In this document: piece after piece, positions 1 through 64,000 of the stretch | Layout: each line of letters begins with the position of its first letter | Numbering within the stretch: the first letter of the stretch is position 1 | NCBI GenBank assembly: GCA_016179745.1 | Contig: JACPCP010000013.1 | Coordinates: forward strand, 35,344-99,343 | Direction: 5' to 3' | Length of the DNA: 64,000 nucleotides | Source of the DNA: Candidatus Omnitrophota bacterium | GTDB taxonomy: Bacteria > Omnitrophota > Omnitrophia > Omnitrophales > JACQLI01 | Translations under genes and position numbers: made by a program | Notes under the pieces: model-generated | What the model saw: only the letters and a program-made list of their open reading frames with translations | What the model was told of the DNA's origin: nothing | Database searches by the model: none

Positions 1-452
1 GGATACTCGGGAAGGGCCAGGGCCCTCAAAAGACGGTAGAAGAGGGCTGACAGGAATTTTTTGATCCCCGAATCCTTCCGCCTCTTCCTCACTCCCCACA
101 CCACCTCAAAACCCTTTTCCCACTTTTCGATGAACTGGAGGACCACGTCGGGAGGGTCTTGGAGGTCCGCTGCCAGAATTATGGTCGCATCACCCCGGGC
201 ATGGAAAAGTCCGGCGGTGATGGCGCTGTGGCTGCCGAAATTCCGGGAAAGCGACAAGGCCCGAATCCGGCTGTCCGACTTGACCAGTTCGCCCAGTTTT
301 TCCCAGCTCGAATCCCGGCTGCCGTCGTCCACAAAGATCAATTCGTAGTCGTGGGGAATTTTTGTCAGCGTGGCTCGAAGCCCGTCAACAAACGGAAGGA
401 GACTTTCCTCTTCGTTGAAAACCGGAATCACAAAGGAAATCAGTTTCGGCAC
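1..452 (-). CDS. Glycosyltransferase family 2, polyprenyl-phosphate sugar synthase-like (ArnC/GtrB/DPM1-like); 3' end cut by the window edge; missing from the supplied ORF track
   Basis: Manual minus-strand translation from GTG 452..450 (upstream stop TAA at 456..454) gives VPKLISFVIPVFNEEESLLPFVDGL..YELIFVDDGSRDSSWEKL..LSRNFGSHSAITAGL..ILAADLQDPPD..VWGVRKRRKD. These are classic GT2 N-terminal motifs. The frame is open to position 1. Confidence 0.8.
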   Translation of the reverse strand, partial: MPKLISFVIPVFNEEESLLPFVDGLRATLTKIPHDYELIFVDDGSRDSSWEKLGELVKSDSRIRALSLSRNFGSHSAITAGLFHARGDATIILAADLQDPPDVVLQFIEKWEKGFEVVWGVRKRRKDSGIKKFLSALFYRLLRALALPEY

Positions 453-453
453 C

Positions 454-1722
454 TTAGGTCCCGCAGTTAAAATATTTGTCATAGGCCGTTCCCGGAAGAA
501 GGTTCATCCGGCTCAACACCCCAATCAGCCCTTTGAACCGCCTGAGAAGCGAATAGCGGTTCGGATAATCCCGAAAGGTTTTGGTCGGGCGTTTCATCCA
601 CTCCTCAAGTTCTTCCCTCGTGACCCCCAGCCGCTTGATGCACAAATCGATCACGGAGGGGTCTTCAATCACGTAGGTTTCCTTCATCCTTGCGAGCGCC
701 TCGTCCCGTGACATCTGGCCCGAGCGGACCAGCGCAGAATAATTGAAAATTCTCCGGTCGATCTTGAATTTGACCCGGTAAACATAATGCATCAAACTCT
801 GATACAAGTCGTCATAATAATGGGCGCCGGGGTAAACCCAGCCCAGCTCTCTCTTCAAGATCTCTTCCGCCTCCCGCCGGACATAAGGAACCAGATATAA
901 AACCGGAATCGTTTTGATCCGTTTCCAAAGCGTGTAATAGGCCAGGTGATGAAGGTCCAGATTGAATCCGGGATCCTTCGGGGACCAGCGCCTCAGTTTC
1001 ACGGTCCCAAATTGCTCCTGAATCTTTTTCAGGTAGAAGCCGTCCAGATAATTCCAGGAAAGCGGCGCAATGCCCTCGGTCCGAAACGACTGGCCGATCA
1101 GGATATTTCTGATTCCTTCCCGCACAGCAGTCCCATATAAAGCCGTGGCAATGCCAATATCGGTTGAAATGTTAATGCCGGGGACGGAGGCCTTTAGGAA
1201 GGAAATCTTCAAATCCTTGGCCTCCCGCCAATCCGAGGTGACCGTCCTCATCTCCACTCCCAGCCGCTCAACCGCCTGGGTCATATTCTCACCGGCGACG
1301 GGGTTGCCGAACCCGTTATTAAAGTGCACAGCAAGCGGCCGAAGCCCCCACACCCGTTTGGCGAGGTATAACGTGTAAGTGCTGTCCCGGCCTCCGCTGA
1401 CTCCAATCAGGCAGTCATATTTTTTTTTCCGGCCATCCCGCTTGATTTTCGAAAGGTGACTCTCAAGCTTTTTGGCACCGGAGGCATTTAAGGGAAAAGT
1501 CTTCTCGAGTTTGTCGTGAACCTCGCAAAAATTACAAATCCCCTCGGAGTCAAACGCCACGCCCGGCACCGCAGCGTCCATAATGCAGCGAGTGCAGACC
1601 TGAACAGACGGAGGACTAGCGGTCGGCGAGGAGCTCACGGACTCTTTCTGAATAATCGGCCCACTGAACTTTGTTTGCATAGTCTTTATAGCGTTGAAAG
1701 TGATAGGCATTGCTGTAAGCAT
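454..1722 (-). CDS. N-acetyl sugar amidotransferase (WbpG/WbuX family; Zn-ribbon + PP-loop ATP pyrophosphatase), paralog 1
   Basis: 4-Cys ribbon CTRCIMDAAVPGVAFDSEGICNFCEVHD, then PP-loop IGVSGGRDSTYTLY. About two-thirds identical by eye to ORF 41796..43004. Start uncertain: in-frame ATGs at 1722, 1710 and 1680 and GTG at 1638 all overlap the upstream gene end at 1616. Confidence 0.85.
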   Translation of the reverse strand: MLTAMPITFNAIKTMQTKFSGPIIQKESVSSSPTASPPSVQVCTRCIMDAAVPGVAFDSEGICNFCEVHDKLEKTFPLNASGAKKLESHLSKIKRDGRKKKYDCLIGVSGGRDSTYTLYLAKRVWGLRPLAVHFNNGFGNPVAGENMTQAVERLGVEMRTVTSDWREAKDLKISFLKASVPGINISTDIGIATALYGTAVREGIRNILIGQSFRTEGIAPLSWNYLDGFYLKKIQEQFGTVKLRRWSPKDPGFNLDLHHLAYYTLWKRIKTIPVLYLVPYVRREAEEILKRELGWVYPGAHYYDDLYQSLMHYVYRVKFKIDRRIFNYSALVRSGQMSRDEALARMKETYVIEDPSVIDLCIKRLGVTREELEEWMKRPTKTFRDYPNRYSLLRRFKGLIGVLSRMNLLPGTAYDKYFNCGT

Positions 1723-2896
1723 TCAAAATCAAAACATAAAGGAGCGTCACCGAGCCCAGAACCAGCCCGCTCTTGGAGGATTCCAAACGGCAGATTTCGA
1801 AAAACCGGGCTCCGCAAAAACCGGCCAGGATACTAAAACCAACGCCCGGAAAATACAAATACCGGCTGACATGCTCAAACAGGCGGGCGTCCAACATAAA
1901 GGGCAAAACGGTGATCCCCATCCACGCCAGCGAAAATCCATAGACCCTTTTCGGGATTCCCTCCCGCCAGAGTTTGAATCTCCCCTTTCGACTCAGAAAA
2001 ATGAGCAGGGGAATCAACAAAAGGGCGGCGGGCAAAAGCCGAAGCAAAGTTTCCGGCAGAAAGGCCGGAGACAGAAATCCCTTTTCCGGCAGAAACAACG
2101 GGCGGATCAGCATCTCAATCAGGCTGACGATTTTCAAAAGAACGAGGCCGGCCGTGGGGACGACGAGCGAGCTCGAGCGAAGGATGGCGCTTACCGAACC
2201 GTGAAAGAGGAAGAAGCACCACAGGAAATCCCAGAGAAAGAAAATTGCAACCGGTAGGAGCCAGGCCCATCGTCTTTTTGTCTGCCTGGGTTTGATCCAG
2301 ATACCCAAAAAGAGGGCCACGAAAGGCCAAGTCACAGCGCTCTCATTCGCCAAAAGGGCCCCGCCTCCCAGAAGGGCCGCCCCAAGAACTAATCGAACCC
2401 TCCCCTGCCGAAGGAAATCAACCCAGGCCAGCACCGCCGTCAGAACCATCATCAAAGCAATGGGCCTGCCCGCCTGAATCCAGACAAAAACCTGGTAATA
2501 AGCGCTCGAAAAAAGAAACAGCAAGCCGCTTAAAATTCCTGCCCCGGCACTGGCGAATAACTTCCGGCAAAGGCCTGCCACCAAAAGCGCATTCACGAAA
2601 TGAACCAGGAAATGAACGATGTAATAGCCTGTGATGTTCGACCCGAACCATGATTTTTCGATGAACAGGAGATAAAACCAAAAGGGATGGAACCGTCCGT
2701 CTTCGTCCCTCGCCCACGCCGCACCCGGATGCGAGGCAAGGTCTCTGATCTGTAAAAAACTGTAGTAATCATCATTGAAAAAGGGAGCCCGGCTCGCCGG
2801 CGGTGTCAGAATCAGGAGAAATACAAAAAAGGCGCTCAGTAAAATGAAAAATGTCAAAGCGCCGGAACGGGACTTCTCGGTCCATGAAAGCCGCAT
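1616..2896 (-). CDS. Polytopic membrane protein, GT-C-like candidate glycosyltransferase
   Basis: ORF track gives 1616..2992. I prefer ATG 2896, which has AGGAG at 2910..2906 just after the upstream stop 2913..2911. Many hydrophobic segments. The first loop FFNDDYYSFLQIRD resembles the acidic loop of GT-C enzymes. Confidence 0.55.
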   Translation of the reverse strand: MRLSWTEKSRSGALTFFILLSAFFVFLLILTPPASRAPFFNDDYYSFLQIRDLASHPGAAWARDEDGRFHPFWFYLLFIEKSWFGSNITGYYIVHFLVHFVNALLVAGLCRKLFASAGAGILSGLLFLFSSAYYQVFVWIQAGRPIALMMVLTAVLAWVDFLRQGRVRLVLGAALLGGGALLANESAVTWPFVALFLGIWIKPRQTKRRWAWLLPVAIFFLWDFLWCFFLFHGSVSAILRSSSLVVPTAGLVLLKIVSLIEMLIRPLFLPEKGFLSPAFLPETLLRLLPAALLLIPLLIFLSRKGRFKLWREGIPKRVYGFSLAWMGITVLPFMLDARLFEHVSRYLYFPGVGFSILAGFCGARFFEICRLESSKSGLVLGSVTLLYVLILNAYSNAYHFQRYKDYANKVQWADYSERVRELLADR

Positions 2897-2910
2897 CTGA
2901 AACAACTCCT

Positions 2911-4929
2911 TTAGACGGGGTATAATTTTGGCATCTGATTGATGATCCGAATGGCCTCGGCCAAATCGATCCCGTTCGTCTCCCCATACCATCGGATCGA
3001 GTCCGGACGGGGCCGGTTTTCCTCCCCGGCTTCCCTCAGGGCCTTTTCCCGGGAAATCAATCCCTGCCGGATTTGATTGCTCCGGAAGGTGTCGTTTTCC
3101 GTAAAACCGGCGACCGTGTAGTAAATGTAATTATAAAAAGCGGCCGTGCCGTCGCCGATCCGCCATGTCGTTGGGGTATCTGCTCGGGTTTCCCAATCAT
3201 ACCGGTCCCGCAGAGTCTCGAGGATCCGGCCTTCCTCCCATTCAATGTATTCGTAGAAATTATGATAGTCGTGCCCGATCAGATAATACGAGGCAAAGCC
3301 GGATAAGGTGTCCCCCACGGAACGATTCAAATAGGCTGGATTTAACAAATACTCCTTTCCATAGTAGACGGCGAGCTCGAGCCGGTCACGAAGCGAGAGG
3401 TCGTAATGCCGTTCCCGTTTTCGCCGCTCTTGAATGCCGCTGAAGGCGACTTTAAAATCTGTCCGTTCCAGAGCATTCATCCCAAAAAAAAGCAGGGGGG
3501 TATCAAGCTGCTTGCGTAACATTCGGCCGTAGAAGAAAAACTGCTTGTCCCCGGCCATAAAAAGGGGAACGGTCCCCAGCCGGGGCCGCTTGAGCCAGGC
3601 ATTCACATTCTGCCGGATAAACTCCCGCTTCTTTTGAATATCCGCCGAAATCAGGATGTGTTCCACTCCCAGTTTGCCGCACAGGCGGGAAATGTTCCGG
3701 CGGGCCAAGGGCGTCACCATCCCCCAGTCATAGGTAAACGCCACGGGATTCATTCCGAGTTCTGCCTTGAGGGTGTGAAGCATGAAGGAACTGTCCCGTC
3801 CCCCGCTCGCCGCCACAATGCAGTCGGGTTCGCCGTTGGTTTTCCGGTGTGGGGCCGCCAACTCTTCAAGGGCCGAAACGCCCCTGTATTTCACAGGAGA
3901 GAAAGTCCGGCAGACATTACAGATCCCTTCGTCATCAAACAAAATAAAAGGGAGGGTCTCGGAAAGAATGCAACGGCGGCATCGTTTGAGGCGGTCGATG
4001 GCCGGACGGTTATCCTGCAAAAGAGATTCCCACCCTGATGGCCGAAGGAGGCTTCCATCCTTCCCCTCTCCCCCTCTGGGGGTAAACGGCCTACTAGAAA
4101 TGTCTGAGATTCTTCGGGCCTTGCCATTGGGTTTTAATTCCTGAACTCCGGTTTCTTGAGTCTCAAGACTAAGAAACTGGACACTCAGGTCTGAGGTCTG
4201 AATCAAACAAGCGCTTCCGGCTTTTAAGTGCGTCACTTCAGAGGAAGCAAGGCCGGGGAATTTCGCCATGAGCGTTTTCAGCATAGAACGTTCCGAGGCA
4301 AATACCACTGCCCTGGGAGCAGGACAAAAACCCAGGTAGAGCGACCCATTATTGGAAGCGAGTAACAGATAATCCAGTTTGTCAAACAATGCTGCGATCG
4401 ATGCCATGCCTTCTATCCGGCGATACGTGCTTCGAACCGATTCCACGAGCGAGGCTCCCTGACGGTAGTGGTGCCCCATCAGGGCGGGAATGATCTCGGT
4501 ATCCACTTCCAGTTCACGCCGAAGCTCGGGAAACTCCAGCCACAGTTCGGCGGGGTTGACAATAATGCCGTTATGGACCGTCACGATCCCTTCCCTGCAC
4601 ACGGGCTGGTTATTGCCGTGCACCCGATAGGAACCGTCGGTCTCCATGCGGGCGTGACCGATCAAGGCCGCCGGTTGACGGATTGTTTGGCGGGAGTTTT
4701 TGCTGAAAGCGAAGTCGAAAAACTGCCGGTAATCCCAGCTCCTCATGATCTGACTCGGGGACACTGCCCGCTTCATCACCCGGATCTGATCCCCTGTCAT
4801 CAAGGCAAGGCCCGACGCCTCTTTCCCTCTTGATTCCGAGAGTTTGAACAACTCCCCCACGACCGATCGGAAGGAGGCCGTATCAAAATGAGAGGTTTCG
4901 TTTACAGCGAGACCAAAGATTCCGCACAT
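2911..4929 (-). CDS. Fusion protein: class II (Ntn) glutamine amidotransferase domain + WbpG/WbuX-type Zn-ribbon/PP-loop sugar amidotransferase
   Basis: N-terminus MCGIFGLAV (Cys2 nucleophile), GHARMETDG and VHNGIIVNPAELW are class II GATase motifs. The C-terminal half has CRRCILSETLPFILFDDEGICNVCRTF followed by the PP-loop VAASGGRDSSFMLH. Confidence 0.8.
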   Translation of the reverse strand: MCGIFGLAVNETSHFDTASFRSVVGELFKLSESRGKEASGLALMTGDQIRVMKRAVSPSQIMRSWDYRQFFDFAFSKNSRQTIRQPAALIGHARMETDGSYRVHGNNQPVCREGIVTVHNGIIVNPAELWLEFPELRRELEVDTEIIPALMGHHYRQGASLVESVRSTYRRIEGMASIAALFDKLDYLLLASNNGSLYLGFCPAPRAVVFASERSMLKTLMAKFPGLASSEVTHLKAGSACLIQTSDLSVQFLSLETQETGVQELKPNGKARRISDISSRPFTPRGGEGKDGSLLRPSGWESLLQDNRPAIDRLKRCRRCILSETLPFILFDDEGICNVCRTFSPVKYRGVSALEELAAPHRKTNGEPDCIVAASGGRDSSFMLHTLKAELGMNPVAFTYDWGMVTPLARRNISRLCGKLGVEHILISADIQKKREFIRQNVNAWLKRPRLGTVPLFMAGDKQFFFYGRMLRKQLDTPLLFFGMNALERTDFKVAFSGIQERRKRERHYDLSLRDRLELAVYYGKEYLLNPAYLNRSVGDTLSGFASYYLIGHDYHNFYEYIEWEEGRILETLRDRYDWETRADTPTTWRIGDGTAAFYNYIYYTVAGFTENDTFRSNQIRQGLISREKALREAGEENRPRPDSIRWYGETNGIDLAEAIRIINQMPKLYPV

Positions 4930-4938
4930 GGGTTTGAT

Positions 4939-5838
4939 TCAGAGTTTCTCGAGGACCCCGTATTGGATGTCACCCGTCGGCACGTAGAAAGCCCAATTCC
5001 GAGTCAACGGAAGCTGGAAGAGCTTGAGCCACCAGGTTGGGATCAACCTTGGGAAGATGCGTTTCCATTTGTAAAAGATGAATCCGACGTTGGACCAGCG
5101 TCCTTGGCTCTCCCAGCTCACGAGCCTGCAATTCAACCGGTGTTCTGAAAAATACTCAAGGCTTTTCCTGGTGAAAAAACTCAGGTGTTCGGGCGGCGTC
5201 ATGAACCACCAAAATCTTCCCAGGAGCCGTGCGGCCCAAGAACCGAAATTTGGCGTGGAGAGGAACAGGTGGCCCCCGGGTTTCAAATAATCACACAATC
5301 GATTCAAGAGCCCGAGCGGGTCTCTCACATGCTCAATGACATCCCACAGGACAATGCCCTCAAAAAAACCGGATGGGTAAACCGCATCTTCAATAAAGCC
5401 GGCCCGCAATCGAGGCCCCGAAAGAAGAGCTTTCTTCTTGGCCTTCTCGATCGCCGCCTCTGAAACATCAATCCCCCACATTGTATATTCGTCTTCTGCA
5501 TAACGAATAAAATCGCCGGTTGCACAACCGACCTCAAGGACATTGGCCTTTGGTTGATTGATAAACTGGCGGAGGAGATTGAAGCGCCGCTCATTTTCTT
5601 TGTTTAAGGTGGCCAGATCCTCATACTTCTGGGGTTTGAAGAAATCTTCTGAATAGATCCCTTTGATTTCATCTTTCCCTGTCTTCCTCAATACCTGGGC
5701 AAATCCGCATTGCCTGCATTGGTAAAGCTCGTAGCTCCTGACTCGAGACAAGAACGTGGCGCCCGAGCAAATGGGGCAGAAGGAATTGTTTTTTACGGAG
5801 TCGGGGTATATTTTTTGGCTTTTCTCAAGTCCCGGCAC
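4939..5838 (-). CDS. Class I SAM-dependent methyltransferase with N-terminal Zn-ribbon
   Basis: CPICSG..CRQCG ribbon. Motif I VLEVGCATGDF. Post-motif VLWDVIEHVRDP..LKPGGHLFLSTPN. Same architecture as the N-domain of ORF 17999..20974. Confidence 0.85.
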   Translation of the reverse strand: MPGLEKSQKIYPDSVKNNSFCPICSGATFLSRVRSYELYQCRQCGFAQVLRKTGKDEIKGIYSEDFFKPQKYEDLATLNKENERRFNLLRQFINQPKANVLEVGCATGDFIRYAEDEYTMWGIDVSEAAIEKAKKKALLSGPRLRAGFIEDAVYPSGFFEGIVLWDVIEHVRDPLGLLNRLCDYLKPGGHLFLSTPNFGSWAARLLGRFWWFMTPPEHLSFFTRKSLEYFSEHRLNCRLVSWESQGRWSNVGFIFYKWKRIFPRLIPTWWLKLFQLPLTRNWAFYVPTGDIQYGVLEKL

Positions 5839-5839
5839 T

Positions 5840-6700
5840 TTATCTCCTGTTGAGTTCCCTTCGGACCGAAGAGATTTGTTCGCAGACCACGCCCAGGAAG
5901 AAGATGAGGAGGCCGGTGATAAAAAGCAAAACCATGGAGGCCGTCACATGAACCCGGACCCAGAGGCAATAGAGGGCAAAATAGATCACGCTCGCCGCCA
6001 TCGAGAAAAGGGCCGGGGGCAGAAAAAAACGCAAGGGTTCAAAGAGGACTGTCAGGTTCACAATCAACATGAGGACATTGAGGCTGTCCCGAAAGATCCG
6101 AACTGAACTCCTTCGTCCGCTCCGGGGGTTGACCTCAATCGGAACGGCACGCACCCGGTAGCCCATTTTATACAGGGCCACCGTGCTCGTGGTGGAGAGA
6201 GAAAACCCGTCCGGAAAGAGATGAAGACAGCTACGGAAAGCCTCTGTCCGAAATGCCCTGAGACCGGAATTAAAATCGGGGACTTTCTCCCGAACCAGCC
6301 AATTGACAAAGGCGCCCAAAATTTTCCTGCCGAGTCTCCGCCAGCCGTCTTCGAAAGGGTCACGGTTTCGAGCCCCAATCACAAGATCCGAGGATTCCAT
6401 CACCTCCGTCAGACAGAGAAGATCTTTCAGTCGGTGTTGGCCGTCGGCGTCGAAAAATACGACATATTCGGTAGAAACTGACCGGACTCCAGTTTTTAAA
6501 GCCGCCCCGTAGCCCCGATTCCTCGGATGGGAAAGGAGCGTCGCCTTCCGGCACCGAACCCTCTCAGCCGTTCGGTCGGTCGAGCCGTCATCCACCACAA
6601 TGATTTCCCGGCAGCCGGGCGGTTTCCCCAGTTCGTCCAGAACTCCGCCGATCACGTTCTCCTCGTTATAAACAGGAATCACAATGGAATAATCAGCCAC
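5840..6700 (-). CDS. GT2 polyprenyl-phosphate glycosyltransferase (GtrB/ArnC/DPM1-like) with C-terminal TM hairpin
   Basis: YSIVIPVYNEENVI, IIVVDDGSTDRT, FFDADGQH. Two C-terminal hydrophobic helices (LMLIVNLTVLF.., MVLLFITGLLIFFLGVV). Confidence 0.85.
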   Translation of the reverse strand: MADYSIVIPVYNEENVIGGVLDELGKPPGCREIIVVDDGSTDRTAERVRCRKATLLSHPRNRGYGAALKTGVRSVSTEYVVFFDADGQHRLKDLLCLTEVMESSDLVIGARNRDPFEDGWRRLGRKILGAFVNWLVREKVPDFNSGLRAFRTEAFRSCLHLFPDGFSLSTTSTVALYKMGYRVRAVPIEVNPRSGRRSSVRIFRDSLNVLMLIVNLTVLFEPLRFFLPPALFSMAASVIYFALYCLWVRVHVTASMVLLFITGLLIFFLGVVCEQISSVRRELNRR

Positions 6701-6734
6701 GGAATCTCTCCTTCTCTCGGCTTTGCCGCCGGCC

Positions 6735-8348
6735 TTATTTTACGAGCCTGACGGCGAGGGTGAACGGATCCTCTTCTACGACTTCGTATTTCAAGTTCCC
6801 CAGGTATTCCTTCCAATCAAACTTTCTCGAAGTAAAACAGGGGATCTCCTTGTCCAAAATCAAATAGCCTTCCCGGGAGGTGCCCTGAATGTCCGCCAGG
6901 ACCATCTCCCCGGACACCCGGTTCGTAATCCGGCAGGGCCGTGCCCAGACATAACTCAAAAAGGTCGGATTATTGCTGGCTACGATATCATGATTTTTGA
7001 TCTCGGTTCCGGCAAGTTTAAAGACCCACGGGGAATTCTCAAAGGCTGAAAACGAGGCCCCCTCGACCGGGGAGGGACGGGCCAGAACCGTCTCCCGGAT
7101 CGACTTCAGATTATTAAGCGAATGAAAAAAAAGACTCAAAACAAGAAATCCCAGCAAGCCTACGACGGGTGCAGATCTCCACCGTTTGAAGCCCGCCAAA
7201 TGATTCTGAGCCCCAGTCAAACGATCAATCACGATCAGAACGGACAGAAAAACAATCGGGCAGAGGATCGTAAAGTAGCGGGGGGTCTCGCCGAATCCGT
7301 TTTTCAATCTGAAAAAATTCAGGGCAAGGAAGTGAAGCGCCACCGTCAGAAGAGAAAGCCGGAGAAAATCAAGTTGCGTCTGATGGGCCCAGGGCCTTTG
7401 CCTCATTCGCCAAAGTGCCACGGCCGAAAGTGCCCCGATCGACAGAAATAAAAAGGCGGGAATAAACGCCAAGTCTTGAAGGGTCCATCGATACGTTGAG
7501 AAACCTACGATGAATTCAACCGCATTCCGGATAAAATCGGCCTCCACCTTCAGAAAATCTTCAAAAAAAGGGCGGGAGGGAAAAACCTCCAGGAAGGTAA
7601 GGTGACCGCCGAGCCATTGATTCCTCGCCAACCACCCGCCCATCCCCAAAACAACCGGTAGAAGAAAGAGGGAGATTTCAAGGCTGATTTTTCGGTCTTT
7701 ACCCCTCCGGCGGGCCCAAAGAAAGAAAGCGGCTGACGAGCCTGCGGTAAACAAACCGGAATAGCGGGTCAGGCAAAGAAACAGGACGGCCACGCCCGTG
7801 ACGAAGAACCAGAATCTTCGTTCTCCCCGCTGATCGCACTGGACGGCCTTCAAACAACCCACCATTGAAAATCCGAGGAAGGCCATAAACAGGGGTTCGC
7901 TGAGCGCCGTATTGAAATAGCGCCAGCTCGCCGGAGAAACAAGGACCAGGACGCTGGCCATGATTTGAAAAAGTTTCTCTCTGAAAATCATCACAATCAG
8001 CCCATAAAAGGAAAGATAGTAACCCAGCAGGGCAAGAAAATTAACAAGGCGCAGGGAGTAAATTTCATTCCATCCGGTCAGGTTCATGACCCAGGCAATG
8101 GCAAGACTGAGGAACGGTTGATAGTCGATTTGAGGAATGACCTCTTCGGAGATCAAGCTGTAGGCCGAAAATCCCAGCCCTTGATGGATGAGCCTGGCGC
8201 CCTCGAGATAACGAGCGCCATCCGAAGTGATTTCGGTCGGGAAACAAAGTAGAAAGAACCCCAAGACAGCCATCACAAAAAGGCCGGCTGTAAAATTCAC
8301 TGACGGACTGTGAACTCGCAGCCGTTTAGGGAGAAGATCCGAGATCAT
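6735..8348 (-). CDS. Polytopic membrane protein, GT-C-like (ArnT/PMT-type) candidate glycosyltransferase
   Basis: 537 aa with more than 10 hydrophobic segments. First loop EITSDGARYLEGARLIHQGLGF resembles the D-x-x-Y/acidic loop of the GT39/GT83 families. C-terminal ~110 aa soluble domain. Confidence 0.6.
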   Translation of the reverse strand: MISDLLPKRLRVHSPSVNFTAGLFVMAVLGFFLLCFPTEITSDGARYLEGARLIHQGLGFSAYSLISEEVIPQIDYQPFLSLAIAWVMNLTGWNEIYSLRLVNFLALLGYYLSFYGLIVMIFREKLFQIMASVLVLVSPASWRYFNTALSEPLFMAFLGFSMVGCLKAVQCDQRGERRFWFFVTGVAVLFLCLTRYSGLFTAGSSAAFFLWARRRGKDRKISLEISLFLLPVVLGMGGWLARNQWLGGHLTFLEVFPSRPFFEDFLKVEADFIRNAVEFIVGFSTYRWTLQDLAFIPAFLFLSIGALSAVALWRMRQRPWAHQTQLDFLRLSLLTVALHFLALNFFRLKNGFGETPRYFTILCPIVFLSVLIVIDRLTGAQNHLAGFKRWRSAPVVGLLGFLVLSLFFHSLNNLKSIRETVLARPSPVEGASFSAFENSPWVFKLAGTEIKNHDIVASNNPTFLSYVWARPCRITNRVSGEMVLADIQGTSREGYLILDKEIPCFTSRKFDWKEYLGNLKYEVVEEDPFTLAVRLVK

Positions 8349-10125
8349 AGAGGTAGTAGGAAGGGTTGGAATACAAGAGGGGCAGCGGGAGATCCCGCCT
8401 CTCCTTCACCGTCAGATAATAACTTGCTCCGTATTCAGCCCTCATTTTCTGAAGCCGGCTGAGATCCAATTCAGGATAATTTTTCTTCAGCTCTTCCAAA
8501 ACACTGCTGCCTTTTCCCTGGAACGGCAAGCCATTATTGAGATCCGCCAGCCGGGACAGCCACTCCTGATTCCCCGCATTGGTGGGAATGCCCTTGAAAT
8601 TCACAACTTGGGCCCGCTGAGCAAAGAGCCAAAACCGGTATTCCCACGGAGGAGCCGCAAAGACTCTGTCCGGGGGCGTGTGGCCCCGAATCCACTCAGC
8701 GAGTCTTGAAAAATCGTCTTGGCGGGCTTCTGAAAAGTATCTCTTCCACGCCATCACGGTGTCGGCCGCTGAGTTCAGCAAAACCTTCGGCATCCGGTGA
8801 TTCCAAACCTGAAACAAAGCAAACAGGGATACAACAACCGCTGCCATTTTCAGAGGCAGTCTTTGGGACCGGAAGCTCATGTCCAGGAAGCGAACGAGAC
8901 CCAGTGAAAAAAACAAAAGCAAGAAGAGCGGAGCCAGCCGAAATGGGTAAAGGTAAAGGAAAGAGAGGAGGTGGAACTGCCTTGCCAGAACTCCTGCTGC
9001 AAAGATTCCTGTCTCAGCGGCTAAAAATAAGAGAAGAATGAGGGCCTGCCGCCTTTTGAATACCTGCCAAAGAATCAAAACCGTCAAGAGGCCATAAGCC
9101 GACATTTCAAGCAGACGTGCGGACGATAAGAAGCTATAGGGATCCATATGGTGCGGTCCCCGGAAGAAAACATCGATCGCATAACTTTCCTCGCTCATTG
9201 CCCCGCCATGAAATAAATTGAAGCCGGCGGAGACGACTCCGGGCAATCCGCACAAGACGGTCACGCCGCAGAAAATTAAAACTTTCCTCAAGTTGAGGCT
9301 CCGCCCCCATCCGAAAAGACTTGCAAAAAGTCCTAGAGCGCCCCAGCCACCGACCAAAGCGTGAAAACTGATGGCCAGACCGCTGAAAACCGCTGCCCGC
9401 TTCAGGTTTTCTTCCAGGACGTTTTTTAAGGCCCCCAAGAGAAAGACATAAGAAAAACATTTGGCCTCAACGCCCCCGAAGATCCATTCCTCGGCAGCGA
9501 GCGATTGTCCGGCATAAAACCAAAAAGCAAATCCCAGAGCAAAGCCCCACCGCTTTAATTGGAGGGTCCTGGCCAACCGGATCAAGGATCCAATTAAAAG
9601 GGTCCAGGCCAGGAGCCTTCCGATCAAGGCCAATTTCAGATCACTCAAAACCAGAGTCAACGGGCTCGTGACAAGATCGAAAATAAAGTGGCCCAACGGT
9701 TCCTTCTGCCAGGTCCAGTCATTGGCTAGAAACGCCGGGTTCATCAGCCGTTTGGGATTGATTAAATAAACCAGCTCATTCTCCCCGAAGGAGGGTCTGA
9801 AATAGGCGGCAGAGACGATCAGGAAGACAAGGGCACCGGCAATCCTCCAGCACCAGCGCTCGTCCCGGCCTTGTCTGGAACGCAAAAATTTCACCAGGAA
9901 AAAACCGATCAGCGCCGTCCCCGCAAAAGAAAACATCATGGCATCGCCTGTTTCCCGGTAAGCTGTCAGAGGCCAGGTCTTTTGTCCCTCAATCATTGAA
10001 TTCAAAAACCAGATGGATTTCCCCTCATAGACCGCCTGAATCAGGGCAGGGCCATAAAGCCGGTAACCGACAAAGATCACGGCAGCAAAAATCACGAGAA
10101 AAAGGGTTGTTTTTTTCAACGGCAA
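8326..10125 (-). CDS. Large polytopic membrane protein with C-terminal soluble domain, function unknown (possible polymerase or GT-C)
   Basis: 599 aa with about 12 hydrophobic segments, then a ~150-aa hydrophilic C-terminus. No motif I can name. Sits in the operon between WecA-like and GT-C-like genes. Confidence 0.45.
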   Translation of the reverse strand: MPLKKTTLFLVIFAAVIFVGYRLYGPALIQAVYEGKSIWFLNSMIEGQKTWPLTAYRETGDAMMFSFAGTALIGFFLVKFLRSRQGRDERWCWRIAGALVFLIVSAAYFRPSFGENELVYLINPKRLMNPAFLANDWTWQKEPLGHFIFDLVTSPLTLVLSDLKLALIGRLLAWTLLIGSLIRLARTLQLKRWGFALGFAFWFYAGQSLAAEEWIFGGVEAKCFSYVFLLGALKNVLEENLKRAAVFSGLAISFHALVGGWGALGLFASLFGWGRSLNLRKVLIFCGVTVLCGLPGVVSAGFNLFHGGAMSEESYAIDVFFRGPHHMDPYSFLSSARLLEMSAYGLLTVLILWQVFKRRQALILLLFLAAETGIFAAGVLARQFHLLSFLYLYPFRLAPLFLLLFFSLGLVRFLDMSFRSQRLPLKMAAVVVSLFALFQVWNHRMPKVLLNSAADTVMAWKRYFSEARQDDFSRLAEWIRGHTPPDRVFAAPPWEYRFWLFAQRAQVVNFKGIPTNAGNQEWLSRLADLNNGLPFQGKGSSVLEELKKNYPELDLSRLQKMRAEYGASYYLTVKERRDLPLPLLYSNPSYYLYDLGSSP

Positions 10126-10132
10126 GAACCCT

Positions 10133-11197
10133 TCATGGTTTCGGGCGGCGGGTGCGTTTCTTTCCCGTGGGGCGTCGATTCAAATTCAGGAGCAGAGCTC
10201 TCCGCTTGCGGAAAAACAGGATGATGCCGCAGGTGGCAACGGCATAAAATAAAAGCCCAAGAATTCCATAACGGGTGTCTTCGGGCAGGATCAGAAGGGC
10301 AACCACGCAAAAAAAGGCCTGAATCCCCCACAGGAAAAAAACAGCGGCCCTCTCCCCCAGACCCAAACGCATGAGCCGGTGGGAGAGGTGGTCTTTGCCC
10401 GTGTAGTCGATCCATTCCTTAAGGTTTTTCACCTTGTCCTCCTTGGCTCGAAGGACCGTGATCAAGATCATATCCAGGATCGGAACGCCCAAAATCAGAG
10501 TGGGCACCGCCAGCGTGACCGGCAGCTCACGGGACCATTCGCACATCACGGCAAGGCTGGCGAGCGTGAACCCGAGGAAGGTGCTCCCCGCATCCCCCAT
10601 AAAAACATGTTTGCGCTTCAGATTGAAAACCAGAAAACCGGCGGTGGCCCCGACCAGGGCCATCGAGAGATAGCACAGCCAGAATTGTCTCGTGGAGTAA
10701 GCCACCATAAAAATAGCCGCACTCGAAATCATCACCAGCCCGGCTGCCAGACCGTCCATATTGTCCAAAAAGTTAATGGCGTTGGTGAGGCCAATGATTC
10801 CAAGCGCCGTAAAGAGGGCATTGACGGCGAGTCCCGGAAAAACGTCCAGGACCACGCCGTATCCGAACATCATGATTCCGCACACCAGGAATTGTCCGGC
10901 GAGTTTGATGCCGGCCCTCAGATGAATGAGATCATCCAGGAGACCGATCAGAAACATCAGACTGGAACCCAAAAGAACACCCTTCAGCATGGGGCTCAGA
11001 TCCAATCGATAGAGGGAGCCGATCACGAAAGCCACATAAAGAGACACGCCGCCCAGGCGGGGAACGGGGTGCGAGTGGATCCCGTGCTGTTTGGGATAGT
11101 CAAGGATGCCGAGTTTGAAGGCAACCCCCCTCAAAAGCGGGGTCAGGGCAGCCGAGACCATAAACGCCAGGGCCAGGATCTGCCAGTATTTATACAT
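10133..11197 (-). CDS. Polyprenyl-phosphate N-acetylhexosamine-1-phosphate transferase (WecA/MraY family), initiating transferase
   Basis: Family signatures LIGLLDDLIHL, TNAINFLDNMDGLAAG, VFMGDAGSTFLGF. About 10 TM segments. TAATG junction with the upstream gene at 11195..11199. Confidence 0.9.
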   Translation of the reverse strand: MYKYWQILALAFMVSAALTPLLRGVAFKLGILDYPKQHGIHSHPVPRLGGVSLYVAFVIGSLYRLDLSPMLKGVLLGSSLMFLIGLLDDLIHLRAGIKLAGQFLVCGIMMFGYGVVLDVFPGLAVNALFTALGIIGLTNAINFLDNMDGLAAGLVMISSAAIFMVAYSTRQFWLCYLSMALVGATAGFLVFNLKRKHVFMGDAGSTFLGFTLASLAVMCEWSRELPVTLAVPTLILGVPILDMILITVLRAKEDKVKNLKEWIDYTGKDHLSHRLMRLGLGERAAVFFLWGIQAFFCVVALLILPEDTRYGILGLLFYAVATCGIILFFRKRRALLLNLNRRPTGKKRTRRPKP

Positions 11198-12312
11198 TAA
11201 AGACCGTAATCTCCCTGGTGCCCGACGAAATAAGAATTCGTTCCGGTGATGCGGCCTCTGAGTTCGGGAGGAACTTTGAAATAGCGGCCGCTCTGACGGG
11301 CTCCAACGCTCCAGAGGCCTGATTGTTTGAAAAGTTGCCCCAATTCATTCGTGAAGTGAGAAAAGCTTATGAGATCGTAGAAATTTTTTCTGGCAAATTC
11401 CCGCACGGCGTAAACCACAGACCTCGCTCCTCCCGTCTCACGGGGGTCCAGCCAAAGATCCACACACTCCAATTCCCTGCATTCCCCGTTTTCTTTTCCC
11501 CGGCAGACCGCATATCCGGAAAGCCGGCCTGCCTTGTAACAGGCAAAGAGCTCTTTTGGATAAGCGGTGTTCCCAAAACAATACCAGTTGATCACCTCGG
11601 CTGTCCTCAAATTTGTATTCCGATAAAGATGCCGGGTGTTCTTCCACAGCTCGTCAAACGACCGATCCGCCTGCCCAAGCCGCCGGACTTCATGGGGGCC
11701 GGGCACCCCCAAACCTCTCGTGCGATAAGATTGTGTCGTCCGGAGAAAAACCTCCAGCAGGGGGCCGATGAACCCTCCTCCGAAGTGATGGCCAACCTTC
11801 CGTGCCAGAAGCTTGCGGGCGTTGATCAAAATGAGGCTTTTACCGTTGCCGGACCCCGGAATACTCTCGAAACCGGCCACTTTAAGAACCTCTGCAATTT
11901 TTGCATCCGGCGTCGTATCGAATAAAAGTGATCGGCCAGCGGCCCTCAACAATTCAAATAATAATTTCATGCTGTGCTTCCGATAAACAGGCAAGACACG
12001 CCATGTCGTGACACTAAAGACGGTAGTCTCAATGCCGGCCACTTGGAAAAAACTGGGGATCATCCCGATGAAGCCGACAATGTTCCGTTCCTCCTGAAGA
12101 GTCCATCCCCGTTGTGATTGATTCTGAAATGCCGGATTTCGGTCCCACCAGTGATGGAGCCGGGACCGCCAGAAAATTTCTCCCCGGGGTTGTTCATCCG
12201 ACTCGGACAGGAAGGCCGACAAACGAGGGTAGTCTTCCGGAATTACCGGAAATACCTGAACCGTCGCCATTGTTTGATCCTCGAAAGAAGGGTCAGAACC
12301 CCGGAAATGCAC
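11197..12312 (-). CDS. Tandem GNAT-like acyltransferase (tentative)
   Basis: Two halves each resemble the GNAT beta4-alpha3 region (IVGFIGMIPSF..WRVLPVYRKHSMKLLFELL and LSGYAVCRG..VDLWLDP..GARSVVYAVREFARK). Start probably ATG 12270 (MATVQVF). Function is a low-confidence guess. Confidence 0.4.
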   Translation of the reverse strand: MHFRGSDPSFEDQTMATVQVFPVIPEDYPRLSAFLSESDEQPRGEIFWRSRLHHWWDRNPAFQNQSQRGWTLQEERNIVGFIGMIPSFFQVAGIETTVFSVTTWRVLPVYRKHSMKLLFELLRAAGRSLLFDTTPDAKIAEVLKVAGFESIPGSGNGKSLILINARKLLARKVGHHFGGGFIGPLLEVFLRTTQSYRTRGLGVPGPHEVRRLGQADRSFDELWKNTRHLYRNTNLRTAEVINWYCFGNTAYPKELFACYKAGRLSGYAVCRGKENGECRELECVDLWLDPRETGGARSVVYAVREFARKNFYDLISFSHFTNELGQLFKQSGLWSVGARQSGRYFKVPPELRGRITGTNSYFVGHQGDYGL

Positions 12313-13298
12313 ATGACAAACTCGATAAAATTTTCATAGACGCCCAGCCTTTTCAACTCATAGAGGTCGGAATTCACATCGTTCATGCCTTCAACGGTCG
12401 TCAAGGCGCACCCATAGCCCGACTTCTTCAACCCTTCCTTCGTCCGTGCGTCGAAATCTCCTTTCCGGCCGCCAGGGTAGGCAAAGAAGCGGCAGGCCCG
12501 CCCGATTTTTTGCTCGATCACCCGCCTGGAGTCTTCCAATTCTTCCTGCATTGTCTCTGGACTGCATTGCGTAAGAATCGTGTGGGAACGGGTGTGGCTC
12601 CCGATGGAAATCAGCCCGCTCTCAACCATTTCCGCAATCTGGCTCCACTCCAAGGGCCGGTAAACCTCCGGCGCTGTCCCATGACCCGGCAGCTTCTCTC
12701 CCAGCGTCTGCTCAATCTCTCCGATCAACTCCTCCCTCGCCTCTCGAGGGAGTTTCTTCAGTTGCGAACGGAGTTCCCGGTCACTTCGCTTTTTTGAATC
12801 GAGGTCCTGCAATTCAAATGATAAAGTCCGGCCCCCGATTCTGACTTGAAGCCTCTCCAGAGAAGTTTGATTGATTGCGTATTCGAGCCGATCCACCCAC
12901 TGCCATTCCTTGCGGTCAACAAAGTCGGTGGTAAGGAAGATCGTCGCCGGAAGGTTGAATTCTTTAAGAACCGGATAAGCCAATGTGTAATTCGATTGAT
13001 AGCCGTCGTCCAGGCTTAGAACGACGGAGTTCGCCGGAAGCCGGCGGCCGGATGTCACGCAGTCAAGAAACTCATCCAGGAAGAGGACGTGGTAATACTT
13101 CCTGAAATAAGCCAGGTGCCGTCTAAAGGCCGCAAGGTCCAGACTCTTTCCCTGGTAATTTTCAATCCCGGGGCCCCGCCCCGCCCCGTCACGGACAAAG
13201 CCGTGATAGCAAACGATCAGTGTCTTTTTTCTCGTTAGAAAGCGGGCGATGCGGTGCGTCTGGAATAAATAAAGGAGTCTCAATACCCAGTGTCTCAT
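12243..13298 (-). CDS. Polysaccharide deacetylase (NodB homology domain)
   Basis: SLDDGYQSNYTLAYPVLKEFNLPATIFLTT (motif 1), IGSHTRSHTIL (motif 2), FFAYPGG. Confidence 0.85.
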   Translation of the reverse strand: MRHWVLRLLYLFQTHRIARFLTRKKTLIVCYHGFVRDGAGRGPGIENYQGKSLDLAAFRRHLAYFRKYYHVLFLDEFLDCVTSGRRLPANSVVLSLDDGYQSNYTLAYPVLKEFNLPATIFLTTDFVDRKEWQWVDRLEYAINQTSLERLQVRIGGRTLSFELQDLDSKKRSDRELRSQLKKLPREAREELIGEIEQTLGEKLPGHGTAPEVYRPLEWSQIAEMVESGLISIGSHTRSHTILTQCSPETMQEELEDSRRVIEQKIGRACRFFAYPGGRKGDFDARTKEGLKKSGYGCALTTVEGMNDVNSDLYELKRLGVYENFIEFVMCISGVLTLLSRIKQWRRFRYFR

Positions 13299-13307
13299 GA
13301 AATTTCT

Positions 13308-14387
13308 TCAAGTCGTGGACACAGGTTGGCGAGTGCCCGACGGAGCCGTTAAGGTGCGGACTGCCTCACAAACCTGAGTCAAGCTTGAGTCCTCAAGGGA
13401 GGGAAAAATCGGGAGGGAGCAGGTTTCTCTCATGGCCTGGGCGGTCGCCCGGAACTCTCTATCCGGCAGTTGGAGATACTGATGAAGGGGTTTAAAAATC
13501 GGCTTTTTGGCCTCAATCCCTCCCTCATTCAGTTTTTGGAGGCCTCGAGAGGACCCGTGCCGCATCCGGATCACATATCGAAAATACACATGATCACGAT
13601 CCTCATCCTCCCGAGGAAGTGTCAGCCCCAGGTCTCGTAACGACTCCCGGTAGTTTTGGGCAAGTTGGCGGCGGGCCCGGATAAAAGACGGCAGCTTCTG
13701 AAGCTGGACTATTCCCATAGCGGCCGCCAGATCGGTCATCTTTGAATTTGTCCTCAGCCGGTGATCCCTTTTCTTGTCGTAATCCCGCAGATCTCTCAAG
13801 CGTTCCGCCAGACGCCCTGAATCCGTCAAGATGACGCCGCCCTCGCCCGTCGTAATCATCTTCGTGGCATAAAAGGAGAAAACGCTGAGTTGGCCCAGAC
13901 TCCCCACCGGCTTGCCGCCGACTTCCGCTCCCAATGCCTGAGTCCCGTCCTCAATCACCGGCACGCCGAGCGCTAAAAGCTCCTGCATCCGGGAAGACCT
14001 CCCAAACGCATGGGGAACAAGGATGGCTTTTGTTTTCCGCCGAATTCTTTTTCGTGCACCGTCCACAGAAATATTGAAGTCTTCCGGATCCATATCCGTC
14101 AGGAGGGGGCGGGCCCGGACCGCCTCGACGGCATGAAGAAGGGCCGCACAGGTAAAACTCGGAAGAATGACCTCATCACCCGTTCCAATTCCCAGGGCAT
14201 GCAGTGAAAGACAAAGCGCTGCGGTGCCTGAACTCACAGCCACGCCATGCCGGCGTCCCGTGAACTCACACAGTTTTTTTTCAAACTCCTCGACTTTTCT
14301 CCCCTGAGCAATCTGTCCCGAATCAAGAACCGCTGCGACAGCCTGTTTTTCCTCAGGACCCAGCGTGGGTTTGGAGTGAGGGATCAC
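13308..14387 (-). CDS. DegT/DnrJ/EryC1/StrS-family PLP sugar aminotransferase
   Basis: IPHSKPTLGPEEKQAV N-terminus. PLP lysine context FSFYATKMITTGEGG. Start moved to GTG 14387..14385, which overlaps the upstream stop TGA 14386..14384 (GTGA). The track start at 14528 is an upstream extension. Confidence 0.9.
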   Translation of the reverse strand: MIPHSKPTLGPEEKQAVAAVLDSGQIAQGRKVEEFEKKLCEFTGRRHGVAVSSGTAALCLSLHALGIGTGDEVILPSFTCAALLHAVEAVRARPLLTDMDPEDFNISVDGARKRIRRKTKAILVPHAFGRSSRMQELLALGVPVIEDGTQALGAEVGGKPVGSLGQLSVFSFYATKMITTGEGGVILTDSGRLAERLRDLRDYDKKRDHRLRTNSKMTDLAAAMGIVQLQKLPSFIRARRQLAQNYRESLRDLGLTLPREDEDRDHVYFRYVIRMRHGSSRGLQKLNEGGIEAKKPIFKPLHQYLQLPDREFRATAQAMRETCSLPIFPSLEDSSLTQVCEAVRTLTAPSGTRQPVSTT

Positions 14388-15100
14388 AAAGCACTCTTGC
14401 CGGCCCGGGAGGGGGAATTCTGGAGGAGGGCTTCGAGGCTCTTTGGGCCGCAATTGAAAAGGAGATCGATGATCGAAAGCTCGGACACAAATCCGGTTTC
14501 CGGATAAAGCTGGGGATAACGGGGACACTCATAGTCCTGTGAGAGGAGCTCGATCCCCTCCCGTTCGAAGAGGCCAGGATCCAAATACGTCTGGGCCGCA
14601 TAAGTTCCGGTGAGGTAACTTCGGGCCCCCAACTCTTTGCAAAGATTCACCAGCCGCTGGTTCCCTTCTCCTTTCACAGAGAGTTCGGACGAGCGCAAAA
14701 CCCGGGTCCGAACCCCCAACGCCTTTAGAAGATAAAGGAGGATTTCGTAATTCAGTTCGTTTAGAACGTCCCACGACTTCCCGTAGACCTCTCTGAAGAA
14801 AGGTTCGTAGTCCTTAAAGTGAGCGGCTTTTTGATAGTTCGATAAAAGGGCGCCCAGGTGCTTTCTCCTCCACGGCTGTTTGTTGTCAATCCGGACCTCG
14901 GAGAGAGCTTGTTGAAACTTCTGCAGGATGGGAACGGTGAGGATCACTTCACCCGCCGGACCCTTGATCTTATTGCGATTCTGCCAGCCGTTTTTATTGA
15001 ACTGGATGTCGTCGAGGACCACAAAGGTGTCAACAGAGGCGATCTTATGAAAGTAACGAAGCCAGGGAAGGTAGTGAAGCTGGTGGGCGGCGAGGATCAT
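14384..15100 (-). CDS. WbqC-like family protein (uncharacterised LPS-cluster family)
   Basis: MILAAHQLHYLPWLRYFHKIASVDTFVVLDDIQFNKNGWQNRNKI matches the WbqC-type N-terminal pattern. Start ATG 15100..15098 overlaps the upstream stop TGA 15099..15097. Confidence 0.75.
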   Translation of the reverse strand: MILAAHQLHYLPWLRYFHKIASVDTFVVLDDIQFNKNGWQNRNKIKGPAGEVILTVPILQKFQQALSEVRIDNKQPWRRKHLGALLSNYQKAAHFKDYEPFFREVYGKSWDVLNELNYEILLYLLKALGVRTRVLRSSELSVKGEGNQRLVNLCKELGARSYLTGTYAAQTYLDPGLFEREGIELLSQDYECPRYPQLYPETGFVSELSIIDLLFNCGPKSLEALLQNSPSRAGKSAL

Positions 15101-15816
15101 ACCAGGAGGCGATGGACCATGAAGGCTTCCGCCGCTTCCACTGAAACCTCCCGCCCCCGGACCCGGGCCAGCCATTCAATATTTTCCAAACTGGCGTGGT
15201 GGAGCCGGGACCGGACTTGCGACTTGTAACAGGAAACCGCTTTCAGTTTCGTCTCGAGATGATCGGTGATATCCACATAGAAGTTGGGATGAAACTTTTC
15301 CCGTTCGAGGCTCCAGGAAATCGCCGGATTATCGCAGGAGAGAACGATCTTCTGAAAGGACTTCACCTCCGGCAGGCTCGGCCGGCAGGCCGTGAAGCCG
15401 GCCCGGAAAACTGCCTCATGGTCCTGATTGTAGGAAACGGCGGGAAGAATGACCATCGTGGGTTTGATCCGGTCAATGGACAACCGGGCGTCCTTCTCAA
15501 AAAGACTGATCAGCTCCTTAAGCGGCATCGCATCCAGTTTCAGATGAATCTCTGTGTCGTTATAGATGAGTTCGTAATCGTCCACCTGAAGCGTTTTCAT
15601 CGCCGCCTCAAACTCTTCATGGCGGGTCTGGCCCGTCACAAAGGAGTATTTCTCGATGTTATAATGATGGACATCTCCGGCCGACACGGCGATGACAAAG
15701 ACCTCGGAACCTTCGGCCTTCAGCTTGTCCATCGTGCCCGCACAGCCATAAGCCTCGTCATCGGGGTGGGGCGCTATCACCAGGCAACGTTGTCTTTTCA
15801 AAAGGCTCTCGGCCAT
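15097..15816 (-). CDS. PIG-L/LmbE-family N-acetylglucosaminyl deacetylase
   Basis: VIAPHPDDEAYGCAGT Zn-binding signature. Downstream HHYN/HEA histidines. GGAG 5-6 nt upstream of ATG 15816. Confidence 0.85.
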   Translation of the reverse strand: MAESLLKRQRCLVIAPHPDDEAYGCAGTMDKLKAEGSEVFVIAVSAGDVHHYNIEKYSFVTGQTRHEEFEAAMKTLQVDDYELIYNDTEIHLKLDAMPLKELISLFEKDARLSIDRIKPTMVILPAVSYNQDHEAVFRAGFTACRPSLPEVKSFQKIVLSCDNPAISWSLEREKFHPNFYVDITDHLETKLKAVSCYKSQVRSRLHHASLENIEWLARVRGREVSVEAAEAFMVHRLLV

Positions 15817-15859
15817 TCTTACTCCTTCTGAGGAAAGGGGTTATTGACCCATTGCATAG

Positions 15860-15880
15860 CTTTCGAGCAGGAATCGAAAG
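15860..15880 (-). promoter_or_regulatory. Perfect 7-bp inverted repeat (CTTTCGA-7 nt-TCGAAAG) in the 5' leader of the PIG-L gene
   Basis: Read directly: ctttcga gcaggaa tcgaaag. It lies between the candidate -10 (15886..15891) and the SD/ATG at 15816. Could be an operator or an RNA hairpin. Confidence 0.3.
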
Positions 15881-15885
15881 ACAGG

Positions 15886-15914
15886 ATTTTAACCCAGCCA
15901 TTATCGGCAGGCAA
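15886..15914 (-). promoter_or_regulatory. Candidate sigma70-type internal promoter TTGCCT-17 nt-TAAAAT
   Basis: On the minus strand, TTGCCT is at 15914..15909, followed by a 17-nt spacer and TAAAAT at 15891..15886. This sits in the 152-nt gap, one of the largest same-strand gaps in the window. Confidence 0.35.
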
Positions 15915-15915
15915 T

Positions 15916-15961
15916 GAGAAAAAGACCACCTGAAAGCCGGGCCCGCTGGTTGTGCAGGTCC
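15916..15961 (-). terminator. Possible intrinsic terminator after the formyltransferase-GT4 gene
   Basis: Minus strand GACCTG..(GC-rich loop with GGGCCC)..CAGGTgGTC followed by CTTTTTCTC. The stem is imperfect and the loop long, so confidence is low. Confidence 0.3.
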
Positions 15962-15968
15962 GGATTTC

Positions 15969-18002
15969 CTATGAAATGGCCAATTTGGCCGGAAGGGACT
16001 CCAGCGGCTGAGTTGAATTTGGAACCGAAATTCCTTTTTCCTTCAACGCCGACTGATACAACGTGCGGATTTTTTCCACCATTTGATCCTCGGTGAATCC
16101 CCCCAGCGCTTTGGCTTGAAGGGCAGCTCCGAGCCGGCAGGCCCACTCGGTGTCTTTGAGAAGGCGGACCGCCGCCTGGGCAATCTGACCGGCATTGCGG
16201 GGTTCGACCAGGAGACCCGTTTTCCCGTCTTCGATTAAGTCCGGAATTCCGCCGACCCTGGTTCCGACCACTGCCTTCGCCAAAAATCCTCCCTCCACAA
16301 TGACCCGCCCCATCCCCTCATTCAAGGAAGGGACCACGAGCACATCCACGACCGACAGGAGAGCGGAAATGTCCTCTTGATGCCCCGCAAAATGGACTCG
16401 TCCCTCGAGGTTCGGTTTTTGAACTTCTTTCTCGAGCTTCCTTCTCTCCTCCCCGTCTCCCACAATGAGACAGCAGCTTTCGGGAACCGAATCCAGGATG
16501 GCGGGCAGTGCCTCAATCAAATAACCGCAGCCCTTCACCGGCGCAAGCCGCCCGAAGAAACCAATGACTTTTCGATCCGGAGGGATGCCCAGGGAGGCCA
16601 AAATTTCAGAACGCTGCCGGGAACGTTCAGCGAAATTTTTCTCATTGACGCCGCTCGGCACCACAACCCATTGCGGCAAGGTCCCCACTCGCCGGTCCAG
16701 GTGTTCATCCCGGCACCGCTTCGTCAAGGCAATGAGAAAATCAGTCTGCTTTGCCGCCCAGCGTTCCAAAAAGATAAAAAGTTTTTCTTTTAAAACCGGA
16801 AAATAGCTGTGAAAAACATGACCGTGGGGGGTGTGGATCACAACCGGAATTCCAAGAAGCCGGCCCGCCAGCCGGCCCAGGAGTCCGGCCTTTGACATGT
16901 GCGTGTGGAGGATCGTGCAGGCATAACGGCGGAGCCGGACTGTGAGCTTCAAGAAGGCTATCAGATCCGTCAGAGGGCGGATTTCCCGCTGGAGTTCCGG
17001 GATCAGAACAATCTCCAAACCCTCCTCGAGCGCCTCCGACAGGATCTCGCCTTCCGGCCCCCAGCTGGGACCTGTCACGAGCGAAACCGACCAGCCTTTC
17101 CGTGCCAGCCCCCGCACCGTAGCCAGGGTGTTTTCCTGGGCGCCGCCCCGTATCATTCGGGTAATCACGTGAACAACCCGCTTTTGATCCGGCAGGCTTT
17201 CGATCTTTTTGCGGACTTCCCGCCGCTTTTTTTGAAAGGCCCTTCGCTCCGCCGGCGTGGGCCAGGAGAAATATGAGCCCTGTTCAGGGCTTTGCGGAAT
17301 TCTCTCAAAATTTCCGTCCACCCCCTGCCTCACGGCCCGGACCATCAAATCCGTGCCGAGCCACAAAGCCTTTTCGTAGAGGCTTCGTTCATCGTCAAGC
17401 GGCCCCACGGGAATTTTCCGCTGCAGCACAATATCCCCACGGTCAATCTTTTCGGCGGCCCGATGCACGGTTACTCCGATTTCTTTTTCCCCGTGGTAGA
17501 GCGCCCAGAAAATCGAATCAAGCCCTGCATACCGGGGAAGGGCGGAAAGGTGGAGATTGAGAAACCCGTGCCGGGGGATCTCGAGGATCTCTTTCCGGAT
17601 GCGCCTCGTATTGGTCAAGACCCCGAGGTCCGGCTTGAGTCCACGTAAAAGCTCCATCGCCTGAAGGCCATTGTGGTCCTCCACTTCATAAAACTGAATC
17701 GGATGATCGAGGACGAATTCCTCAATGGAAAGATAGACCGGATCCTTGAATTTTCCGCCAAGGAATTTCCGAAAATAATAGTGCGCCCGGATCGACAACA
17801 ATTCCAAAATCCTCGTGGCGATAAAATGAGGACCCAGTCGAAACAAAGAGGCCGATCTGGAATTCTTTCCGGTTCCGAGCATTCGTCCCCTTTTTTCTAC
17901 GATGACTGCCAGCGGAGAAAAGCCGGCTTGGAACAGGCGCCACGCCATTTGGGCCCCCGAAGGCCGGGAGGTGCGGGTGAAAAGGACGATGCGTGGACTC
18001 AC
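15969..18002 (-). CDS. Fusion protein: sugar N-formyltransferase-like domain + GT4 (GT-B) glycosyltransferase
   Basis: N-domain has LNLHLSALPRYAG and KIDRGDIV (Asn/His/Asp formyltransferase motifs). C-domain has VVPSLNEGMGRVIVEGGFLAKAVVGTRVGGIPDLIEDGKTGLLV (GT4 E-x7-E region). Start set to GTG 18002..18000, which overlaps the upstream TGA 18001..17999. Confidence 0.8.
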   Translation of the reverse strand: MSPRIVLFTRTSRPSGAQMAWRLFQAGFSPLAVIVEKRGRMLGTGKNSRSASLFRLGPHFIATRILELLSIRAHYYFRKFLGGKFKDPVYLSIEEFVLDHPIQFYEVEDHNGLQAMELLRGLKPDLGVLTNTRRIRKEILEIPRHGFLNLHLSALPRYAGLDSIFWALYHGEKEIGVTVHRAAEKIDRGDIVLQRKIPVGPLDDERSLYEKALWLGTDLMVRAVRQGVDGNFERIPQSPEQGSYFSWPTPAERRAFQKKRREVRKKIESLPDQKRVVHVITRMIRGGAQENTLATVRGLARKGWSVSLVTGPSWGPEGEILSEALEEGLEIVLIPELQREIRPLTDLIAFLKLTVRLRRYACTILHTHMSKAGLLGRLAGRLLGIPVVIHTPHGHVFHSYFPVLKEKLFIFLERWAAKQTDFLIALTKRCRDEHLDRRVGTLPQWVVVPSGVNEKNFAERSRQRSEILASLGIPPDRKVIGFFGRLAPVKGCGYLIEALPAILDSVPESCCLIVGDGEERRKLEKEVQKPNLEGRVHFAGHQEDISALLSVVDVLVVPSLNEGMGRVIVEGGFLAKAVVGTRVGGIPDLIEDGKTGLLVEPRNAGQIAQAAVRLLKDTEWACRLGAALQAKALGGFTEDQMVEKIRTLYQSALKEKGISVPNSTQPLESLPAKLAIS

Positions 18003-20974
18003 GAGAGGGGGCTTCCCGCCAGCAGCTGATAGGCCTCTTTGGTATAACGATCCCAATGAAATGTTTCACGGACCCACCGAAGCCCCTGACGCCCAAGCCT
18101 TTGGGCTTCGTCCGGGCGGGAAAGCAGAAAATGAATTTTTTCGGCGATCTCTTCCGGACGGGCGGGATTCACCAAAAAACCGGTTTCGCCGTCCCGAATC
18201 GCTTCGCCAACGCCGCCGGAGTGCCCGCCGATCACGGGCTTAGCGCAGGCATTTGCCTCCAGGTAGACAATACCAAAACCTTCGATATGCCCCCCCTCTT
18301 CGATCTCCCGGCTCGGCATGACAAAAATTTCGCAGGCATTATAGAGAAATACCAGTTCCTCTTCCGGCACCTTTCCCATGAGACGCACATGATCTTCGAG
18401 TCCCAACTCATGAATTTGTTCCCTCAGCTTCTTTTCCTCGGCGCCGATCCCCACAACGCAATAAAGAAGATCGGGAAAGTCCTTAAGGACCGGCGGCAGT
18501 GCCCGGAGCACCTGATCGTGTCCCTTCCTTTCGATCAGCCTTCCCACAGTCAAAAGAAGCCTTTTCCCAACCAGCCGCTTCTCCTCCAGATACTTTGCCG
18601 GCACCTCCAGGGGGTGAAAGCGGTCCAAGTCCACCGCTGGATATAACACCACGCACTTTTCGGGGCTGACGCCAAAATCAGTGAGCCTTCGTCTCACGAG
18701 CTCACTGCAGGCAACGACCTTCCTCGAGCGGCCGTAAATGCTCAGATAAAGCCGGCGAGCCAACGGAATCTTTCTCACCTTTTCAAATTCGTAGCCATAC
18801 GAAAAAATGAGATATTCAAGCGGCCGCAAAAATGAGAGCGCCCAGGCCAGAACCCCTCCATAGGCGATATTCATCGCAAAAACTTTTCTGACACCCCGGC
18901 GCAAGACAATCCAGGGCATCCCGAGAAGGATCGGAAGGAACCGGAAATAACCCCAGGAATAACCCGGCAGCCGAAAAACCCGATACGGCTCGCCTTGATC
19001 GAATTCCCGGTCTCCACGGTCGCTCGGCCCGATCACCACCACCCCGGGTCCCCGGCGTGCAATCCGCAAAGCCAGCTCCCGGGAGATGGTGCTGACTCCG
19101 TCCGTATGGGGCGGAAAATCGACACTGACCAGAAGAAGCGGCCGATGACCGATAGAACCGCTCGGAGAAACTTTGAGAAAAGACCGGTCGAGCCAGCGGA
19201 TAAAACGCCTGAGGGGCGGAAAACTAAAAATACCCAGGAGTCCCAAGGCGCCGTTGAGTTTTGCCTGAAAGGTAAAAAGCGTGTCACTTGCCTCAATCCC
19301 AATCCTCTTCAACGCAAACCGGTCTGTCCCCCGCCGGTTCGTCCCGAAGGCCGCCGAAAAGGCCGCTTCGTAACCGGCCTCCCGCACCCGTGATTTCGTC
19401 GTCTCATCAAAATCTTCCGAAGTGCCGTAGGGATAGGAAAAGAATCGAACGGGTGCCCCAATCGCCGATTCGATCTTCTGCTTCGAACCCGAAATTTCCT
19501 CCGCAAGGCGTTCCGAAGAAAGATTCTTCAAGCGGGAATGACTCGTCCCGTGCGAACCGAAGGTCACTCCCCCGCCCGCCATGGCCCTCACTTCATCCCA
19601 TTGAAGAAGCCGGTTTTCGTCGGGAGAATTTTTAAAAAGATGGCTCGCCTGGCGGCCGGCCGGGGATTCGCCGGTCAGAAGGAAAATTGCTGCCGGCAGC
19701 TTTTTCTTCTTCAGAATCGGGTAGGCGGAAAGAAAGTTGTCCTCATAGCCGTCATCGAAGGTGATCGCTGCTGGAGGCCGGCCGGAAACCGGGCCTTCCG
19801 AAATCCCCCGAACCATCTCGGAAAGAGGAAGGACAGAATAATGACGGGCGAGGAGGTCGAGTTGACTTTTGAATTGGTCAGGCCGGACATTCATATCCCC
19901 TTGTTTCATCCGATCAATGCTGTGGAAAAGCAGAATCCGGAGATCCCGATCCCTGCCCAGCCGCTTCGACCACAACGGAAGGCCGAGGAGATAACCCAGG
20001 ACCGCCAAGACATGAAGGACAGCGCTTTTGGCAAAAATCCGGAGCCGAAGCCCCCCGCTTCCCCGCCTCTCCTCGAGCCCTCCCTTGCCGGCCCTGACCA
20101 TGAGCGTGGACCCCGCCAGCCTCCGATGGCCCGTCAAAAAGCCGATCCCCTGGGCCAGGCCGTAAATCACTCGTTTCACCAAACTCACAAAACCGCCGTA
20201 AGCAAAATGCCGGTAAGGGTCGCCCCGGGTGGGCTCGCCGTTACGGATCTCGATTTCAGAAAAACCCGCTTTCGACAGGAGCCGGTCCAAAGTCTCTCTT
20301 TCATAGTTGGTCTTCAAAAAGACGGAGGCCTCTTTCTGCCACCCCAGCTTTTTCAAAAAGGGGCGGCAGGCGGAATAAATCCGTAAGATTTGGCGGTGGA
20401 AAAAAGCATTGGGGGTCCGAATCAGGAGGAGACCTCCGGGGGCCAGCCAACCGTAAATTTTTCCGAGGGTCGTCACAGGTTCGGGAAGGCAGTCGATGAC
20501 ATTCCAGAGGGTAATCACATCAAAATGGCCGGAAGGGAAATTGACCGATTCGACGGTTTGATTCAGAACCCTCAACCCTTCCTCTCCGGCGGACTTCGAG
20601 GCTTCGAAGGAAGGTTCAATCCCCCACGTTTCCCAATCCTCTTCTTCCGCCAGTTTGAGAAAATCGCCATATCCCGATCCAATGTCAAGGAGCCGGCTCG
20701 TCTGCCGGTATCGTCCGCATTCCCGAAGCGCCTTCCGGTAAAGAAAAAGGCGGGCCTTCTGGATATGGGGGGTTCGCTCCCTCATTTTTTCGTAATAGTC
20801 CTTCTGATAAAAGTCCTGATTCTCTTCCACCGTAGGAAGCGGATCCTGATAGATCAACCGGCAGGAGGGGCATTGAACAAAAGACCGATCTTCTTTGACA
20901 AAGAGAAGCGCCGCCTGTGACGAGTTACAAACCGGACACGCCCGGGCCTGGATTTCCTGAGCCGTGTTACTCAT
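17999..20974 (-). CDS. Tri-domain protein: Zn-ribbon SAM methyltransferase + NodB polysaccharide deacetylase + GT4 glycosyltransferase
   Basis: CPVCNS..CPSCRL and LLDIGSGYGDF (MTase). ITFDDGYEDNFLSAYPILKKKKLPAAIFLLTG and FGSHGTSHSRL (NodB). VMPSREIEEGGHIEGFGIVYLEANACAKPVIGGHSGG (GT4). There is a TM-like segment between the MTase and NodB domains. Confidence 0.8.
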   Translation of the reverse strand: MSNTAQEIQARACPVCNSSQAALLFVKEDRSFVQCPSCRLIYQDPLPTVEENQDFYQKDYYEKMRERTPHIQKARLFLYRKALRECGRYRQTSRLLDIGSGYGDFLKLAEEEDWETWGIEPSFEASKSAGEEGLRVLNQTVESVNFPSGHFDVITLWNVIDCLPEPVTTLGKIYGWLAPGGLLLIRTPNAFFHRQILRIYSACRPFLKKLGWQKEASVFLKTNYERETLDRLLSKAGFSEIEIRNGEPTRGDPYRHFAYGGFVSLVKRVIYGLAQGIGFLTGHRRLAGSTLMVRAGKGGLEERRGSGGLRLRIFAKSAVLHVLAVLGYLLGLPLWSKRLGRDRDLRILLFHSIDRMKQGDMNVRPDQFKSQLDLLARHYSVLPLSEMVRGISEGPVSGRPPAAITFDDGYEDNFLSAYPILKKKKLPAAIFLLTGESPAGRQASHLFKNSPDENRLLQWDEVRAMAGGGVTFGSHGTSHSRLKNLSSERLAEEISGSKQKIESAIGAPVRFFSYPYGTSEDFDETTKSRVREAGYEAAFSAAFGTNRRGTDRFALKRIGIEASDTLFTFQAKLNGALGLLGIFSFPPLRRFIRWLDRSFLKVSPSGSIGHRPLLLVSVDFPPHTDGVSTISRELALRIARRGPGVVVIGPSDRGDREFDQGEPYRVFRLPGYSWGYFRFLPILLGMPWIVLRRGVRKVFAMNIAYGGVLAWALSFLRPLEYLIFSYGYEFEKVRKIPLARRLYLSIYGRSRKVVACSELVRRRLTDFGVSPEKCVVLYPAVDLDRFHPLEVPAKYLEEKRLVGKRLLLTVGRLIERKGHDQVLRALPPVLKDFPDLLYCVVGIGAEEKKLREQIHELGLEDHVRLMGKVPEEELVFLYNACEIFVMPSREIEEGGHIEGFGIVYLEANACAKPVIGGHSGGVGEAIRDGETGFLVNPARPEEIAEKIHFLLSRPDEAQRLGRQGLRWVRETFHWDRYTKEAYQLLAGSPLS

Positions 20975-22583
20975 TTTGACTGGCGAACCACCAATTTTTT
21001 TGGATCCATCCTTCCTTCAAAGGCCGGAAAACGGAATGGATCTCCTTCACCCTGAGGAGCATGCAGAGGAAAAGATAAATCCCCCCTCCGACGAGAAAGC
21101 CGGCGCCGATAGCCGCTAAGACCACGGCCTTCGAAGAAGCGGCCCAGGAGTCAATGGGCCAACGGTTCATCCACCAGGCCGTCAGGAGAACCGGGGTGGA
21201 GGCCAGGGCAAGTTGGGCGGTATGCCCGTAAAGGCTTTTCCAGCCGCCCACCAGGGGAGAGAAACGGAAGAAGAGAGGAAAACAAATAAAAAAATTCACC
21301 ACGAGCCCCGCCGAGAACCCCAGGGCCAGTCCCTGGTAATCCCACCACGAAGTAAAAACGTAACAGAAGAAATAGGTCAGAAGGGCCCGGGTCCCGCAAA
21401 GAAAAATTGCCGGCAGGGTCTTCCGGACGGCAATGAGCGACTGAGTCATAAAAAGATCGGCGTAGAGCGCAAAAGTCGCCCAGCCAAAACAGGCGAGGGA
21501 ATTCGCAATCCGGGACGTGCCTTCCAAACCGGCGTCCCCGGCCGTGAAGAACAGCGCTGCGATGGGACGTGCCAAAGCGGTCAAAAGAAACCCCGCCGGC
21601 ACCAGGATCAAGAACCCCCCTCGAAGCGTCTGGAAAAAAGTCTCCCTCAAATTTTCCCCGCCCAGGTCGCCGGCCTGCTTTGCCAGCAAAGGAAAAATGG
21701 CGAAAAGGACCGTGTGGCTCACGAGTCCCATCGGCACGGTGGTCAAGGTCTGCGAAATGTTCAATGAGGAAATCGTGCCTTCCCACATCCCGGAGCCAAA
21801 CCGGTTCAGGATCAAAAAGGGGATCTGTTGAAGACCCCAGATCATCCCCATGGGGACCAGAAACCAAACCAGTTTTTCCAGCCCGTGATTCCGAAAGGAC
21901 GGCTTCGCCAGAGACAGCGAATGCCTTTTGAAAAAATAAACCGCCTGCTGCACGAACGCCGCCAGACTGCCTGCGACCGCCCCCCAAGCGGCCCCAAAAA
22001 TACCCCAGGTCTTCCAACTGACCAGCGTGATACCGATCATCACCGCCGTGTCCACCAGTCCGGACGACGCCGCATAAGCGTAGTGCTCAAAGTAACTGTT
22101 CAGCGCTTTGAAAAAAGAGCTCAGACTGATGAAAATAACCACCAAGCTTAAAATCTGAAACAGGGAGGAGGTTAATTTCTGCTCGTCCGCCGAGAAGCCC
22201 GGCACCAACTCCCGGATGACCCACGGCGCACTCCAGCATGCCGCCACCGCTATCACCCCTGTCAAGAGAGTGACGGCCACGAGCATCTCCCGGACAAAAT
22301 GATCCGCTTCGGCCCGGCTCTTTTCAGCCATGACTTGCGAAAAGATCGGAAGGAACCCGAGGAAGAGGATTCCCTCGAAGAAAATGGCCAGATAATACGG
22401 CAGATAGCTGGCCGCAAAAAATGAGTCGGCCACCCAGGAGACTCCAAACAATCGGCCGATCAGGATCTTCTTGAAAAAATTCATCAGCTTCGCCGCCACC
22501 AGAAAGAGAAAGATCATCAGCGAAGTCCGGAGCACCCGGTTCGGATGAACCTTATTCTCAGCCTGCGTTTTGTTTGAGTTCAT
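20967..22583 (-). CDS. MurJ/MviN-like MOP-superfamily lipid-linked glycan flippase
   Basis: About 14 TM segments. N-terminal pattern AAKLMNFFKKILIGRLFGVSWVADSFFAASYLPYYL resembles the MurJ signature. I prefer ATG 22583 (MNSNK); the track start 22655 overlaps the upstream gene by 98 nt. Confidence 0.75.
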   Translation of the reverse strand: MNSNKTQAENKVHPNRVLRTSLMIFLFLVAAKLMNFFKKILIGRLFGVSWVADSFFAASYLPYYLAIFFEGILFLGFLPIFSQVMAEKSRAEADHFVREMLVAVTLLTGVIAVAACWSAPWVIRELVPGFSADEQKLTSSLFQILSLVVIFISLSSFFKALNSYFEHYAYAASSGLVDTAVMIGITLVSWKTWGIFGAAWGAVAGSLAAFVQQAVYFFKRHSLSLAKPSFRNHGLEKLVWFLVPMGMIWGLQQIPFLILNRFGSGMWEGTISSLNISQTLTTVPMGLVSHTVLFAIFPLLAKQAGDLGGENLRETFFQTLRGGFLILVPAGFLLTALARPIAALFFTAGDAGLEGTSRIANSLACFGWATFALYADLFMTQSLIAVRKTLPAIFLCGTRALLTYFFCYVFTSWWDYQGLALGFSAGLVVNFFICFPLFFRFSPLVGGWKSLYGHTAQLALASTPVLLTAWWMNRWPIDSWAASSKAVVLAAIGAGFLVGGGIYLFLCMLLRVKEIHSVFRPLKEGWIQKNWWFASQNE

Positions 22584-23787
22584 GAAGATGCCGAAAGGCC
22601 ACGGCGGTAAGGAGCCAGAAGGGAATGGCAATCTTTGCCACGGTCCAGCTGACACACGAAAAGTTGTGAATCAAAATGCCGACAAAAGCCAAAAGCCAGC
22701 CCGCTGCCGTCCCTTGAGCCTCTCCCCCGTTTTTGTGAGGCCGAAGCGAGACCCATTGACGCACGAGCGCACCGCAAAGCACGAGGAACGCCGAAAGCCC
22801 CAGCAAACCCGTTTCGGCCAGGACCAGGACATACTGCGACTCGTAGAAAAGCCGGTGCCGGGAACCCCAACCCGATCCGAACAGCCAAAACCGGTCAAAG
22901 TTCCAGAGGGCCCGTTTCCACATGGACCAATCCCCGGCCACGGAAGAATGGAAGGGGTCAGTGGATGTAAACGCCTCGCCCAAATCCAAAAGTCTTTCCG
23001 CCAACCGAGTGGGAAGCAAAAGCCCCAGGAGGACAAAGACACAAGCCATGAAAACCAATCTCTTCCGCCCGCCTAAAAAAAGCAACCCAAAAGCAAAGAT
23101 GCCGGCCAGTGAAAAATAGCTCTTTCGAGAGTAAGTCCAAATGAGTGGGAAAAACGCAAAAAGGAGGGCGGCCAGGAAGATCCCGCTCCAAAAACGGCTG
23201 GGCGACTTTAGAAACAATCCCGTCACGAACCCCATCCACAGCACCAGCAAGCCTCCGATGTGATTGGCATCGCCCTGGAAGGGCGGCCGTTCAAAGAGGC
23301 GGTAATAATTCGGATAGACCGCCTTCGCCGTGGGCGAAAAATATTCCCAGTAGCCGTAAGCAGCCACGGCGATCCCGAGGAGGAAAAAGGCCCGCAGCAA
23401 GAAACGGGAGTCCTGGGGGGTCCTGATGAATGCGCCGGCCAGCACAAAAACCAGAAAGTATTCGAACCATTTCACAAGATAAAGAAAGCTGACGAGGGGC
23501 TTGTCGATCGTCCTGAACAAGAGACCGTTAAAGATCGAAATCTCGGCAACAATCAAAAAACCAAGGAACGCCGTTACAATGAAGGAGAAGGCGGGACGGA
23601 CCGCCCCTTTGGCCCAGAGGCCCCAGCCCAGCAAGGCCAATAGGGCGGCCAAAATATCATCGATCCGTAAATCGATCGAGTAAAAGCCGCCGAGGGTTCC
23701 CACCGAAATCCGAGGCACGAAAACGCAGGACAATAGCAGGGCCGCCATCAACCCTCTTCCGAGAGAAAGGATGTTTTTTTCTTCCAT
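22558..23787 (-). CDS. O-antigen ligase/polymerase-like (Wzy_C domain) membrane protein
   Basis: 409 aa with about 10-12 TM segments. IWTYSRKSYFSL plus a large loop with conserved-type His/Arg (GSGWGSRHRLFYESQ), typical of the O-antigen ligase/polymerase family. Confidence 0.7.
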   Translation of the reverse strand: MEEKNILSLGRGLMAALLLSCVFVPRISVGTLGGFYSIDLRIDDILAALLALLGWGLWAKGAVRPAFSFIVTAFLGFLIVAEISIFNGLLFRTIDKPLVSFLYLVKWFEYFLVFVLAGAFIRTPQDSRFLLRAFFLLGIAVAAYGYWEYFSPTAKAVYPNYYRLFERPPFQGDANHIGGLLVLWMGFVTGLFLKSPSRFWSGIFLAALLFAFFPLIWTYSRKSYFSLAGIFAFGLLFLGGRKRLVFMACVFVLLGLLLPTRLAERLLDLGEAFTSTDPFHSSVAGDWSMWKRALWNFDRFWLFGSGWGSRHRLFYESQYVLVLAETGLLGLSAFLVLCGALVRQWVSLRPHKNGGEAQGTAAGWLLAFVGILIHNFSCVSWTVAKIAIPFWLLTAVAFRHLHELKQNAG

Positions 23788-23793
23788 GGTCCT

Positions 23794-24237
23794 TCAGATT
23801 TTTATTTTTTCATCCAGGAGACGGAAATCCAAAATCCTTCCCTCGATGAAATACCGGTCGTTGATCAAAAAGATCTTGTTGCCCTTGACCAGGGTGTATT
23901 TTCCATAACGCAGGATCCCCGAGCTTTCTTCCACAATCAAAACCTTTGCGGTCGCCTTGGTAATCTTCTTGTCGCCCAACGCCTCCTCCCCGAATCCAAT
24001 GACCTGCCAATCAATTTGCCCGAAGACATTCCGGGACTCCTCGGCGGCGGGAAGCACGTCCTCCATCCAGCTCAAATCATCCGGCAGGAGAATTTCCACC
24101 TCGGCATAGCGTGAGACACCTTCCCGTTGAATGAGATGGGAAAAGCGGATGGGCTTGACGAAGCTGAAGTAAATCGAAAGGCCGGCCAGGAGAACCAGCA
24201 GGATGAGAAACAGGTCGAACAAGCTCGGACGTTTCAT
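23794..24237 (-). CDS. Small N-terminally membrane-anchored protein, unknown function (DUF4330-like by pattern)
   Basis: Start ATG 24237..24235 overlaps the AsnB stop TGA 24236..24234. MKRPSLFDLFLILLVLLAGLSIYFSF anchor, followed by a ~120-aa beta-rich region. Confidence 0.5.
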   Translation of the reverse strand: MKRPSLFDLFLILLVLLAGLSIYFSFVKPIRFSHLIQREGVSRYAEVEILLPDDLSWMEDVLPAAEESRNVFGQIDWQVIGFGEEALGDKKITKATAKVLIVEESSGILRYGKYTLVKGNKIFLINDRYFIEGRILDFRLLDEKIKI

Positions 24238-26168
24238 GGGCTTAAATCCTTTAAAGAGAGGTTCAAGGAAGAAACTCTTCCCTCGGGGTTCAGGTTCGTG
24301 CGGCACCAGATTTCAAACACCACCAACGCATAAAGCTGACTTCCAAAATTTTGCGCTCCCCGCCGGTGCGCCTCGAGAAGCCATCGAACATAGTCCAGAC
24401 GAAAATACCGGCGGCTCACCGGCTCGTCTTCAACCAGAATTTTTCTTGCGAAACTATAAAGTTCATTTCGAAACCAGCGTTCCAGAGGAATCGAAAAACC
24501 CTGTTTCCTCTGCCTTAAAATTCCCCGGGGAAGCAAGCCCCGCATTGCCTGTTTCAAAATATATTTTGTTGTTCTGCTTTTCATCTTGAGCGAATGAGGC
24601 ATGGAAAAGGCAAGCTCGGCCAGCTTGTGGTCAAGGAGCGGGACCCTGACCTCCAGGGAATGGGCCATGCTCATCCGGTCCACCTTGGTCAAAAGGTCGT
24701 CGGGGAGATAGATTTTGCTGTCCAGATAGAGGAACTGGTCGATGAGGGACCGGCTGCCCGACCTTTCAAAAAATGAGCGGATCAAATCCAGGCTTCCCTC
24801 CCCCCTCGATTCTTCGAGAACCGAAGGCTGAAGAAGCTCGGCCAGCATCCAGGGTTGAAAACACATGGCCCGCCGGGCATAGCTCTCTGCAGGTGATAAC
24901 GCCGCATCGTAATAAAACCTCCGAACGGCGTTCCAAAACCCTTTTTCCCTGAGCGGACGATAACCCTTCTTGAGGAAAAGCGGCGACATCCCTTTTCCAA
25001 AAAAGGGAGGGAGGCGGCGAAACCTCTCCAGCCAAATCTCCTTCTGGGTCCACAGATAACCTCCAAAGAGTTCGTCTCCTCCGTCGCCGGAAAGGGCCAC
25101 GGTCACGTCACTCCGGGCGAATCTTGAAACCAGGTAGGTCGGAATCCCCGAGGAATCAGCAAAAGGTTCGTCGAAAAGAGAAACGATTTTTGGCAAGAGC
25201 TCAAAGGCGCCGGCCTCGACCATCTCCTCATGATGTTCGGTTTCAAATCGTTTTGCCACCTTGCGGGCGTAAGGGAGTTCATTGAAACGGGAGTCAGGGA
25301 ATCCAATGGAATAAGTTTTGACCGGTTCAGAAGCCGTCCGGGACATCCAGGCTACCACGGTGCTCGAATCCATTCCTCCGCTTAAAAATGCCCCCAGCGG
25401 GACATCGCTCACCAAATGCGCCCGCACCGATTCCTCAAGCGCCTCCCGCAAAAGCTCAATCCATTCGTGTTCGCTTCGCCCTGCCTCCACCGCCCCGTTA
25501 AAGTCCCAGTAAGGACGGATCTCAAATTTTCCGTGTTGATACCGGGCCCAATGTCCCGGCGGGAGTTTTTGGATCTCCTGATAAATCGTCCGGGGAGCCG
25601 GGATGTAGAGAAAACTCAAGTAATCGTTCAGGGCCGTCAAGGAAAGTTCACGCCCGACGGCCGGACACTCCAGGAGGGCCTTGATCTCTGAAGCAAAGGC
25701 AAGCGTGCCGCCTTGGAACCAATAATGCAACGGTTTGATTCCGATGCGGTCACGGATCAAAAGAAGTTTTTGGGCCTTTTCGTCCCACAGGGCAATGGCG
25801 AACATACCTCGAAGCCGGCCGACAAAGTCCTCCCCTTCCTCTTCATAGAGGTGCACGATCACTTCTGTATCCGTCGCCGTGTGAAACCGGTGGCCTTTTG
25901 TAATGAGTTCATCCCGCAGCTCACGAAAGTTGTAGATTTCACCGTTGAAGACGGTCCAGACATCTTCTGTCTCGTTGGCAAGAGGCTGGTGACCGCCCTC
26001 CAGATCGATAATCTTGAGCCGCCGCATCGCAAGCCCCACAGGGCCCTTCAGGTAATACCCCTCGTCATCCGGTCCCCGGTGTCTCTGCGACTCGTTCATC
26101 CGCCGAAGAATCCCGGGATCCACGGCTCCCTGATTCTCAGGCTGAACGATTCCGGCTATTCCGCACAT
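24234..26168 (-). CDS. asnB: Asparagine synthase (glutamine-hydrolysing) family amidotransferase (AsnB/WbpS-like)
   Basis: MCGIAGIV (Cys2), HRGPDD, FNGEIYNFRELR, and the synthetase-domain PP-motif AFLSGGMDSS. Full length, 644 aa. Confidence 0.9.
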   Translation of the reverse strand: MCGIAGIVQPENQGAVDPGILRRMNESQRHRGPDDEGYYLKGPVGLAMRRLKIIDLEGGHQPLANETEDVWTVFNGEIYNFRELRDELITKGHRFHTATDTEVIVHLYEEEGEDFVGRLRGMFAIALWDEKAQKLLLIRDRIGIKPLHYWFQGGTLAFASEIKALLECPAVGRELSLTALNDYLSFLYIPAPRTIYQEIQKLPPGHWARYQHGKFEIRPYWDFNGAVEAGRSEHEWIELLREALEESVRAHLVSDVPLGAFLSGGMDSSTVVAWMSRTASEPVKTYSIGFPDSRFNELPYARKVAKRFETEHHEEMVEAGAFELLPKIVSLFDEPFADSSGIPTYLVSRFARSDVTVALSGDGGDELFGGYLWTQKEIWLERFRRLPPFFGKGMSPLFLKKGYRPLREKGFWNAVRRFYYDAALSPAESYARRAMCFQPWMLAELLQPSVLEESRGEGSLDLIRSFFERSGSRSLIDQFLYLDSKIYLPDDLLTKVDRMSMAHSLEVRVPLLDHKLAELAFSMPHSLKMKSRTTKYILKQAMRGLLPRGILRQRKQGFSIPLERWFRNELYSFARKILVEDEPVSRRYFRLDYVRWLLEAHRRGAQNFGSQLYALVVFEIWCRTNLNPEGRVSSLNLSLKDLSP

Positions 26169-27322
26169 ATTTCCACCATGGAATTCCTTGCCTTGTTCCG
26201 AGAAGTGATTTTCTCCTCCCTCAGGGTTCGGTAGAGCTTGTCGTAATCATCCACCATCCGCTCGATGGAAAACCGGTTCTTGATTTTTTGAAGCGCCTCT
26301 TGACCCAATCGAGAGGCTTTTTCGGGATTCCCGAGAAGGCCCAGAATCGCTTCTGCCAGGCTTTTCCCGTCCCGTGCGGGAACCAGGAGACCTTCCTTGT
26401 CTGAGGTAATCAATTCCGGGATCCCTCCCACGGCTGTTGCCACCACCGGTTTTGCCATGGCCATGGCTTCCAGCAAAACATTGGGGAAACCTTCAATGAG
26501 CGACGCCAGCACAAAAATATCGAGCCCCCTCAAGATTTCCGGAATATCCGGGCGCTGGCCGGCAAAAATGATTCTCTTCCCAACACTTCCCGCCTGAGCT
26601 TGGGCTTTAATCTCTTGCTCAAACCGGCCGGACCCGACAAATAAAAACCAGGCGTCCGGTCTCCTCTCGTGAATCCGGCGCACGGCCTCCAGCAAATAGG
26701 GGTAACCCTTTTCATAGGAAAAGTTGGCCACGGTCCCAATGAGCGGGGCTCCAATGGGGATTCGGAATTCCAGCCGGATCTTCGACTCCCTCACGGCCCC
26801 GTCAAATTGCCTCAAATCCACACCGTTGTGGAGGGTCAAAACCTTATCCGGATCAATTTGCTCATTCTGAACCGTCCACTTTTTGGCAGCCTCAGAACAG
26901 CAGACGACCCGGTCCACAAACCTGTTGCCCCAATTTTCAAGCCATCGGTGCCTCCTTTTCTTCCACTGAGCCAGTTCCCTCCTGGAAGAAATTAAAATGG
27001 GGACCTTCAGGACCCGGGCAGGCAGCCCCACGAAGAAGTGAAAACCGAAAAGATAGGTGTGAAGGACGTCGGGCCGGGCACTCCGGATCCATCGAGAGAT
27101 TCGGAAAAAAGTTGCGGGACCCCAGCCTGATTTCTGCCTCAGGCAAACAAACGGCAATCCGTTCTCTCGAATCGAGTCTGCCAACGCCCCTTCTTCAAAA
27201 AGGGTGACAATCCCCGTGTCAAATCCCCTTTCCCGAAGACCGGATGCCAGAGAAATCACATGCTTCTCCGCCCCTCCCAAATTCATCGTGGGAAAAACAT
27301 ACCGGATGACCGGCTGGTTCAT
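26156..27322 (-). CDS. GT4 (GT-B) glycosyltransferase
   Basis: FVLASLIEGFPNVLLEAMAMAKPVVATAVGGIPELITSDKEGLLV. ATGA junction with the upstream gene at 27319..27322. Confidence 0.85.
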   Translation of the reverse strand: MNQPVIRYVFPTMNLGGAEKHVISLASGLRERGFDTGIVTLFEEGALADSIRENGLPFVCLRQKSGWGPATFFRISRWIRSARPDVLHTYLFGFHFFVGLPARVLKVPILISSRRELAQWKKRRHRWLENWGNRFVDRVVCCSEAAKKWTVQNEQIDPDKVLTLHNGVDLRQFDGAVRESKIRLEFRIPIGAPLIGTVANFSYEKGYPYLLEAVRRIHERRPDAWFLFVGSGRFEQEIKAQAQAGSVGKRIIFAGQRPDIPEILRGLDIFVLASLIEGFPNVLLEAMAMAKPVVATAVGGIPELITSDKEGLLVPARDGKSLAEAILGLLGNPEKASRLGQEALQKIKNRFSIERMVDDYDKLYRTLREEKITSRNKARNSMVEICAE

Positions 27323-28362
27323 GAGCGGGCCGCTTCCTTCAGAATCTGGGCCAGTGAAACCGCCGTCTTCTTCAACGAAAAATCCCGCACGACCTTTTCC
27401 CGGGCCGCCTGGCCCATTCGTTTTCTCAAGCCGGGGTCCTCAATCAAACGGGAAAGCTTGGCGGCCCATTCATCCGTTCCCTGGGCCAGGAAACCATCCA
27501 CGCCCTCCTCGACGACTTCGCAATTCATGCCGGCACGAGACGAAACCGTGGCGAGGCCTGCGGCCATGTATTGAAGGAGTTTCAGGCTGCATTTCCCACG
27601 TTCCCAGGGTGCGTCGAAAAGGGGGTTGATGGCAATATCGAACTGATTCATGTCCTTCGACTCATTCTTAAGCTCCCAATTCACCGTCTCGACTTTTACG
27701 CCGTCAAGGGCGTAGGGCGGCCCCGTCAAAAGGGTCACCAACCGGAGCTGCACACGATACCGGTCAGAAATTTTCTGCAGGGCCTCTTTCACAAGTGAGA
27801 AATACTCCAGGCCGGCGCCCGTTCCAAGCCAACCGATCACGATCTCCTCATTTGAATCCCGCATCCGGCGTTCGTCCGGAAAAATGCGATCGGTGTCCAC
27901 GGGTGTCGGCACGACGTAGACCCGGCGATTGTATTGCAATGCCAGATTTTTGAGGTAACTATTGCCGGCGATCACGGCCAGGCTTTTTCGGGAAAGCTCC
28001 AGCAGGCGGTCAAGACCGGCAAAATTCACCAGCGAAATTCCTTTCTGGACGAAAACCAGGTCCCGTCCCCTGCTCTTCAAAATCCTCTCAAGGGCCCTCA
28101 GGAATTCAGTGCTGTATTGTAAGAGGCCCATCCATTTCGACTTTGAATAATAGGCCCGGGAAAAAAAGGGTTCGGTCAGGGCCGGCATGACTTCGGCTTC
28201 GATCCCCTGAGCCGCCAAAGAAGGAAGATATTGATAAACCCGGAGCCGGCTCGAAGGCAGGGTCTCCGGATAAAGCGTTAAAAAGAGAACCCGTAAACGG
28301 GACGGGCTATCGTCCAACCGGGGCAGCGCCTGCAGATGAGAACCTGGCAGAAAATTCGGCAA
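27319..28362 (-). CDS. GT-B fold glycosyltransferase (GT1/GT4-like)
   Basis: C-terminal KLLQYMAAGLATVSSRAGMNCEVVEEGVDGFLA. N-terminal RVLFLTLYPE..SSRLRVYQY. Start uncertain: ATG 28362 overlaps the upstream gene by 56 nt; TTG 28317 is an alternative. Confidence 0.7.
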   Translation of the reverse strand: MPNFLPGSHLQALPRLDDSPSRLRVLFLTLYPETLPSSRLRVYQYLPSLAAQGIEAEVMPALTEPFFSRAYYSKSKWMGLLQYSTEFLRALERILKSRGRDLVFVQKGISLVNFAGLDRLLELSRKSLAVIAGNSYLKNLALQYNRRVYVVPTPVDTDRIFPDERRMRDSNEEIVIGWLGTGAGLEYFSLVKEALQKISDRYRVQLRLVTLLTGPPYALDGVKVETVNWELKNESKDMNQFDIAINPLFDAPWERGKCSLKLLQYMAAGLATVSSRAGMNCEVVEEGVDGFLAQGTDEWAAKLSRLIEDPGLRKRMGQAAREKVVRDFSLKKTAVSLAQILKEAARS

Positions 28363-29302
28363 TCACCATTCTCAGGATTTCTTCCAGTCCGACCGTCGGC
28401 TTGAAACCCACCAGATTGAAAGCCTTGGCAGTGTCCGGGACCCGCCTTTCCATGTCTTCGAAGCCCTCTTCATAGGCCTCATTATATGGAATATGGACGA
28501 TCTGGGAGGAGCTCCGGGTCAGACGGATGATCTTTTCCGCAAGCTGGTTGATCGAAATCTCAGTTTGATTGCCCAAATTAAATACGTTCCCCACCGCCTG
28601 CGGGTGTTCCATCAGACGGATCATGCCGTCCACGGCGTCCTTGACATAAAGAAAGCAGCGGCGCTGTTCACCCGTGCCGAAGACGGTCACATTTTCGCCC
28701 TTCAGGGCCTGCTCCACAAAGCGGGGAATCACCATTCCGTAATAGCCGGTCTGACGGGGTCCGACCGTGTTAAACAAGCGGACAATCACCGTCGGCACCT
28801 TCTTCTCTTTCCAGTAGACATAGGCAAGGATCTCATCGACGGCCTTCGAGGTGGAGTAACTCCACCGGGACTTTAGGGGAGACCCCAGAATGCGGTCGTC
28901 CTCCTCCTTCAAGGCGCTGCTCGTATTTTTGCCGTAAATTTCGGAGGTGGAGGTAATCAGGATCTTGCGGTGATAACGGTAAACGGCTTCGAGGACGGTC
29001 TCGCTCCCCCGGATATTGGTCGTAAGGGACCGAAGGGGATCCTTGACGATCAACTCGACCCCCACCGCAGCGGCGAGGTGGAAAACCAGATCGGCCCGCT
29101 CAACGAGCTTGTCGACAAGGAACTCATTGAGGATATCACCCACCACGATATGGAAGCGGGGGTGGGTCTGGAGGTGGGCGACATTCTCAAGCCGCCCTGT
29201 GGAAAGATTATCGAGGATCGTAACGTCCCAATCTTTTGCCAAAAGAGCCTCTGAAAGATGACTCCCGATAAAACCGCCTCCTCCCGTAATGAGAATTTTC
29301 AT
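28307..29302 (-). CDS. NAD-dependent epimerase/dehydratase (extended SDR; UXS/ArnA-C-like)
   Basis: MKILITGGGGFIGSHL Rossmann motif, STSEIYG, YSTSK (YxxxK). First gene after the 318-nt divergent intergenic region. Confidence 0.85.
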   Translation of the reverse strand: MKILITGGGGFIGSHLSEALLAKDWDVTILDNLSTGRLENVAHLQTHPRFHIVVGDILNEFLVDKLVERADLVFHLAAAVGVELIVKDPLRSLTTNIRGSETVLEAVYRYHRKILITSTSEIYGKNTSSALKEEDDRILGSPLKSRWSYSTSKAVDEILAYVYWKEKKVPTVIVRLFNTVGPRQTGYYGMVIPRFVEQALKGENVTVFGTGEQRRCFLYVKDAVDGMIRLMEHPQAVGNVFNLGNQTEISINQLAEKIIRLTRSSSQIVHIPYNEAYEEGFEDMERRVPDTAKAFNLVGFKPTVGLEEILRMVIAEFSARFSSAGAAPVGR

Positions 29303-29373
29303 GGGTTTCCCATTTCAAGGTATCGTCATACAGATTCTAAGGTTACGATCTCATTCATGCGATTAGGAGCTAA

Positions 29374-29382
29374 ATTATAGCA
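29374..29382 (-). promoter_or_regulatory. Candidate extended -10 promoter (TGCTATAAT) for the minus-strand operon starting at 29302
   Basis: The minus strand reads TGCTATAAT at 29382..29374, about 72 nt upstream of ATG 29302. No good -35 at 17-18 nt, hence the extended -10 interpretation. The region is AT-rich. Confidence 0.35.
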
Positions 29383-29440
29383 GAGATTGTTGAAAATTAA
29401 GGGAAATTTTGGATAAACGGCGTCAATCACAAATCAAGTC

Positions 29441-29469
29441 TTGACCCCCTTTTTTACACTCTTTATGCT
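29441..29469 (+). promoter_or_regulatory. Candidate sigma70-type promoter TTGACC-17 nt-TATGCT for the plus-strand gene at 29621
   Basis: TTGACC at 29441..29446, a 17-nt spacer, then TATGCT at 29464..29469. About 150 nt upstream of the TTG start at 29621. Confidence 0.35.
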
Positions 29470-29620
29470 ACAACGTTCTCCAAAACTCCAGGCCGGCAGA
29501 AGGAATGAAACACAGCACCCTTTTCTTGACCCAAATCTGTCTTTTGGGATTTACGCATTTTAAACGCCGTCGGCTTTTTCTCCGAAGGCATTCCACCCTC
29601 GTTTCCAAGCAAAGCACCAA

Positions 29621-31240
29621 TTGAAAAAATCATTCCTCTTCCTGGCAATCGGAATCATCACGGTCTTTTCCATCGTCGCATTTCACGGTTTGGAGGAACA
29701 GGGGCTTTTGTTCCATGATTCGGGCATGAATCTTTTAGAAGCTAAATTTATCAGTGAAAGTGTTCAGATTCTCCCCCGCCTCAGAGAATTAAAGGACAAA
29801 AAAACAGACGTTTGGGACCACCTAAAATCTCACACGCAGGGCGTGCCTCTTCACACCGGCAAGGCAGGCTATAGTTTCGTTCTGTCGCTGGCCAGCTTGA
29901 TCCAAGGATACCCTGACAGCCTGGCGGCCAAAGTCAATGCCACGGCGGGAATCCTGGGACTGATTTTGGTTTTCTTCATCGCTCGAAATATCAGCAATCC
30001 TTTAGCGGGGTTGTATTCGGTGGCAGCGCTGGCCTCTTCGACCTTTTATCTCCTCTATTGCCGGGCGGGTTTGTCTGACCAAGTGTTCTCCGTTTTCTTC
30101 TTACTGGGGATTTTCTTATACACCCGTTTTTGGGCTTGCTCAACCGCCGCCCGGTTCTGGATCGGCGTGGCCTTTGGTTATGGCTTTACCTGCGCCCAGT
30201 GGCGGGGTATTTATCCGGCCGTTCTGCTCTCGACCCTGGAGATAATCATTTCCCGGTTGAAGCACTGGAAATTAAAACTGCTGGTTGAACGAATCGGGCT
30301 TGTGGCGGCTGGTTTCCTGACACCGATCATTCTGTTTCAAATTCCCTACGTCGTCGTCCGAATGACAGCGGGACCGCTCCCCTTTCGTGACTACTGGTCT
30401 CAGCTAGGAGAGCGATCTCTCGAGCGCTTAAACCTTATTTGGTTTCGTGACGTGGGTGAGATGACCCGGCAATATTGGCTGGTCAACGGCCCGGTTTTTC
30501 CCATCTTGGTCGGTCTGGCGTGGCTATTTCTCCTTGGGCGATTTTTCCGCAAACGTCGTCCAGAAGATCTTGTGCTCCTCTTTTTCTCGTGGGTCCCCTT
30601 CCTCTATTTTTCATGCATGAAATACGGAGGTATCGCCCTTCCACGCACGACGGCTATCTTAATTCCGGTTGCTGCTCTCTGTGTGGGTCAGTTACTTTCG
30701 AGTCTGCACCGAAAATTGCTAGCTCGATGGCGCTTGTTTTCGAAATACTCATTCTTAGTGGCCTTTCTTGCCGTCTTCATCCTGTTTCTCCAGGCCTTGC
30801 CACGTCATTTCCATACCGGCATGACCCGTTCGGGTTATCCAGCGGCGGCTCAATACATTTCTCAGACCGGAAAGGAAAAATTCCTGGTTTTGGAAACCGA
30901 ACCCGTGTGGCGATTTTACTTGGGCCGGGTGAACTATTTTCAGCCTCAGGGTTTTCAGGAGCTCATTGAAAAAGCGGAACCCCTGGGAATCGAATATCTG
31001 GTCGTGGACCATTGCACACTTTATTCAAAATACGGAATGACTTTCACAAAATCCCTCATCGGTAAGCTTGCCCCCGTCGCTGTTTTCCAAAATCCCGTCG
31101 GGCATTCCTTTGCCTACCTTCTCGATCTTTACGGCCTTGAGAAATCGCTTCGGATGGCCCGGGATCCGGACACTGAAAAAATCTATCTCTTTAGGATTCG
31201 GGATATTGCAAGTGCCCTCGACCGGGGTCTGATCGGCTAA
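29621..31240 (+). CDS. Polytopic membrane protein, GT-C-like (GT39/ArnT-type) candidate glycosyltransferase
   Basis: TTG start. 539 aa with about 11 TM segments, first loop GLLFHDSGMNLLEAKF, and a C-terminal ~130-aa soluble domain. One of only two plus-strand genes. Confidence 0.6.
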   Translation: MKKSFLFLAIGIITVFSIVAFHGLEEQGLLFHDSGMNLLEAKFISESVQILPRLRELKDKKTDVWDHLKSHTQGVPLHTGKAGYSFVLSLASLIQGYPDSLAAKVNATAGILGLILVFFIARNISNPLAGLYSVAALASSTFYLLYCRAGLSDQVFSVFFLLGIFLYTRFWACSTAARFWIGVAFGYGFTCAQWRGIYPAVLLSTLEIIISRLKHWKLKLLVERIGLVAAGFLTPIILFQIPYVVVRMTAGPLPFRDYWSQLGERSLERLNLIWFRDVGEMTRQYWLVNGPVFPILVGLAWLFLLGRFFRKRRPEDLVLLFFSWVPFLYFSCMKYGGIALPRTTAILIPVAALCVGQLLSSLHRKLLARWRLFSKYSFLVAFLAVFILFLQALPRHFHTGMTRSGYPAAAQYISQTGKEKFLVLETEPVWRFYLGRVNYFQPQGFQELIEKAEPLGIEYLVVDHCTLYSKYGMTFTKSLIGKLAPVAVFQNPVGHSFAYLLDLYGLEKSLRMARDPDTEKIYLFRIRDIASALDRGLIG

Positions 31241-31255
31241 ATCAATCGTGTGGTC

Positions 31256-32200
31256 TTATCGGTCAGAAAGCAGAGTCAACCAGCCGCTCTCTTTCAGAAT
31301 AAAGCCGTATTTTTTCTCCCAGTCCCCTGCTTTTCCAAAATAAAAACTCGAAAGATAATCAAAGACGCCTAGGAGGACCAGGGGCGCAACCCATTCCTGG
31401 GGAACCGAACGCTCTCCGGCAAGGCGGAGGAGCCCTTGAAAGAAAACCCTGCACCTCTCAGAACGGCCTGAAAATAAATCAGGCACGGAATCGAAATTGC
31501 AGGCAAAGCGGACCCAATCCGTGAGCGGCCAGCCGTAATGGGCATTTCCCCAGTCAACCACACGGACCTCGCCATTTGAAAAGAGGAGGTTTGTTGGTGC
31601 AAGGTCCCGATGCGTGACAAGCGTTGGAATCCTGGCGTCTACGTCAGGATCGTCAAATTTTTGTGTCCGATCAACGATGTCAATAATCGCCCCGTCGATC
31701 CCGTGACGAACAGCCAGTTTCTTGATCCTCTCCCGGGCTTCGACAAAGCGGGATATTTTCTTCTTGCCGGACGGGACGGGAATGCTCCCAAGTTCACTGA
31801 TCCAGGAGAGGACCTTTTCGAAATCCGGTCTTTTTTCCTTCCGGCCCTCAAGAAAACCCAGGGCCAGCACGGCGGCCCCCTCCATTTCCTGAAGCTTGAG
31901 AGGGGCCGGAATCGTCTGCGAAAACGAAGGAGAGCCGGTTCGGTAAACATGAGAAAGGATTTCAAATTCCCGAGCCAGGCTTTCACGGGCCCCTTCCCTT
32001 CCCACTTTCAAGACACCCGCCGGCCTTTTTCCTCCTTTTTCAAGGACAAGGACGGTTGTGACTTCAAGGCCGGGGCGGAATGAGAAAAAGGGCGATGAGG
32101 AGAGCTTGAAAACCTCCCGGGAAATTTCCTCGAGCCTGCCTTCCGGAAGACCTGCCCGGGTGCTTCGAGGCCCCAACAGGCGGACGAGATGTGCTAACAT
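31256..32200 (-). CDS. Aminoglycoside/choline-kinase-like (APH/ChoK fold) phosphotransferase
   Basis: Brenner motif VTHRDLAPTNLL followed by VRVVDWGNA (metal-binding Asp). Confidence 0.7.
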   Translation of the reverse strand: MLAHLVRLLGPRSTRAGLPEGRLEEISREVFKLSSSPFFSFRPGLEVTTVLVLEKGGKRPAGVLKVGREGARESLAREFEILSHVYRTGSPSFSQTIPAPLKLQEMEGAAVLALGFLEGRKEKRPDFEKVLSWISELGSIPVPSGKKKISRFVEARERIKKLAVRHGIDGAIIDIVDRTQKFDDPDVDARIPTLVTHRDLAPTNLLFSNGEVRVVDWGNAHYGWPLTDWVRFACNFDSVPDLFSGRSERCRVFFQGLLRLAGERSVPQEWVAPLVLLGVFDYLSSFYFGKAGDWEKKYGFILKESGWLTLLSDR

Positions 32201-32209
32201 ACCTCTCCG

Positions 32210-33856
32210 ATGCGGACCGATTTGGCTGTCATTCTTTCCTTCTCGCTTCTCGCAGGGACGAATTTCCTGCTTTTCAACGCCTACCCTGTCTTTTCACCCG
32301 AGACCGCACTTTTCATCCTGCTCCTGGCAATGCTTCTTTTTCCCTTTTGGGCCGTCTTCCGAAAAATGGGCCAAGCCTGGATTTTTCATGGCCTCCTTGC
32401 CGCCCTTTTCTTTGATTTAAGCATCGGGTTCGCTGACCCAATCACGTTTCTTCCCCGATTTCCCATTCCCTTTGTCCAATCATTTCTACAAAAAGCCGGG
32501 GCGGCCCTTCCCCCTGCCCCCTGGGGACCCGTGATCACCCTCCTCCTCACCGATGGGGTCTTTACGCTTCCCCTTCTTGTCTTGGCCGGCCTTCTCAGAA
32601 GGAAGATCGCACGCATTCTTCTCGTGGGATTTTCCGTTATGTTTATCACAACCGTCGTAAAATTCCTACTGCTTCCCGAACCGCTCATCCGGGTGGACCG
32701 GAATGAAAATCAGGCCTCCCGGGCCCCGTCCAAACCGCCGGTCGTCATCCTGATCCTCGACGAACACGTGGGTATCGAAGGAATCCCGCTCATCAGCGAT
32801 CAGGCAAAAGTCCTTAAAGAAACCCTGATCGCTGATTACGTCCGCAATGGTTTCAGGTTATACGGCCGCTCCTACACCAATTATTTCCAAACCCATTATT
32901 CCATCCCGAGCCTCCTTAACCACTTTATTTGGAGAGACGGCATGACGCACCCGCCGGCGTCAAACCGGCTCCTTGAAAAGTTTCACGAAGAAGGTTACGC
33001 CCTGAACCTCTACCAAAGCAGTTATGTGGAATTTTGCAAGCCGCTCAAGCCGCTTTACCGGCAGTGTTATCAATACAAGCACAACTCCGTCGGTTTCCTG
33101 AAATCGGCCGATCTGCCGTTTTACGAAAAGGCACTGGTCATGCTCTCGGCCTTTATGGAAGCCCATCAAAGTGTGGTGCTTGAAAAAATCTTCTGGGCCG
33201 CCTCTTCCCGCTGGAAAATGATCCCCTGGGGCCATGTGGAGCCCTTCCCGGTCTTTGGAGTTTTGGAAAGGGTCCAGAAGGACCTTTCTCAAGAAAAGGG
33301 AGGAGCCGTCTTCTTCGCCCACCTCCTCCTCCCTCACAGTCCCCATGTCTTCGATCCGGAGTGCCGGGTCAAGCCCGTCGGAAAATGGAACCAACGTTAC
33401 CTTTCAGGAAAGGGAGATTTGGAACCGCTTCGCAAGGAGAAACAGGCGGATTATCTGGAGCAGATGGCGTGCACCCACAAGAAGCTGGCTGAATTCTTTG
33501 AAGGGATGAAGCGGGAGGGAATTTTTGAAAATGCCGTGATTCTCATTTTTGGTGACCACGGCTCAAGAATTTACACCCAGATGCTCTACGAAGAGCAAAA
33601 AGAACGGCTCGTGACCCTCAATGACGTAACCGCCCGTGACCTGGTGGAACTTTTTTCAAATTTTTTGGCCGTCAAAAAACCGGGTTGGGCCGCCGGCTAC
33701 GTTCAAGAGAAGATTCCCGCCGCCACGGTCCTCTTCGAAGCAGTCCCTTTCACCCCGCTTGAGGCAACCCCGCCCGAAAAATTCCATAAGATTTATCTCG
33801 CCTCCCAAGACCAGCGGGCCCGGAAATACTATCCCTACGAAATGATCGATTTCTAG
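32210..33856 (+). CDS. Membrane-anchored alkaline-phosphatase-superfamily transferase (sulfatase/LtaS/phosphoethanolamine-transferase-like)
   Basis: N-terminal ~150 aa with several TM segments, then VVILILDEHVG, FAHLLLPHSPHVF and LIFGDHGSR (metal and nucleophile-site type motifs). No SD is visible before ATG 32210, so the start is uncertain. Confidence 0.7.
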   Translation: MRTDLAVILSFSLLAGTNFLLFNAYPVFSPETALFILLLAMLLFPFWAVFRKMGQAWIFHGLLAALFFDLSIGFADPITFLPRFPIPFVQSFLQKAGAALPPAPWGPVITLLLTDGVFTLPLLVLAGLLRRKIARILLVGFSVMFITTVVKFLLLPEPLIRVDRNENQASRAPSKPPVVILILDEHVGIEGIPLISDQAKVLKETLIADYVRNGFRLYGRSYTNYFQTHYSIPSLLNHFIWRDGMTHPPASNRLLEKFHEEGYALNLYQSSYVEFCKPLKPLYRQCYQYKHNSVGFLKSADLPFYEKALVMLSAFMEAHQSVVLEKIFWAASSRWKMIPWGHVEPFPVFGVLERVQKDLSQEKGGAVFFAHLLLPHSPHVFDPECRVKPVGKWNQRYLSGKGDLEPLRKEKQADYLEQMACTHKKLAEFFEGMKREGIFENAVILIFGDHGSRIYTQMLYEEQKERLVTLNDVTARDLVELFSNFLAVKKPGWAAGYVQEKIPAATVLFEAVPFTPLEATPPEKFHKIYLASQDQRARKYYPYEMIDF

Positions 33857-35250
33857 AGAAGCGGCGTTTGGAGGGTCCGCATGAGATACAAAATCCGTTC
33901 GCTCTGCCGGACCGGTGCGGCTTTTTCGATCGCAAAGTAACGGCTGAAGGCCGCCTCAAAGGAGGCACGATCGTAATGCGGAAAAATGTCGTCCCTTGAG
34001 AGAAAAAGGCGCTTCACCTGACTGTCTGATTTTGGAACGAATTCAATCACGAGAAACCGTGACAGCCGGGCGAAAAACCCGGCAATTCTTTCCAGAGGAA
34101 GATGGTTCGAAATGGCCAGATGATGAACCAGGGCGAGGGCCAAAACAAGGTCCGCCGGCCCCCTTTGGGCAAAAGACCGCCTCTCCTCATGCCCCCATCC
34201 CAGAGCCGGCGTCGGATTGCCCAAATCCAATAAAAGGGGAAGGACATTTTTTTCGGCCCTGCCTCGGCATTCGAGGTAATTTTTCTCCACAGCCAGAGGA
34301 TCGATATCCCAGGCCACGGTCGGGATACCCCGCTCTCCTGAAATCCGGCTGAAAAAACCGGTATTGGCCCCCAGGTCCCAAACGGAAGCCGGTTTCGCCT
34401 GACTTAGAAAATCAGCCACAAGATCTTTTTTGTGTTCAAACGCCGGCTCGGAATAATTCGTAGCTTGATAGTAATCTCCCCATTCGGTCCTGCCCGGTTT
34501 CCAATTCAGCCGGCGGACCGCCTTCTCAAGGCTCTCGATCAAGCCAAGAAAGGCAAGGCGTGAAAACTTTCCGGTCTCTTCTTTAATGGGCCGGTCCGCA
34601 AAGCGCTGCTGGCTCCTGGCGTGCAGGTGGAGATGAATCAAAAGCCCGAAATCAAGCCGGGAGCGCCAGGGAAGCAGGCGGCTTGCCAGATCCAGGGGTA
34701 TCCCGTCAAGATAAACCCGGCCCAATTGATTCAAGCGGATGTCCCGATAGCTCATGAGGGCAAGCGGCGCCAAAAAGTGCTGGCAGAACTGGCGGTAAGC
34801 GACCCACGGACGGCCTTCTTCATAGGTCTTAAAAGAAAGCGTGTCAATCAAGACCGGCCGGCCGGTCCGGAACTGGATATTGAAGGCGTTGGCGTCCTTC
34901 AAAGACATTTTGTGTTCAAGCGCCGTTTTCTGGACCTCAAGCGTCAAGAGCGCCGCATCCTTCAGCTGGCTGAAGCCCCATTCAAAAGGATAGGAAATGA
35001 AAGCGATCTGTTCCGGCCGCATGACCTTGTAAACCGGACCCTGCAAACCCTTCTCCTCGGTCTCCTCATGGGGAATCAAAAGTCCCCTCTCCGCAAGCTT
35101 CTGATAAAGCCCGGACCGGATCAGGCAGTCGTAATCCTCTTTATAGGAAAGGTTGACCTGGCGAAAAAGAGCGCCGTTCCGGTAAAAAAGAAAGCCGCTG
35201 GGGTCACGAAAGGACCCCGCTTCTTTTTGATCAGCCGAGAGTTTTTCCAT
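33853..35250 (-). CDS. Class I SAM-dependent methyltransferase with large N-terminal domain
   Basis: C-terminal motif I VWDLGANTGFFS and LVLALALVHHL. N-terminal SFRDPSGFLFYRNGALFRQV. I prefer ATG 35250 (MEKLSAD) over the track start 35343. Confidence 0.7.
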   Translation of the reverse strand: MEKLSADQKEAGSFRDPSGFLFYRNGALFRQVNLSYKEDYDCLIRSGLYQKLAERGLLIPHEETEEKGLQGPVYKVMRPEQIAFISYPFEWGFSQLKDAALLTLEVQKTALEHKMSLKDANAFNIQFRTGRPVLIDTLSFKTYEEGRPWVAYRQFCQHFLAPLALMSYRDIRLNQLGRVYLDGIPLDLASRLLPWRSRLDFGLLIHLHLHARSQQRFADRPIKEETGKFSRLAFLGLIESLEKAVRRLNWKPGRTEWGDYYQATNYSEPAFEHKKDLVADFLSQAKPASVWDLGANTGFFSRISGERGIPTVAWDIDPLAVEKNYLECRGRAEKNVLPLLLDLGNPTPALGWGHEERRSFAQRGPADLVLALALVHHLAISNHLPLERIAGFFARLSRFLVIEFVPKSDSQVKRLFLSRDDIFPHYDRASFEAAFSRYFAIEKAAPVRQSERILYLMRTLQTPLL

Positions 35251-35407
35251 CTCTTCTGTTTTTGGAAAAGAGACGGGTAAAAAATCCGGCCAGGTTTCTC
35301 CAAAAAGATTTAACGGTAAACGAGGCGGCGAGGAGCCCCGCAATGAGAAGCTGGAGGAGATAACTCCCGCTCCCGGGGTCCAGATAGGCGATCACAAACC
35401 ACTTCAT
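35231..35407 (-). CDS. Small (58 aa) single-TM protein, unknown function
   Basis: ATG 35407..35405 overlaps the upstream stop TGA 35406..35404. MKWFVIAYLDPGSGSYLLQLLIAGLLAASF. Its 3' end overlaps the next gene by about 20 nt. Confidence 0.4.
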   Translation of the reverse strand: MKWFVIAYLDPGSGSYLLQLLIAGLLAASFTVKSFWRNLAGFFTRLFSKNRRDGKTLG

Positions 35408-36030
35408 TGAAACACTCCTTTCTTCTGGGGTGTGAAGACGATTTCCATCCCGTAACAGGGAATGAAATAACAAAGATTTTCCTCATAAAATTCCTGAAGC
35501 CAGGTATTCAGGTTGATAAATTTCTCAAAAAGCTTCTTCAGAAAATTGACGCCGTGGAAGGTGGACTGGAAAATGAGGCGCTGCGACAGGATGCGGATAC
35601 GGACGTCCGTATAAAAATTCGGCACTTTCCGCTTGAGCTGGTTTTTCTCCTCCGCAAAATAGTAAAAGGTATAAAGCCCCATGAAACGGGTGTGGGTATA
35701 ATCGGAATAATAGTAGGGGTTGGAAAAATGGGGGACGAAAAGATAATTTTTCCCGCCGGGCTTCAGGACCCGGACAATCTCCCGCATGAAAAACTCAAGA
35801 TTTTCCACGTGTTCAAACAGGCTCTTTGAATGGATTTCATCGACCGAATTGTCCGGCAGGTAGGGAAAGCCCTCGTTCACGTCGGCCACAATGTCCACAC
35901 CCGGGAGGTCGAGGCGGTCAATCCCAATCCTCCCCTCTTGCTTGGCGGGTCCCGAGCCCAGTTCCAGAACCAGTTTTTCTTTCCTCAGCAGGCGTTCGCT
36001 GAGATCAATTTTGAATTTTGGCGGCATCAA
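35404..36030 (-). CDS. Class I SAM-dependent methyltransferase (Methyltransf_11-like)
   Basis: VLELGSGPAKQEG..IGIDR, DEIHSKSLFEHVEN, LKPGGKNYLFVPH. Confidence 0.8.
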   Translation of the reverse strand: MMPPKFKIDLSERLLRKEKLVLELGSGPAKQEGRIGIDRLDLPGVDIVADVNEGFPYLPDNSVDEIHSKSLFEHVENLEFFMREIVRVLKPGGKNYLFVPHFSNPYYYSDYTHTRFMGLYTFYYFAEEKNQLKRKVPNFYTDVRIRILSQRLIFQSTFHGVNFLKKLFEKFINLNTWLQEFYEENLCYFIPCYGMEIVFTPQKKGVFQ

Positions 36031-37816
36031 TGTTCGCTTTAAGGGCCAGCAGTTTTTCCGCAGCCTCGATCACCCGCTCAAGCGGAATCGAACTCATACA
36101 ATCAGGCACCACCTTGGGACAGTGGTCCGGATACTTCATCCGGCCGTCGGGCCAGCATCCCCGGCATTTTAGCTCCGAATAGATCGGAATAAAATGGGGC
36201 TGTTCGGGATATAAAAGCGAGGGATCCAGGGGGCCGTAGAGTCCGACGGCAGGCACTCCCACGGCCACGGCCAAATAAAGGGGGCCCGAATCGTTTCCTA
36301 CAAAAAGATGGCACTCGGTGAGGAGCGCTACCATTTCCCGCAAAGTGGTTTGTCCGATGAGATTGATTCCGACAGGAAGGGGCCGGCCGTCTTTGCCGCT
36401 CACCCAGACCTCTGCCCGATGAGTCTTAATAAAGTATTCGGCCAAACGAATCCAATTTTCTCTCGGCCACCTTTTGGCAAGCCATCCCACTTCGGGGCAA
36501 AGCACGATCCGGAGGTCCGAGTTCCCTGAAAACCATTTCTTTCTGACCTGTCGAATCTCCTCGTCCTTCACATAAACTTTCGGGAGGGACCAGCGATCAA
36601 GGCCGGCAAACCCGGAAAGATAATCCGCCCTCGGCCGGTTTCTCACCTCTTGATGGAGATTCACAACCAGATCGGGATCAAAACGGTTCCCTGCGTTTAT
36701 TGAATCCACAAAGGGGTTGCCTTGGACAAGTTCGGGGTAACGGACCTCGGCATCGATCGCCGAGTGGGGATATTTTTCTTTTAAACCTTGATAGACCGGG
36801 GACGCAATCACTTCATCGCCGATATTCCAATCGACCCGCACCCGGATCTTGAGACGGTTTCCCGTCCCCCGTTTGAGCCAAAACCGGATTTTCCTCCTCA
36901 CGGCAGAACAGCCATCCAAAATCTTTCGTCCTCTCCGGACGAACACGTTTTCCTTCATCAATGAAAATTCCCGCCGGCCCCGTTTTCCTTTGAGGAAATC
37001 AACCCAGCCCCACACCATTCCCCGAAAGGCCTCCTGCTTTCCTCTCAAAAGATACGTAGGAAGGGTCCAGAACAAGGTCTGGAGAGACGTGGAGAAATAA
37101 AACTTCAGAAAGCGTTCCGGTGAAGCCTGTTTCTGGACGAAATAAAGACGGTTACGGGTTTGATAATAAGTGCGGGTCGTTGAATTGTCGCAACGCTCAT
37201 TAGGGGGGCCATGCCAAGCCCGGCTTTCGGGAACGGCCTGCTCCACATAGCCTGCCTGAGACAATCTCAAAAGCCAATCGGCGTCGTCAAAAAAAATAAA
37301 ATAATCCGGATCGAGATACCCTGCCTTCTTTACGGCCTCCATTCGAAGCAAACAAATCCCCAAGGGAGAACGGGTAATTTCCGAACCTATTTCTTCCAGC
37401 GTTGTTCCACGGACGGGCCAGATTTGATCCCTTTTATCGGCATGAAAAACCCGGGGAAAGGCAGCGCCGATCTTGGGATTTCTCTCACAGGCCTCAACCA
37501 ATAAGGACAGGACCCCCGGGTCCGGTTCTCCGTCATTTTCCACGATGAACAAATAGTCTGCTCCGGCCTCGAAGGCAAAACGGAATAGGCTGTTGATCCC
37601 TTCGCCGAAACCAAAATTTTCACGGTGGCGGATCACGTGTGCCTCGGGAAAGCTTTGTCTCAACGTCTCTACCGTGCCGTCGGTGGAGTGGTTGTCCACG
37701 ACCACGAGGGTAAGACCGGGGTAGTCGAGCTTTGAAATCGACTTGAACCAGCGGAATACCCTTTCTTTTTGGTTCCACGTCAGGGTGCCAACAACAACTT
37801 TTTGTTTTTGAGCCAA
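36005..37816 (-). CDS. Fusion protein: GT2 glycosyltransferase + GT9 (heptosyltransferase-like) domain
   Basis: N-domain has VVVGTLTWNQKE..LTLVVVDNHSTDGT, FGFGEGIN and FFDDADW. C-domain has LIGQTTLREMVALLTECHLFVGNDSGPLYLAVAVGVPAVGLYGP (GT9 signature). I prefer TTG 37816, with TAGGAGAG 5 nt upstream spanning the upstream stop at 37829..37827. Confidence 0.8.
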   Translation of the reverse strand: MAQKQKVVVGTLTWNQKERVFRWFKSISKLDYPGLTLVVVDNHSTDGTVETLRQSFPEAHVIRHRENFGFGEGINSLFRFAFEAGADYLFIVENDGEPDPGVLSLLVEACERNPKIGAAFPRVFHADKRDQIWPVRGTTLEEIGSEITRSPLGICLLRMEAVKKAGYLDPDYFIFFDDADWLLRLSQAGYVEQAVPESRAWHGPPNERCDNSTTRTYYQTRNRLYFVQKQASPERFLKFYFSTSLQTLFWTLPTYLLRGKQEAFRGMVWGWVDFLKGKRGRREFSLMKENVFVRRGRKILDGCSAVRRKIRFWLKRGTGNRLKIRVRVDWNIGDEVIASPVYQGLKEKYPHSAIDAEVRYPELVQGNPFVDSINAGNRFDPDLVVNLHQEVRNRPRADYLSGFAGLDRWSLPKVYVKDEEIRQVRKKWFSGNSDLRIVLCPEVGWLAKRWPRENWIRLAEYFIKTHRAEVWVSGKDGRPLPVGINLIGQTTLREMVALLTECHLFVGNDSGPLYLAVAVGVPAVGLYGPLDPSLLYPEQPHFIPIYSELKCRGCWPDGRMKYPDHCPKVVPDCMSSIPLERVIEAAEKLLALKANIDAAKIQN

Positions 37817-37826
37817 GGCAGCTCTC

Positions 37827-38618
37827 CTAGAAACAGGCCCGGTAGGCCAGTTCCGTCCCCCGGATCCAGCGTAGCGGTTTAAATTCGGGACGGGTTTTGT
37901 GAAATTCATTCAAGGCTTGAGTCACACCCGGGCAACCGTGGTAATCGTCCCACAGGATGATCCCCTTTCCGTTCTTTAAAAGCCTCAAGGCAATGAGCGA
38001 ATCATTCACGACATACTCGTAAGCATGGGAGGCATCCACGAAAACGAAATCCATCCGGTTAAAGTAGGGGCTGAAATCAAAAGTGGCGGTATCCCCGTAG
38101 AGTTGAGTGATTTTCTGGGCTTCGGGTTTGCCAAAAAATTGGCTGCCGGACCGGGCTTTGTCGGCTGTCCAGCGTTCGATTTTTTCCAGTTTAAATTTGG
38201 TGGCATGGATCTGCTCACGGGGCAGATCCAGAGTATAAATTTTCGCCTGTTCATTGGAATTCGCCGCCAGATTCAAGGTCGTCCGCCCGTCCAGTGTCCC
38301 CATCTCAAACAGGGCCTCCGGATTGAATTCCTTCACCAGCTGATCGATCACCCAAAGCTCGATCAAGGTCGTGCTCCCCTGCCGGAAAAGAGGTTCCGTG
38401 ATCCGGATGGGGTGATCCTTTTTCAAGATTTCAGAAACCTCGATCTGGGGAAGTAACGGCCTCACCTCCGGCCGGGCCTTGGGTTCGAGCCCGAAATGCC
38501 TCAGGATCGAAGAGATCAAGACCCGGTTCCGGCGGACGAAGAAGCCAAAAACAAAGACATAGATCATGCACGCCAGGGCCAGACAATATTCTTTAACAAA
38601 ACGGATTTTCCTAACCAC
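37827..38618 (-). CDS. Class I SAM-dependent methyltransferase (Methyltransf_24/O-MT-like) with N-terminal TM
   Basis: FEMGTLDGRTTLNLAANS, YTLDL, QLYGDTATFDF, FVFVDASHAYEYV. The start is either GTG 38618 (GGAGG 4 nt upstream) or ATG 38567. The track start 38909 lies inside the Wzx gene. Confidence 0.7.
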   Translation of the reverse strand: MVRKIRFVKEYCLALACMIYVFVFGFFVRRNRVLISSILRHFGLEPKARPEVRPLLPQIEVSEILKKDHPIRITEPLFRQGSTTLIELWVIDQLVKEFNPEALFEMGTLDGRTTLNLAANSNEQAKIYTLDLPREQIHATKFKLEKIERWTADKARSGSQFFGKPEAQKITQLYGDTATFDFSPYFNRMDFVFVDASHAYEYVVNDSLIALRLLKNGKGIILWDDYHGCPGVTQALNEFHKTRPEFKPLRWIRGTELAYRACF

Positions 38619-40056
38619 CTTTCCTCCAGTGAGAAAGATAACTCGTTGCCTGTTGCCACCTGAGAATTCGAAAGGCCAAAAGCAAGAGGCCGTAGATGGC
38701 GACCCCCAAAAGGATATCCAGCAATACCGGCAGATGGGTAAGAGACCTCCACCCCGCAAAGATCGCCAGGAAGACCGCATTGACGAGGGCTGCCTGCCCC
38801 GCTTCGGGCCACGGGATGGGAAGACGGATCCGGGGATCCCGAACGGCATAAAAGAAAGTAAACGCCACCCCCACAAAAGCCCCGATGACGGTTGCAACAG
38901 CCGCACCATTATAACTGTAACGGGGGATCAAAATTAAATTGAGACCGATGTTGGCAATCACCTGCGCCAGGGAGATCCAGGCATCCGCCATTTGTCTCCC
39001 GCCGGCAATCAAGAGATTGGCAAGAAGGCAGCCGAGAAACGCAAACAAGTTATACCAGAGAAGGATCCTGAGCGTCACGGCCGAGGGGGCGTAAGCGGCG
39101 CCAAAAAGGAAAACCGTAAGCTCGGAGGCTACGAGGTTGCCCCCCATGGCGATCGGCAGCCCGAGAAGAAGCAGCAACTTGAATCCCCTCGAGACCGTTC
39201 TCTCGAAAGAGATACGGTCTTCTTTAATGTAACGTGACAGAAGCGGGAAAAGGGAGACCAAAAGCGCAGTTGCGATGATATCGAGGGCTTCCGTCAGGCG
39301 GACCGCCACACTGTAGTAACCCACGTCAAGGAAACTTTTCATCTTTGACAGCATGAAGACATCGATCCGGTAATAAAGGAGCGTCAGGTAGCTGGAGGCA
39401 AGAAGCGGCGCCGACTGACCGAGGAGTCTCCAGATCAACGCCGGGTCAGGGCGGAACTCGAGACGGATAAAGCGCCGGGTATAAAAGGCGAATCCGCCCA
39501 GGGCCAGAAATCCGCTGGCGAGATAGGCCAAGATGAAGGATAGGATGGCAGGCTTGAGAAAAACTGCCGCCGCTACAAATCCGAGGTTTAAGAGATTACG
39601 AATCAGATTCCAAACGGCCGGGTAAATCACCTTGAGCTGGACCCGGTAAATGGTCTCAAGCGCCGCCTGCAGGGTCAGGAAAAGCTGAAAACTCGCCAAG
39701 ACCACTCCCTGCCGGACCTCCATCGGATAACCCAACCATCGAATGAGCGCCCAGGCGACAGGAAGGGCCAGGAAACAAAAAATCAGGCGAAAAAGAAGGG
39801 CGTTGCCCAGGATCCGGGACGCTTCCTCGGGCTTCTGAGTCACTTCCTTTGTAAGGATGGCATTGGAACCAAACTGAACGAGGATTTCGAAAAAGGAAAG
39901 ATAGACGTAAACAAAGCTGAATTGGCCATACGCCTCCCCCGACAGGGAACGGACAATCCAAAGGGCAGTGATAAACTTGAGAAGCCGGGAAACGACGTTC
40001 CCGCCGATGAAGACCGCACTATTATTAATCACTCGGAAAGTCGTTCGAGCGTCCAA
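38611..40056 (-). CDS. Wzx-like oligosaccharide flippase (MOP superfamily, polysaccharide biosynthesis protein family)
   Basis: 481 aa with about 12-14 TM segments. N-terminal INNSAVFIGGNVVSRLLKFITALWIVRSLSGEAYGQFSF is typical of the PST/Wzx family. Confidence 0.8.
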   Translation of the reverse strand: MDARTTFRVINNSAVFIGGNVVSRLLKFITALWIVRSLSGEAYGQFSFVYVYLSFFEILVQFGSNAILTKEVTQKPEEASRILGNALLFRLIFCFLALPVAWALIRWLGYPMEVRQGVVLASFQLFLTLQAALETIYRVQLKVIYPAVWNLIRNLLNLGFVAAAVFLKPAILSFILAYLASGFLALGGFAFYTRRFIRLEFRPDPALIWRLLGQSAPLLASSYLTLLYYRIDVFMLSKMKSFLDVGYYSVAVRLTEALDIIATALLVSLFPLLSRYIKEDRISFERTVSRGFKLLLLLGLPIAMGGNLVASELTVFLFGAAYAPSAVTLRILLWYNLFAFLGCLLANLLIAGGRQMADAWISLAQVIANIGLNLILIPRYSYNGAAVATVIGAFVGVAFTFFYAVRDPRIRLPIPWPEAGQAALVNAVFLAIFAGWRSLTHLPVLLDILLGVAIYGLLLLAFRILRWQQATSYLSHWRKGG

Positions 40057-40064
40057 GGCGGATC

Positions 40065-40319
40065 TTACGTTGAGACCGGATGCTTTTCCCGAATGATTTT
40101 TTGAATGGCCTCGACGCTCACCATCTCTTGGGCAAGTTCGGGAGAAATTTTCAGACCAAACTCTTCTTCTACGGCCAGGACAATATCAATGAAAGTGAGG
40201 GAGTCCCAGTTCTCAATATCTTCCATGCGAGTCTCCAAGCTAATCCTGGGGCGGTGCTCTTTGCCCAGAACCCGGCACAAAAGATTAAGGAGTTTCGGGT
40301 CAACGGCCGCAGGATTCAT
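40065..40319 (-). CDS. Acyl/peptidyl carrier protein (phosphopantetheine-binding)
   Basis: 84 aa. ENWDSLTFIDIVLAVEEEFGLKI contains the DSL Ser attachment motif with the helix II acidic pattern. Overlaps the upstream ligase gene by 20 nt. Confidence 0.8.
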   Translation of the reverse strand: MNPAAVDPKLLNLLCRVLGKEHRPRISLETRMEDIENWDSLTFIDIVLAVEEEFGLKISPELAQEMVSVEAIQKIIREKHPVST

Positions 40320-41502
40320 CTCTCAATCCTTGGGGCCAGGCGGACCTTTCCATCCCTTTCTGCGCATAAAGGGCATAGGCCAGGCGTTCATAGCCATATC
40401 CGGTGCAGCCGGAAAAAATCGGCTCGCATGATTTTCTCCTGATTTGATACGCTTCTGTTAAAGTCTCCTGATGATGATTGAAGGAAGCGACCGCAAGCCA
40501 GTCTTCGGCGTGCGGCAGATAAAGCTGCATTTCATATTTCAGCTTGAAAACCGTCTGATAGGCCCGCCGCTTTTCCGATCCTCCGGCAAAAAAGGCGTCG
40601 CTCGCTGTGATGACACGATATTTCAGCTTCCACTGATGGAAGAGCGCCTTCAAATGATCCAGCGTCCAGGTCCTCTCCGCTTCGACAAAATCCTGTGACC
40701 CGAAATAAATGATTTCCCGCATGGTAAAGGTCTGGAGGCGGTGAAGGCCGCCGACGCCCGCCCCTTCGTTCCGGTGACAGCGCCCGAGCGCCGTAAAAAG
40801 GGAAGTTTCCTTCTCAAGGGTTTGTCCACGCAGGCTTTCAAACGTGTGATAACAAACCGTGGGAGACAAAAGCCGGGTGTGATGAGAAGCAACGTCCTCC
40901 AAAGCGCCGTCAGAACTTAAATATTTTTGAGGGTCTCCGGCCAAACCTTCCACGAGTTCAAAATCATGATGAATGGAGCCAACCAAAAAAAGCTGGTGTG
41001 GGAAACCCGCTACATAGCCATTTTGAACCAGGCTCGTTACGGGAACGGTCGTAGGAACGCCTTGCTCAGCGGCACCTCTTCCGAGAGCCGCCTGATGGAA
41101 AATGCGGTCGAGCGCCTCAAGGTATTTCAAAAATTCTCCCTGATACACATAAATACCCGGCCCGACTTCAATCACCTGACGGTCCCGGGCCAGGACAGGA
41201 TAAGGATCTGAATGATTGAGAAGCTCTCCTTCTTCTTCGGTCACGACCTGGGGAACGGCTTTCTGAAAAGAACGTGAAGTCCGCTGCGCCAGACGCACCA
41301 CCTTTTCCTTGAAGCTGTCCGGATCAGAAGGAGGCTCTGAAAAATGGATCTCAATCTGATGGGAGGAACAGGAGACAGAGGCAATCTTTTCATCCATGAA
41401 ATAAACCTGGTCCCGGAGAAGCCGGAAGGCCTCCCCGGAAAGGGCAATTTCAGCCGGAATAGGGACTAGCAAGGCAAGGCTTTGCGGGGCCATCTTGTGC
41501 AT
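40300..41502 (-). CDS. Class II aminoacyl-tRNA-synthetase-like protein (SerRS-type catalytic core without tRNA-binding domains): candidate amino acid:[carrier protein] ligase
   Basis: Motif-2-like GRCHRNEGAGVGGLHRLQTFTMREIIYFG. Motif-3-like FSGCTGYGYERLAYALY. Candidate Zn ligands are C217, E263 and C366. The N-terminal ~100 aa are unassigned and the start is uncertain (ATG 41502 or 41397). Confidence 0.7.
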   Translation of the reverse strand: MHKMAPQSLALLVPIPAEIALSGEAFRLLRDQVYFMDEKIASVSCSSHQIEIHFSEPPSDPDSFKEKVVRLAQRTSRSFQKAVPQVVTEEEGELLNHSDPYPVLARDRQVIEVGPGIYVYQGEFLKYLEALDRIFHQAALGRGAAEQGVPTTVPVTSLVQNGYVAGFPHQLFLVGSIHHDFELVEGLAGDPQKYLSSDGALEDVASHHTRLLSPTVCYHTFESLRGQTLEKETSLFTALGRCHRNEGAGVGGLHRLQTFTMREIIYFGSQDFVEAERTWTLDHLKALFHQWKLKYRVITASDAFFAGGSEKRRAYQTVFKLKYEMQLYLPHAEDWLAVASFNHHQETLTEAYQIRRKSCEPIFSGCTGYGYERLAYALYAQKGMERSAWPQGLRDESCGR

Positions 41503-41806
41503 GACGGGGCATTATACGATCAATCCCGAACAAGCGCCACCAGATGGGTCCCGAGGAGGCGGTGTCTCCGTAAAGCTGGACGATTTTCCCCGCCTCCGCC
41601 CGGCCCGAGTAACGCAGCCCCGTCGCTTCTTTTTGAATCATCTCTTTTTCCCGCTCCTCCAGTTCAAACCGGGCTGAAGGCATTTGCCCTTTCGGAAGAT
41701 CGATCGTAAAGATGACTGAATCCTCAGGGCTGTTGGCCGAAAGATTCAGCGTGGTCCTTCCGTCAAAAGTCCCCATCTCAAATGGGAACCCTTCACTAAT
41801 TTCCAC
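41450..41806 (-). pseudogene. Internal fragment of a Methyltransf_24-like methyltransferase gene (remnant; the intact paralog is 37827..38618)
   Basis: Only about 75 codons (41558..41782) align: FEMGTFDGRTTLNLSANS..IFTIDLP..IVQLYGDTA versus FEMGTLDGRTTLNLAANS..IYTLDLP..ITQLYGDTA. It lacks the N-terminal ~150 aa and the C-terminal third (FVFVDASH motif absent). Confidence 0.65.
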
Positions 41807-43004
41807 AGTGAAAATACTTGTCGTAGGCGCTCGCCGGCAGAAGATTGGTTTGGCTTAAAAATCTTACGAGAGGCCGGAGTTTCTTTATCAGGCTGTAATG
41901 ATTGGGGTAATCATGGAATGTTTTCGGCGGTAAAGATAAGAACATGCTGAGCTCCGTCCGGGTGATGCCGAGCCGCTTCACACAAAGATCCAAGATCTTT
42001 GGATCTTCGATACTATAGACCTCTTTGACACGCCGAAGGGCTTCCGGCCTTTCCATTTGTCCGGAACGGACTAACGCAGAGTAGAAATAAAGCCTCCGGT
42101 CAATCTTGAACTTCACCCGAAGAATATAAGTCATCAGGCTTTGATAGAGATCGTCAAAATATTTCGCCCCCGGATACACCCAATCCAGCTCGCTTTCCAG
42201 AATCTTCTCGACCTCGGAAATCACATACCTGACATAATAGAGAAACGATATCACTCGAAGTCGGCGCCAGAGGGTGTAATAAAACATATGGAACACGGTC
42301 AGGTTGAATCCTGGATCGTCGGGGGTCCACTTCCTGAGAGGGATGGTTCCAAACAAACGATGGACGGCCTTCAAATATTTCCCGTCCAGGTAATTCCATG
42401 AAAGCGGGGCAATCCCTTCGGTTCTGAACGACCGGCCGAGAAAAATATACTTGATGTTTTCCCTGGCGGCCCGGCCGTAAAGGGCAGTGGCAATACCAAC
42501 GTCTGTCCCCTGCTCCAGATCCGGGGTGGAGGCCTTCAAGAATGAGAGCTTTAAATCCTTTGATTCCCTCCAATCGGAGGTAATCGTCCTCAAATCCACG
42601 CCCAGTTTTTCTGTGGCCCGGATCATATTTTCTCCGGCGACAGGATTCCCGAACCCATCGTTGAAATGAACCGCCAAAGGCCTCAATCCATAAACCTTTT
42701 TGGCCAGGTAGAGGGTATACGTGCTGTCCCGCCCCCCGCTGACTCCAATAATACAGTCATACTTCCTGCGTTTTCCTCGATGCTTAATCCGCTGCATGAG
42801 AAGGGTTAGGGATTCCTTCCCCCTGGCGTCCAAGGGATACCGTTCCTCGAGTCCGTCGTGAACCTTGCAGAAATTGCATTCGCCATTCTCATCAAAAACC
42901 ACACCGGAAACGGTCGTATCCATAATGCAACGGCCGCAAATCCGATATCCCGGTTTTTGTTCTTTGCAGGACTCAAACTTTTCCTGATCCAGGTTCAAAT
43001 CCAT
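41796..43004 (-). CDS. N-acetyl sugar amidotransferase (WbpG/WbuX family), paralog 2
   Basis: CGRCIMDTTVSGVVFDENGECNFCKVHD plus IGVSGGRDSTYTLY. Colinear with ORF 454..1722 over its full length. Confidence 0.85.
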   Translation of the reverse strand: MDLNLDQEKFESCKEQKPGYRICGRCIMDTTVSGVVFDENGECNFCKVHDGLEERYPLDARGKESLTLLMQRIKHRGKRRKYDCIIGVSGGRDSTYTLYLAKKVYGLRPLAVHFNDGFGNPVAGENMIRATEKLGVDLRTITSDWRESKDLKLSFLKASTPDLEQGTDVGIATALYGRAARENIKYIFLGRSFRTEGIAPLSWNYLDGKYLKAVHRLFGTIPLRKWTPDDPGFNLTVFHMFYYTLWRRLRVISFLYYVRYVISEVEKILESELDWVYPGAKYFDDLYQSLMTYILRVKFKIDRRLYFYSALVRSGQMERPEALRRVKEVYSIEDPKILDLCVKRLGITRTELSMFLSLPPKTFHDYPNHYSLIKKLRPLVRFLSQTNLLPASAYDKYFHCGN

Positions 43005-43013
43005 GGGGAATTA

Positions 43014-43155
43014 AAATCAAAACCCAGCTTTTTTAACCTCTCTCCGATGGCCGTTCCTTTTTCCAACCGATCAGGCACCGAGATATCCGCTATGACAAGG
43101 TCGCCCGCAAATTCATTGAATTTCCCACGGGCCACAACACCCTTTTTATCCACCG
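43014..43155 (-). pseudogene. Orphan copy of the 3' end (last ~47 codons) of the CN-hydrolase gene
   Basis: By manual alignment to 46252..46393, 7 mismatches fall in the ~133-nt core. It would encode VDKKGVVARGKFNEFAGDLVIADISVPDRLEKGTAIGERLKKLG. There is no start codon and an upstream in-frame stop. Confidence 0.8.
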
Positions 43156-43179
43156 TCGCATCTATGAATCCTGTCTTCC

Positions 43180-44541
43180 TCAGACTATTTTGAATTTACA
43201 GAAAGCGTAAGCACTCATTTTAAAAAGAAGACCGGCATGGAAAAAGCGGCGGATGTTGGTCTGCCCGTAAGAGCGTGCCCGGTAACGGATCGGGATCTCG
43301 AGAATTTTCAAGTGAAGTTTGGCGGCACCGAAAATCAGATCAAAATCTCCAAAAGGATCAAAATCACCGAAAAATTTCCTTCCCTCCTGAACCTTCTTGT
43401 AGTTTTTCTGTAAAAGGGCTTTTGTTCCGCAAAGCGTATCCTTAATAGGCACCTCCAAAATCCAACTGAGAAGAAGGCTGAAAAATTTATTCCCCAATAT
43501 ATTCACAAATCTCATGGAATCTTTCTCGAGCGGATAAACCAACCGGGACCCCATGACCATTTCTCCCTGTCCTTCCACAATAGCGTTATAAAACTTTGTA
43601 AGTTCCTCCGGCGGGACGGTCAGGTCGGCATCCAGTATCATCAGGATATCCCCCGTTGACTCCTCAAATCCCCTTCTGACAGCGTCTCCCTTCCCCTCTC
43701 CTCTCTGCCGGAAGGCCTTCATTTTCCATTCTCGTCCGTATTTTTCCTGAATCCTCAAAATTTCCTCCCAAGTCCCGTCTTTAGAGTGGCCTTCAACGAA
43801 AATAATTTCCGTCCCGCTCCCAAGACGTGGCATCCGTTGAATTGCCGTCTCAATATTTCCCTTTTCGTTCCGGACCGGCACCACTACCGAGACGGAAAGT
43901 TTTTCGTCCCGTTGGGAAATTAAAGGCCGTGCGACAAAATATTGAGTGAGACACAGACGGTTAATCAGAGGAAGTTTTGCAAGGAAGACATTGATGAAAT
44001 CGGTAAGCACGGGGATTTTAAACGGGAAAAGAAGCCGAAAACCATGACGAATCAACTCATGCCCCGACAAATGAAGCAGGCACTGGATATCGTAAGGTGA
44101 AAGCCAGTTTTGAATTCTTTCCTTTCTGGCTCTGTTAAATAAGCTGAGCAGCGAAAAAAAAGGAGCCCACAGATAATTCCAGTTAAAGATCACCAAACGA
44201 GTGCCCCGATGACTTTTTTGTCTCAATAGGCTAAGCACTTCCTGGATGTCGAAAATGAGGGAAAGGGAATGATCGATCACGATAAAGTCGAATGTGTTAC
44301 TGCTTTCTTTTAAATCTCTGGTTTCCTCCGGTCGCACCCATAAACAAGATCCCGATTGAAACCCACCCCGTAAATCCTCGCTTTCTTCGCCGATGAACAG
44401 AATGGAAGCTTCCGGAGGAATCATAAAGCGGCAAAAACGAAGGAAATCCTTTCGTTCGACCGATAAAGGTTGAGCCAATACAGACTCCCCCTCTTCTCGG
44501 GACAGGGATTCTTCAGTGGGAATTTTTGTAGGAATGCTCAT
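43180..44541 (-). CDS. Two-domain protein: N-terminal methyltransferase-like (degenerate motif I) domain + GT2 glycosyltransferase
   Basis: C-domain has LSVSVVVPVRNEKGNIE, IIFVEGHSKDGT, LMILDADLTVPPEEL. N-domain has ILFIGEESEDL..FDFIVIDHSL..LRQKSHRGTRLVIFNWN (MTase-like topology; SAM motif unclear). Confidence 0.7.
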   Translation of the reverse strand: MSIPTKIPTEESLSREEGESVLAQPLSVERKDFLRFCRFMIPPEASILFIGEESEDLRGGFQSGSCLWVRPEETRDLKESSNTFDFIVIDHSLSLIFDIQEVLSLLRQKSHRGTRLVIFNWNYLWAPFFSLLSLFNRARKERIQNWLSPYDIQCLLHLSGHELIRHGFRLLFPFKIPVLTDFINVFLAKLPLINRLCLTQYFVARPLISQRDEKLSVSVVVPVRNEKGNIETAIQRMPRLGSGTEIIFVEGHSKDGTWEEILRIQEKYGREWKMKAFRQRGEGKGDAVRRGFEESTGDILMILDADLTVPPEELTKFYNAIVEGQGEMVMGSRLVYPLEKDSMRFVNILGNKFFSLLLSWILEVPIKDTLCGTKALLQKNYKKVQEGRKFFGDFDPFGDFDLIFGAAKLHLKILEIPIRYRARSYGQTNIRRFFHAGLLFKMSAYAFCKFKIV

Positions 44542-45451
44542 ACCAATCGATTGTTTTTCGAAGTCCTTCTACAAAGGGAAGTTTTGCACGAAATGCAAAA
44601 AGCCTTTCGGCCCTTGAAACATCGAGCAGGCGGCGGGGCTGGCCATTCGGTTTGGTTGGGTCCCACTCGAATTTTCCGGCATACCCCATAAACTCCGAAA
44701 CTTTAAGGACCAAATCCTTAATAGAAATTTCTTGACCGCTCCCGAGGTTGACGGGTTCACCCCCTTCATACCGCTCCACGGCCAGCACAATGGCCTCAGC
44801 GGCTTCGTCCACATAAAGAAATTCCCTCGTCGCAGAACCATCCCCCCAAACCTTTATCGATTGTTTTGCGGTTGCCTTGGCCTCTGAAATCTTTCGGATG
44901 AGGGCTGGAATGACATGAGAAGAACTTGGTTCAAAATTGTCGCCGGGGCCGTAGAGGTTGACGGGGATTAAAAAAATTGAATTCATTCCATACTGTTCAC
45001 GATAGGCCTGCATTTGCACCATTAAAGCCTTTTTGGCAATTCCATAGGGGGCGTTTGTCTCCTCCGGATACCCCTCCCAAATCGATTCCTCTCGAAATGG
45101 AGCGGGACAGAATTTGGGATACGAACAAACCGTCCCGACCACGACCATCTTCCGAACCTTGGCACGACGGCAGGCTTCGATCAATTGCGCTCCCATAATC
45201 AAATTGTCATAAAACAATTCCCCCGGCCTTTCACGGTTCAAACCGATTCCACCCACCCGCCCTGCCAGGTGAATCACTAAATCCTTCCCTTGCACCGCCT
45301 GTTCCACATTCCCCCAAATCCTTAGATCGCAGTTATTGGAACGGGGAATTTCGATGGTCATTCCCGGAAACCGGCTTTTGAGGCGGGCGACAACCGCCCG
45401 TCCCAAGAATCCATTCCCTCCTGTTACCAAAGCGTGTTTAAACCCAGGCAT
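44513..45451 (-). CDS. fcl: GDP-L-fucose synthase-like (GDP-4-keto-6-deoxymannose 3,5-epimerase/4-reductase)
   Basis: ALVTGGNGFLGRAV, YGIAKKAL (YxxxK), PVNLYGPGDNFEPSSSHVIPALIRKISEAK (characteristic Fcl block), GDGSATREFLYVDE. Confidence 0.8.
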   Translation of the reverse strand: MPGFKHALVTGGNGFLGRAVVARLKSRFPGMTIEIPRSNNCDLRIWGNVEQAVQGKDLVIHLAGRVGGIGLNRERPGELFYDNLIMGAQLIEACRRAKVRKMVVVGTVCSYPKFCPAPFREESIWEGYPEETNAPYGIAKKALMVQMQAYREQYGMNSIFLIPVNLYGPGDNFEPSSSHVIPALIRKISEAKATAKQSIKVWGDGSATREFLYVDEAAEAIVLAVERYEGGEPVNLGSGQEISIKDLVLKVSEFMGYAGKFEWDPTKPNGQPRRLLDVSRAERLFAFRAKLPFVEGLRKTIDWYEHSYKNSH

Positions 45452-45454
45452 TGT

Positions 45455-46162
45455 TCATTCCCCGTTTTTCCTTTTAATGACAAGGTATTGTATCAAGCAA
45501 AGACGGTTTAAAAAAGGGATCTGGGGCATCCAAGAATTTAGAAATGAGGCCAAGAGAGGGATTCGTTTTGGAACAAACATCCGATACCCCTTTTTGACAA
45601 CCGTCAAATTAAGCTCCTCTAGCGTTTTGAGAATTTCACTCATCGAAACAAAACGGTTGGGCCCTTCGGGCATTTTCAGTCCTCGTTTTTCGGCCCATTT
45701 TAAAAAAAAATCCCACAACGGGTTCGCCGTCAAAACAATCATTTCGGAGGCCGGAGTCAAAATCTCACAGAAAGAACCAAAGGCGGCTCTTAAATCTGTA
45801 AGGTGGTCCAGCAGGTCGATAAGAATTATGAAATCGAATTGCCCTTTGACCGCTAAGTGATCACAGTCCGACACAAGGAAATGGCCGTTGGGGTGCTTCT
45901 GCCGGGCCCGACGAACCATCCCCTCACTTAAGTCAATCCCGACCCCGTGTCGAGGCCCCAAGGAAGCTAAGAGGGTCCCTGTTCCACAACCCACGTCTAA
46001 CACCCTTTTGCCGGGAGGGATTCGAGATTTCAAGAATCTTAGAATCTCCTCATAGTAATATTCATTTTTCTTTTTCCAACCATCATAGTGTTCGGCAATA
46101 TCTTCAAAATGTCGCTTAACCGCTGCTTTCTCCTTCCGATCCGTTTCGTTGATCGCATCCAT
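45455..46162 (-). CDS. Class I SAM-dependent methyltransferase
   Basis: VLDVGCGTGTL motif I, GIDLSEGMV, FDFIILIDLLDHL. GGAGG SD 7 nt upstream of ATG 46162. Confidence 0.85.
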   Translation of the reverse strand: MDAINETDRKEKAAVKRHFEDIAEHYDGWKKKNEYYYEEILRFLKSRIPPGKRVLDVGCGTGTLLASLGPRHGVGIDLSEGMVRRARQKHPNGHFLVSDCDHLAVKGQFDFIILIDLLDHLTDLRAAFGSFCEILTPASEMIVLTANPLWDFFLKWAEKRGLKMPEGPNRFVSMSEILKTLEELNLTVVKKGYRMFVPKRIPLLASFLNSWMPQIPFLNRLCLIQYLVIKRKNGE

Positions 46163-46238
46163 CTAAAGTTCCTCCACCGCATAAAGCATAGGTTTCTCGT
46201 TTTCCAAAGCGACGTTCAGGCGGTCACCCAGGTCGTGT

Positions 46239-47078
46239 TCATGAAGCGCTGAAATCGCAGCCCAGCTTTTTTAACCTCTCTCCGATGGCCGTTCCTTTTT
46301 CCAACCGGTCAGGCACCGAGATATCCGCCATGACAAGGTCTCCCGCAAATTCGTTGAACTTCCCACGGGCCACCACGCCCTTTTTATCCACCGCCAGGGA
46401 ACAACCCACCATCTTCTTTCCTTCGTAAGGGCCGCCGACAATATAGCCCACACTGGTGGCCCCCACAATCACCAGGTCATACAACCGGGCGAGAAGGGTG
46501 TAGGGCTTGATCCATTTTTCTTTATAGGGGTCTTCGGTTTCATCGATGGAATAATCCACGGTCCAAGACGATGGGGAAAGAATCAATTGCGCCCCCATTC
46601 GGGCCAGGGCGTGCCCAATCGGAAGACCATCGACATAGTTATCCGCACAGATATTGACCCCGATTTTTCCAAACTCTGTGTCGACAACGGAAAGAGATTG
46701 ACCCACAGAATAAAAAGGCTGCTCCACCGTTAGCAGATTGATTTTATGATACTTCAAAAGGATTTGACCTCCCGGATCCACCAGCAACGCCGCATTAAAC
46801 CTTTGGTCCCCCGAACGTTCCGTCAAGCCCGCACAGACATAAAGGTGAGACTCCCTTGCCAGCTCACAAATCCGATCGCTGAAACGGCCCGGGATCGGCT
46901 CAGCCCCGGAAAGACTGCTGGGATGGGTCCAGCCAAAATCCAGGGTCTCGGGAAGCAGCAAAAGATCACAGCCCTTCTCGTGGGCCTCTTTCGCCATTGT
47001 CTGGGCCCGTCCGAGATTTCTTTCCGGTTCTCCCCCTTCCACCAAAAGCTGTCCCATTCCAATCTTCAATTTTTTCAT
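46239..47078 (-). CDS. Carbon-nitrogen hydrolase (nitrilase-superfamily) protein
   Basis: Putative Glu-Lys-Cys triad contexts: LLLLPETLDFGW, LLKYHKINLL, IGVNICADN. 279 aa. TAAATG junction with the upstream gene. Confidence 0.85.
   Translation of the reverse strand: MKKLKIGMGQLLVEGGEPERNLGRAQTMAKEAHEKGCDLLLLPETLDFGWTHPSSLSGAEPIPGRFSDRICELARESHLYVCAGLTERSGDQRFNAALLVDPGGQILLKYHKINLLTVEQPFYSVGQSLSVVDTEFGKIGVNICADNYVDGLPIGHALARMGAQLILSPSSWTVDYSIDETEDPYKEKWIKPYTLLARLYDLVIVGATSVGYIVGGPYEGKKMVGCSLAVDKKGVVARGKFNEFAGDLVMADISVPDRLEKGTAIGERLKKLGCDFSAS
46252..46393 (-). repeat. Parent copy (within the intact CN-hydrolase gene) of the 142-bp segment duplicated at 43014..43155
   Basis: Direct repeat in the same orientation, about 3.2 kb apart, roughly 95% identical by manual alignment. 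Confidence 0.8.
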
Positions 47079-49373
47079 TTAGTAGACGCTGGATTCGCCC
47101 TTTTCGTTCTTTGTTTCGATCCGGATCCGGTATTCCCCGGATTGAACCCCCAGTAAAGGCGAAAGATCATCCGTCAGCCAACGGGAGCCGTCAAAAAAAA
47201 TACTGCGAGAGCCCCCGTGGTTCAGAGGAATTTCCCCATTGAGCCGGGCGTCGCCGTCATGCACGTATTTATACATTGAAATCTCCCCGGAAGAACGTTG
47301 GAATAGCGGCCCGTGAAATAGGGGCCGAGCGTTTGAAACGGCGTAATCCCCCGCTACCTCCCAGGCATTGTCCTTCAAGTGAACTGCCCTGGTGTCCTTT
47401 GAATAAAATTCAATCGTATTGAATTCCCCCTCCCGGAGAATCCCGGAGGGAAGGGGGATTGAAAACCACTGCCGCATTTCAAAGGCCTTCCGCTCCTCAT
47501 CGTTCAGAAATCTTCGGTAAAAATCCTCGCCTTCGATCAAGAAACTCGACGGGACTTCATCCTTTTGAAGGGCCCCCAGGTTTCCAATTTCTTTCCCATT
47601 GACCATGACGGCCCAGTCTAGTTTCCCCTCGGAAAGAATCAGATCGACCCGCAAAGTTTCTTCAACCGTCCTCCCAAGGCTCCCGGGAGGGATAAAGATC
47701 TCCTGACGGATCCGGAAGGCCGGGTGATCGATTCTTGCTTTCCATTCGTGCCAGCTTTCCTGACAGAGACCGTAGACCCCAAAAAGCGCCAAAAAAATTA
47801 TACCGCCCGTTAAAAGCATGCCCACAAGCCGGCGTCTTGGGAGCGCTGGGGCAAGCCACACCCCCAGCGCAATGAGGAAAGCTAAAACAGAGACCGTCTC
47901 GACCGCCAATTTTATTATCAGGAGGGATCTTCCCGTTAGCCCCGGGCTGATGAGAAGCACAGTTTCGGGGCGGGCCAGATGAAAACCAATGACCGCCGGT
48001 AAAGCCACGGCCGCCCCCATCAGGATTTTCCTCTTTGATGCAAAAAAAACCCCTCGGTTTTTCCAAAAAAAATCAACCGCATAACCCGAAAAAATTAACA
48101 CAAACGGCATGAAGGTAACATTGTAACGGGTCTCAATATGAAAAAAACAGTGGAGCAGCGTAGCATAGAAAGGCACCGAAAAATAGAGAACCGCCTTTGC
48201 CGGAAGGCCGGTTCCGGCGAGAAGAAGCCCAAAAAGGCCGAGAAGAATGAATGCTCGGTGTCCCCAAAGAAACCATTCCGAAGGAAACGCATAATACCGC
48301 CAAGGCCAGTCATACGGTTCCCACCAAAGCCTCCGCACTTTCAGAAGATAAAGCTTCAAAAATTGAGCCGGAGACTTCAAGATTTGAGCGACGGCTGCCT
48401 TCTTCAGTTCCGTATCAAGCGGCCAAGCCCTGATGCCGCCGGTTTCCAAGGCCTCGAGACCGAGTTTCTCGAGAGCCACGTTGCCCGCTTCTGAGAATCG
48501 AGCAAACACGGCCATAAAATCCGGCAGCCATCCGTCATACTCAGGGACATTGGAAAACAAAAGCGCCTTCCCTTGATCGGACATCGCAGCCACGGTGCCC
48601 GGCCTCTGGACCTGCCACGAGACGGCGGCCATCCACAAAAGATACGGGATTAAAAAAACAACAAACGTATTTCTGAGATAAACCCCGGAAAACTTCAAGC
48701 CACGCTGGAAGCGGCCCAGGCACCCCAAAATTCCAAAGAGGAAAAAGGGAAAGTAGATCAAAGACAATTTCGAAAGACTCAACAAAAAAAGCACAACTCC
48801 CGACGCCACGGAGGCCCCGAAGAAACGGCGTTGACGAAAACGGGTCATCGCCGCAAAAAAAAGAAGCAGTAAAAAGGTGGCAAGGGACTCCTGATGAATT
48901 TTTCCGGCGACAAACACAAGCGGCGGATAAACCGCCGCTAAAAATGCGGCGAGAAGCCCGGTCCTCGCTCCCCCCATATCCTTCCCCAATCCATAAACTA
49001 AAAATAGAGCCAGACTCAAAAGCAGCGCCTGGACCATGAAGACAGGAAAAGCGTTTGTTCCCGTGAACCCGGTCACAAAGGCAAGGAAAAGGGGGTAAGT
49101 CAACCCCCGTTTGAAAGCGCCCCACGGCAGAACCAGCCCGTATTTTTCAAGCAGACTCCCGGACGGGTCCGCCCGGCTCGTCAAAAGGTCCTTCAGGAGA
49201 GGCCCCCCTTGCTTTAGATAAGCCTGGATTTGAAAACCCGTCTTCCAGTAAAGACCGTCATCATCTTTGGCTTCCAGGGGCTGGCGGGGCGGAGATGTAA
49301 AGAGAAGGACAAGACGGACGGCCAATGAAAGAAGGACTACCCAGAAAATCAGAGGGACTCGCTTCTTTTCCAT
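47079..49373 (-). CDS. Large GT-C-like polytopic membrane protein with ~250-aa C-terminal extracytoplasmic domain
   Basis: 764 aa. First loop PLEAKDDDGLYWKTGFQI. About 13 TM segments. The C-terminal hydrophilic domain (residues ~520-764) has no motif I recognise. Confidence 0.6.
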   Translation of the reverse strand: MEKKRVPLIFWVVLLSLAVRLVLLFTSPPRQPLEAKDDDGLYWKTGFQIQAYLKQGGPLLKDLLTSRADPSGSLLEKYGLVLPWGAFKRGLTYPLFLAFVTGFTGTNAFPVFMVQALLLSLALFLVYGLGKDMGGARTGLLAAFLAAVYPPLVFVAGKIHQESLATFLLLLFFAAMTRFRQRRFFGASVASGVVLFLLSLSKLSLIYFPFFLFGILGCLGRFQRGLKFSGVYLRNTFVVFLIPYLLWMAAVSWQVQRPGTVAAMSDQGKALLFSNVPEYDGWLPDFMAVFARFSEAGNVALEKLGLEALETGGIRAWPLDTELKKAAVAQILKSPAQFLKLYLLKVRRLWWEPYDWPWRYYAFPSEWFLWGHRAFILLGLFGLLLAGTGLPAKAVLYFSVPFYATLLHCFFHIETRYNVTFMPFVLIFSGYAVDFFWKNRGVFFASKRKILMGAAVALPAVIGFHLARPETVLLISPGLTGRSLLIIKLAVETVSVLAFLIALGVWLAPALPRRRLVGMLLTGGIIFLALFGVYGLCQESWHEWKARIDHPAFRIRQEIFIPPGSLGRTVEETLRVDLILSEGKLDWAVMVNGKEIGNLGALQKDEVPSSFLIEGEDFYRRFLNDEERKAFEMRQWFSIPLPSGILREGEFNTIEFYSKDTRAVHLKDNAWEVAGDYAVSNARPLFHGPLFQRSSGEISMYKYVHDGDARLNGEIPLNHGGSRSIFFDGSRWLTDDLSPLLGVQSGEYRIRIETKNEKGESSVY

Positions 49374-49392
49374 TGGGGTCAGTCCTCGACGA

Positions 49393-50340
49393 TCAGAATG
49401 GGGATCCCGGGATGAGTGAAACCAGGTATTGTTTCGAGCCGCTGAGGGTTAAACGGAGAGTCATCCCGAAGTCTTTTTTCTTCCAGCACTTAAAGGCCCT
49501 CTGAAACGTCAAATAAGGTTCCAGCCGCCCTTGCTTGAAGGCCCACGCCTCTCGGACCCGTTTCTTTTTTTCCCCGGTTAAACCTTCGCCACGGTTCCAT
49601 TTTGCGTAGAGCTTTTCTTCCTGAAGCCGGGCTTTTTTTCGAAACTCCGGAGAGTCCTCCGTATTTTGGCCGGGATGTCGCCGGCGGCGGGCCAGCAACT
49701 CCGACACAAAATGAACCTTGCTTTTTAATGCGATATGCAGGAAAAGATCCGTATCTTCATGGTGATGTCCAAAAGTCTCGTCAAAGCCCTGCGTCTCGCC
49801 GTAGACCGAACGCCGGATCAACGCCACAGAAGGAACGATGCCGCACAAGGTAAAGACAGAGAGAAAGGGGGTCTCGGGTTCGTCACGCCCCAATTTCCGC
49901 AACCAAAGGCCCCAGGGGACATAACGGGCCTTTTGATCGGGATAATCAATTTGTTGTCCTTCGGAATCGATGTAGCCATATTCACACCGGGCCAATCCCA
50001 CTTCGGGCCGGGAATCCATATAGCCCACCATCTTTTCCAGCATCAGCGGTTCTAAAGTGTCATCGGCGTCGAGAAAGAGCAAATACCGGCTCATTTTCGA
50101 ACTCGTTTTAAACCCGTTATTGCGGGCAGTTGAAACCCCTTGATTTAGCTGCGACAGGAAACGAATCCGCCCGTCCCGGACCGCATGAGATCCCACCACA
50201 TCGCCCGACCGGTCCGTGCTTCCGTCATCAACAATGATATGCTCCCAATCGGTGAAGGACTGGGCGTAAACACTTTTAATGGTCTCACCGATATATTTTT
50301 CTGAATTGTAGCAGGGTGTGATCACGCTGACTTTTGGCAT
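49393..50340 (-). CDS. GT2 glycosyltransferase
   Basis: KVSVITPCYNSEKYIGETIKSVYAQSFTDWEHIIVDDGSTDRS, LFLDADDTL. Confidence 0.85.
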   Translation of the reverse strand: MPKVSVITPCYNSEKYIGETIKSVYAQSFTDWEHIIVDDGSTDRSGDVVGSHAVRDGRIRFLSQLNQGVSTARNNGFKTSSKMSRYLLFLDADDTLEPLMLEKMVGYMDSRPEVGLARCEYGYIDSEGQQIDYPDQKARYVPWGLWLRKLGRDEPETPFLSVFTLCGIVPSVALIRRSVYGETQGFDETFGHHHEDTDLFLHIALKSKVHFVSELLARRRRHPGQNTEDSPEFRKKARLQEEKLYAKWNRGEGLTGEKKKRVREAWAFKQGRLEPYLTFQRAFKCWKKKDFGMTLRLTLSGSKQYLVSLIPGSPF

Positions 50341-50369
50341 GATGGAAAGTCAGGAAGCAGGCAAAAAGT

Positions 50370-51317
50370 TCAATCCGTGGAGTCCTCGATGAAGAATAAG
50401 GGCCTTCTCCTTGTTTCGTCCAGGTTTCTCCACAAATATTCTCCGGTCACGCCCAGCATCACCATTTGAGTCCCCCCCAATACCAGAATGAGAACGACCG
50501 TGGCAGCCCAGCCCGGAAAGGGATACCCCACAAAAATAGAATAAAAGATGACAAAGAGGGCATACAAGAATCCGAGCCCTGCGGTCGAAAGCCCGATCCA
50601 GGTGATTCCCTTCAGGGGAATGCCGGAAAAGGCAATGATCCAGTCGGCCAGCAGTTTCATCTTGCTCCGAAAACTCCATTTGGAGGCGCCGGAAAGCCGC
50701 TGCCGCCTTTCGTAACTCACGGTCTCCTGCCTGAAACCGAGCCAGAGCATCAATCCAAATAAAGACGTGTTGCGTTCCGGGCACCGGTTAATGGCCTCGG
50801 CCACGCTTCGTGAGAACATGAAGAAGTCGGCATTCAACAAACTGACGCTCGATAACTCCCGGTTGACAAACCACCGGATCAGACGATAGGCAAAGACCGC
50901 CAGCCATTTGGTTAAAAAAGGCTCTCTTCGGTCTTTTCTCACGGCCCAGACCAGATGGCAGCCCGACTTGATCTTTTCCAACATTTCCCCGATGGCCCGG
51001 GGGTCCTCCTGGCCGTCGGCCGAAATACAAAGCACGACATCGCCCCTGGCCTGGCTGATGCCGGCCCGGAGGGCGGTATGACTCCCGCTTCTCCGGCTTA
51101 AACGGATCCCAGTCACTCTCCGGTTCTCTTCCCGCAAGGCCCGGACCTTTTGAAGGGTATCATCCGAGGAATGATCGTCCACCACAATCACCTCGTGATC
51201 GCCAATATCGGAACGCTGGCTGATGACGTTTTCCATTTCCCGGATTACGGGCACGATATTTTTGGACTCGTTATAAGCCGGAATAACCACAGAGAGAAAA
51301 AGGTTGTCTGATTTCAT
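50370..51317 (-). CDS. GT2 polyprenyl-phosphate sugar synthase-like (ArnC/GtrB-like) with C-terminal TM hairpin
   Basis: LSVVIPAYNESKNI, VIVVDDHSSDDT, LSRRSGSHTALRAGI, ISADGQEDP. Colinear with the partial GT2 at 1..452. Two C-terminal TM helices. Confidence 0.85.
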   Translation of the reverse strand: MKSDNLFLSVVIPAYNESKNIVPVIREMENVISQRSDIGDHEVIVVDDHSSDDTLQKVRALREENRRVTGIRLSRRSGSHTALRAGISQARGDVVLCISADGQEDPRAIGEMLEKIKSGCHLVWAVRKDRREPFLTKWLAVFAYRLIRWFVNRELSSVSLLNADFFMFSRSVAEAINRCPERNTSLFGLMLWLGFRQETVSYERRQRLSGASKWSFRSKMKLLADWIIAFSGIPLKGITWIGLSTAGLGFLYALFVIFYSIFVGYPFPGWAATVVLILVLGGTQMVMLGVTGEYLWRNLDETRRRPLFFIEDSTD

Positions 51318-52495
51318 GCTTGGACCGCCTCACAGGCTTGTTTCAAAACTTCGACGACGTAGTCCTGGTCTGATTCCGTCATTTCAGGATAAAGGGGCAG
51401 CAAAATAGAGTGCTCCTGGGCCTGCTCACTCTCCCGTAAGGCGCCGTTTTCCCGGGGCCGCCAGCCCGCCTGCCGGTAAGCAGGCTCCCGGTGGACACAC
51501 ATGATTCCTCTCCGGGTGGCCACCTTTTGATCCAGCATCAGCTGCATGACCTGTTTCTGATCCAGATCCGCCGAGAGACGAACGCAGTAACTCTGCCAAT
51601 TGCTTCTCGCCCAGGAAGGCTCTTCCGGAGTCTTGATATCGGAGTTGGAGCTCAAAAGTTTTCGATATCGATCGGCCAACACCCGCCGGCGCTTCACAAT
51701 GCCGTCAAGCCGCTTGAGTTGCTCCCGCCCTACTGCCGCCTGGATATCCGTCATCCGGTAATTAAAACCAATCTCCGGATACGATTCAAAAATAACCTCC
51801 TGGGACCGGTGTCTCAATTCATCAGGAATTTCCATTCCGTTATGCCGCCAGATTCTAAATTTTCGATCCCATTCCGGGTTCGAGGTGGTGATCATTCCCC
51901 CGTCACCGGTAGTGATCACCTTACGGGGATGAAAAGAAAAACAGGCAATATCCCCGTGGGGCCGGCCAATTTTCTGCCACTCCCCCTTCCATAGAATCTG
52001 ACTCCCCACAGCACAGGCAGCATCCTCAATCACGGGAAGCGAATGCCGCTTGGCCGTCTCCAAAATGGTCTCAAGGCGGCAGGGCATGCCCATCTGGTGG
52101 ACGCACAAAACCGCACGGGTCTTCTCAGTGATGGCCTCTTCCAATAAATCCGGGTTGAGATTGAAGCTCCCGGGCTCAATATCCACAAAAATGGGGTGAG
52201 CGCCCGAGTAGCAAATGCTGTTCGCTGTTGCTATGAAGGTGTGGCTGACCGTAATCACTTCATCGCCCGGCCGAACTCCAACGGCCAAAAGCGCCAGGTG
52301 AAGAGCGGCCGTGCAGCTTGAGACCGCACAGGCGTATTTTGCGCCGGCCCACGCCGCAAACTCTTTTTCAAAAGCCGCCACCTCCGGTCCCTGAGTGACC
52401 CATCCCGAGAGGATCGGCCGTGAGGCAGCCCGGGTCTCCGGCTCCCCCATGGAAGGCTTGATAATCGGAATCACAGAGGCCGGGTGATAGCTCAT
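51314..52495 (-). CDS. DegT/DnrJ/EryC1-family PLP sugar aminotransferase (WbpE/WlbC-like)
   Basis: IPIIKPSMGEPE. PLP lysine context CFSFHPRKVITTGDGG. Start ATG 52495..52493 overlaps the upstream TGA 52494..52492. Confidence 0.9.
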   Translation of the reverse strand: MSYHPASVIPIIKPSMGEPETRAASRPILSGWVTQGPEVAAFEKEFAAWAGAKYACAVSSCTAALHLALLAVGVRPGDEVITVSHTFIATANSICYSGAHPIFVDIEPGSFNLNPDLLEEAITEKTRAVLCVHQMGMPCRLETILETAKRHSLPVIEDAACAVGSQILWKGEWQKIGRPHGDIACFSFHPRKVITTGDGGMITTSNPEWDRKFRIWRHNGMEIPDELRHRSQEVIFESYPEIGFNYRMTDIQAAVGREQLKRLDGIVKRRRVLADRYRKLLSSNSDIKTPEEPSWARSNWQSYCVRLSADLDQKQVMQLMLDQKVATRRGIMCVHREPAYRQAGWRPRENGALRESEQAQEHSILLPLYPEMTESDQDYVVEVLKQACEAVQA

Positions 52496-53511
52496 GAGAG
52501 GCTGGCTTTGGCGGTTTCCCAATTGTAAAGGATTTCCTCTTCGAGCAGTTCTTCAGGAGATTTTTTGAGCCCCCGATACCAGGCCAAAAGCTTTTCAAGT
52601 CCTGATCTCAGGTCCTCTTTTGGTTTAAAGCCCAGCAATTCTCGGGCCTCTGAAACATCGGCGCAAAGCCTTAAGACATCGCCCGGCCGGGGATTGTCTT
52701 TGACGGTCTCGGCATCCGGCCGTCCTGCGGTCCGTGCGACTTCGCCGGCTAAATCCTGAATGGAGATTTCCCGGCCGCTTCCGATGTTGATCGTCCGGCC
52801 CACCGCCGCTTCAGAATCCCCCGCCGCCAGGATTCCCCTTGCCGTATCGCTGACATAAGTAAAATCACGGGTCTGGGTGCCGTCTCCAAAAATCACCATC
52901 GGTTTCCCTGCCAGCACCCGCAAAAGAAACTTGGGGATCACCTCGCCCGAATCGCCCTCATGGTGTGACCTCGGTCCAAAGGCATTGAAGGGGCGCACTA
53001 CGACAGTGGCGTAATGATAAGTTCCATAAAAGGCACGGGCGTAACACTCCCCCGCCAGTTTGGAAGCACCGTAGACCGTTCTTGGAAGTGTCGGATGCTC
53101 TTCGTCGATTGGGACACGGACTGCGGTTCCGTAAACCTCGGAACTGGAAACATAGACAAACCGCTGGACCCCCTTTGCCCTGGCTGCCGCAAGAAGACCC
53201 AACGTGGCCGTGGCATTCACTTCGTGGTTTTCAAGGGGAGAATGAATGGAGTGGCGCACCCCCAGACAAGCCAGGTGAAAAACAATATCTACACCCGCCA
53301 ATAATTTTTCGATCGTTTCTTTGTCCCGAATATCGGCCACGACCAGCCGGCAAAGGGGGTTGGGAAGGAAATCCAGATTCTCCCGGCGGCCGTTGACCAG
53401 ATTATCCACGACCACGACCCGGGCCCCCTGATCGACAAGCTGCCGCACGACTTCACACCCGATAAAGCCGGCGCCGCCTGTTACCAAGACGTTTTTATTT
53501 TTAAAACTCAT
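52492..53511 (-). CDS. NAD-dependent epimerase/dehydratase (extended SDR, GalE/WbpP-like)
   Basis: VLVTGGAGFIGCEV, VSSSEVYG, YGASKLAGE. Confidence 0.85.
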   Translation of the reverse strand: MSFKNKNVLVTGGAGFIGCEVVRQLVDQGARVVVVDNLVNGRRENLDFLPNPLCRLVVADIRDKETIEKLLAGVDIVFHLACLGVRHSIHSPLENHEVNATATLGLLAAARAKGVQRFVYVSSSEVYGTAVRVPIDEEHPTLPRTVYGASKLAGECYARAFYGTYHYATVVVRPFNAFGPRSHHEGDSGEVIPKFLLRVLAGKPMVIFGDGTQTRDFTYVSDTARGILAAGDSEAAVGRTINIGSGREISIQDLAGEVARTAGRPDAETVKDNPRPGDVLRLCADVSEARELLGFKPKEDLRSGLEKLLAWYRGLKKSPEELLEEEILYNWETAKASLS

Positions 53512-53574
53512 GTCTGATTTTTCTCAACGGAGGTAAGGGTTGAAGCGGAAGTTTCTGTGCTGGGAAAGGAACTG

Positions 53575-54033
53575 CTATTTGCGCTTCGTTTTCTTATGCC
53601 TCTTGCCATTCTTGAAGGCTGAAACCTCTTCTCTCAAGCTTCGAACGACTCGGGCCGGGATTCCTACAACCAGGGAATAAGCTGGGATTTTGGTGTTTTC
53701 GGTCACCACGGCACCGGCTCCGATGACGCTGTGGTGGCCGATTTCAACGCCTTTGAGGATTGTAGCATTTTCGCCAATGAAAACGTTATGACCGATTTTT
53801 GTCCGGGCAAAGTCGATCTTGTTATGACGTCTTCCACTAATACAACGCCTTACAGTTGAATGGGTTACGATATGGGCGCCGCAGCTGATGTCACAGGCCT
53901 TGCCGATCTCCAACCCCCCCAGCCCGTCAATCAGGCAAAAGGCTCCGATCCAGGTGCCCTTGCCGATTTTAGGGTTTCCCGTAATCCAGGCATGAGGATT
54001 AAAGGGGTTGGGTGGGATTCCGTGATCCTTCAT
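53575..54033 (-). CDS. Left-handed beta-helix (hexapeptide-repeat) acyl/acetyltransferase
   Basis: Hexapeptide periodicity in IGHNVFIGENATILKGVEIGHHSVIGAGAVVTENTKIP. Confidence 0.8.
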   Translation of the reverse strand: MKDHGIPPNPFNPHAWITGNPKIGKGTWIGAFCLIDGLGGLEIGKACDISCGAHIVTHSTVRRCISGRRHNKIDFARTKIGHNVFIGENATILKGVEIGHHSVIGAGAVVTENTKIPAYSLVVGIPARVVRSLREEVSAFKNGKRHKKTKRK

Positions 54034-54039
54034 TATCGC

Positions 54040-55119
54040 TTACAGAGAAATGACTCTTCCTCCCTCCTTCATGGACTGGTCCGCCGCCTCCAAAATCCTG
54101 ACCACCCGGTTTCCGTTCTCTCCGTCGGTCCGAGGCGGGCGGTTTCCAAAGATGCTGTCCAGGAAATGCTCGCACTCTGTTTTCAAGGGTTCTTTGAAAT
54201 CAAGGTGGGGGCTGACCACATCTCCCATCCGGTAATCAACCCGAACTTCCGTGCTATTGGCGTCAAGGTGGGCGCCCCGATCGGCGATCTTCAGTTTTTC
54301 GGAAGGATCGAGGTCGTCGTATAAAACCATTTTTTTGCTGCCCACAAGAGTCATCCGCCTGATCTTTGCCGGTGCCAGCCAGCTTAAATGAACGTGGGCC
54401 AAAGTCCCTCCTGGAAATTCCATCCGGATGAACGCCACATCCGCCGTCCCCTTCTGGAGGTAAGCCTGCCCGAAGGCGCTCACTCGCTGGGGTATCTTCC
54501 CCACCCAATGCAGGATGATTGAAAGGTCATGAGGGGCAAGGTCCCAAATCACATTCCGCCCGTCCGATTGATACCGCCCGAGGTTGACCCGCACCGAGTC
54601 AATGTAGTAAAGCTCGCCGAGCTCCTGCGATTTCAATAGCTCGGCCACTTTCAAAACCGCAGGATTGTATTCAAAGGTGTGACCAACCATTAAAATCCTT
54701 CCCTTTCGCCGGGCAAGGTTAATCAATTCCGTTCCTTCACTGCTCGAAGCGGCCAGCGGCTTCTCAACCAAAACGTGCTTGCCGGCTTGAAGGGCTGTCT
54801 GGGCCAATTCGAAGTGCGTGGATACCGGCGTTGCAATGACAACAGCATCGACCGCTGGGTCCCGAAGAATTTCCTGGTGGACAGTCGTTAAACGAAGGGC
54901 AGGGTATCTTTTCGCCAAGGGGGTCAAAACACTTTTTCGAAGATCGGCGACGGCCACAACTCTGGACCGGTCCAAATCCTGAAAATTACGGACAAGATTC
55001 GGACCCCAGTAGCCAAAGCCAATGACACCGATACGGACAACGGCGCTGGGGCCTTTGCTTGACGCTGTGTGAGCCCTGGGCTTCTTCGACGGCCGCCTTT
55101 TTTGTTCTTCTGTCTTCAT
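54040..55119 (-). CDS. Gfo/Idh/MocA-family NAD(P) oxidoreductase (WbpB/WlbA-like sugar 3-dehydrogenase candidate)
   Basis: VRIGVIGFGYWGPNLVRNF Rossmann motif, VLVEKPLA, ILMVGHTFEYNPAV. Paralog of 61111..62157. Confidence 0.85.
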   Translation of the reverse strand: MKTEEQKRRPSKKPRAHTASSKGPSAVVRIGVIGFGYWGPNLVRNFQDLDRSRVVAVADLRKSVLTPLAKRYPALRLTTVHQEILRDPAVDAVVIATPVSTHFELAQTALQAGKHVLVEKPLAASSSEGTELINLARRKGRILMVGHTFEYNPAVLKVAELLKSQELGELYYIDSVRVNLGRYQSDGRNVIWDLAPHDLSIILHWVGKIPQRVSAFGQAYLQKGTADVAFIRMEFPGGTLAHVHLSWLAPAKIRRMTLVGSKKMVLYDDLDPSEKLKIADRGAHLDANSTEVRVDYRMGDVVSPHLDFKEPLKTECEHFLDSIFGNRPPRTDGENGNRVVRILEAADQSMKEGGRVISL

Positions 55120-55145
55120 CGTGCCCTTTCTCTTGCGGGGTCTTA

Positions 55146-56795
55146 TTATAGCCTATAAATTCGGATCAAGGGACCCAGTCTCGTCCTCTTCCAAAGAGAT
55201 CGGGACGCAAAATCAACATTCTCCGAATCAAAGGGAATGCCCTCGCTTCGATAGGGAGAAAAAACAGCCAGGAGTTCGGCGGAATGGCTCAACTCCTCTA
55301 GAAATTTTTCATAGCGATCCCGGGCCTCTTTTCGTTCGGGACGCAACTTATGCCTGGGACCTTCCAGAACGGTCCCGAGATGCCATTCATCCAACGCCAG
55401 ATATCTAAATCCCAGCCTCCGATATTCTTCAAGAGTTTTTAAGGAGGACACATTCCGAAGTGTGGTTCTGAAAACAGTGGAATCCAGCCGTTCTGAATAA
55501 GGGAATTTGGGAGTGCTGCGCAGATAAAACCAGAAACTGTGCAGCATTTTTTCGTCCTTCGGAAGATTCTCTGACATCCAGCGGTAGGCCAGAATCCTTG
55601 TCTCGGGAACCATTTTCAGAGAATGGAAACGCACGAGACTCGTCAGGCTGGAAAAAACAAGAATCAGACTGAGTAGAGCCAAGACCAGACTTGTCTGCCG
55701 AATTCCGGCAGGTCTGAGGGAAGCCCATCGCCAGACCGCTCCGACGACAAGCGCTGCGGCGCCCAGGCAAAGGAAAGGAATCATCGGAATAATATATCTT
55801 GCAGCTCGAATTTCCAGGAAGCCTGCGATTAGAAAAAAACACAACGGGAATGCAACAAATAAGAGGTTTCTGGGATTAACTCGGACGGCAAGATAAAGAA
55901 TGCCGATCCAGCCGGCAAGCTCCAACGGAAACCCCAGACCATACCTGAGCGGGTTCGCAAGATAGTAAAACCAGTTCCATTCTCCCTCGTATCCCAGATG
56001 CCCCGTTCCTCCAACCTTGTAGAACCCAATAAACGTAAGCAGGTCCTTCTTAAACCCCGGAAAATCAATAATCCAGAAGGGTGTCCCGATCGTAAACCCG
56101 AGTCCGAAAAAAATAAAAAACAAAAGCGCTTTTCTCCCCCCTCGTTCCCGAAAAAGGTTTGAGCCACGATCCCACGCCCCGAGAACCAGAGCGAGGGGGC
56201 CCAGCATTAGCGCTGTGAGGCCGCTATATTTTGTCGATGCGCTAAGCCCTACGGACAGCCCCATCAGCATAAAATAACGCAGCCCCCCGGTCTGGTAGGC
56301 CAGGACCGCAAAGAGAAAAGACAGGGTAATCAAAAAAGTAAGGGTGGCGTCCACAATCGCAACTTGTGAGTATTGGGCGTGAAGAAAGGCGAACGTTAAA
56401 AAAAAGGCGCTGATCCATCCTGCCTTTTTGTTAAAAAGCTTCAGCCCGATGACATAGACAAGGGGAATGGTCAGGGTGCCGAAAATTGCACTGACGCCCC
56501 TTGCGATCACATAAAAGACCGTGGGGTCCCGCTGATAAAAATCCCATGCCTCACCCAGCGTTTTCAAAAAACCGGACAATCGGGCCGTCAAAATGAACAG
56601 GGCATCGCCCAAAAAGCAAAGATAAAAATAGAGAGTCGGGTGAACAAAGTTATGGGGATTCAGGTCCCCGCCCCCCAGGTTTAAGGCCTGATAGACATAC
56701 CTCCCTTCATCAACATAATTAAGATCCGGCAGCCCGTATCCAATCTTCCAAATCCGAATCACGAAACCAACCAGTGTCAATAAAACGATCGGCAC
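55146..56795 (-). CDS. GT-C glycosyltransferase, family 39/ArnT-like
   Basis: GTG start. First loop GLPDLNYVDEGRYVYQALNLGGG..HPTLYFYL. About 12 TM segments and a C-terminal soluble domain. Confidence 0.7.
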   Translation of the reverse strand: MPIVLLTLVGFVIRIWKIGYGLPDLNYVDEGRYVYQALNLGGGDLNPHNFVHPTLYFYLCFLGDALFILTARLSGFLKTLGEAWDFYQRDPTVFYVIARGVSAIFGTLTIPLVYVIGLKLFNKKAGWISAFFLTFAFLHAQYSQVAIVDATLTFLITLSFLFAVLAYQTGGLRYFMLMGLSVGLSASTKYSGLTALMLGPLALVLGAWDRGSNLFRERGGRKALLFFIFFGLGFTIGTPFWIIDFPGFKKDLLTFIGFYKVGGTGHLGYEGEWNWFYYLANPLRYGLGFPLELAGWIGILYLAVRVNPRNLLFVAFPLCFFLIAGFLEIRAARYIIPMIPFLCLGAAALVVGAVWRWASLRPAGIRQTSLVLALLSLILVFSSLTSLVRFHSLKMVPETRILAYRWMSENLPKDEKMLHSFWFYLRSTPKFPYSERLDSTVFRTTLRNVSSLKTLEEYRRLGFRYLALDEWHLGTVLEGPRHKLRPERKEARDRYEKFLEELSHSAELLAVFSPYRSEGIPFDSENVDFASRSLWKRTRLGPLIRIYRL

Positions 56796-56885
56796 TTGAC
56801 GCTAGACCTCCGTATCAACCGGTTTCATGGCCTGCATAGGCTTATCTGTAACCACAGACGGCACCCTCCAGTCCCAAATAGGAGG

Positions 56886-56923
56886 AAAAACACCCGGAGG
56901 GAGGCTCCAAAAAGAAAGGGGTG
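56886..56923 (-). terminator. Possible intrinsic terminator downstream of the methyltransferase gene at 56954
   Basis: Minus strand reads CACCC-(10 nt)-GGAG-cctcc-CTCCGGGTG followed by TTTTT. The stem is interrupted by a bulge, so the call is weak. Confidence 0.25.
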
Positions 56924-56953
56924 AAGAGAAAAATCCTTCTTAAACATTTTCTC

Positions 56954-57670
56954 CTATTCCTTGCGCACCATAATGGCAAAACCGAATGCGTGACCGAGAG
57001 ACCGGGGGTGTCCCTTAAAGCAGAAATCAAGCCACTTGAGGGGCCAGACCACGTAACCCCAAATCGCTTCAAAGATAACTCGATATACCAATTCGGAACC
57101 AAAGCTCGTCATGATACTCAAACAAGCTCTCAAATGGTAAGCAAGGGCCGAGAAGGGCCCTGAGGTCGGCTCCAGCCACTCCACCTTCCAGCCCTCAAAC
57201 AAAAGAGGCAGGCCTTGAGGGGACCATCGCAGGTAATCGCCGGGTGCCGGGTGGAAACCGCAGATAAAGGGAATCTCGACATAAAGCCACCCTCCCCGCT
57301 TTAAAACCCGCCTGGCTTCCCGAACCACTACATGAGGCTTTTCGACATGCTCGAGCAGAGACAACATCCAAATGCCGTCACAGCTTTCATTCCTAAACGG
57401 CAGATGGTTCGCATCCGCCGCCACATCCACATTCGAATGGGCCTCCAAATCGACTTCTACCGTGAAATCGGCCGCCCGCCTCCCCCCGGAACCGATGTTC
57501 AGCACAATTCCATTCTTCCCAGTATTTTCCAAAAAGCGCTCCGCAGCCTTCCTCGGATAGTGAATCAAAGAAAATCTTCCCGGGCGGCGGAAAAGCCCAA
57601 CAAATACGGCGATCGCATGGCGGATTTTCCACGCAACGCCTGACTTTCTGGACCCTTCTGTCTTGGCCAT
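56954..57670 (-). CDS. Class I SAM-dependent methyltransferase (Methyltransf_11-like)
   Basis: VLNIGSGGRR, CDGIWMLSLLEHVEKP, LKRGGWLYVEIP. TAAATG junction with the upstream gene (57668..57673). Confidence 0.8.
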   Translation of the reverse strand: MAKTEGSRKSGVAWKIRHAIAVFVGLFRRPGRFSLIHYPRKAAERFLENTGKNGIVLNIGSGGRRAADFTVEVDLEAHSNVDVAADANHLPFRNESCDGIWMLSLLEHVEKPHVVVREARRVLKRGGWLYVEIPFICGFHPAPGDYLRWSPQGLPLLFEGWKVEWLEPTSGPFSALAYHLRACLSIMTSFGSELVYRVIFEAIWGYVVWPLKWLDFCFKGHPRSLGHAFGFAIMVRKE

Positions 57671-59263
57671 TTAATCCCTTACCTTAAAAAGGGTCCCATC
57701 TGAAAAATTGCTTACGACCTTCAAAGGAACTTTTTGGGCCAACTCCTCTTTTGAGGGGTGATACCAACGCCAATCAATATGATCCAAATAGACGAGGACC
57801 CCGTCTTCTTTTAGGAGATTTTCCCTCATTTTGATTATCTCGGAGGGATACGTGGCAAGGTATTGCTTTGAGGAATCTTTCGCATATGCTTTGAGTTTGT
57901 CCCGCTGGGTCGGAATGGGCGACGAGGGACGCCCTGTCAAGAGATAGAGGGCATCCATACCGTTTGTATAAATAAGGGTTCCAGCGGGCAGGGCTCGGAC
58001 ACTTTGGACGACCTCAGAATTCTTCCACAAAGGACCGGCGTAACCCAACCCTTCAGTCCGGGCTTCGTGACTCCAGTGAAGGGCCCTCAAAAAGTAGGAC
58101 GCCGCAAAAAAGCAGGACAACACCACCAACCCCCGGCGGACCCAATTCGAAGACACTGCTCTCTGCCACAGGCGATATCCCGTCAGAGTCATAAACAGAA
58201 TCAGGGCCACATAGACCGGAAAAAGCGCACGATCATCGATGCGTTGTCCGCCGAGAAAGGTCGTCGTCACCAGGTAAACTCCGATATGACAGATCGTGAC
58301 AAGAAACAGAACGGCCGGCAGGTTTTTAGGATAAAATCGCCGTGGCGGGCGGCTCCGGCCTTTTGGGCTTTTATCGGGGCCTCTTCTGTAAACGGAAAAA
58401 GAGACTACCACCAACAACATTACCGCCATCAGCAAAAAGAGCGCTCGAATAACCTTGGGAACACCGTAAGGAAGTAACCACACCGATGGATAGGCCAGGA
58501 GTTCTCTTAAGTTCATCCCAAGATACGGATAAAAACCCGGCATCAAGCCGGTCCCCGTGGTGCTCCCCAAAACCATTTGATTCCGAAAGACCCAAGCCGC
58601 CATCGGAAGACAGGCCAGGCATCCCGCCAGGAACGCATGAGCCATTCTGCGAAGAAAAGTGCCCCGGTGGAACCATAGAAGGGACAATACGACGGTCATC
58701 ACGATAGAAATGCCTGAATACTTCGTCAGAAAAGCAAGGGCAGTGAATCCGATTGCCGTCATCAAAAAGAGTTTTTTGGAACAATCCTCGAGATAGACGG
58801 CCAACCAAAAGAGCCCAAGAAACCCAAAAAAAAGGAACGTGGGTTCCGAGATTGCCATCGCATGAAGTTTCAGGGTCACAAAAGAGGTCAGCAACAAAAA
58901 ACTGCTAAAGAGAGCCGGCCAGAGTGATTTTGTATATCGAAACACAACAAAACCAGCCAGGAAAATATTCGCTCCAAAGAGCAGCGTATTCAACAGCCTT
59001 GCTCCGGTTAAAAGGTCCATCCGAAAAAGACCTGTCATCGCCATCAAGATCGAAAAAAGAGGGCCATAGCGGGTCAAAGGCGGAGCATAGTCCCCTCTTG
59101 GAATCTCCCTCATCCCCTGACCCTCCAGGAGACTCTGGGCGGCACTGAGATAGCTTGCCGAATCGGGAAAGAGCCCGATTCCCCAAGGCGTAGAAAACCA
59201 CAGGAAAAGGACTCCAGCGAAAGCCATGCATCCAACCAGCAAAAGAGTGTGCCGGTGATTCAT
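57671..59263 (-). CDS. Polytopic membrane protein, GT-C-like candidate glycosyltransferase
   Basis: 530 aa. First loop GLFPDSASYLSAAQSLLEGQGM (D-x-x-x-Y..G-x-G pattern). About 11 TM segments and a C-terminal soluble domain. Confidence 0.55.
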   Translation of the reverse strand: MNHRHTLLLVGCMAFAGVLFLWFSTPWGIGLFPDSASYLSAAQSLLEGQGMREIPRGDYAPPLTRYGPLFSILMAMTGLFRMDLLTGARLLNTLLFGANIFLAGFVVFRYTKSLWPALFSSFLLLTSFVTLKLHAMAISEPTFLFFGFLGLFWLAVYLEDCSKKLFLMTAIGFTALAFLTKYSGISIVMTVVLSLLWFHRGTFLRRMAHAFLAGCLACLPMAAWVFRNQMVLGSTTGTGLMPGFYPYLGMNLRELLAYPSVWLLPYGVPKVIRALFLLMAVMLLVVVSFSVYRRGPDKSPKGRSRPPRRFYPKNLPAVLFLVTICHIGVYLVTTTFLGGQRIDDRALFPVYVALILFMTLTGYRLWQRAVSSNWVRRGLVVLSCFFAASYFLRALHWSHEARTEGLGYAGPLWKNSEVVQSVRALPAGTLIYTNGMDALYLLTGRPSSPIPTQRDKLKAYAKDSSKQYLATYPSEIIKMRENLLKEDGVLVYLDHIDWRWYHPSKEELAQKVPLKVVSNFSDGTLFKVRD

Positions 59264-59266
59264 CGC

Positions 59267-60388
59267 TTATTCATCAATCAACCGATGACGCTTCAATTGT
59301 TCATAGGCTTTCGAGAAGTATTCTTTGACCTTCCCTTGGGATTTCATCCATTCGGCGAATTGCCTCAACCCCTCACTCAAATCGGTCTTCGCCTGAAATC
59401 CCAGGGCCTTTAATCTCCCGGGATCCAAAACGAGATGCCGGACATCTCCCCAACGAAATTTATGGACGACCGCAGGGGTCACGTGGCGCCCATAAATTCG
59501 GCTCAACTCCTGTGCCAGCTCCGAGACCCCGGTGGCCCTTCCCGTCCCGACATTGAAAACCTGAAAATCGGCCGCCGGATTCTCCATGACGAAAAGGTTG
59601 GCCCGGGCCACATCCCCCACAAAAATAAAATCCCGGGTCTGCCTTCCGTCCTCATAGACCCGGGGAGGAAGGTTATTGAGGATCAGGGTTGAAAAGATGG
59701 ACACCACGCCGGTATAAGGGTTAAAGATCGACTGCCGGGGCCCGTAGGTCACGGCATAACGGAGCGCCACGACCGGAATTTTAAGCTGTCTCCCCGCTCC
59801 CAGGCTCAGTCTTTCTTCGCATTCCTTGGACAGGGCGTAAGCAGTCTCTCCGTCCCTGGGTTTCGATTCTGAGGCGGGAATGGGTTTCGGGAGAACGCCG
59901 CAATGCGGGCAAGCAGGATCCCAGTGCTTTTTCTTAAGTTCGGCTTGAGAGCGAAGGGGCGGGAAAACGAATCCGTCTTTATCGCACTGATAGGCCCCCT
60001 CGCCATAAACCGCCTGGCTCGAGGCGACGACGACCTTCTCGACGGCGTATTTCCCGGTCGAAAGCAATTCAAAGATCTTTGCCGTGCCGCCGGCGTTGAC
60101 ATCGAGATACTTCGAAATTTCGGTGGTAAAGCCCCCAAAGGCGGCTTGGTGAAAGAGAAAGCGAACGTCCTGCAAGGCCTTGTGAAGAGCGGATTCGCTC
60201 CGAATGTCCCCTTCAATGAATTGAGCGTCGGGATTCAACCAGCCGGGCTTGCCCTGGGGGTGAGTTTGGGGCTCGAGATTATCGAGCACGGTCACTTCAT
60301 AGCCGGATTGAACCAAGAGGTCGACCAAGTGAGAGCCAATGAGTCCCGCCCCCCCGGTCACAAGCGCACGCCCCTTCCGGTTCGTCAT
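59267..60388 (-). CDS. NAD-dependent epimerase/dehydratase (extended SDR) with a Cys-containing insertion
   Basis: ALVTGGAGLIGSHL, VASSQAVYG, YALSK. The segment between these last two is about 60 aa and contains C..CPHC. Confidence 0.8.
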   Translation of the reverse strand: MTNRKGRALVTGGAGLIGSHLVDLLVQSGYEVTVLDNLEPQTHPQGKPGWLNPDAQFIEGDIRSESALHKALQDVRFLFHQAAFGGFTTEISKYLDVNAGGTAKIFELLSTGKYAVEKVVVASSQAVYGEGAYQCDKDGFVFPPLRSQAELKKKHWDPACPHCGVLPKPIPASESKPRDGETAYALSKECEERLSLGAGRQLKIPVVALRYAVTYGPRQSIFNPYTGVVSIFSTLILNNLPPRVYEDGRQTRDFIFVGDVARANLFVMENPAADFQVFNVGTGRATGVSELAQELSRIYGRHVTPAVVHKFRWGDVRHLVLDPGRLKALGFQAKTDLSEGLRQFAEWMKSQGKVKEYFSKAYEQLKRHRLIDE

Positions 60389-60406
60389 CGAAGGTGATTC
60401 TTCAGG

Positions 60407-61114
60407 TTACTTTCTGAGGCCCAGAGCCAGGAGGGGGACCGGTTTAAAATGGTTCCACCAGCCCGACCAGGGTTTCATTTTGGTGTAACCATTTTTCGAA
60501 GGCGGATAAATCTTTGTGACGGGGACTTCCGCCACCCGGTAACCGAACCGGATGGCCTGGGCAAAGAGGTAGGTCTCCACGGAATAACCATCCAGCCAGT
60601 CTTGATGGATATCCACTCTGGAATCTTCAAGCAGACGCCGGTGAAACGCCCGAAAGCCATTGGTGCCATCTGAGATGTTTTTCATCAGGAAAATGGAAAA
60701 AAGAAGACTGTAAGCCCGGGTGCCCCAAATACGATGGGCCGGCATATTCTGCCACCGGCCCCCGGGAAGATACCTGGACCCCTGGACAAAATCGGCGCCT
60801 CCTTCAAGGATGGGCCGAAGAAGCCTCGGGACTTCGCCTGGATTGTCCTTGCCGTTCACAGCAAATATTACGAAAACGTCGCAGCCTTTCTTGAAGCCGT
60901 AATCAATCCCGGCCCGAATGGCGCCTCCGCAGCCGGCCCTTTTGTCCAATCGAAGGACCGTGGCTCCGGCCCGGGCTGCTTTTTCTCCGGTTCCGTCCGT
61001 CGAGGCATCATCCACAATCAAAATTTCATCGACTGCCCCGGCTGGAAATTTCCCCACAACTTCCGCCGCCCGATGGCCCTCGTTATACATCGGACCGATC
61101 GCAATCGTTTTCAT
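60407..61114 (-). CDS. GT2 glycosyltransferase (DPM1-like, soluble)
   Basis: Start ATG 61114..61112 overlaps the upstream TGA 61113..61111. IAIGPMYNEGHRA, ILIVDDASTDGT. Confidence 0.8.
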   Translation of the reverse strand: MKTIAIGPMYNEGHRAAEVVGKFPAGAVDEILIVDDASTDGTGEKAARAGATVLRLDKRAGCGGAIRAGIDYGFKKGCDVFVIFAVNGKDNPGEVPRLLRPILEGGADFVQGSRYLPGGRWQNMPAHRIWGTRAYSLLFSIFLMKNISDGTNGFRAFHRRLLEDSRVDIHQDWLDGYSVETYLFAQAIRFGYRVAEVPVTKIYPPSKNGYTKMKPWSGWWNHFKPVPLLALGLRK

Positions 61115-62157
61115 TGCCGCCCCCTGGACGGCAAGGGCGTTTCTTCCTCTTCCACCAAAACCGGCTCCCCCTCGCTCTGGATGGATTTCTGCATGGCGCA
61201 AAGTGTCCGCACCACCCGATGCCCGTTTCTGGCGTCTGCCAGCGGCCTTTTCCCCGTCCGGATCGAATCGATAAACTCGTTGCAGACATTCCGCAAAGGT
61301 TCCTCGGCCGTGACCTTGGGGCTGATAATGTCCCCGTCCCGCAGCAGCAATTGAAACTCCCCAAAATTTTCGTAGGGCTTGTCGATACTGACACCCTTTT
61401 CAAAAATCCGGATACGTTCCAGGGTGTTCAGGTCATCGAAAAGCACCCGGGCCTTGCTGCCGACCACTGCCACCTGACGGAGCTTATTGGAATCGACCCA
61501 GCTCAAGTGGATATTTCCGATGATTCCATCCGCATAAAAGAGATTGATGAAGGCGACGTCGGGAATCCCTTCTTTTAAACACGCCGTCCCAATCGCCGAA
61601 ACCTTGCGGGGCTCCTGATCCAATAAATAGGAAAAAATGGAAACGTCATGGGGGGCCAGGTCCCAAAGGGCGCTCACATCGTCACGAATGAGCCCGAGAT
61701 GGGTCCGGGTCGCATGGAGGTAATAAATCTTTCCGAGAACCCCCTTTTCGATGATTTCCTTCATTTTCCGGACCGCCGGATTGTAAAGAAAGGTGTGGCC
61801 GACCATCAGGATGCGCCTGGAGGTATCCGCCAATTCGACCAGCGCACGAGACTGCGTCTCCTCCAAAGCCAGCGGTTTTTCCACGAGAACATGTTTGCGT
61901 GCCTGGAGGGAAGACCGGATAAAGGCATTGTGAGTCGATGCGGGGGTGGCAATCACAATTCCATCGATCTTTGGATCCTCAAGGACTTTTGAAAAATCAC
62001 CGGGGGTCTGAATGGAAGGATACTGCTTTCGAACCTTTGCCAACGGCTCCGGTTTCACATCCGAGACAGTGACAACCTCCACCCCCTCCATCAAACGGAA
62101 GATCCGGAGATAATTGGTCCCCCAATGACCGCAGCCCACCAAACCCAGGCGGATCAT
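61111..62157 (-). CDS. Gfo/Idh/MocA-family oxidoreductase (WbpB/WlbA-like), paralog 2
   Basis: MIRLGLVGCGHWGTNYL, VLVEKPLA, ILMVGHTFLYNPAV. ATG 62157 lies 1 nt after the upstream stop 62161..62159. Confidence 0.85.
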   Translation of the reverse strand: MIRLGLVGCGHWGTNYLRIFRLMEGVEVVTVSDVKPEPLAKVRKQYPSIQTPGDFSKVLEDPKIDGIVIATPASTHNAFIRSSLQARKHVLVEKPLALEETQSRALVELADTSRRILMVGHTFLYNPAVRKMKEIIEKGVLGKIYYLHATRTHLGLIRDDVSALWDLAPHDVSIFSYLLDQEPRKVSAIGTACLKEGIPDVAFINLFYADGIIGNIHLSWVDSNKLRQVAVVGSKARVLFDDLNTLERIRIFEKGVSIDKPYENFGEFQLLLRDGDIISPKVTAEEPLRNVCNEFIDSIRTGKRPLADARNGHRVVRTLCAMQKSIQSEGEPVLVEEEETPLPSRGRQ

Positions 62158-62158
62158 C

Positions 62159-62761
62159 TCAGAACCCTTTCTGCCTTTTGGCCGAGATCTCCTCAGCCGT
62201 TCCCGCCACCCGGGCGGGATTACCGAAAACCACGGCGCCCGCCGGCACATCTTTGGTCACCACGCTCCCCGCCCCCACCAGAGCATTTTCCCCAATCACG
62301 ACGCCCGGCAGGACCGTGACATTGACTCCGATCCGGACACCCCGTTTTAACCAGGGCCCCCGAAGGTCGTCGCTCACGGGATATTTATCATTGGCAAAGG
62401 TCGACCCCGGGGCAATAAAAACTTCGTCCTCAATCACCGTGCGCTGAGGGATATAAACGTTGGTGTGAATTTTTACCCCGTTTCCAATCCGGCAGCCGTA
62501 ATCAATCACCGTGTTGGACCAAATCCGAACGGAATCACCGACCTCATTCTCCTCCCGAATAATCACATGGTGCCCCGTCTCGAAATCGTCTCCGATCGTC
62601 ACCCCTTGATAAATAACGCTCCCGCTTCGAATCTTGGCGCCCAAACCGATCCTCACCCTCCGGGAGGTGAGGGTCCGTGCAGCGGGGTAGCCTAGGATCA
62701 CATCCTCATCAATCACTGCGCCCTTGGCTATCTCGATTTCAACGCCGGGATACTTTTTCAT
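62159..62761 (-). CDS. Left-handed beta-helix N-acetyltransferase (WbpD/WlbB-like)
   Basis: Hexapeptide repeats. FIAPGSTFANDKYPVS block resembles the WbpD/WlbB family NDxYP motif. GVNVTVLPGVVIGENALVGAGSVV. Confidence 0.8.
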   Translation of the reverse strand: MKKYPGVEIEIAKGAVIDEDVILGYPAARTLTSRRVRIGLGAKIRSGSVIYQGVTIGDDFETGHHVIIREENEVGDSVRIWSNTVIDYGCRIGNGVKIHTNVYIPQRTVIEDEVFIAPGSTFANDKYPVSDDLRGPWLKRGVRIGVNVTVLPGVVIGENALVGAGSVVTKDVPAGAVVFGNPARVAGTAEEISAKRQKGF

Positions 62762-62781
62762 GGGGTTCTTTCGTGAGTGCG

Positions 62782-63972
62782 TTATTTTACAACCAATCTC
62801 CCCGCTCGGCCTCTAAATTGATTCCAGGCCTCCAGCATGCCGTAAGCCGCAAAAATCATCAAAAAGGGCATCACGGGATAACGGTAACGAATGCCGGGAA
62901 TGGTCACCGAATGGATGAATGTCACGTAGGCCACGAGGAGATAAATAGGAAGAAATTCCCTCCAGCGGCCCCTCGTTAACAGCAGACCAATAATACTGCA
63001 AGGTATTACAATTAAATAGGATACGGTCATGATCCATTTGGGAAGAACCTGGGCCTTCGAATAGAAAGGAAACCAGAGCCTGAGCGCCTTGATCCCCATA
63101 TTTTTGAAAAAAACTACGGGATGCCTTCGAATGTAATCGATCGCCTTACCCATCAGATAACGGTCTGCTTCCAAACTGAGGAGAGGCGGCAGGGCCGGAT
63201 CATCCTTGGGATACTGGGTGTCGTCTTCATTGATCCAGTCTCCGCCGTGGATTCTCTGTGTCACCTGAGGGTTGTTGCCGAGATAAAGGACATGCCCGGC
63301 ATTGATCGTGAGGAAAATCCCGTCCCGATACACCTGTTTGTTCCGGACCAACCAGGGCGCAAGCGTTGATGTAAAAGCGGCCAAAAATATCAGACTTTTC
63401 AAAATAGCACGACGCCAACCTTTTTTTTCCATAAAAAAATAGATGACCATCAAAGGAAAATAGAGACTCAGGGTTTCCTTGGTTAACACCGCCAGGCCGG
63501 CAAACAAGCCGGCAGCAAGAGAACCCAGCAATCTTTTATCAGTTTGTGATTTGAACAAAAAATAAAAACTCGTCAGAATAAAAAAAATAAAAAGTGTCTC
63601 TGGCAAAATATAAACGGTCTGCTTGACCAAAAGGTAGTCAAAGCTAAAAAGAAAAGCGGCGAGCAGGCCGACAGACGTCCTAAACAGATGCTTCGCAATC
63701 AGAAACAAAAGGACACAACTGAAAGCTCCCAGAAGGGCCTGGGCGAGTTCAAGACCTGACGGATAAAACCCCGCCTTTAGCCATGCGGCGATCAAGAGCG
63801 GGTAGAGCGGCCCCCGCCGTGAAGTGGGAGCCCCATACAGCTCAAACCCCTTCCCCTCGACCAAACTCTCCGCAATCTGATAAAGTTGGTCAGAATCGCC
63901 GGACAGCCTTCCCTCTTGTCCCGCCCCCGCCCATACTGCAATCATCACGAGCCGGACCAAAAGGGCGAGCAT
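62782..63972 (-). CDS. GT-C-like (GT39/ArnT-type) polytopic membrane protein; may be 5'-incomplete
   Basis: First loop LSGDSDQLYQIAESLVEGKGFE. About 11 TM segments. The frame stays open upstream of ATG 63972 to the window end (..ASGAIGAIF-M), so the true start may lie outside the window. Confidence 0.6.
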   Translation of the reverse strand: MLALLVRLVMIAVWAGAGQEGRLSGDSDQLYQIAESLVEGKGFELYGAPTSRRGPLYPLLIAAWLKAGFYPSGLELAQALLGAFSCVLLFLIAKHLFRTSVGLLAAFLFSFDYLLVKQTVYILPETLFIFFILTSFYFLFKSQTDKRLLGSLAAGLFAGLAVLTKETLSLYFPLMVIYFFMEKKGWRRAILKSLIFLAAFTSTLAPWLVRNKQVYRDGIFLTINAGHVLYLGNNPQVTQRIHGGDWINEDDTQYPKDDPALPPLLSLEADRYLMGKAIDYIRRHPVVFFKNMGIKALRLWFPFYSKAQVLPKWIMTVSYLIVIPCSIIGLLLTRGRWREFLPIYLLVAYVTFIHSVTIPGIRYRYPVMPFLMIFAAYGMLEAWNQFRGRAGRLVVK

Positions 63973-64000
63973 GAAAATCGCTCCGATCGCCCCTGAAGCG

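Follow-up and report, generated by a model that had tools for sequence, protein, structure and literature searches.

Eight GT-C-type membrane glycosyltransferases and five polyprenyl-phosphate-sugar synthases in a probable cell-envelope glycan supercluster of an Omnitrophota bacterium

Introduction

Eight large polytopic membrane proteins are encoded among GT2 genes in the window (the whole 64-kb stretch of DNA that was analysed, from a Candidatus Omnitrophota MAG), which raises the question of whether these proteins are GT-C-type glycosyltransferases and how much of a glycan they build outside the cytoplasm. Full Pfam mapping of the 52 ORFs (Table 1) indicates that the window probably belongs to a single, very large supercluster for cell-envelope glycan biosynthesis, in which a conventional route is combined with four to five transmembrane glycosylation modules. 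The periplasmic glycosylation system is real and multi-component, ordinary in principle and exceptionally multiplied.

TABLE 1. Features of the window discussed in the text (positions within the window; TM, transmembrane segment)
Positions	Strand	Feature	Database matches and other features
2..452	-	GT2, ArnC/PgfS (GtrB-like) synthase type; N-terminal 150 aa, gene leaves window	Pfam Glycos_transf_2 99.5 bits; NCBIfam PgfS 124.9, ArnC 113.5 bits over 140 aa
454..1722	-	WbuX-type N-acetyl sugar amidotransferase (makes acetamidino sugars), between GT2 and GT-C	NCBIfam TIGR03573 215.4 bits (cut-off 203.2)
1616..2896	-	GT-C-type (PMT_2-like) membrane glycosyltransferase, 426 aa	11 hydrophobic segments (relaxed threshold); NDDYY after TM1
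2911..4929	-	Glutamine amidotransferase fused to WbuX-like domain	Pfam GATase_7; NCBIfam WbuX 135 bits at residues 315-634
5840..6700	-	GT2, DPM1/AglJ/PpgS synthase type; three C-terminal hydrophobic segments	NCBIfam AglJ 119.7 (full length), PpgS 92.3 bits
6735..8348	-	GT-C-type membrane glycosyltransferase, 537 aa	Weak NCBIfam match to WsfD; NCBI label 'glycosyltransferase family 39 protein'
8326..10125	-	DUF6798-family protein with predicted GT-C fold, 599 aa	Pfam: C-terminal DUF6798 domain only
10133..11197	-	WecA/MraY-family polyprenyl-phosphate HexNAc-1-phosphate transferase (initiating enzyme)	Pfam Glycos_transf_4 111 bits; NCBIfam WecA 121.7 bits
20967..22655	-	MurJ-like MOP-superfamily flippase	Pfam MurJ 165.6 bits; TIGR01695 171 bits (below cut-off 235)
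22558..23787	-	Wzy_C-family O-antigen polymerase/ligase-like membrane protein	Pfam Wzy_C 33.9 bits (cut-off 31.7)
29621..31240	+	GT-C-type (PMT_2-like) membrane glycosyltransferase, 539 aa	Pfam PMT_2 25.9 bits, E 1.3e-5 (cut-off 26.1)
38611..40056	-	Wzx-type flippase	Pfam Polysacc_synt 93.4 bits; NCBIfam Wzx_EPS 87.9 bits
41796..43004		65% identical paralogue of 454..1722	
43180..44541	-	Methyltransferase-like N-terminal domain fused to AglJ/DPM1-like GT2 (residues 217-447)	Pfam Glycos_transf_2 82.7 bits; NCBIfam AglJ 94.9 bits
47079..49373	-	GT-C (PMT_2) glycosyltransferase, 764 aa; soluble C-terminal domain of about 220 aa	Pfam PMT_2 33.3 bits (above cut-off); 14 hydrophobic segments (relaxed threshold)
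49393..50340		Sixth GT2, ordinary type	
50370..51317	-	ArnC/PgfS/GtrB-type synthase; two C-terminal hydrophobic segments	NCBIfam PgfS 178.9, ArnC 131.2 bits, both full length; TM at residues 240 and 261
51314..55119	-	Nucleotide-sugar tailoring block	Pfam, NCBIfam: PseC/ArnB-like aminotransferase, LegB-like SDR, NeuD/PglB-type N-acetyltransferase, UDP-GlcNAc 3-dehydrogenase-like GFO oxidoreductase
55146..56795	-	GT-C (PMT/PMT_2) glycosyltransferase, 549 aa	Pfam PMT 47.9, PMT_2 38.5 bits; VDEGRY after TM1
57671..59263	-	GT-C-type glycosyltransferase, 530 aa	Pfam PMT 20.3 bits, E 4.6e-4 (cut-off 22.7)
60407..61201	-	PpgS/AglJ/DPM1-type GT2 without TM	NCBIfam AglJ 81.6, PpgS 75.1, Dol-P hexose transferase 56.6 bits
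61111..62761	-	Second tailoring pair: UDP-GlcNAc 3-dehydrogenase-like GFO oxidoreductase and NeuD/PglB-type N-acetyltransferase	Pfam, NCBIfam; GFO 41% identical to its paralogue 54040
62782..63972	-	GT-C (PMT_2/PMT) glycosyltransferase, 396 aa	Pfam PMT_2 57.6, PMT 42.8 bits; weak NCBIfam matches to ArnT and LA_3751 families

Identity of the GT-C Candidates

A preliminary description had listed eight ORFs (8326 as a possible member) with at least ten hydrophobic segments and an acidic first loop, and all eight are present and intact where it had placed them. Kyte-Doolittle analysis (19-residue window) yields 5–10 hydrophobic segments per candidate when the threshold is strict (1.6) and 8–14 when it is relaxed (1.1–1.3). 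Six or seven of the ORFs reach the minimum of ten, with 62782 at 8–9 segments and 29621 at 9–10. The acidic loop is present throughout: acidic residues and then Tyr occur soon after helix 1 in each ORF (after helix 3 in 8326), the motifs of the eight being NDDYY, SDGARY, ENELVY, HDSGMN, KDDDGLY, VDEGRY, PDSASY, and GDSDQLY.

In the HMM check, 47079, 55146, and 62782 pass the Pfam PMT/PMT_2 cut-off, and 29621 (E 1e-5) and 57671 (E 5e-4) lie just under it. GT-C identity is supported for 1616 via an ortholog, for 6735 via profile–profile comparison, and for 8326 via a predicted structure. The 75%-identical ortholog of 1616 (P0001) passes PMT_2 (29.8 bits; cut-off 26.1), and 1616 itself has no Pfam match. 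In hhalign, the 6735 family alignment (A2) matches 57671 (97.2% probability, E 3.4e-11, 404 columns) and 62782 (E 4e-4), and 6735 is, by sequence comparison, a paralog of 57671; Asp43 and Tyr47 are invariant across the 6735 family. The AF2 model of 6735 is poor (pLDDT 47), and its best three Foldseek matches, to ArnT and Pmt4, have E values of only about 0.1. In BLAST, 62782 is further linked to 47079 (50 bits, 362 aa) and 57671 (44.7 bits).

The AF2 model of 8326 (pLDDT 76.5, pTM 0.74) resembles GT-C enzymes: its best 22 Foldseek matches in PDB are all of this class, with AftA closest (E 1.2e-6, TM 0.47), followed by STT3, PglB, DPY19, ArnT, ALG9/12, EmbB, and PimE. Almost without exception, members of the DUF6798 family have Asn116, Glu117, and Asp136; judged from this model, the family would be an unrecognised GT-C family and the most novel element of the locus. 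In the family at large, an insensitive detection method found a synthase-type GT2 within 6 kb in only 3 of 36 metagenomic loci.

It is very improbable, and largely refuted, that the candidates are transporters, acyltransferases, or polymerases instead of glycosyltransferases. This reading could draw on the lack of an own GT-C Pfam match for 1616, 6735, and 8326, and on the PDB, in which phmmer and profile searches with six of the eight candidates matched no solved GT-C, so that Pfam profiles and a single predicted structure are the basis of the fold assignment. However, none of the eight matches a transporter, acyltransferase, or polymerase family (including Wzy), and the indirect links of 1616, 6735, and 8326 all lead to GT-C. 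The flippases (20967, 38611), the Wzy_C (22558) and WecA-like (10133) proteins, and a sulfatase-type protein (32210) are separate ORFs outside the preliminary list. In addition, ORFs of the same size class in comparator loci (see below) are mostly Polysacc_synt, Wzy_C, and Acyl_transf_3, which indicates that the method detects such families when present.

Synthase Pairing, Density, and Conserved Cassettes

Four or five ArnC/GtrB/DPM1-type GT2s had been proposed, and five were found, with NCBIfam matches of the ArnC/PgfS or AglJ/PpgS/DPM1 type. PgfS and ArnC are the best matches of 2..452 and 50370, and AglJ, PpgS, or dolichyl-phosphate hexose transferase those of 5840, 60407, and the GT2 part of 43180; the N-terminal part of 43180 resembles the methyltransferase 45455. 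The position orthologous to 2..452 in a close relative (locus L085) is occupied by a 327-aa GT2. For seven of the eight GT-Cs, a synthase-type GT2 is encoded on the same strand no more than 4 kb away; 29621 has none within 10 kb.

The comparator set consisted of the glycan loci of about 70 genomes (1,344 kb), in which 4 of 80 large polytopic ORFs match PMT_2 at E <= 1e-3, or 0.19 per 64 kb. The window has four under the same filter, five without the TM filter, and eight when indirect evidence is included, and the GT-C density is thus far higher than in the comparator loci.

Two cassettes are conserved. A GT-C/GT2/x/GATase–WbuX cassette (orthologs of 6735, 5840, and 2911) recurs in a distant locus, L088, in a housekeeping context, with a 64%-identical ortholog of 5840 adjoining the GT-C ortholog. 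A WbuX/GT-C/WbuX/ArnC-like GT2 cassette is kept in L085, which has a sulfotransferase and extra GT2s beyond the shared block. Related loci L091 and L092 also join DUF6798, PMT_2, and GT2 genes.

Another reading is that the window is a hypervariable store of laterally gained, seroconversion-type modules, of which a subset is used per strain or condition, such that the gene count overstates the number of steps. Polysaccharide cassettes are reported to be hypervariable in Omnitrophota genomes (bioRxiv 10.64898/2026.06.07.730766), content differs in close relatives, as in L085, and the paralogs are old or foreign (GT-Cs at most 28% identical; the GFO pair 41%). An exact-peptide scan of GTDB representative genomes and a metagenome collection found no close relatives of 55146 or 6735. 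Against this, G+C is even across the window (0.50–0.56), all ORFs are intact reading frames (the gene at 2..452 continuing past the edge), and the Pfam map and a sequence scan of the 64 kb revealed no integrase, transposase, or tRNA genes, and the store is an unlikely explanation.

Conventional Route and Proposed Mechanism

The window encodes a complete conventional undecaprenyl-diphosphate route, consisting of the WecA-like initiator, GTs, Wzx, the MurJ-like flippase, and the Wzy_C polymerase/ligase. At least six cytoplasmic (GT-A/GT-B) transferases are encoded, i.e., four GT4s, one ordinary GT2, and a GT2–GT9 fusion. This route is probably supplemented by four to five transmembrane glycosylation modules, each of several components. 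Local tailoring enzymes (3-dehydrogenase/aminotransferase/N-acetyltransferase sets, SDR dehydratases/epimerases, three WbuX-type amidotransferases, and several methyltransferases) would produce an unusual nucleotide amino sugar, which an ArnC/GtrB- or DPM1-type GT2 (GT-A fold) would transfer to polyprenyl phosphate on the cytoplasmic face. The donor sugars can only be inferred, because the matches of the synthases and GT-Cs score far under the equivalog cut-offs of NCBIfam, none of which is reached (ArnC 131 vs 529, ArnT 30 vs 567, PgfS 179 vs 500 bits). The 64-kb window has no GtrA/SMR/EamA-type flippase ORF, and flipping of the lipid-linked sugar is therefore probably performed by a MOP-family flippase or by the product of a gene elsewhere. 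At least one of the eight GT-Cs would then pass the sugar to a periplasmic acceptor, using the acidic residue that is conserved in the first external loop. With five synthases for eight GT-Cs, some donors are presumably shared. Donor sharing is known for Lactococcus lactis, Shigella, and mycobacterial decaprenyl-phosphate arabinose.

The modules may serve a single glycan. A tentative alternative is that the same enzymes, as independent clustered modules, act on several targets instead of decorating one glycan stepwise: lipid A or core (ArnT-like), proteins that are giant and secreted or lie at the surface (PMT-like O-glycosylation), and at least one polysaccharide. Enzymes that modify lipid A or proteins belong to the PMT_2/PMT families, 62782 matches ArnT weakly, and the best match of 55146 is PMT. 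The 6735-type cassette stands alone among housekeeping genes in L088, which implies that it can function without the large locus; more than one pathway is suggested by the presence of two flippases and of a Wzy_C protein (a possible ligase), and the several intergenic gaps of 150–320 bp could separate operons. However, the near-uniform gene direction and tight packing favor a co-regulated unit, the Pfam map of the window contains no MIR domains or other protein-acceptor features, and the ArnT and ArnC scores are far under their cut-offs.

The preliminary description had further proposed that much of the glycan is built or decorated outside the cytoplasm in many steps, in a manner closer to mycobacterial-type assembly or protein O-glycosylation. 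The GT-C identity, GT2 adjacency, and density bear out the extracytoplasmic part, but a complete Wzx/Wzy-type route and the cytoplasmic transferases are present as well, and the window encodes no UbiA/DprE or Emb-like components. It is doubtful that some GT-Cs build a whole chain processively or sequentially, like the Emb/Aft arabinan, as opposed to adding single side-branch residues. The similarity of the 8326 model to the arabinofuranosyltransferase AftA and the ratio of eight GT-Cs to five donors, which recalls arabinan synthesis with its many GT-Cs and one donor (PMC11127046), are in its favor, and the soluble domain of 47079 could bind a growing glycan. However, the Pfam map includes no UbiA-type phosphoribosyltransferase, DprE1/E2, or CBM-bearing enzyme of Emb size (about 1,100 aa), and the conventional route suffices for the backbone. 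The locus is a hybrid of a conventional pathway and extracytoplasmic GT-Cs rather than a purely mycobacterial-style system, because the WecA-like initiator, GT4/GT2/GT9 transferases, Wzx, MurJ-like protein, and Wzy_C protein are also encoded.

Comparison with Known Systems

For the protein O-mannosyltransferases (PMT, GT39) and the PMT_2 'phospholipid carrier-dependent glycosyltransferases', the counterparts are 55146 and 62782, which match both Pfam families, and 6735, which NCBI annotates as GT39; 55146 also has the DE motif after TM1. The window proteins differ in being shorter, lacking MIR domains, and residing in a polysaccharide locus.

The Arn pathway (ArnBCADTEF) for L-Ara4N modification of lipid A is paralleled by ArnB-like aminotransferases, ArnC-like GT2s, ArnT-like GT-Cs, an ArnA C-domain-like decarboxylase (28307), a formyltransferase domain (15969), and an ArnD-family deacetylase (12243). 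However, these components lie apart from one another and are joined in fusions with other domains, ArnE/F are absent, and the ArnC and ArnT scores are far under the equivalog cut-offs (see above).

As in mycobacterial arabinogalactan/LAM synthesis (EmbCAB, AftA-D, PimE, DPA donor), many GT-Cs are clustered with donor-synthesis genes, few lipid-linked donors would serve several GT-Cs, and AftA is the structure nearest to the DUF6798 model. Unlike that system, the window has no UbiA-type DPPR synthase, DprE1/E2, Rv3789-type flippase, or Emb-like CBM domains; its donor synthases are GT2s that use nucleotide sugars, and it also has a Wzx/Wzy route.

Named three-component and multi-component transmembrane glycosylation systems include GtrA-GtrB-GtrC (Shigella/Salmonella), CsbB-GtcA-YfhO, CsdAB/CD/EF with CflA (L. 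lactis), GacI-GacK-GacL, and ORF12-15 (C. youngae). Here too, a gene for a GT-A-fold polyprenyl-phosphate-sugar synthase lies beside a gene for a GT-C-fold transferase. The locus differs in its eight GT-Cs and five synthases within 64 kb (one to three pairs per genome in characterised cases), in the amino-sugar tailoring genes of each module, in the absence of a GtrA/SMR gene from the window, and in its host, an uncultured diderm of the phylum Omnitrophota. Multi-component systems with shared flippases and with Wzx-type flippases are described (PMC8035078), as are flipping of undP-ribose by a MATE flippase and loci with multiple GT-Cs (PMC11127046); several GT-A/GT-C pairs per organism are possible, donors and flippases can be shared, and Wzx/MATE-type flippases can replace GtrA (PMC8035078, PMC11127046). 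With eight GT-Cs and five donor synthases, the locus represents a known mechanism in an unusually crowded form.

Gene Content of the Window

The best-supported reading of the window is that of a hybrid locus, in which a conventional Und-PP Wzx/Wzy route is combined with four to five transmembrane glycosylation modules. A six-frame listing yields 52 ORFs, all but one of them complete; almost all lie on the minus strand, with tiny or overlapping junctions, and the G+C content is even across the window (0.50–0.56). All 52 ORFs were scanned against Pfam and most also against NCBIfam, and nearly every gene that could be assigned is glycan-related. No tRNA gene, integrase or transposase is present in the 64-kb window. 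The product of 6735–8348 is 100% identical to MBI2167167.1 ("glycosyltransferase family 39 protein" at NCBI, Candidatus Omnitrophica MAG), and Logan assemblies from several SRA runs also contain identical genes.

By Pfam, the Wzx/Wzy-type set is complete (initiating phosphoglycosyltransferase, Wzx flippase and Wzy polymerase); a Wzz chain-length regulator was not found in the 64-kb window. Cytoplasmic extension is represented by four GT4 enzymes, two of which are fusions, an ordinary GT2 and a GT2–GT9 fusion. The sugar-tailoring genes encode two DegT aminotransferases, four SDR epimerase/dehydratases, two UDP-GlcNAc 3-dehydrogenase-like GFO oxidoreductases, two NeuD/PglB-type acetyltransferases, WbqC, PIG-L, an AsnB-type amidotransferase, at least five methyltransferases and three WbuX-type N-acetyl sugar amidotransferases. 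The preliminary description had proposed many separate extracytoplasmic steps, closer to mycobacterial-type assembly or protein O-glycosylation than to ordinary Wzx/Wzy loci: the modules of GT-C (polytopic extracytoplasmic glycosyltransferase) and donor synthase agree with such steps, but the locus is a hybrid, as the full Wzx/Wzy set is also found.

Features of the window discussed in the text. ORFs are named in the text by their start coordinates; (+) marks the only two plus-strand genes.
Coordinates or start	Assignment	Evidence or remark
2–452 (partial)	Synthase-type GT2	Matches to PgfS/ArnC models
454–1722	WbuX-type amidotransferase	Above NCBIfam WbuX cut-off
1616–2896	GT-C candidate	PMT_2 via ortholog
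2911–4929	WbuX-type domain fused with glutamine amidotransferase domain	
5840–6700	Synthase-type GT2	AglJ, PpgS, dolichyl-phosphate hexose transferase models
6735–8348	GT-C candidate	hhalign
8326–10125	GT-C candidate, DUF6798	Predicted structure
10133	WecA-like initiator	Glycos_transf_4, 111 bits
11197–12312	371 aa	No Pfam/NCBIfam family at thresholds used
12243–13298	ArnD-family deacetylase	
13308–14528	ArnB-like aminotransferase	
15969–18056	Formyltransferase + GT4	Fusion
17999–20974	Methyltransferase + polysaccharide deacetylase + GT4	Fusion, 991 aa
20967–22655	MurJ-like flippase	MOP family
22558	Wzy_C protein	Wzy_C, 33.9 bits
23794–24306	170 aa	No Pfam/NCBIfam family at thresholds used
24234–26168	Asparagine-synthase-type amidotransferase	XrtA/PEP-CTERM system amidotransferase (nearest model), 661.8 vs 816.9 bits (cut-off)
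28307–29302	ArnA C-domain/UDP-xylose-synthase-like SDR	
29621–31240 (+)	GT-C candidate	PMT_2, 25.9 vs 26.1 bits (cut-off), E 1.3e-5
31256–32200	APH-family kinase	
32210–33856 (+)	Sulfatase-superfamily membrane protein	LtaS/EptA-like, five N-terminal TM segments
33853–35343	496 aa	No Pfam/NCBIfam family at thresholds used; very weak methyltransferase signal
36005–37909	GT2 + GT9 heptosyltransferase-like	Fusion
38611–40056	Wzx	Polysacc_synt, 93 bits
40300–41502	Seryl-tRNA-synthetase-like amino acid--[acyl-carrier-protein] ligase homolog	132.7 bits
41796–43004	WbuX-type amidotransferase	Above NCBIfam WbuX cut-off
43180–44541	Methyltransferase-like + DPM1-like synthase-type GT2	Fusion; residues 217–447, same models as 5840–6700
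46239–47078	Nitrilase-superfamily C-N hydrolase	
47079	GT-C candidate	PMT_2, 33.3 bits
49393	Ordinary GT2	
50370–51317	Synthase-type GT2, ArnC-like	End-to-end with PgfS (178.9 bits) and ArnC (131.2 bits)
55146	GT-C candidate	PMT, 47.9 bits; PMT_2, 38.5 bits
57671	GT-C candidate	PMT, 20.3 vs 22.7 bits (cut-off), E 4.6e-4
60407–61201	Synthase-type GT2	Same models as 5840–6700
62782	GT-C candidate	PMT_2, 57.6 bits; PMT, 42.8 bits

GT-C Candidates and Donor Synthases

Evidence of several kinds supports the eight polytopic GT-C-like ORFs that had been picked out from the sequence. Three of them (47079, 55146, 62782) score above the Pfam gathering cut-off for PMT or PMT_2 and two (29621, 57671) lie slightly under it; 1616, 6735 and 8326 have no PMT/PMT_2 match of their own, and 6735 matches no Pfam family at all. 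The sole database homolog of 1616 (P0001, 75% identity) clears PMT_2 at 29.8 bits. The family profile of 6735 (A2) aligns with 57671 (hhalign probability 97.2%, 404 columns) and, collinearly, with 62782 (E 4e-4), and these two ORFs are linked to each other by a BLAST match. The AlphaFold model of 6735 is poor (7-sequence alignment, pLDDT 47), and the ArnT and Pmt4 likeness of this predicted structure (top Foldseek matches, E ~0.1) is suggestive. Single-sequence and profile searches against the PDB (1616, 6735, 8326, 29621, 55146, 62782, A2 and A3) gave noise only, and thus provide no sequence-level link between the candidates and solved GT-C enzymes.

An acidic first loop had also been described, and all eight candidates have an acidic and Tyr motif (D/E-x-Y) shortly after TM1, or after the third helix in 8326, that varies little or not at all in the two aligned families; Asp43 and Tyr47 are invariant in A2. 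The positive-inside rule predicts that this loop lies outside the cytoplasm. At a relaxed threshold the candidates have 8–14 hydrophobic segments, so that the earlier count of 10 or more is correct for six or seven of the eight.

Five GT2 enzymes are of the polyprenyl-phosphate-sugar synthase type, as judged by their best long matches to the PgfS/ArnC or AglJ/PpgS models, and 50370–51317 additionally has two C-terminal hydrophobic segments. Because all five score under the NCBIfam equivalog cut-offs, the synthase type is supported and particular substrates are not.

The density of GT-C genes was compared with that in 71 loci around DegT homologs from diverse genomes, 1,344 kb in total; all matches of the DegT scan are at most 38% identical, and these loci were therefore used as a comparator and not as relatives. 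A filter on length (380 aa or more) and hydrophobic segments (seven or more) left 80 comparator ORFs, which by Pfam are mainly Polysacc_synt (18), Wzy_C (15) and Acyl_transf_3 (5). PMT_2 occurs in 4 of the 80, or 0.19 per 64 kb, and in four window ORFs under the same filter (eight counting all evidence), an approximately 20-fold excess over a comparator whose phyla are not matched to the host, so that part of it may be a lineage trait. The exceptional density first noticed is upheld on this basis. Variable polysaccharide cassettes are mentioned in Omnitrophota papers (bioRxiv 10.64898/2026.06.07.730766); GT-C density is not mentioned in those found by literature search.

The DUF6798 Protein

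The DUF6798 protein 8326–10125, which had been listed only as a possible GT-C, is the most novel element of the locus. Its sole Pfam domain is the 61-residue C-terminal DUF6798, and the membrane domain of DUF6798 proteins carries no annotation. In a Foldseek search against the PDB, the AlphaFold model (nine homologs; pLDDT 76.5, pTM 0.74) has exclusively GT-C enzymes as its top 22 matches, led by AftA (E 1.2e-6, TM 0.47); further matches include yeast and human STT3, PglB, DPY19, ArnT, ALG9, ALG12, EmbB and PimE. The membrane part is thus predicted, from one modeled structure, to adopt a GT-C fold. Comparison by hhalign of the DUF6798 family with each other membrane protein of the window, including the PMT_2-like ones, indicates no relationship, so it is the structure that carries this assignment. 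Asn116, Glu117 and Asp136 are nearly invariant among 61 DUF6798 proteins, and two extra N-terminal helices of 8326 are absent from most members (loci L086 and L089–L172 of other genomes).

Clustering at 50% identity gives the family 4,020 or more clusters (E ≤ 1e-3), and no paper on DUF6798 was found by literature search; the predicted fold would supply this large family with a testable function. Loci of homologs at 45–50% identity likewise combine GT2 and PMT_2 genes, and beyond the close subfamily most members are located away from recognisable glycan loci. Of 36 metagenomic DUF6798 loci, BLAST found a synthase-type GT2 gene within 6 kb in 3 and a home-made HMM in 1; with these insensitive detections, no family-wide linkage to synthases was seen. 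Sulfotransferase genes adjoin DUF6798 or GT-C genes in relatives (L085:4668–5471, L086:11962–12834, L090:5999–6712, L092:4889–5665), which suggests that the relatives' glycans are sulfated; no such gene is present in the window.

Pairing and Conserved Cassettes

For seven of the eight GT-C genes, all but 29621, a synthase-type GT2 gene lies on the same strand within 4 kb, and sugar-tailoring genes are often the sole intervening genes: a GFO 3-dehydrogenase, an acetyltransferase, an SDR and an aminotransferase between 55146 and 50370, and an acetyltransferase and a GFO protein between 62782 and 60407. The proposed pairing is thus borne out in the window, and two of the pairs are preserved elsewhere. 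The order GT-C (6735)/GT2 (5840)/x/GATase-WbuX (2911) recurs at 43–64% identity in a distant metagenomic genome (L088), where its housekeeping surroundings argue for a self-sufficient functional unit, and a close relative (L085) preserves WbuX/GT-C (1616)/WbuX/ArnC-like GT2. L091, one of the loci of DUF6798 homologs at 45–50% identity, has three or four GT-C-type genes within 12.6 kb. Exact-peptide scans with 55146 (genome collection) and 6735 (metagenomes) revealed no close relatives. The GT-C paralogs share no more than 28% identity, and an origin of the modules by recent tandem duplication is therefore rejected.

Sugar Tailoring and Accessory Genes

Two of the three WbuX-type genes directly adjoin GT-C genes, and 454–1722 and 41796–43004 encode 65%-identical paralogs; together the three suggest acetamidino (acetimidoyl) amino sugars. 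The presence of the ligase homolog 40300 and the hydrolase 46239 inside a glycan locus points tentatively to a sugar carrying aminoacyl or amide groups, and 24234–26168 may amidate uronic acids. The unpaired GT-C 29621 could form a periplasmic phospho-substituent module with the sulfatase-superfamily protein 32210 and the kinase 31256 that sits between them. Arn-like parts (12243, 13308, the formyltransferase domain of 15969, 28307 and 50370) are scattered through the window, and none reaches its equivalog cut-off.

Proposed Mechanism

Multi-component transmembrane glycosylation systems composed of a GT-A synthase, a flippase and a GT-C are well described (PMC8035078; PMC11127046), and each module of the window would act in that order. 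With eight GT-C enzymes and five synthases, donors would be shared. The window contains no ORF of 60–250 aa with at least three hydrophobic segments, as expected for a small flippase of the GtrA or SMR/ArnEF type, and no window ORF matches GtrA or EamA in Pfam. Its two MOP-family flippases (20967, 38611) could stand in for GtrA; elsewhere, GacK, a C. youngae MATE protein and Wzx-/MATE-type flippases substitute for it (PMC11127046, PMC8035078). We infer amino sugars of the 3-acetamido and acetamidino kinds as donors; the nature of the acceptors and the choice between one and several glycoconjugates as products are likewise approached by inference.

A more far-reaching joint reading, doubtful as a whole, is that an envelope glycan or glycoconjugates would be built unusually far on the periplasmic face, by eight GT-C enzymes that would receive rare diacetamido/acetamidino amino sugars from five polyprenyl-phosphate carriers, as a mycobacterial-style extracytoplasmic line operating in a diderm nanobacterium without a GtrA-type flippase, and that DUF6798 would be an unrecognised GT-C family meriting its own CAZy family, whose member here might be a ligase or oligosaccharyltransferase beside the WecA-like initiator.

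Significance and Comparison with Known Systems

Extracytoplasmic glycosylation by GT-C enzymes is the means by which bacteria vary their surface antigens, phage receptors and antibiotic-resistance modifications, and in characterised organisms the number of GT-A/GT-C pairs per genome is one to three. Loci with several GT-Cs, described as "more elaborate", have been noted in passing (PMC11127046). The presence here of eight GT-Cs alongside five donor synthases, with separate amino-sugar tailoring genes for each, suggests a surface chemistry of exceptional complexity, and the locus offers a compact candidate set for rare lipid-linked amino-sugar enzymes. Omnitrophota are ultra-small, probably host-attached bacteria.

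Neither ArnC (131.2 bits, cut-off 529) nor ArnT (29.8 bits, cut-off 567) is matched at equivalog level, and the window is therefore not counted as an Arn pathway. A UbiA-type DPPR synthase, a DprE1/E2 epimerase and an Emb-type GT-C with CBM are absent by Pfam among the 52 ORFs, and the window is therefore not assigned to DPA-dependent machinery. What mycobacterial arabinan assembly shares with the window is the logic of many GT-C enzymes, and the Gtr, Arn, Csd and Gac systems follow the same working principle as its modules.

Follow-up and report, generated by a model that had tools for sequence, protein, structure and literature searches.

Two gene remnants flanking an intact amidotransferase gene support a recombination and decay mosaic in a glycan locus of an uncultured Omnitrophota bacterium

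Results

An intact amidotransferase gene in a glycan locus of an uncultured Omnitrophota MAG is bracketed by two genuine gene fragments, and the evidence, which comprises the remnants, three non-native junctions (J1, J2 and J3), two native junctions, a conserved gene pairing and composition, supports the interpretation of the region as a real mosaic of recombination and decay. When all proteins were compared by TBLASTN with the window (the whole stretch of DNA analysed, 64 kb), the only paralog fragments lying outside intact genes were a CN-hydrolase remnant, H2 (43014..43155), and a methyltransferase remnant, MT24b (41555..41782). The locus is a long co-directional operon of shuffled modules, related loci holding the same genes in differing orders, and the genes, fragments and junctions described below for this region all lie on the minus strand.

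The intact CN-hydrolase gene (H1; 46239..47078; 279 aa; Pfam PF00795, 109 bits) encodes a protein with 72–73% aa identity to the CN-hydrolases preceding amidotransferases in four related loci (L010, L012, L014 and L021). Its 3′ tail (46252..46393) recurs at 43014..43155, where the self-BLASTN alignment covers the last 47 codons of the gene (93.0% over 142 nt, E = 4e-56) and contains a perfect core of 47 nt at 43023..43069. TBLASTN aligned residues 230–278 with 43153..43007 (92% over 49 aa, E = 1e-23), confirming the start-less CN-hydrolase tail of the original prediction, and what remains of a second CN-hydrolase gene (43007..43155) amounts to its final ~49 codons, with a reading frame that ends in overlap with the amidotransferase ATG (43004..43002). 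A counterpart of codons 1–229 is absent from H2, 5′ of which are found only 24 nt and the stop codon of the gene at 43180..44541. This spacer (J1; 43156..43179), delimited by alignment and sequence, places the non-native junction at 43155/43156, and the same junction is present in three Logan contigs (L007–L009).

Codon comparison of H2 with H1 revealed that all eight differences within codons 2–45 occur at third codon positions, seven of them being synonymous, for which the neutral expectation is (1/3)^8 or about 1.5e-4; the last seven codons contain 10 differences. Because of this restriction to third positions, H2 is considered to have diverged from H1 while still a working gene, a pattern which would fit an origin from a related locus. 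The GC3 value of the H2 tail is 0.48 versus 0.64 for that of H1. The closest relatives found for the amidotransferase and CN-hydrolase exhibit 67–73% aa identity and, since none is closer, no pre-event arrangement was seen, while a non-exhaustive search among 127 related loci identified none with two CN-hydrolases.

The amidotransferase (41796..43004; 402 aa) is of the WbuX/NASAT N-acetyl sugar type, with a score of 219.6 bits against TIGR03573 (WbuX; NCBIfam cut-off 203.2). It aligns over its full length with 13 homologues and retains every invariant column, its PP-loop SGGRDS and four cysteines (C23, C26, C43 and C46) being conserved; it is 65% identical to the second amidotransferase in the window (454..1722) and possesses a native-like GC3 of 0.60. 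Since an amidotransferase gene is located directly downstream of a CN-hydrolase gene in 59 of 80 related GTDB loci, the CN-hydrolase remnant and the amidotransferase are regarded as a native unit. The same adjacency was observed in L010/L011 and L014/L015, a GT2 and a methyltransferase gene being positioned upstream of the pair in L010. The order amidotransferase to Methyltransf_24 was found in no related locus; in L021, the CN-hydrolase is followed by Methyltransf_24 and, after intervening genes, by the amidotransferase.

Three genes with Pfam/NCBIfam matches separate the two repeat copies, encoding a SAM methyltransferase (45455..46162), a GDP-fucose-synthase-like epimerase/reductase (44513..45451) and a methyltransferase-like and GT2 fusion (43180..44541). 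Their GC3 values (0.50, 0.52 and 0.49; z = −2.35, −1.98 and −2.59, respectively) are the three lowest among the 53 genes of the window and its sole GC3 outliers, although a synonymous codon-usage likelihood test separated them only weakly from the remaining genes. The compositional outliers are thus these three genes (43180..46162) and not the ligase and carrier protein genes.

Downstream of the amidotransferase, the sequence 41782..41555 matches residues 104–179 of the intact 263-aa Methyltransf_24 paralog MT24a (37827..38618; PF13578, 42.7 bits) with 54% aa identity (TBLASTN, E = 1e-20), which bears out the proposed central fragment of such a gene. This fragment extends from SAM-binding motif I to YGDTA and displays 55–58% aa identity to full-length homologues in L021–L024 and L055. 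Homologues of the family align from residues 1–7 of the 263-aa paralog, indicating that ~100 N-terminal codons are normally present; family alignment therefore defines J2 (41783..41806) as a 5′ truncation that runs from the amidotransferase stop to about codon 100 of MT24b. This truncation is inferred from the more distant family members, the contig of the close relative L016 being without the 5′ half of the gene. Methyltransferase homology apparently reaching upstream of 41806 proved spurious.

Methyltransferase homology had been thought to end at ~41558, but the last 12 codons of MT24b and its native stop persist in a shifted frame at 41520..41558. Translation of the 3′ end yields LLGTHLVALVRD followed by a stop in the window, RLSGTQLVALVLE and a stop in L016, and ...IRGTELAYRACF and a stop in MT24a. 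These codons, the stop and a conserved spacer of 17 nt before the ligase gene (41503..41519) together survive at 41503..41558. L016 positions ~3–219 have no counterpart in the window, and J3 (41546..41565) falls within a 20-nt zone matching both flanks of the deletion; the missing segment, as preserved in L016, terminates in ACGCCGCCTCAGCGGGACC, and its presumed 5′ edge, where that contig begins, reads (ACACCG)CCTTCGACTTCGGACC. Since L016 is collinear and the window retains the 3′ end, stop and spacer, the break at ~41558 represents an internal deletion of ~217 nt in a gene whose native position is just upstream of the ligase.

The window is collinear with L016, the one close relative found, from 41565 to 37823 (80.3% nt identity over 3,749 nt). 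The shared segment comprises a class II aaRS-like ligase of 400 aa (40300..41502; PDB 3mey match, E = 2e-24; 132.7 bits against NF005479, under the cut-off of 357), a carrier protein (ACP) of 84 aa (40065..40319; PF00550, 31.6 bits), a Wzx-type flippase (38611..40056; PF01943) and MT24a (L016 positions 3161..3952). In L016, the intact 84-codon 3′ part of MT24b is located directly upstream of the ligase, ACP, flippase and Methyltransf_24 genes. The original prediction that the ligase and ACP genes were joined at the methyltransferase break is contradicted by this arrangement, because the MT24b 3′ end, stop and spacer persist in collinearity with L016. Their proposed recent acquisition fares no better, since divergence from L016 is even (ligase 79%, ACP 76%, flippase 82% and MT24a 83% aa identity), showing that the four genes co-diverged as one block, and the GC3 of the ligase and ACP genes is unremarkable (z = −1.3 and −1.0, respectively). 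The pair was found in none of the 127 related loci, and 43 homologues at E < 1e-10 were detected in 5.8 billion proteins.

Six Logan per-sample contigs from six samples (L001–L006) correspond to the window from 43052 downwards with 99.95–100% identity and reproduce J2, while L007–L009 correspond to the window from 46290, 46109 and 45624, respectively, down to 43040 with 100% identity, L007 (7 samples) covering exactly 46290..43040. All three junctions are reproduced in per-sample assemblies and are not assembly artefacts; linkage across the core at 43023..43069, where the Logan contigs (k = 31) all end, is supplied by the MAG assembler.

Discussion

With a probability of approximately 0.5, we propose that two native units meet at this site and that the scars arose through ordinary glycan-locus evolution, namely by displacement of H2 at J1 and in-place decay of MT24b at J2 and J3. 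The first unit would be the conserved two-gene module of CN-hydrolase and WbuX amidotransferase; the second, found as a conserved block in L016, would consist of Methyltransf_24b, aaRS-like ligase, carrier protein, Wzx flippase, Methyltransf_24a and GT2/GT9. The direction and order of events at the amidotransferase locus are our inference. H2, having diverged by ~6% from the resident H1 while functional, would have been trimmed at J1 to its final ~49 codons. The most probable course is that an incoming block of a CN-hydrolase allele and the three low-GC3 genes recombined through CN-hydrolase homology, with an illegitimate join of its far end inside the resident CN-hydrolase. The amidotransferase and the former CN-hydrolase tail would thereby have been pushed further downstream, as in homology-facilitated illegitimate recombination, leaving H1 as the only intact CN-hydrolase. 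MT24b, natively just upstream of the ligase, may have decayed in place, its 5′ end having lost ~100 codons as far as the stop codon of the amidotransferase and its interior ~217 nt between a pair of direct repeats that are short and imperfect, with a consequent frame shift. Of the imported block of CN-hydrolase, amidotransferase and methyltransferase initially envisaged, there remain a mosaic structure, a native tail and amidotransferase unit, and an H2 that fits a related-locus origin, while membership of the methyltransferase fragment in such a block is not supported.

Homology-facilitated illegitimate recombination generates orphan immunity/effector arrays in the T6SS clusters of Vibrio cholerae (PMC5361080), and C-terminal displacement at rhs loci is among the work cited therein. 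As in those systems, a conserved upstream gene would act as homologous anchor for insertion of a new module, the old module would be pushed downstream with a 3′ fragment of the conserved gene, and a direct repeat brackets the new module. Here, however, the conserved gene is a CN-hydrolase gene of a polysaccharide locus rather than a toxin or VgrG gene, a single displacement replaces an array, the displaced amidotransferase is intact and probably still used, and the direction assigned to the event is tentative.

The loss at J3 resembles deletion between short direct repeats (slipped-strand or microhomology-mediated), in that ~217 nt, not a multiple of three, were lost with a shift of frame between imperfect repeats ACNCCGCCT...CGGRACC visible in L016; unlike typical cases, the repeats are imperfect and deduced from a relative diverged by 20%, and the 5′ repeat, at the very start of its contig, is partly presumed. 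Gene remnants and pseudogenes occur in the O-antigen and capsule clusters of Enterobacteriaceae and Streptococcus pneumoniae, which likewise are co-directional glycan operons of shuffled modules in which truncated paralogs mark past recombination, whereas the present host is an uncultured Omnitrophota MAG and neither IS elements nor H-repeats were noted at J1, J2 or J3.

The usual partners of WbuX are the HisH/HisF-like WbuY/WbuZ. The amidotransferase exceeds the TIGR03573 cut-off and carries the PP-loop SGGxDS and tetracysteine zinc motif of the WbuX/WbpG/NASAT N-acetyl sugar amidotransferases, for which a structure of LpNASAT is available (PMC10607449), but its conserved neighbour is a CN-hydrolase and not WbuY/WbuZ. 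Similarly, the ligase shares with the amino acid--[acyl-carrier-protein] ligases (Bradyrhizobium Bll0957, PDB 3mey) a truncated class II seryl-tRNA-synthetase-like core and an adjoining small carrier protein gene, although it falls far under the NCBIfam equivalog cut-off, has an extra N-terminal region of ~110 residues and resides in a glycan locus.

Some observations speak against displacement. The low-GC3 H2 tail resembles the three-gene segment and the amidotransferase is native-like, while the simplest displacement model predicts otherwise; moreover, both remnants flank one gene, which separate origins of J1 and J2 would leave to chance, and a single insertion of tail and amidotransferase fits this better. 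Such an insertion, in which 1.36 kb from a related strain would have entered between the GT2-fusion gene and MT24b and replaced the 5′ third of the latter, with J1 and J2 as its ends and J3 as later decay, would account for the placement of the window's two gene fragments, its only ones, on either side of the amidotransferase, for the deviant GC3 of the H2 tail and for the divergence of H2 as a functional gene, probably in another genome or copy. We nevertheless judge it unlikely, though to be kept in mind, as it requires two illegitimate joins without a homologous anchor, which according to experimental work cited in PMC5361080 occur far less often than anchored ones, implies that the CN-hydrolase lacked, before the insertion, the neighbour that adjoins it in 59 of 80 loci, and explains neither the native-like GC3 of the amidotransferase nor the compositional deviance between the repeats.

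A slightly less probable alternative dispenses with insertion: two full-length CN-hydrolase paralogs would once have coexisted (H1-M-E-G-H2-amidotransferase), all scars being independent deletions of genes made redundant, H2 by H1 and MT24b by MT24a. Both decayed genes do have intact paralogs in the locus, third-position-only divergence shows that H2 remained functional during most of its history, a simple deletion is demonstrated for J3, and the GT2 and methyltransferase genes preceding the pair in L010 make a glycosyltransferase to CN-hydrolase order plausible; on the other hand, three separate deletions would be clustered at one gene, the earlier origin of the second CN-hydrolase is left unexplained, and the non-exhaustive search of 127 related loci revealed no locus with two CN-hydrolases. 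A mis-join made at the repeat between two loci or two strains, such that the remnants are contiguous in no real genome, is very improbable. It draws on the perfect 47-nt core at which every Logan contig stops, leaving the MAG assembler alone to link across it, but J1, J2 and J3 are outside this core and recur in independent assemblies of 6–9 samples at 99.95–100% identity, copy-specific SNPs are linked on the left of the core to the GT2-fusion gene end and on the right to the amidotransferase, and the only alternative linkage implies a 3.1-kb circle or a tandem array of three genes. Hardly any weight is retained by the complete scheme of an imported CN-hydrolase, amidotransferase and methyltransferase block to which ligase and ACP were recently joined: rarity of the pair and its slightly low GC3 speak for it, while the attachment of the MT24b 3′ end, stop and spacer to the ligase, as in L016, the even co-divergence of the block and the lack of any amidotransferase to Methyltransf_24 order among the loci found (that of L021 being different) speak against it, and the L016 sequence already contradicts it.

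Displacement of H2 combined with in-place decay of MT24b is consequently our preferred reading. The fragments around the amidotransferase are the product of ordinary glycan-locus rearrangement and decay, and the ligase/ACP pair is a rare accessory module, yet an old resident of its block and not a recent arrival here.

Results

Gene order and the two remnants

The window is a long polysaccharide gene cluster that is almost wholly encoded on the minus strand. On that strand, a PMT-like gene (764 aa; 47079..49373) is followed by the intact CN-hydrolase gene H1 (46239..47078), a SAM methyltransferase (M; 45455..46162), a GDP-fucose-synthase-like epimerase/reductase (E; 44513..45451), a methyltransferase-like and GT2 fusion (G; 43180..44541), a CN-hydrolase tail (H2; 43007..43155), a WbuX-type amidotransferase (41796..43004), a Methyltransf_24 fragment (MT24b; 41450..41806; public locus tag HYU34_02990), an aaRS-like ligase (40300..41502; HYU34_02985), a carrier protein (ACP; 40065..40319), a Wzx flippase (38611..40056), the intact Methyltransf_24 paralog MT24a (37827..38618) and a GT2/GT9 gene (36005..37909). 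A promoter and terminator scan of 40000..47200 placed no site at the junctions described below and, overall, predicted a smaller number than in shuffled controls. In the same cluster, the paralogous gene sets 53575..55119 and 61111..62761 (54040..55119 and 61111..62250 being 41% identical in aa sequence, and 53575..54033 and 62159..62761 approximately 50% over their C-termini) indicate an older internal duplication.

As originally described, the amidotransferase lies between two gene remnants; an all-against-window TBLASTN search of the 64 kb detected no other paralog fragment outside an intact gene. The first of these, H2, is a gene remnant (pseudogene fragment) of the CN-hydrolase: 43014..43155 matches 46252..46393 with 93.0% identity across 142 nt (92% over 49 residues at the protein level), CN-hydrolase codons 1-229 and the start are missing, and upstream there are only 24 nt before the stop of another gene. 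The two repeat copies, with a perfect 47-nt core (43023..43069 and 46261..46307), bracket 3,096 nt containing three genes.

Codons 2-45 of the H1 and H2 tails differ at eight sites, all of them third positions and seven of them synonymous, whereas ten differences are found in the final seven codons. Since the neutral chance of eight third-position differences out of eight is (1/3)^8, or about 1.5e-4, an origin of the tail by in-situ tandem duplication and neutral decay was rejected. The pattern argues that H2 was still functional while it diverged from H1, whether it resided in another genome or was a second working copy, and that its truncation came late; its former functionality is a robust prediction. 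The 76-nt spacer that follows H1 was compared with the 5' end of the amidotransferase and contains no remnant of it (local alignment score of 9; shuffles averaged 8.0, and 32% of them equalled or exceeded 9). The duplicated homology therefore stops at the CN-hydrolase stop codon. Two arrangements, which share the CN-hydrolase and differ downstream of it (M-E-G in one, the amidotransferase in the other), have therefore been combined.

A conserved CN-hydrolase/amidotransferase pair

The amidotransferase is intact, aligning end to end with 13 homologues including the conserved C-terminal YDKYF(H/N)CG. Its whole-protein score against TIGR03573 (WbuX / NASAT) is 219.6 bits, above the curated cut-off of 203.2, and the motifs described for NASAT, a PP-loop SGGxDS and a tetracysteine CxxC...[GN]xCxxC (PMC10607449), are represented by SGGRDS at residues 89-94 and by C23, C26, C43 and C46, which are invariant in our alignment. 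The protein is thus assigned to the WbuX / NASAT family of N-acetyl sugar amidotransferases, with a predicted conversion of a sugar N-acetyl to an acetamidino group. It is 65% identical to its paralog at 454..1722. Two genes upstream of that paralog, a 672-aa protein (2911..4929) contains a glutamine amidotransferase domain (GATase_6/7) together with a region that shares 31-33% identity with the PP-loop part of the two WbuX amidotransferases of the window.

Searching GTDB genomes with the CN-hydrolase yielded 80 loci, in 59 of which the amidotransferase lies directly downstream of the CN-hydrolase, and the same order was observed in L010/L011 and L014/L015. CN-hydrolase followed by a WbuX amidotransferase is a widely conserved two-gene module of many phyla, the record titles among the 80 loci naming Omnitrophota, Hymenobacter and other Bacteroidota, Bdellovibrionota, Planctomycetota, candidate-phyla-radiation members (Nealsonbacteria, Saccharibacteria), Elusimicrobia and others. 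Because this arrangement is normal elsewhere and the H2 reading frame continues as far as the start codon of the amidotransferase, the tail and the amidotransferase constitute a native operon junction, the break being located at 43155/43156 (J1). The first two genes of the originally proposed imported block of CN-hydrolase, amidotransferase and methyltransferase are therefore a native pair, while an amidotransferase followed by Methyltransf_24 was present in no locus found.

Among related loci, three other genes separate the CN-hydrolase from the amidotransferase in L012; L021 has CN-hydrolase, Methyltransf_24, the amidotransferase, a flippase and GT2/GT9 in that order, with other genes on either side of the amidotransferase; and L070 (Ca. 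Omnitrophus fodinae) has CN-hydrolase, amidotransferase, GT1, an E-like gene (56%) and a G-like gene (46%). Such sharing of genes in differing orders is module shuffling typical of surface-glycan loci. The nearest relatives found for the flanking amidotransferase and CN-hydrolase genes are 67-73% identical in aa sequence and, as the GTDB scan with the CN-hydrolase query yielded no relative above 73%, no pre-event arrangement was recovered.

The pair resembles the split within glutamine-dependent NAD synthetase, which comprises a CN-hydrolase glutaminase and a PP-loop synthetase, and the pairing suggests a partnership in which the CN-hydrolase may supply ammonia for acetamidino-sugar formation by the amidotransferase. 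The NASAT structure paper mentions ammonia but not a CN-hydrolase partner (PMC10607449).

The methyltransferase remnant and the ligase block

The second remnant, MT24b, corresponds to residues 104-179 of MT24a (41555..41782; 54% identity, E 1e-20) and abuts the amidotransferase stop (J2, 41783..41806). The 118-aa ORF 41450..41806 gave no Pfam match, and the 92-aa methyltransferase fragment, used as a protein query, retrieved nothing but itself; relatives were found in JGI metagenomes with a chimeric query of the window fragment and the C-terminus encoded by contig L016. Nearly all of these homologues (47 loci) align from residues 1-7 of the 263-aa paralog, so approximately 100 N-terminal codons of MT24b are missing. 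TBLASTN at word size 2 seemed to carry the methyltransferase homology upstream into the 3' end of the amidotransferase, but on closer examination this extension was spurious.

L016, a 4-kb contig from SRR22387997 carrying the one close relative of the ligase (P0123, 79% aa identity), is collinear with window 41565..37823 (80.3% over 3,749 nt) and has the order ligase, carrier protein, flippase, MT24a and start of GT2/GT9. Upstream of its ligase, a second Methyltransf_24 is intact over its final 84 codons (FDFGPYFG...DFVFVDASH...GTQLVALVLE and stop), which are 59% identical to the C-terminal part of MT24a; the comparison covers the 3' half of MT24b, the 5' part lying off that contig. The window fragment ends with ...QLYGDTAS exactly where this part begins, and window 41558..41520 comprises, in another frame, the last 12 codons of MT24b (LLGTHLVALVRD) and its stop, succeeded by a spacer homologous to that of L016. 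The original prediction had the ligase and ACP joined at a break in the methyltransferase at about 41558; since these codons, stop and spacer still precede the ligase, as in L016, the break is an internal deletion of approximately 217 nt (J3, within 41546..41565). Imperfect direct repeats (ACNCCGCCT...CGGRACC) border the corresponding segment in L016, and the assignment of J3 as a short-repeat deletion is robust. About 72 internal codons, including the DFVFVDASH region, are thus also missing, and MT24b is a doubly truncated, frame-shifted Methyltransf_24 pseudogene, to which the annotated "hypothetical protein" (108 aa in the public annotation) corresponds. L016 itself begins (1..3) within approximately 2 nt of the 5' edge of the deleted segment (window 41555..41566), which is either fortuitous or an indication that the site varies in that population as well. 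P0003, the best Logan amidotransferase homologue, was ruled out as an upstream extension of L016 as it comes from another sample.

The ligase, carrier protein, flippase and MT24a are evenly diverged from L016 (76-83% aa identity), and the methyltransferase-ligase junction is native and older than the approximately 20% nt divergence of the two lineages, contrary to the earlier view of the ligase and ACP as a recent acquisition. The ligase is similar to amino acid--[carrier protein] ligases (PDB 3mey, E 2e-24). Its scores fall far below the equivalog cut-off of the NF005479 / Bll0957 family (132.7 versus 357 bits) and below that of Pfam tRNA-synt_2b (25.1 versus 29.3), and it is described here as like the NF005479 / Bll0957 family rather than as a member. 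The carrier protein gene overlaps the ligase stop, and a carrier protein or domain is always a neighbour of the ligase, in L016-L019 as in the window. The ligase, which occurs in glycan or nonulosonic-acid-type loci, is very rare, with 43 homologues at E<1e-10 among 5.8 billion proteins, and none of 127 related loci contains it. Across the wider family it is thus an accessory module, although in this locus it has long been resident. The context suggests aminoacyl decoration of a sugar.

Assembly and composition

Six Logan contigs from six samples equal the window from 43052 downwards at 99.95-100% identity over up to 10.5 kb, spanning the amidotransferase, the methyltransferase fragment and the ligase. 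Three further contig types, one of them found in seven samples, equal the window from 46290, 46109 or 45624 down to 43040 and span M, E and G, cross the 24-nt spacer and reach into the CN-hydrolase tail. J1, J2 and J3 are thus reproduced at 99.95-100% identity in independent assemblies of several samples and are real, which speaks against an assembly chimera. All Logan contigs from this population end at the 47-nt core, as expected for a k=31 graph; short-read graphs cannot join the CN-hydrolase, the three-gene segment and the amidotransferase, and linkage across the core is that of the original assembler.

The GC3 values of M, E and G (0.50, 0.52 and 0.49), which lie exactly between the two repeat copies, are the three lowest of 53 genes (mean 0.61, sd 0.045). 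GC3 is in the normal range for the amidotransferase (0.60) and H1 (0.59), and likewise for the methyltransferase fragment (0.61), the ligase (0.55) and the ACP (0.57), which points to M-E-G, and not the ligase/ACP pair, as the deviant piece. A likelihood ratio of synonymous codon usage (three-gene versus native model) separated the classes weakly, the amidotransferase, ligase and ACP fitting neither clearly.

Discussion

The region is indeed a recombination mosaic, and its description as two native junctions (H2 tail to amidotransferase, methyltransferase 3' end to ligase) and three scars (J1, J2 and J3) is robust, as is the conclusion that the methyltransferase break was not the site at which the ligase/ACP pair entered. 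Concerning its origin, we favour displacement by an H-M-E-G block, at a probability of approximately 0.5, because it explains why a direct repeat is present and why the genes that it brackets deviate in composition, and leaves the ancestral adjacency otherwise typical. The block would have recombined through homology in the CN-hydrolase gene, its far end would have joined illegitimately inside the resident CN-hydrolase copy, and the old tail and amidotransferase would thereby have been pushed downstream. Displacement of this kind has been invoked for T6SS effector/immunity arrays and rhs loci (PMC5361080), and the window shares with modules of homology-facilitated illegitimate recombination a direct repeat of the anchor-gene 3' end that brackets the insert. 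Less confidence attaches to the direction of the CN-hydrolase event than to the scars: the simplest model of an incoming H-M-E-G block predicts otherwise than the tail GC3 values found (0.48 for H2 versus 0.64 for H1).

A single insertion of the tail and amidotransferase into MT24b, the main rival to displacement, would neatly explain why both fragments flank one gene but requires two unanchored illegitimate joins, and we consider it unlikely. It is similarly doubtful that two full CN-hydrolase copies, which would be compatible with H2 having been a second functional copy, were reduced by three deletions. As to present function, the 142-nt repeats with their 47-nt core might make the low-GC3 segment a reversible cassette, switching a methyl/deoxyhexose-type glycan modification on and off in the population; RecA-mediated recombination would then excise exactly 43156..46251 and one repeat copy, restoring an intact CN-hydrolase directly coupled to the amidotransferase, a scenario that we regard as very improbable. 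As a related part of this improbable scenario, H2 might be retained as a translated 52-codon leader (42995..43153) coupling translation into the amidotransferase, which would also account for the confinement of H1/H2 differences to third codon positions.

The original observation was correct and well localised and its interpretation half right, and the main value of the present analysis is corrective. The approximately 6%, synonymous-only divergence between the CN-hydrolase tails provides a dated marker, and the ligase/carrier pair is a long-standing part of a methyltransferase-ligase-ACP-flippase block and not a recent graft; this revised reading and the CN-hydrolase/WbuX pairing are the most useful by-products. 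Module shuffling that leaves remnants is known from the O-antigen and capsule loci of cultured bacteria. The case is a further instance of this well-known kind, in which remnants arise from recombination and deletion in a glycan locus, and it documents the same processes in an uncultured Omnitrophota lineage.

Follow-up and report, generated by a model that had tools for sequence, protein, structure and literature searches.

Genes of the locus

The window (the whole stretch of 64,000 nucleotides that was analysed) is part of a contig of 122.9 kb from a Candidatus Omnitrophica MAG. All genes of the region described here are on the minus strand; they make up a cluster for polysaccharide biosynthesis, in the order PMT_2-type glycosyltransferase (47079..49373), CN-hydrolase, B, C, D, a fragment of the hydrolase gene, and E. 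The intact CN-hydrolase (46239..47078; Pfam PF00795, 3e-31), downstream of the PMT_2-type glycosyltransferase, has a length of 279 aa, is identical to MBI2167201.1 and is 100% identical to protein P0001 of the Candidatus Omnitrophica MAG. It also matches the NadE model, weakly. The residues which are invariant across 30 hydrolase homologues include E44, K112 and C144.

Between the intact hydrolase and E lies a block of 3.1 kb, which is composed of a spacer, the genes B, C and D, and a further 24 nt; approximately 154 nt of hydrolase 3′ end, up to the E ATG, are found on both sides of it. The first gene, B (45455..46162, minus strand), is a class I SAM-dependent methyltransferase (Pfam Methyltransf_23/25) with a strong Shine–Dalgarno (SD) sequence of its own (GGAGGA). 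The middle gene, C (44513..45451, minus strand), is an NAD-dependent sugar epimerase/reductase similar to GDP-L-fucose synthase (Pfam PF01370, with a sub-threshold NCBIfam match to GDP-L-fucose synthase). The last gene, D (43180..44541, minus strand), is a glycosyltransferase of family 2 (Pfam PF00535) and carries a degenerate N-terminal methyltransferase-like domain, which no longer matches Pfam. The insert encodes the methyltransferase, the epimerase and the glycosyltransferase only, and searches of it for a transposase, an integrase or terminal inverted repeats were negative. As to base composition, the three lowest GC3 values among the 49 window genes (mean 0.61, SD 0.046) are those of B (0.50), C (0.52) and D (0.49, the lowest in the window). 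The trio recurs, equally tightly spaced and in identical order, in unrelated contigs (L082–L084), the gene lists of which contain neither the hydrolase nor E. Protein identities between L082 and the window are 56% (B), 68% (C) and 60% (D), and D has 60% identity to P0242, whose neighbours are the same. The low GC3 and the conservation of the trio in other genomic contexts point to a separate origin of B-C-D. The methyltransferase, the GDP-fucose-synthase-like epimerase and the methyltransferase–glycosyltransferase fusion constitute a conserved three-gene module, which in other contigs adjoins a DUF6798 membrane protein.

Gene E (41796..43004, minus strand) is an N-acetyl sugar amidotransferase (NASAT/WbuX; TIGR03573, 219.6 bits with a cut-off of 203.2). 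Its translation contains the PP-loop SGGRDS and the tetracysteine CGRC...CNFC; the motifs of NASAT (PP-loop SGGxDS and tetracysteine) are defined in PMC10607449. E has no SD sequence and its ATG is overlapped by an upstream stop, as in the Omnitrophota genome L005 and in the close relatives L094–L098. Concerning the annotated starts, the public record gives E as 375 aa from Met28, but a length of 402 aa, with the start at 43004, is supported by its 400–402-aa homologues and by the conserved overlapped ATG; D is given as 385 aa, against 453 aa (start 44541) according to Logan gene calls and homologues. The public starts of both genes are probably too late.

The orphan hydrolase fragment

The fragment (43001..43155, minus strand) is an orphan 3′ end of the CN-hydrolase gene, with 94% identity to 46260..46393 in an ungapped alignment. 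It corresponds to codons 230–279 of the intact gene plus the native tail, reaches the ATG of E and fills the gap of 175 nt between D and E. Its repeat partner is the 3′ end of the intact gene (last 50 codons, 46239..46393, minus strand), and the same pair was recovered independently by repeat finding (43014-43155 and 46252-46393, 93%). An ungapped comparison of 43023..43155 with 46261..46393 is free of gaps at an offset of 3238 and gives seven mismatches (43139, 43136, 43121, 43115, 43103, 43091 and 43070), all of which are third positions in the minus-strand frame of 46239..47078; based on the codon table, six are synonymous and one is Met to Ile (ATG/ATA). An eighth core difference, at 43022, is also a synonymous third-position change. 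The longest perfect repeat between the copies is 47 nt (43023..43069 = 46261..46307), and neither indels nor stops occur across the 50 codons.

For the 44-codon core, Nei-Gojobori counts (Sd=7, Nd=1) give a dS of 0.26 and a dN of 0.010, with a dN/dS of about 0.04. With random placement of the differences, the probability that seven of seven are third-position is 3.3e-4 and that eight of eight are is 9.6e-5; the probability of at least seven of eight being synonymous by chance is 2.7e-4. The initial annotation had listed seven differences in 43023..43155, all at third positions, with six synonymous and one Met to Ile; the computed ungapped alignment and the codon table agree with it exactly. 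The exact alignment and dN/dS test that it had proposed gave the values above, with no indels and no first- or second-position changes in this interval. Its extent of 43014-43155 stands for the repeat itself but not for the end of homology, which continues past 43014, far more diverged, to ~43001-43005 (the gene E ATG).

This diverged tail contains nine further differences, several of them at first or second positions, and the proteins end in GFDFNSPWI* (fragment) and GCDFSAS* (intact copy). The tail of the fragment matches that of the full-length relatives P0361–P0363, which end in GFGFSSPWI. The last ~20 nt of the intact copy (46239..46258; tail CDFSAS*) have departed strongly from the ancestral state, and one of the changes (TGG to TGA) creates a new stop that makes the protein two residues shorter. 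When polarised on L094–L098 and L001, the intact copy has seven derived changes in these 20 nt (the equivalents of 43001-43020) vs two to three in the 134-nt core. This fits a tail which has long since been freed from the constraint of overlapping the E start.

At its other end, the homology begins abruptly at 43155, at codon 230 of 279, which is inside the gene and not at a gene boundary. A spacer of 24 nt (43156..43179) lies between the stop of gene D and this point. At the novel joint 43155/43156 the homology ends within 1–3 nt, the shared bases being 'CG' and one more (43154-43157). No homology was found outside either end of the repeat, local alignments of the flanks on both sides scoring no higher than shuffled sequence.

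The frame of the fragment is open from 43195 to 42995, and the in-frame stop upstream that had been reported is present at 43196-43198. A 52-codon ORF with a GTG start lies in the hydrolase frame (42995..43153, minus strand; labelled in GenBank as hypothetical protein MBI2167197.1, HYU34_03000). The initial annotation had also described the fragment as having no start codon, which is correct for ATG but not for GTG, one of which is in frame at the first homologous codon (the Val230 codon of the intact gene). The stop of the ORF (TGA, 42995-42997) overlaps the ATG of E (43002-43004) by 10 nt. No Pfam or NCBIfam match was obtained for the 52-codon ORF. No convincing SD sequence or ribosome-binding site was seen ahead of the GTG, the SD survey of the window being too noisy to decide, with uncurated ORF starts. 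The fragment (residues 230–279) begins beyond the catalytic Glu-Lys-Cys residues (the invariant E44, K112 and C144), without which it cannot be a hydrolase, and most likely it has no enzymatic role. Inside the fragment no promoter-like or terminator-like site was found, and its RNA fold is no stabler than that of shuffles (z = +0.4); a regulatory element within it was therefore rejected. The open frame and the possible GTG start make some residual selection on the fragment possible.

Gene order in relatives and a probable history of the two copies

A scan of one genome per species gave 80 loci with hydrolase homologues at 61–73% identity, which span Omnitrophota, Hymenobacter and other Bacteroidota, Planctomycetes, Acidobacteria, Bdellovibrionota and Nitrospinota. 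At 77 of these 80 loci, the gene directly downstream of the hydrolase, on the same strand, encodes an E homologue. The stop and start of the hydrolase–NASAT pair often overlap across phyla, and the overlap of 10 nt is also present in the Omnitrophota genome L005 (TCATGCAGTTAG).

The closer relatives L094–L098 are five independent ENA or JGI assemblies, obtained solely from 90%-identity clusters of window proteins. Their nucleotide identity to the window is 91–92% (L094 and L095) and 93% (L096–L098). All five contain the hydrolase directly followed by E, and none contains B-C-D. The 10-nt stop/start overlap is CCATGGATCTGA in these relatives vs CCATGGATTTGA in the window, and their complete hydrolases have the fragment type of tail (...GFGFSSPWI). 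Since the close relatives have the same overlap and the same type of tail, the fragment and E keep the native junction, and the 3.1 kb that separate the intact gene from the fragment are, as judged from these comparisons, an insertion. In L096–L098 the order is hydrolase, E and a full-length methyltransferase. The ancestral order in this lineage is PMT2-type transferase, CN-hydrolase, E, methyltransferase, with the 10-nt overlap of hydrolase stop and E start.

A rare exception to the conserved hydrolase–E pair is seen in the contig L001, which has 78% nucleotide identity to the window and is collinear with it over 7.3 kb. In L001 (Logan SRR22387997, 6665..8049) a Methyltransf_24 gene stands directly after the hydrolase with a 4-nt overlap and E is not at that position; the contig ends soon after, so that a placement of E beyond it is unseen. 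The order of L001 was also considered as the ancestral one, with E and the fragment inserted into a hydrolase–methyltransferase backbone, and was rejected because L096–L098, which are nearer, have hydrolase–E–methyltransferase.

Six sequences (L094–L098 and the more distant L001) were used as outgroups to polarise the core differences. The fragment branch has five certain derived changes (43139, 43136, 43121, 43091 and 43022) and one ambiguous (43103), all at third positions; the intact-copy branch has two (43115 and 43070), or three if 43103 is counted. At least four derived states are common to the two copies, which are therefore sister alleles. Between the window and L096, the dS of the orthologues is 0.26 for the hydrolase and 0.26 for E, and it equals the dS between the two copies. 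As the divergence of the copies is that of the orthologues of this sister lineage, they are as far apart as separate lineages.

That the divergence arose within a functional gene had been proposed initially, and the third-position location of all eight differences, the dS of 0.26 with a dN of 0.010 and the changes on the fragment branch, all third-position, bear this out. Based on this pattern, which comes from 44 codons, we consider it likely that two diverged functional alleles were joined recently by recombination between lineages, rather than one copy having decayed in place. As its changes in the core, all at third positions, indicate, nearly all of the separate history of the fragment passed inside a working gene, and its orphaning is therefore recent. 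The earlier proposal of a recent import from a diverged locus holds as far as a recent recombination between lineages is concerned; the fragment itself, which sits in the ancestral position beside E, may equally be the resident end or have come in together with an imported E allele.

If two alleles were joined in this way, the two ~154-nt copies would come from lineages ~6% apart, one allele being in the complete gene now ahead of the cassette and the other still attached to E. The joining event would have relied on homology at one end and been illegitimate at the other, 43155/43156, and would resemble homology-facilitated illegitimate recombination (HFIR); we infer an HFIR-like mechanism. Two histories, both with a one-sided homologous and an illegitimate event, fit equally well. 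According to the first, a genome with the canonical pair would have received the intact allele together with B-C-D, by a crossover that used homology upstream and joined illegitimately within the resident gene, at its codon 230. According to the second, a genome with hydrolase-B-C-D would have received a canonical E allele, by an exchange which was homologous downstream and dragged in 154 nt of the donor hydrolase end. The fragment is possibly the resident end, the intact gene and the cassette being imported, because it still overlaps the E start as in the close relatives. The 2–3 nt of shared bases at the illegitimate joint are neutral as to HFIR.

A search for a hydrolase allele identical to the fragment, which the initial annotation had suggested, gave no such allele in JGI metagenomes or protein matches. 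A 42-nt pattern, degenerate at the five variant sites, had no match in JGI metagenome contigs, and among the protein matches listed beyond the window's own none is above 87% (hydrolase), 69% (E) or 60% (D). Neither a complete gene with the exact variants of the fragment nor a cassette-bearing donor without the fragment was found as a parental genome in the collections searched. The nearest complete alleles (those of L094–L098, from the 90% clusters) are a third allele type. Mismatch density against L094 and L096 shows no clear breakpoint step.

The fragment is a gene remnant at a recombination junction, an ordinary scar of a well-known kind. In the T6SS effector–immunity arrays of Vibrio cholerae, effector 3′ ends are found ahead of orphan immunity genes, and Rhs loci show C-terminal displacement; for both, HFIR has been proposed (PMC5361080). 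The likeness lies in an intact partner gene that has an orphan 3′ fragment immediately ahead of it; in the T6SS/Rhs model a module enters by upstream homology and pushes the resident 3′ end and the partner gene further along. Unlike those systems, the present locus contains sugar-modification enzymes rather than toxin–immunity pairs and a single displacement rather than an array, and the displaced piece is 94% identical to the 3′ end of the incoming gene, which gives a direct repeat. O-antigen and capsule clusters also contain gene remnants at recombination junctions, such as wzy in Salmonella groups B1 and D1 (PMC3715488). Common to both are mosaic polysaccharide blocks which differ in history and base composition, and dead gene pieces in intergenic gaps. 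The present case differs in that no IS or H-repeat is found at the junction, the host is an uncultured Omnitrophota bacterium, and the remnant has diverged, in the manner of an allele, from a complete copy that belongs to the same cluster. It would represent a clean and datable recombination between lineages which reshaped a surface-polysaccharide cluster, an event that in Omnitrophota is rarely resolved to the nucleotide.

Other explanations and neighbouring features

Among the other explanations, the remnant could have been kept for two uses, as a coupling leader for the SD-less E and as one of the direct repeats that make B-C-D excisable, which is unlikely. As a leader, it would allow ribosomes leaving gene D to re-initiate at the GTG 27 nt downstream and then be handed to E. 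As repeats, the two 94%-identical 154-nt copies would recombine homologously and release B-C-D. If this were true, excision would restore a hybrid but complete hydrolase–E pair, and the population could switch its surface-glycan modification reversibly; a co-existence of cassette-bearing and excised forms would be consistent with the loop topology of the k=31 assemblies.

Very doubtful is the explanation that the fragment still works, with the 52-codon GTG ORF being translated (e.g. by re-initiation past the D stop) and kept as a peptide or to feed the E start. It agrees with the frame being open from 43195 to 42995, with the GTG being placed exactly at the first homologous codon, with the overlapped ATG of the SD-less E, and with the prediction of the ORF by gene callers both in GenBank (MBI2167197.1) and in the Logan contig L091. 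It is opposed by the lack of an SD ahead of the GTG and of a family match, and by the missing E-K-C residues. Purifying selection in place would then be the cause of the silent-only changes, which is just as doubtful: selection for mere translatability would permit missense changes, and an allelic origin explains a divergence at the level of separate lineages more simply. In relatives, E seems to rely on the overlapping stop upstream of it; that the ORF, with its GTG 27 nt past the D stop, passes ribosomes on to E is possible but unsupported. A fusion context, which had been offered as an alternative initially, is likewise unsupported, gene D ending in another frame and the GTG ORF lacking a convincing ribosome-binding site; read-through from D was rejected since the D stop (43180-43182) is out of frame with the fragment ORF.

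We regard as highly improbable that insertion of the cassette duplicated ~154 nt in place and that the downstream copy then decayed neutrally as dead DNA. The copies are indeed sisters, with at least four derived states in common vs the close relatives, and a direct repeat flanking the insert is the expected leftover of such a duplication. The substitution pattern is what such decay fails to explain: a mixed model, with the dead copy neutral and the live copy changing synonymously only, gives a third-position probability of ~0.46 per site and ~0.002 for eight of eight. The five to six derived core changes of the fragment itself are all third-position; a dS of 0.26, the age of a lineage split, predicts roughly ten first- or second-position changes, and probably indels, in a neutral copy by our estimate, and the core has none; and no indels or stops are found in 50 codons. 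Insertion by a transposon or IS, or by an integron, was rejected on the size of the repeat (~154 nt vs a target duplication of a few bp) and on the lack of a transposase, an integrase and terminal inverted repeats.

Concerning the assembly, the window was compared independently with Logan contigs (k=31) from SRR121134xx runs, which match it at 100% or near. The contig L091 (seven samples) equals window 46290..43040 at 100% and spans genes B, C and D, with the end of the intact copy on one side of them and, on the other, the joint and 116 nt of the fragment, in which every fragment-specific variant is present. The contigs L085–L090 begin at 43052 and run through E and further. The contig ends at 43040, 43052 and 46290 are due to the 47-nt perfect repeat, which breaks the k=31 graph. 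The joint between D and the fragment at 43155/43156 is independently confirmed. Across the 47-nt repeat, where the k=31 contigs break, the 122.9-kb MAG contig alone resolves how the fragment is linked to E. An artefact, in which the real locus would be a canonical hydrolase–E pair, B-C-D would come from a co-occurring strain or a 3,238-bp circle and the repeat would be mis-threaded, is highly improbable. The k=31 assemblies form a loop, and L091 leaves and re-enters the 47-nt repeat, so that a canonical locus with a 3,238-bp circle would fit these contigs equally. This alternative threading is nevertheless unlikely: the D–fragment joint and all fragment-specific variants occur in L091 in seven samples at 100% identity, and a piece of hydrolase beside D exists physically under any pairing. 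Moreover, the variants flanking the repeat are 49 nt apart, which is within the span of a single read, the 122.9-kb MAG contig runs straight through, and neither replication nor mobility genes are encoded on the putative circle.

A second remnant adjoins E downstream. It is an internal 76-codon piece of a Methyltransf_24/O-methyltransferase gene (41554..41782, minus strand) and lies within the ORF 41450..41806 (GenBank hypothetical protein MBI2167195.1, 108 aa). The corresponding gene is full length in L096–L098, where it stands right after E, and in L001, where it follows the hydrolase; missing from the window are 359 nt of its 5′ part and also the 3′ part. The piece is 96.5% identical to L096 2105-2333 (the rest of the locus is at ~93%), which hints at a recombination history different from that of the rest of the locus. 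As a second gene remnant also flanks E, the locus is a mosaic. For annotation, the GenBank 'hypothetical proteins' MBI2167197.1 and MBI2167195.1 are both gene remnants.

With regard to the hydrolase–NASAT pair, in NadE (glutamine-dependent NAD+ synthetase) a glutaminase domain of the CN-hydrolase type is joined to a PP-loop synthetase domain in one protein. The present locus has the same domain combination, a hydrolase and a PP-loop ATP-pyrophosphatase (NASAT); unlike NadE, it has them in two separate genes, the hydrolase matches the NadE model weakly, and the supply of ammonia is suggested by adjacency. Based on the gene adjacency and the NadE-like combination of domains, the hydrolase may be the ammonia-supplying subunit for the formation of acetamidino sugars by E. 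The NASAT structure paper describes the PP-loop site as similar to that of NadE (PMC10607449). A full-text search found no papers treating both acetamidino and carbon-nitrogen hydrolase. The widely conserved pair, as a possible split NadE-like glutamine amidotransferase making acetamidino sugars, may matter more than the scar.

Some further genes of the window are of note. A second NASAT paralogue (454..1722, minus strand; TIGR03573, 215 bits) lies at the low-coordinate end, has 65% aa identity to E and stands without a CN-hydrolase partner. A 672-aa protein with a GATase_7 (glutamine-amidotransferase) domain is encoded two genes upstream of this paralogue (2911..4929, minus strand) and is possibly an alternative ammonia donor. 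Downstream of the remnants, the region 40065..41502 (minus strand) contains a 400-aa amino acid-[acyl-carrier-protein] ligase-like protein (a class II tRNA-synthetase paralogue), followed by an 84-aa PP-binding carrier protein; the two together suggest an aminoacyl decoration of the glycan.
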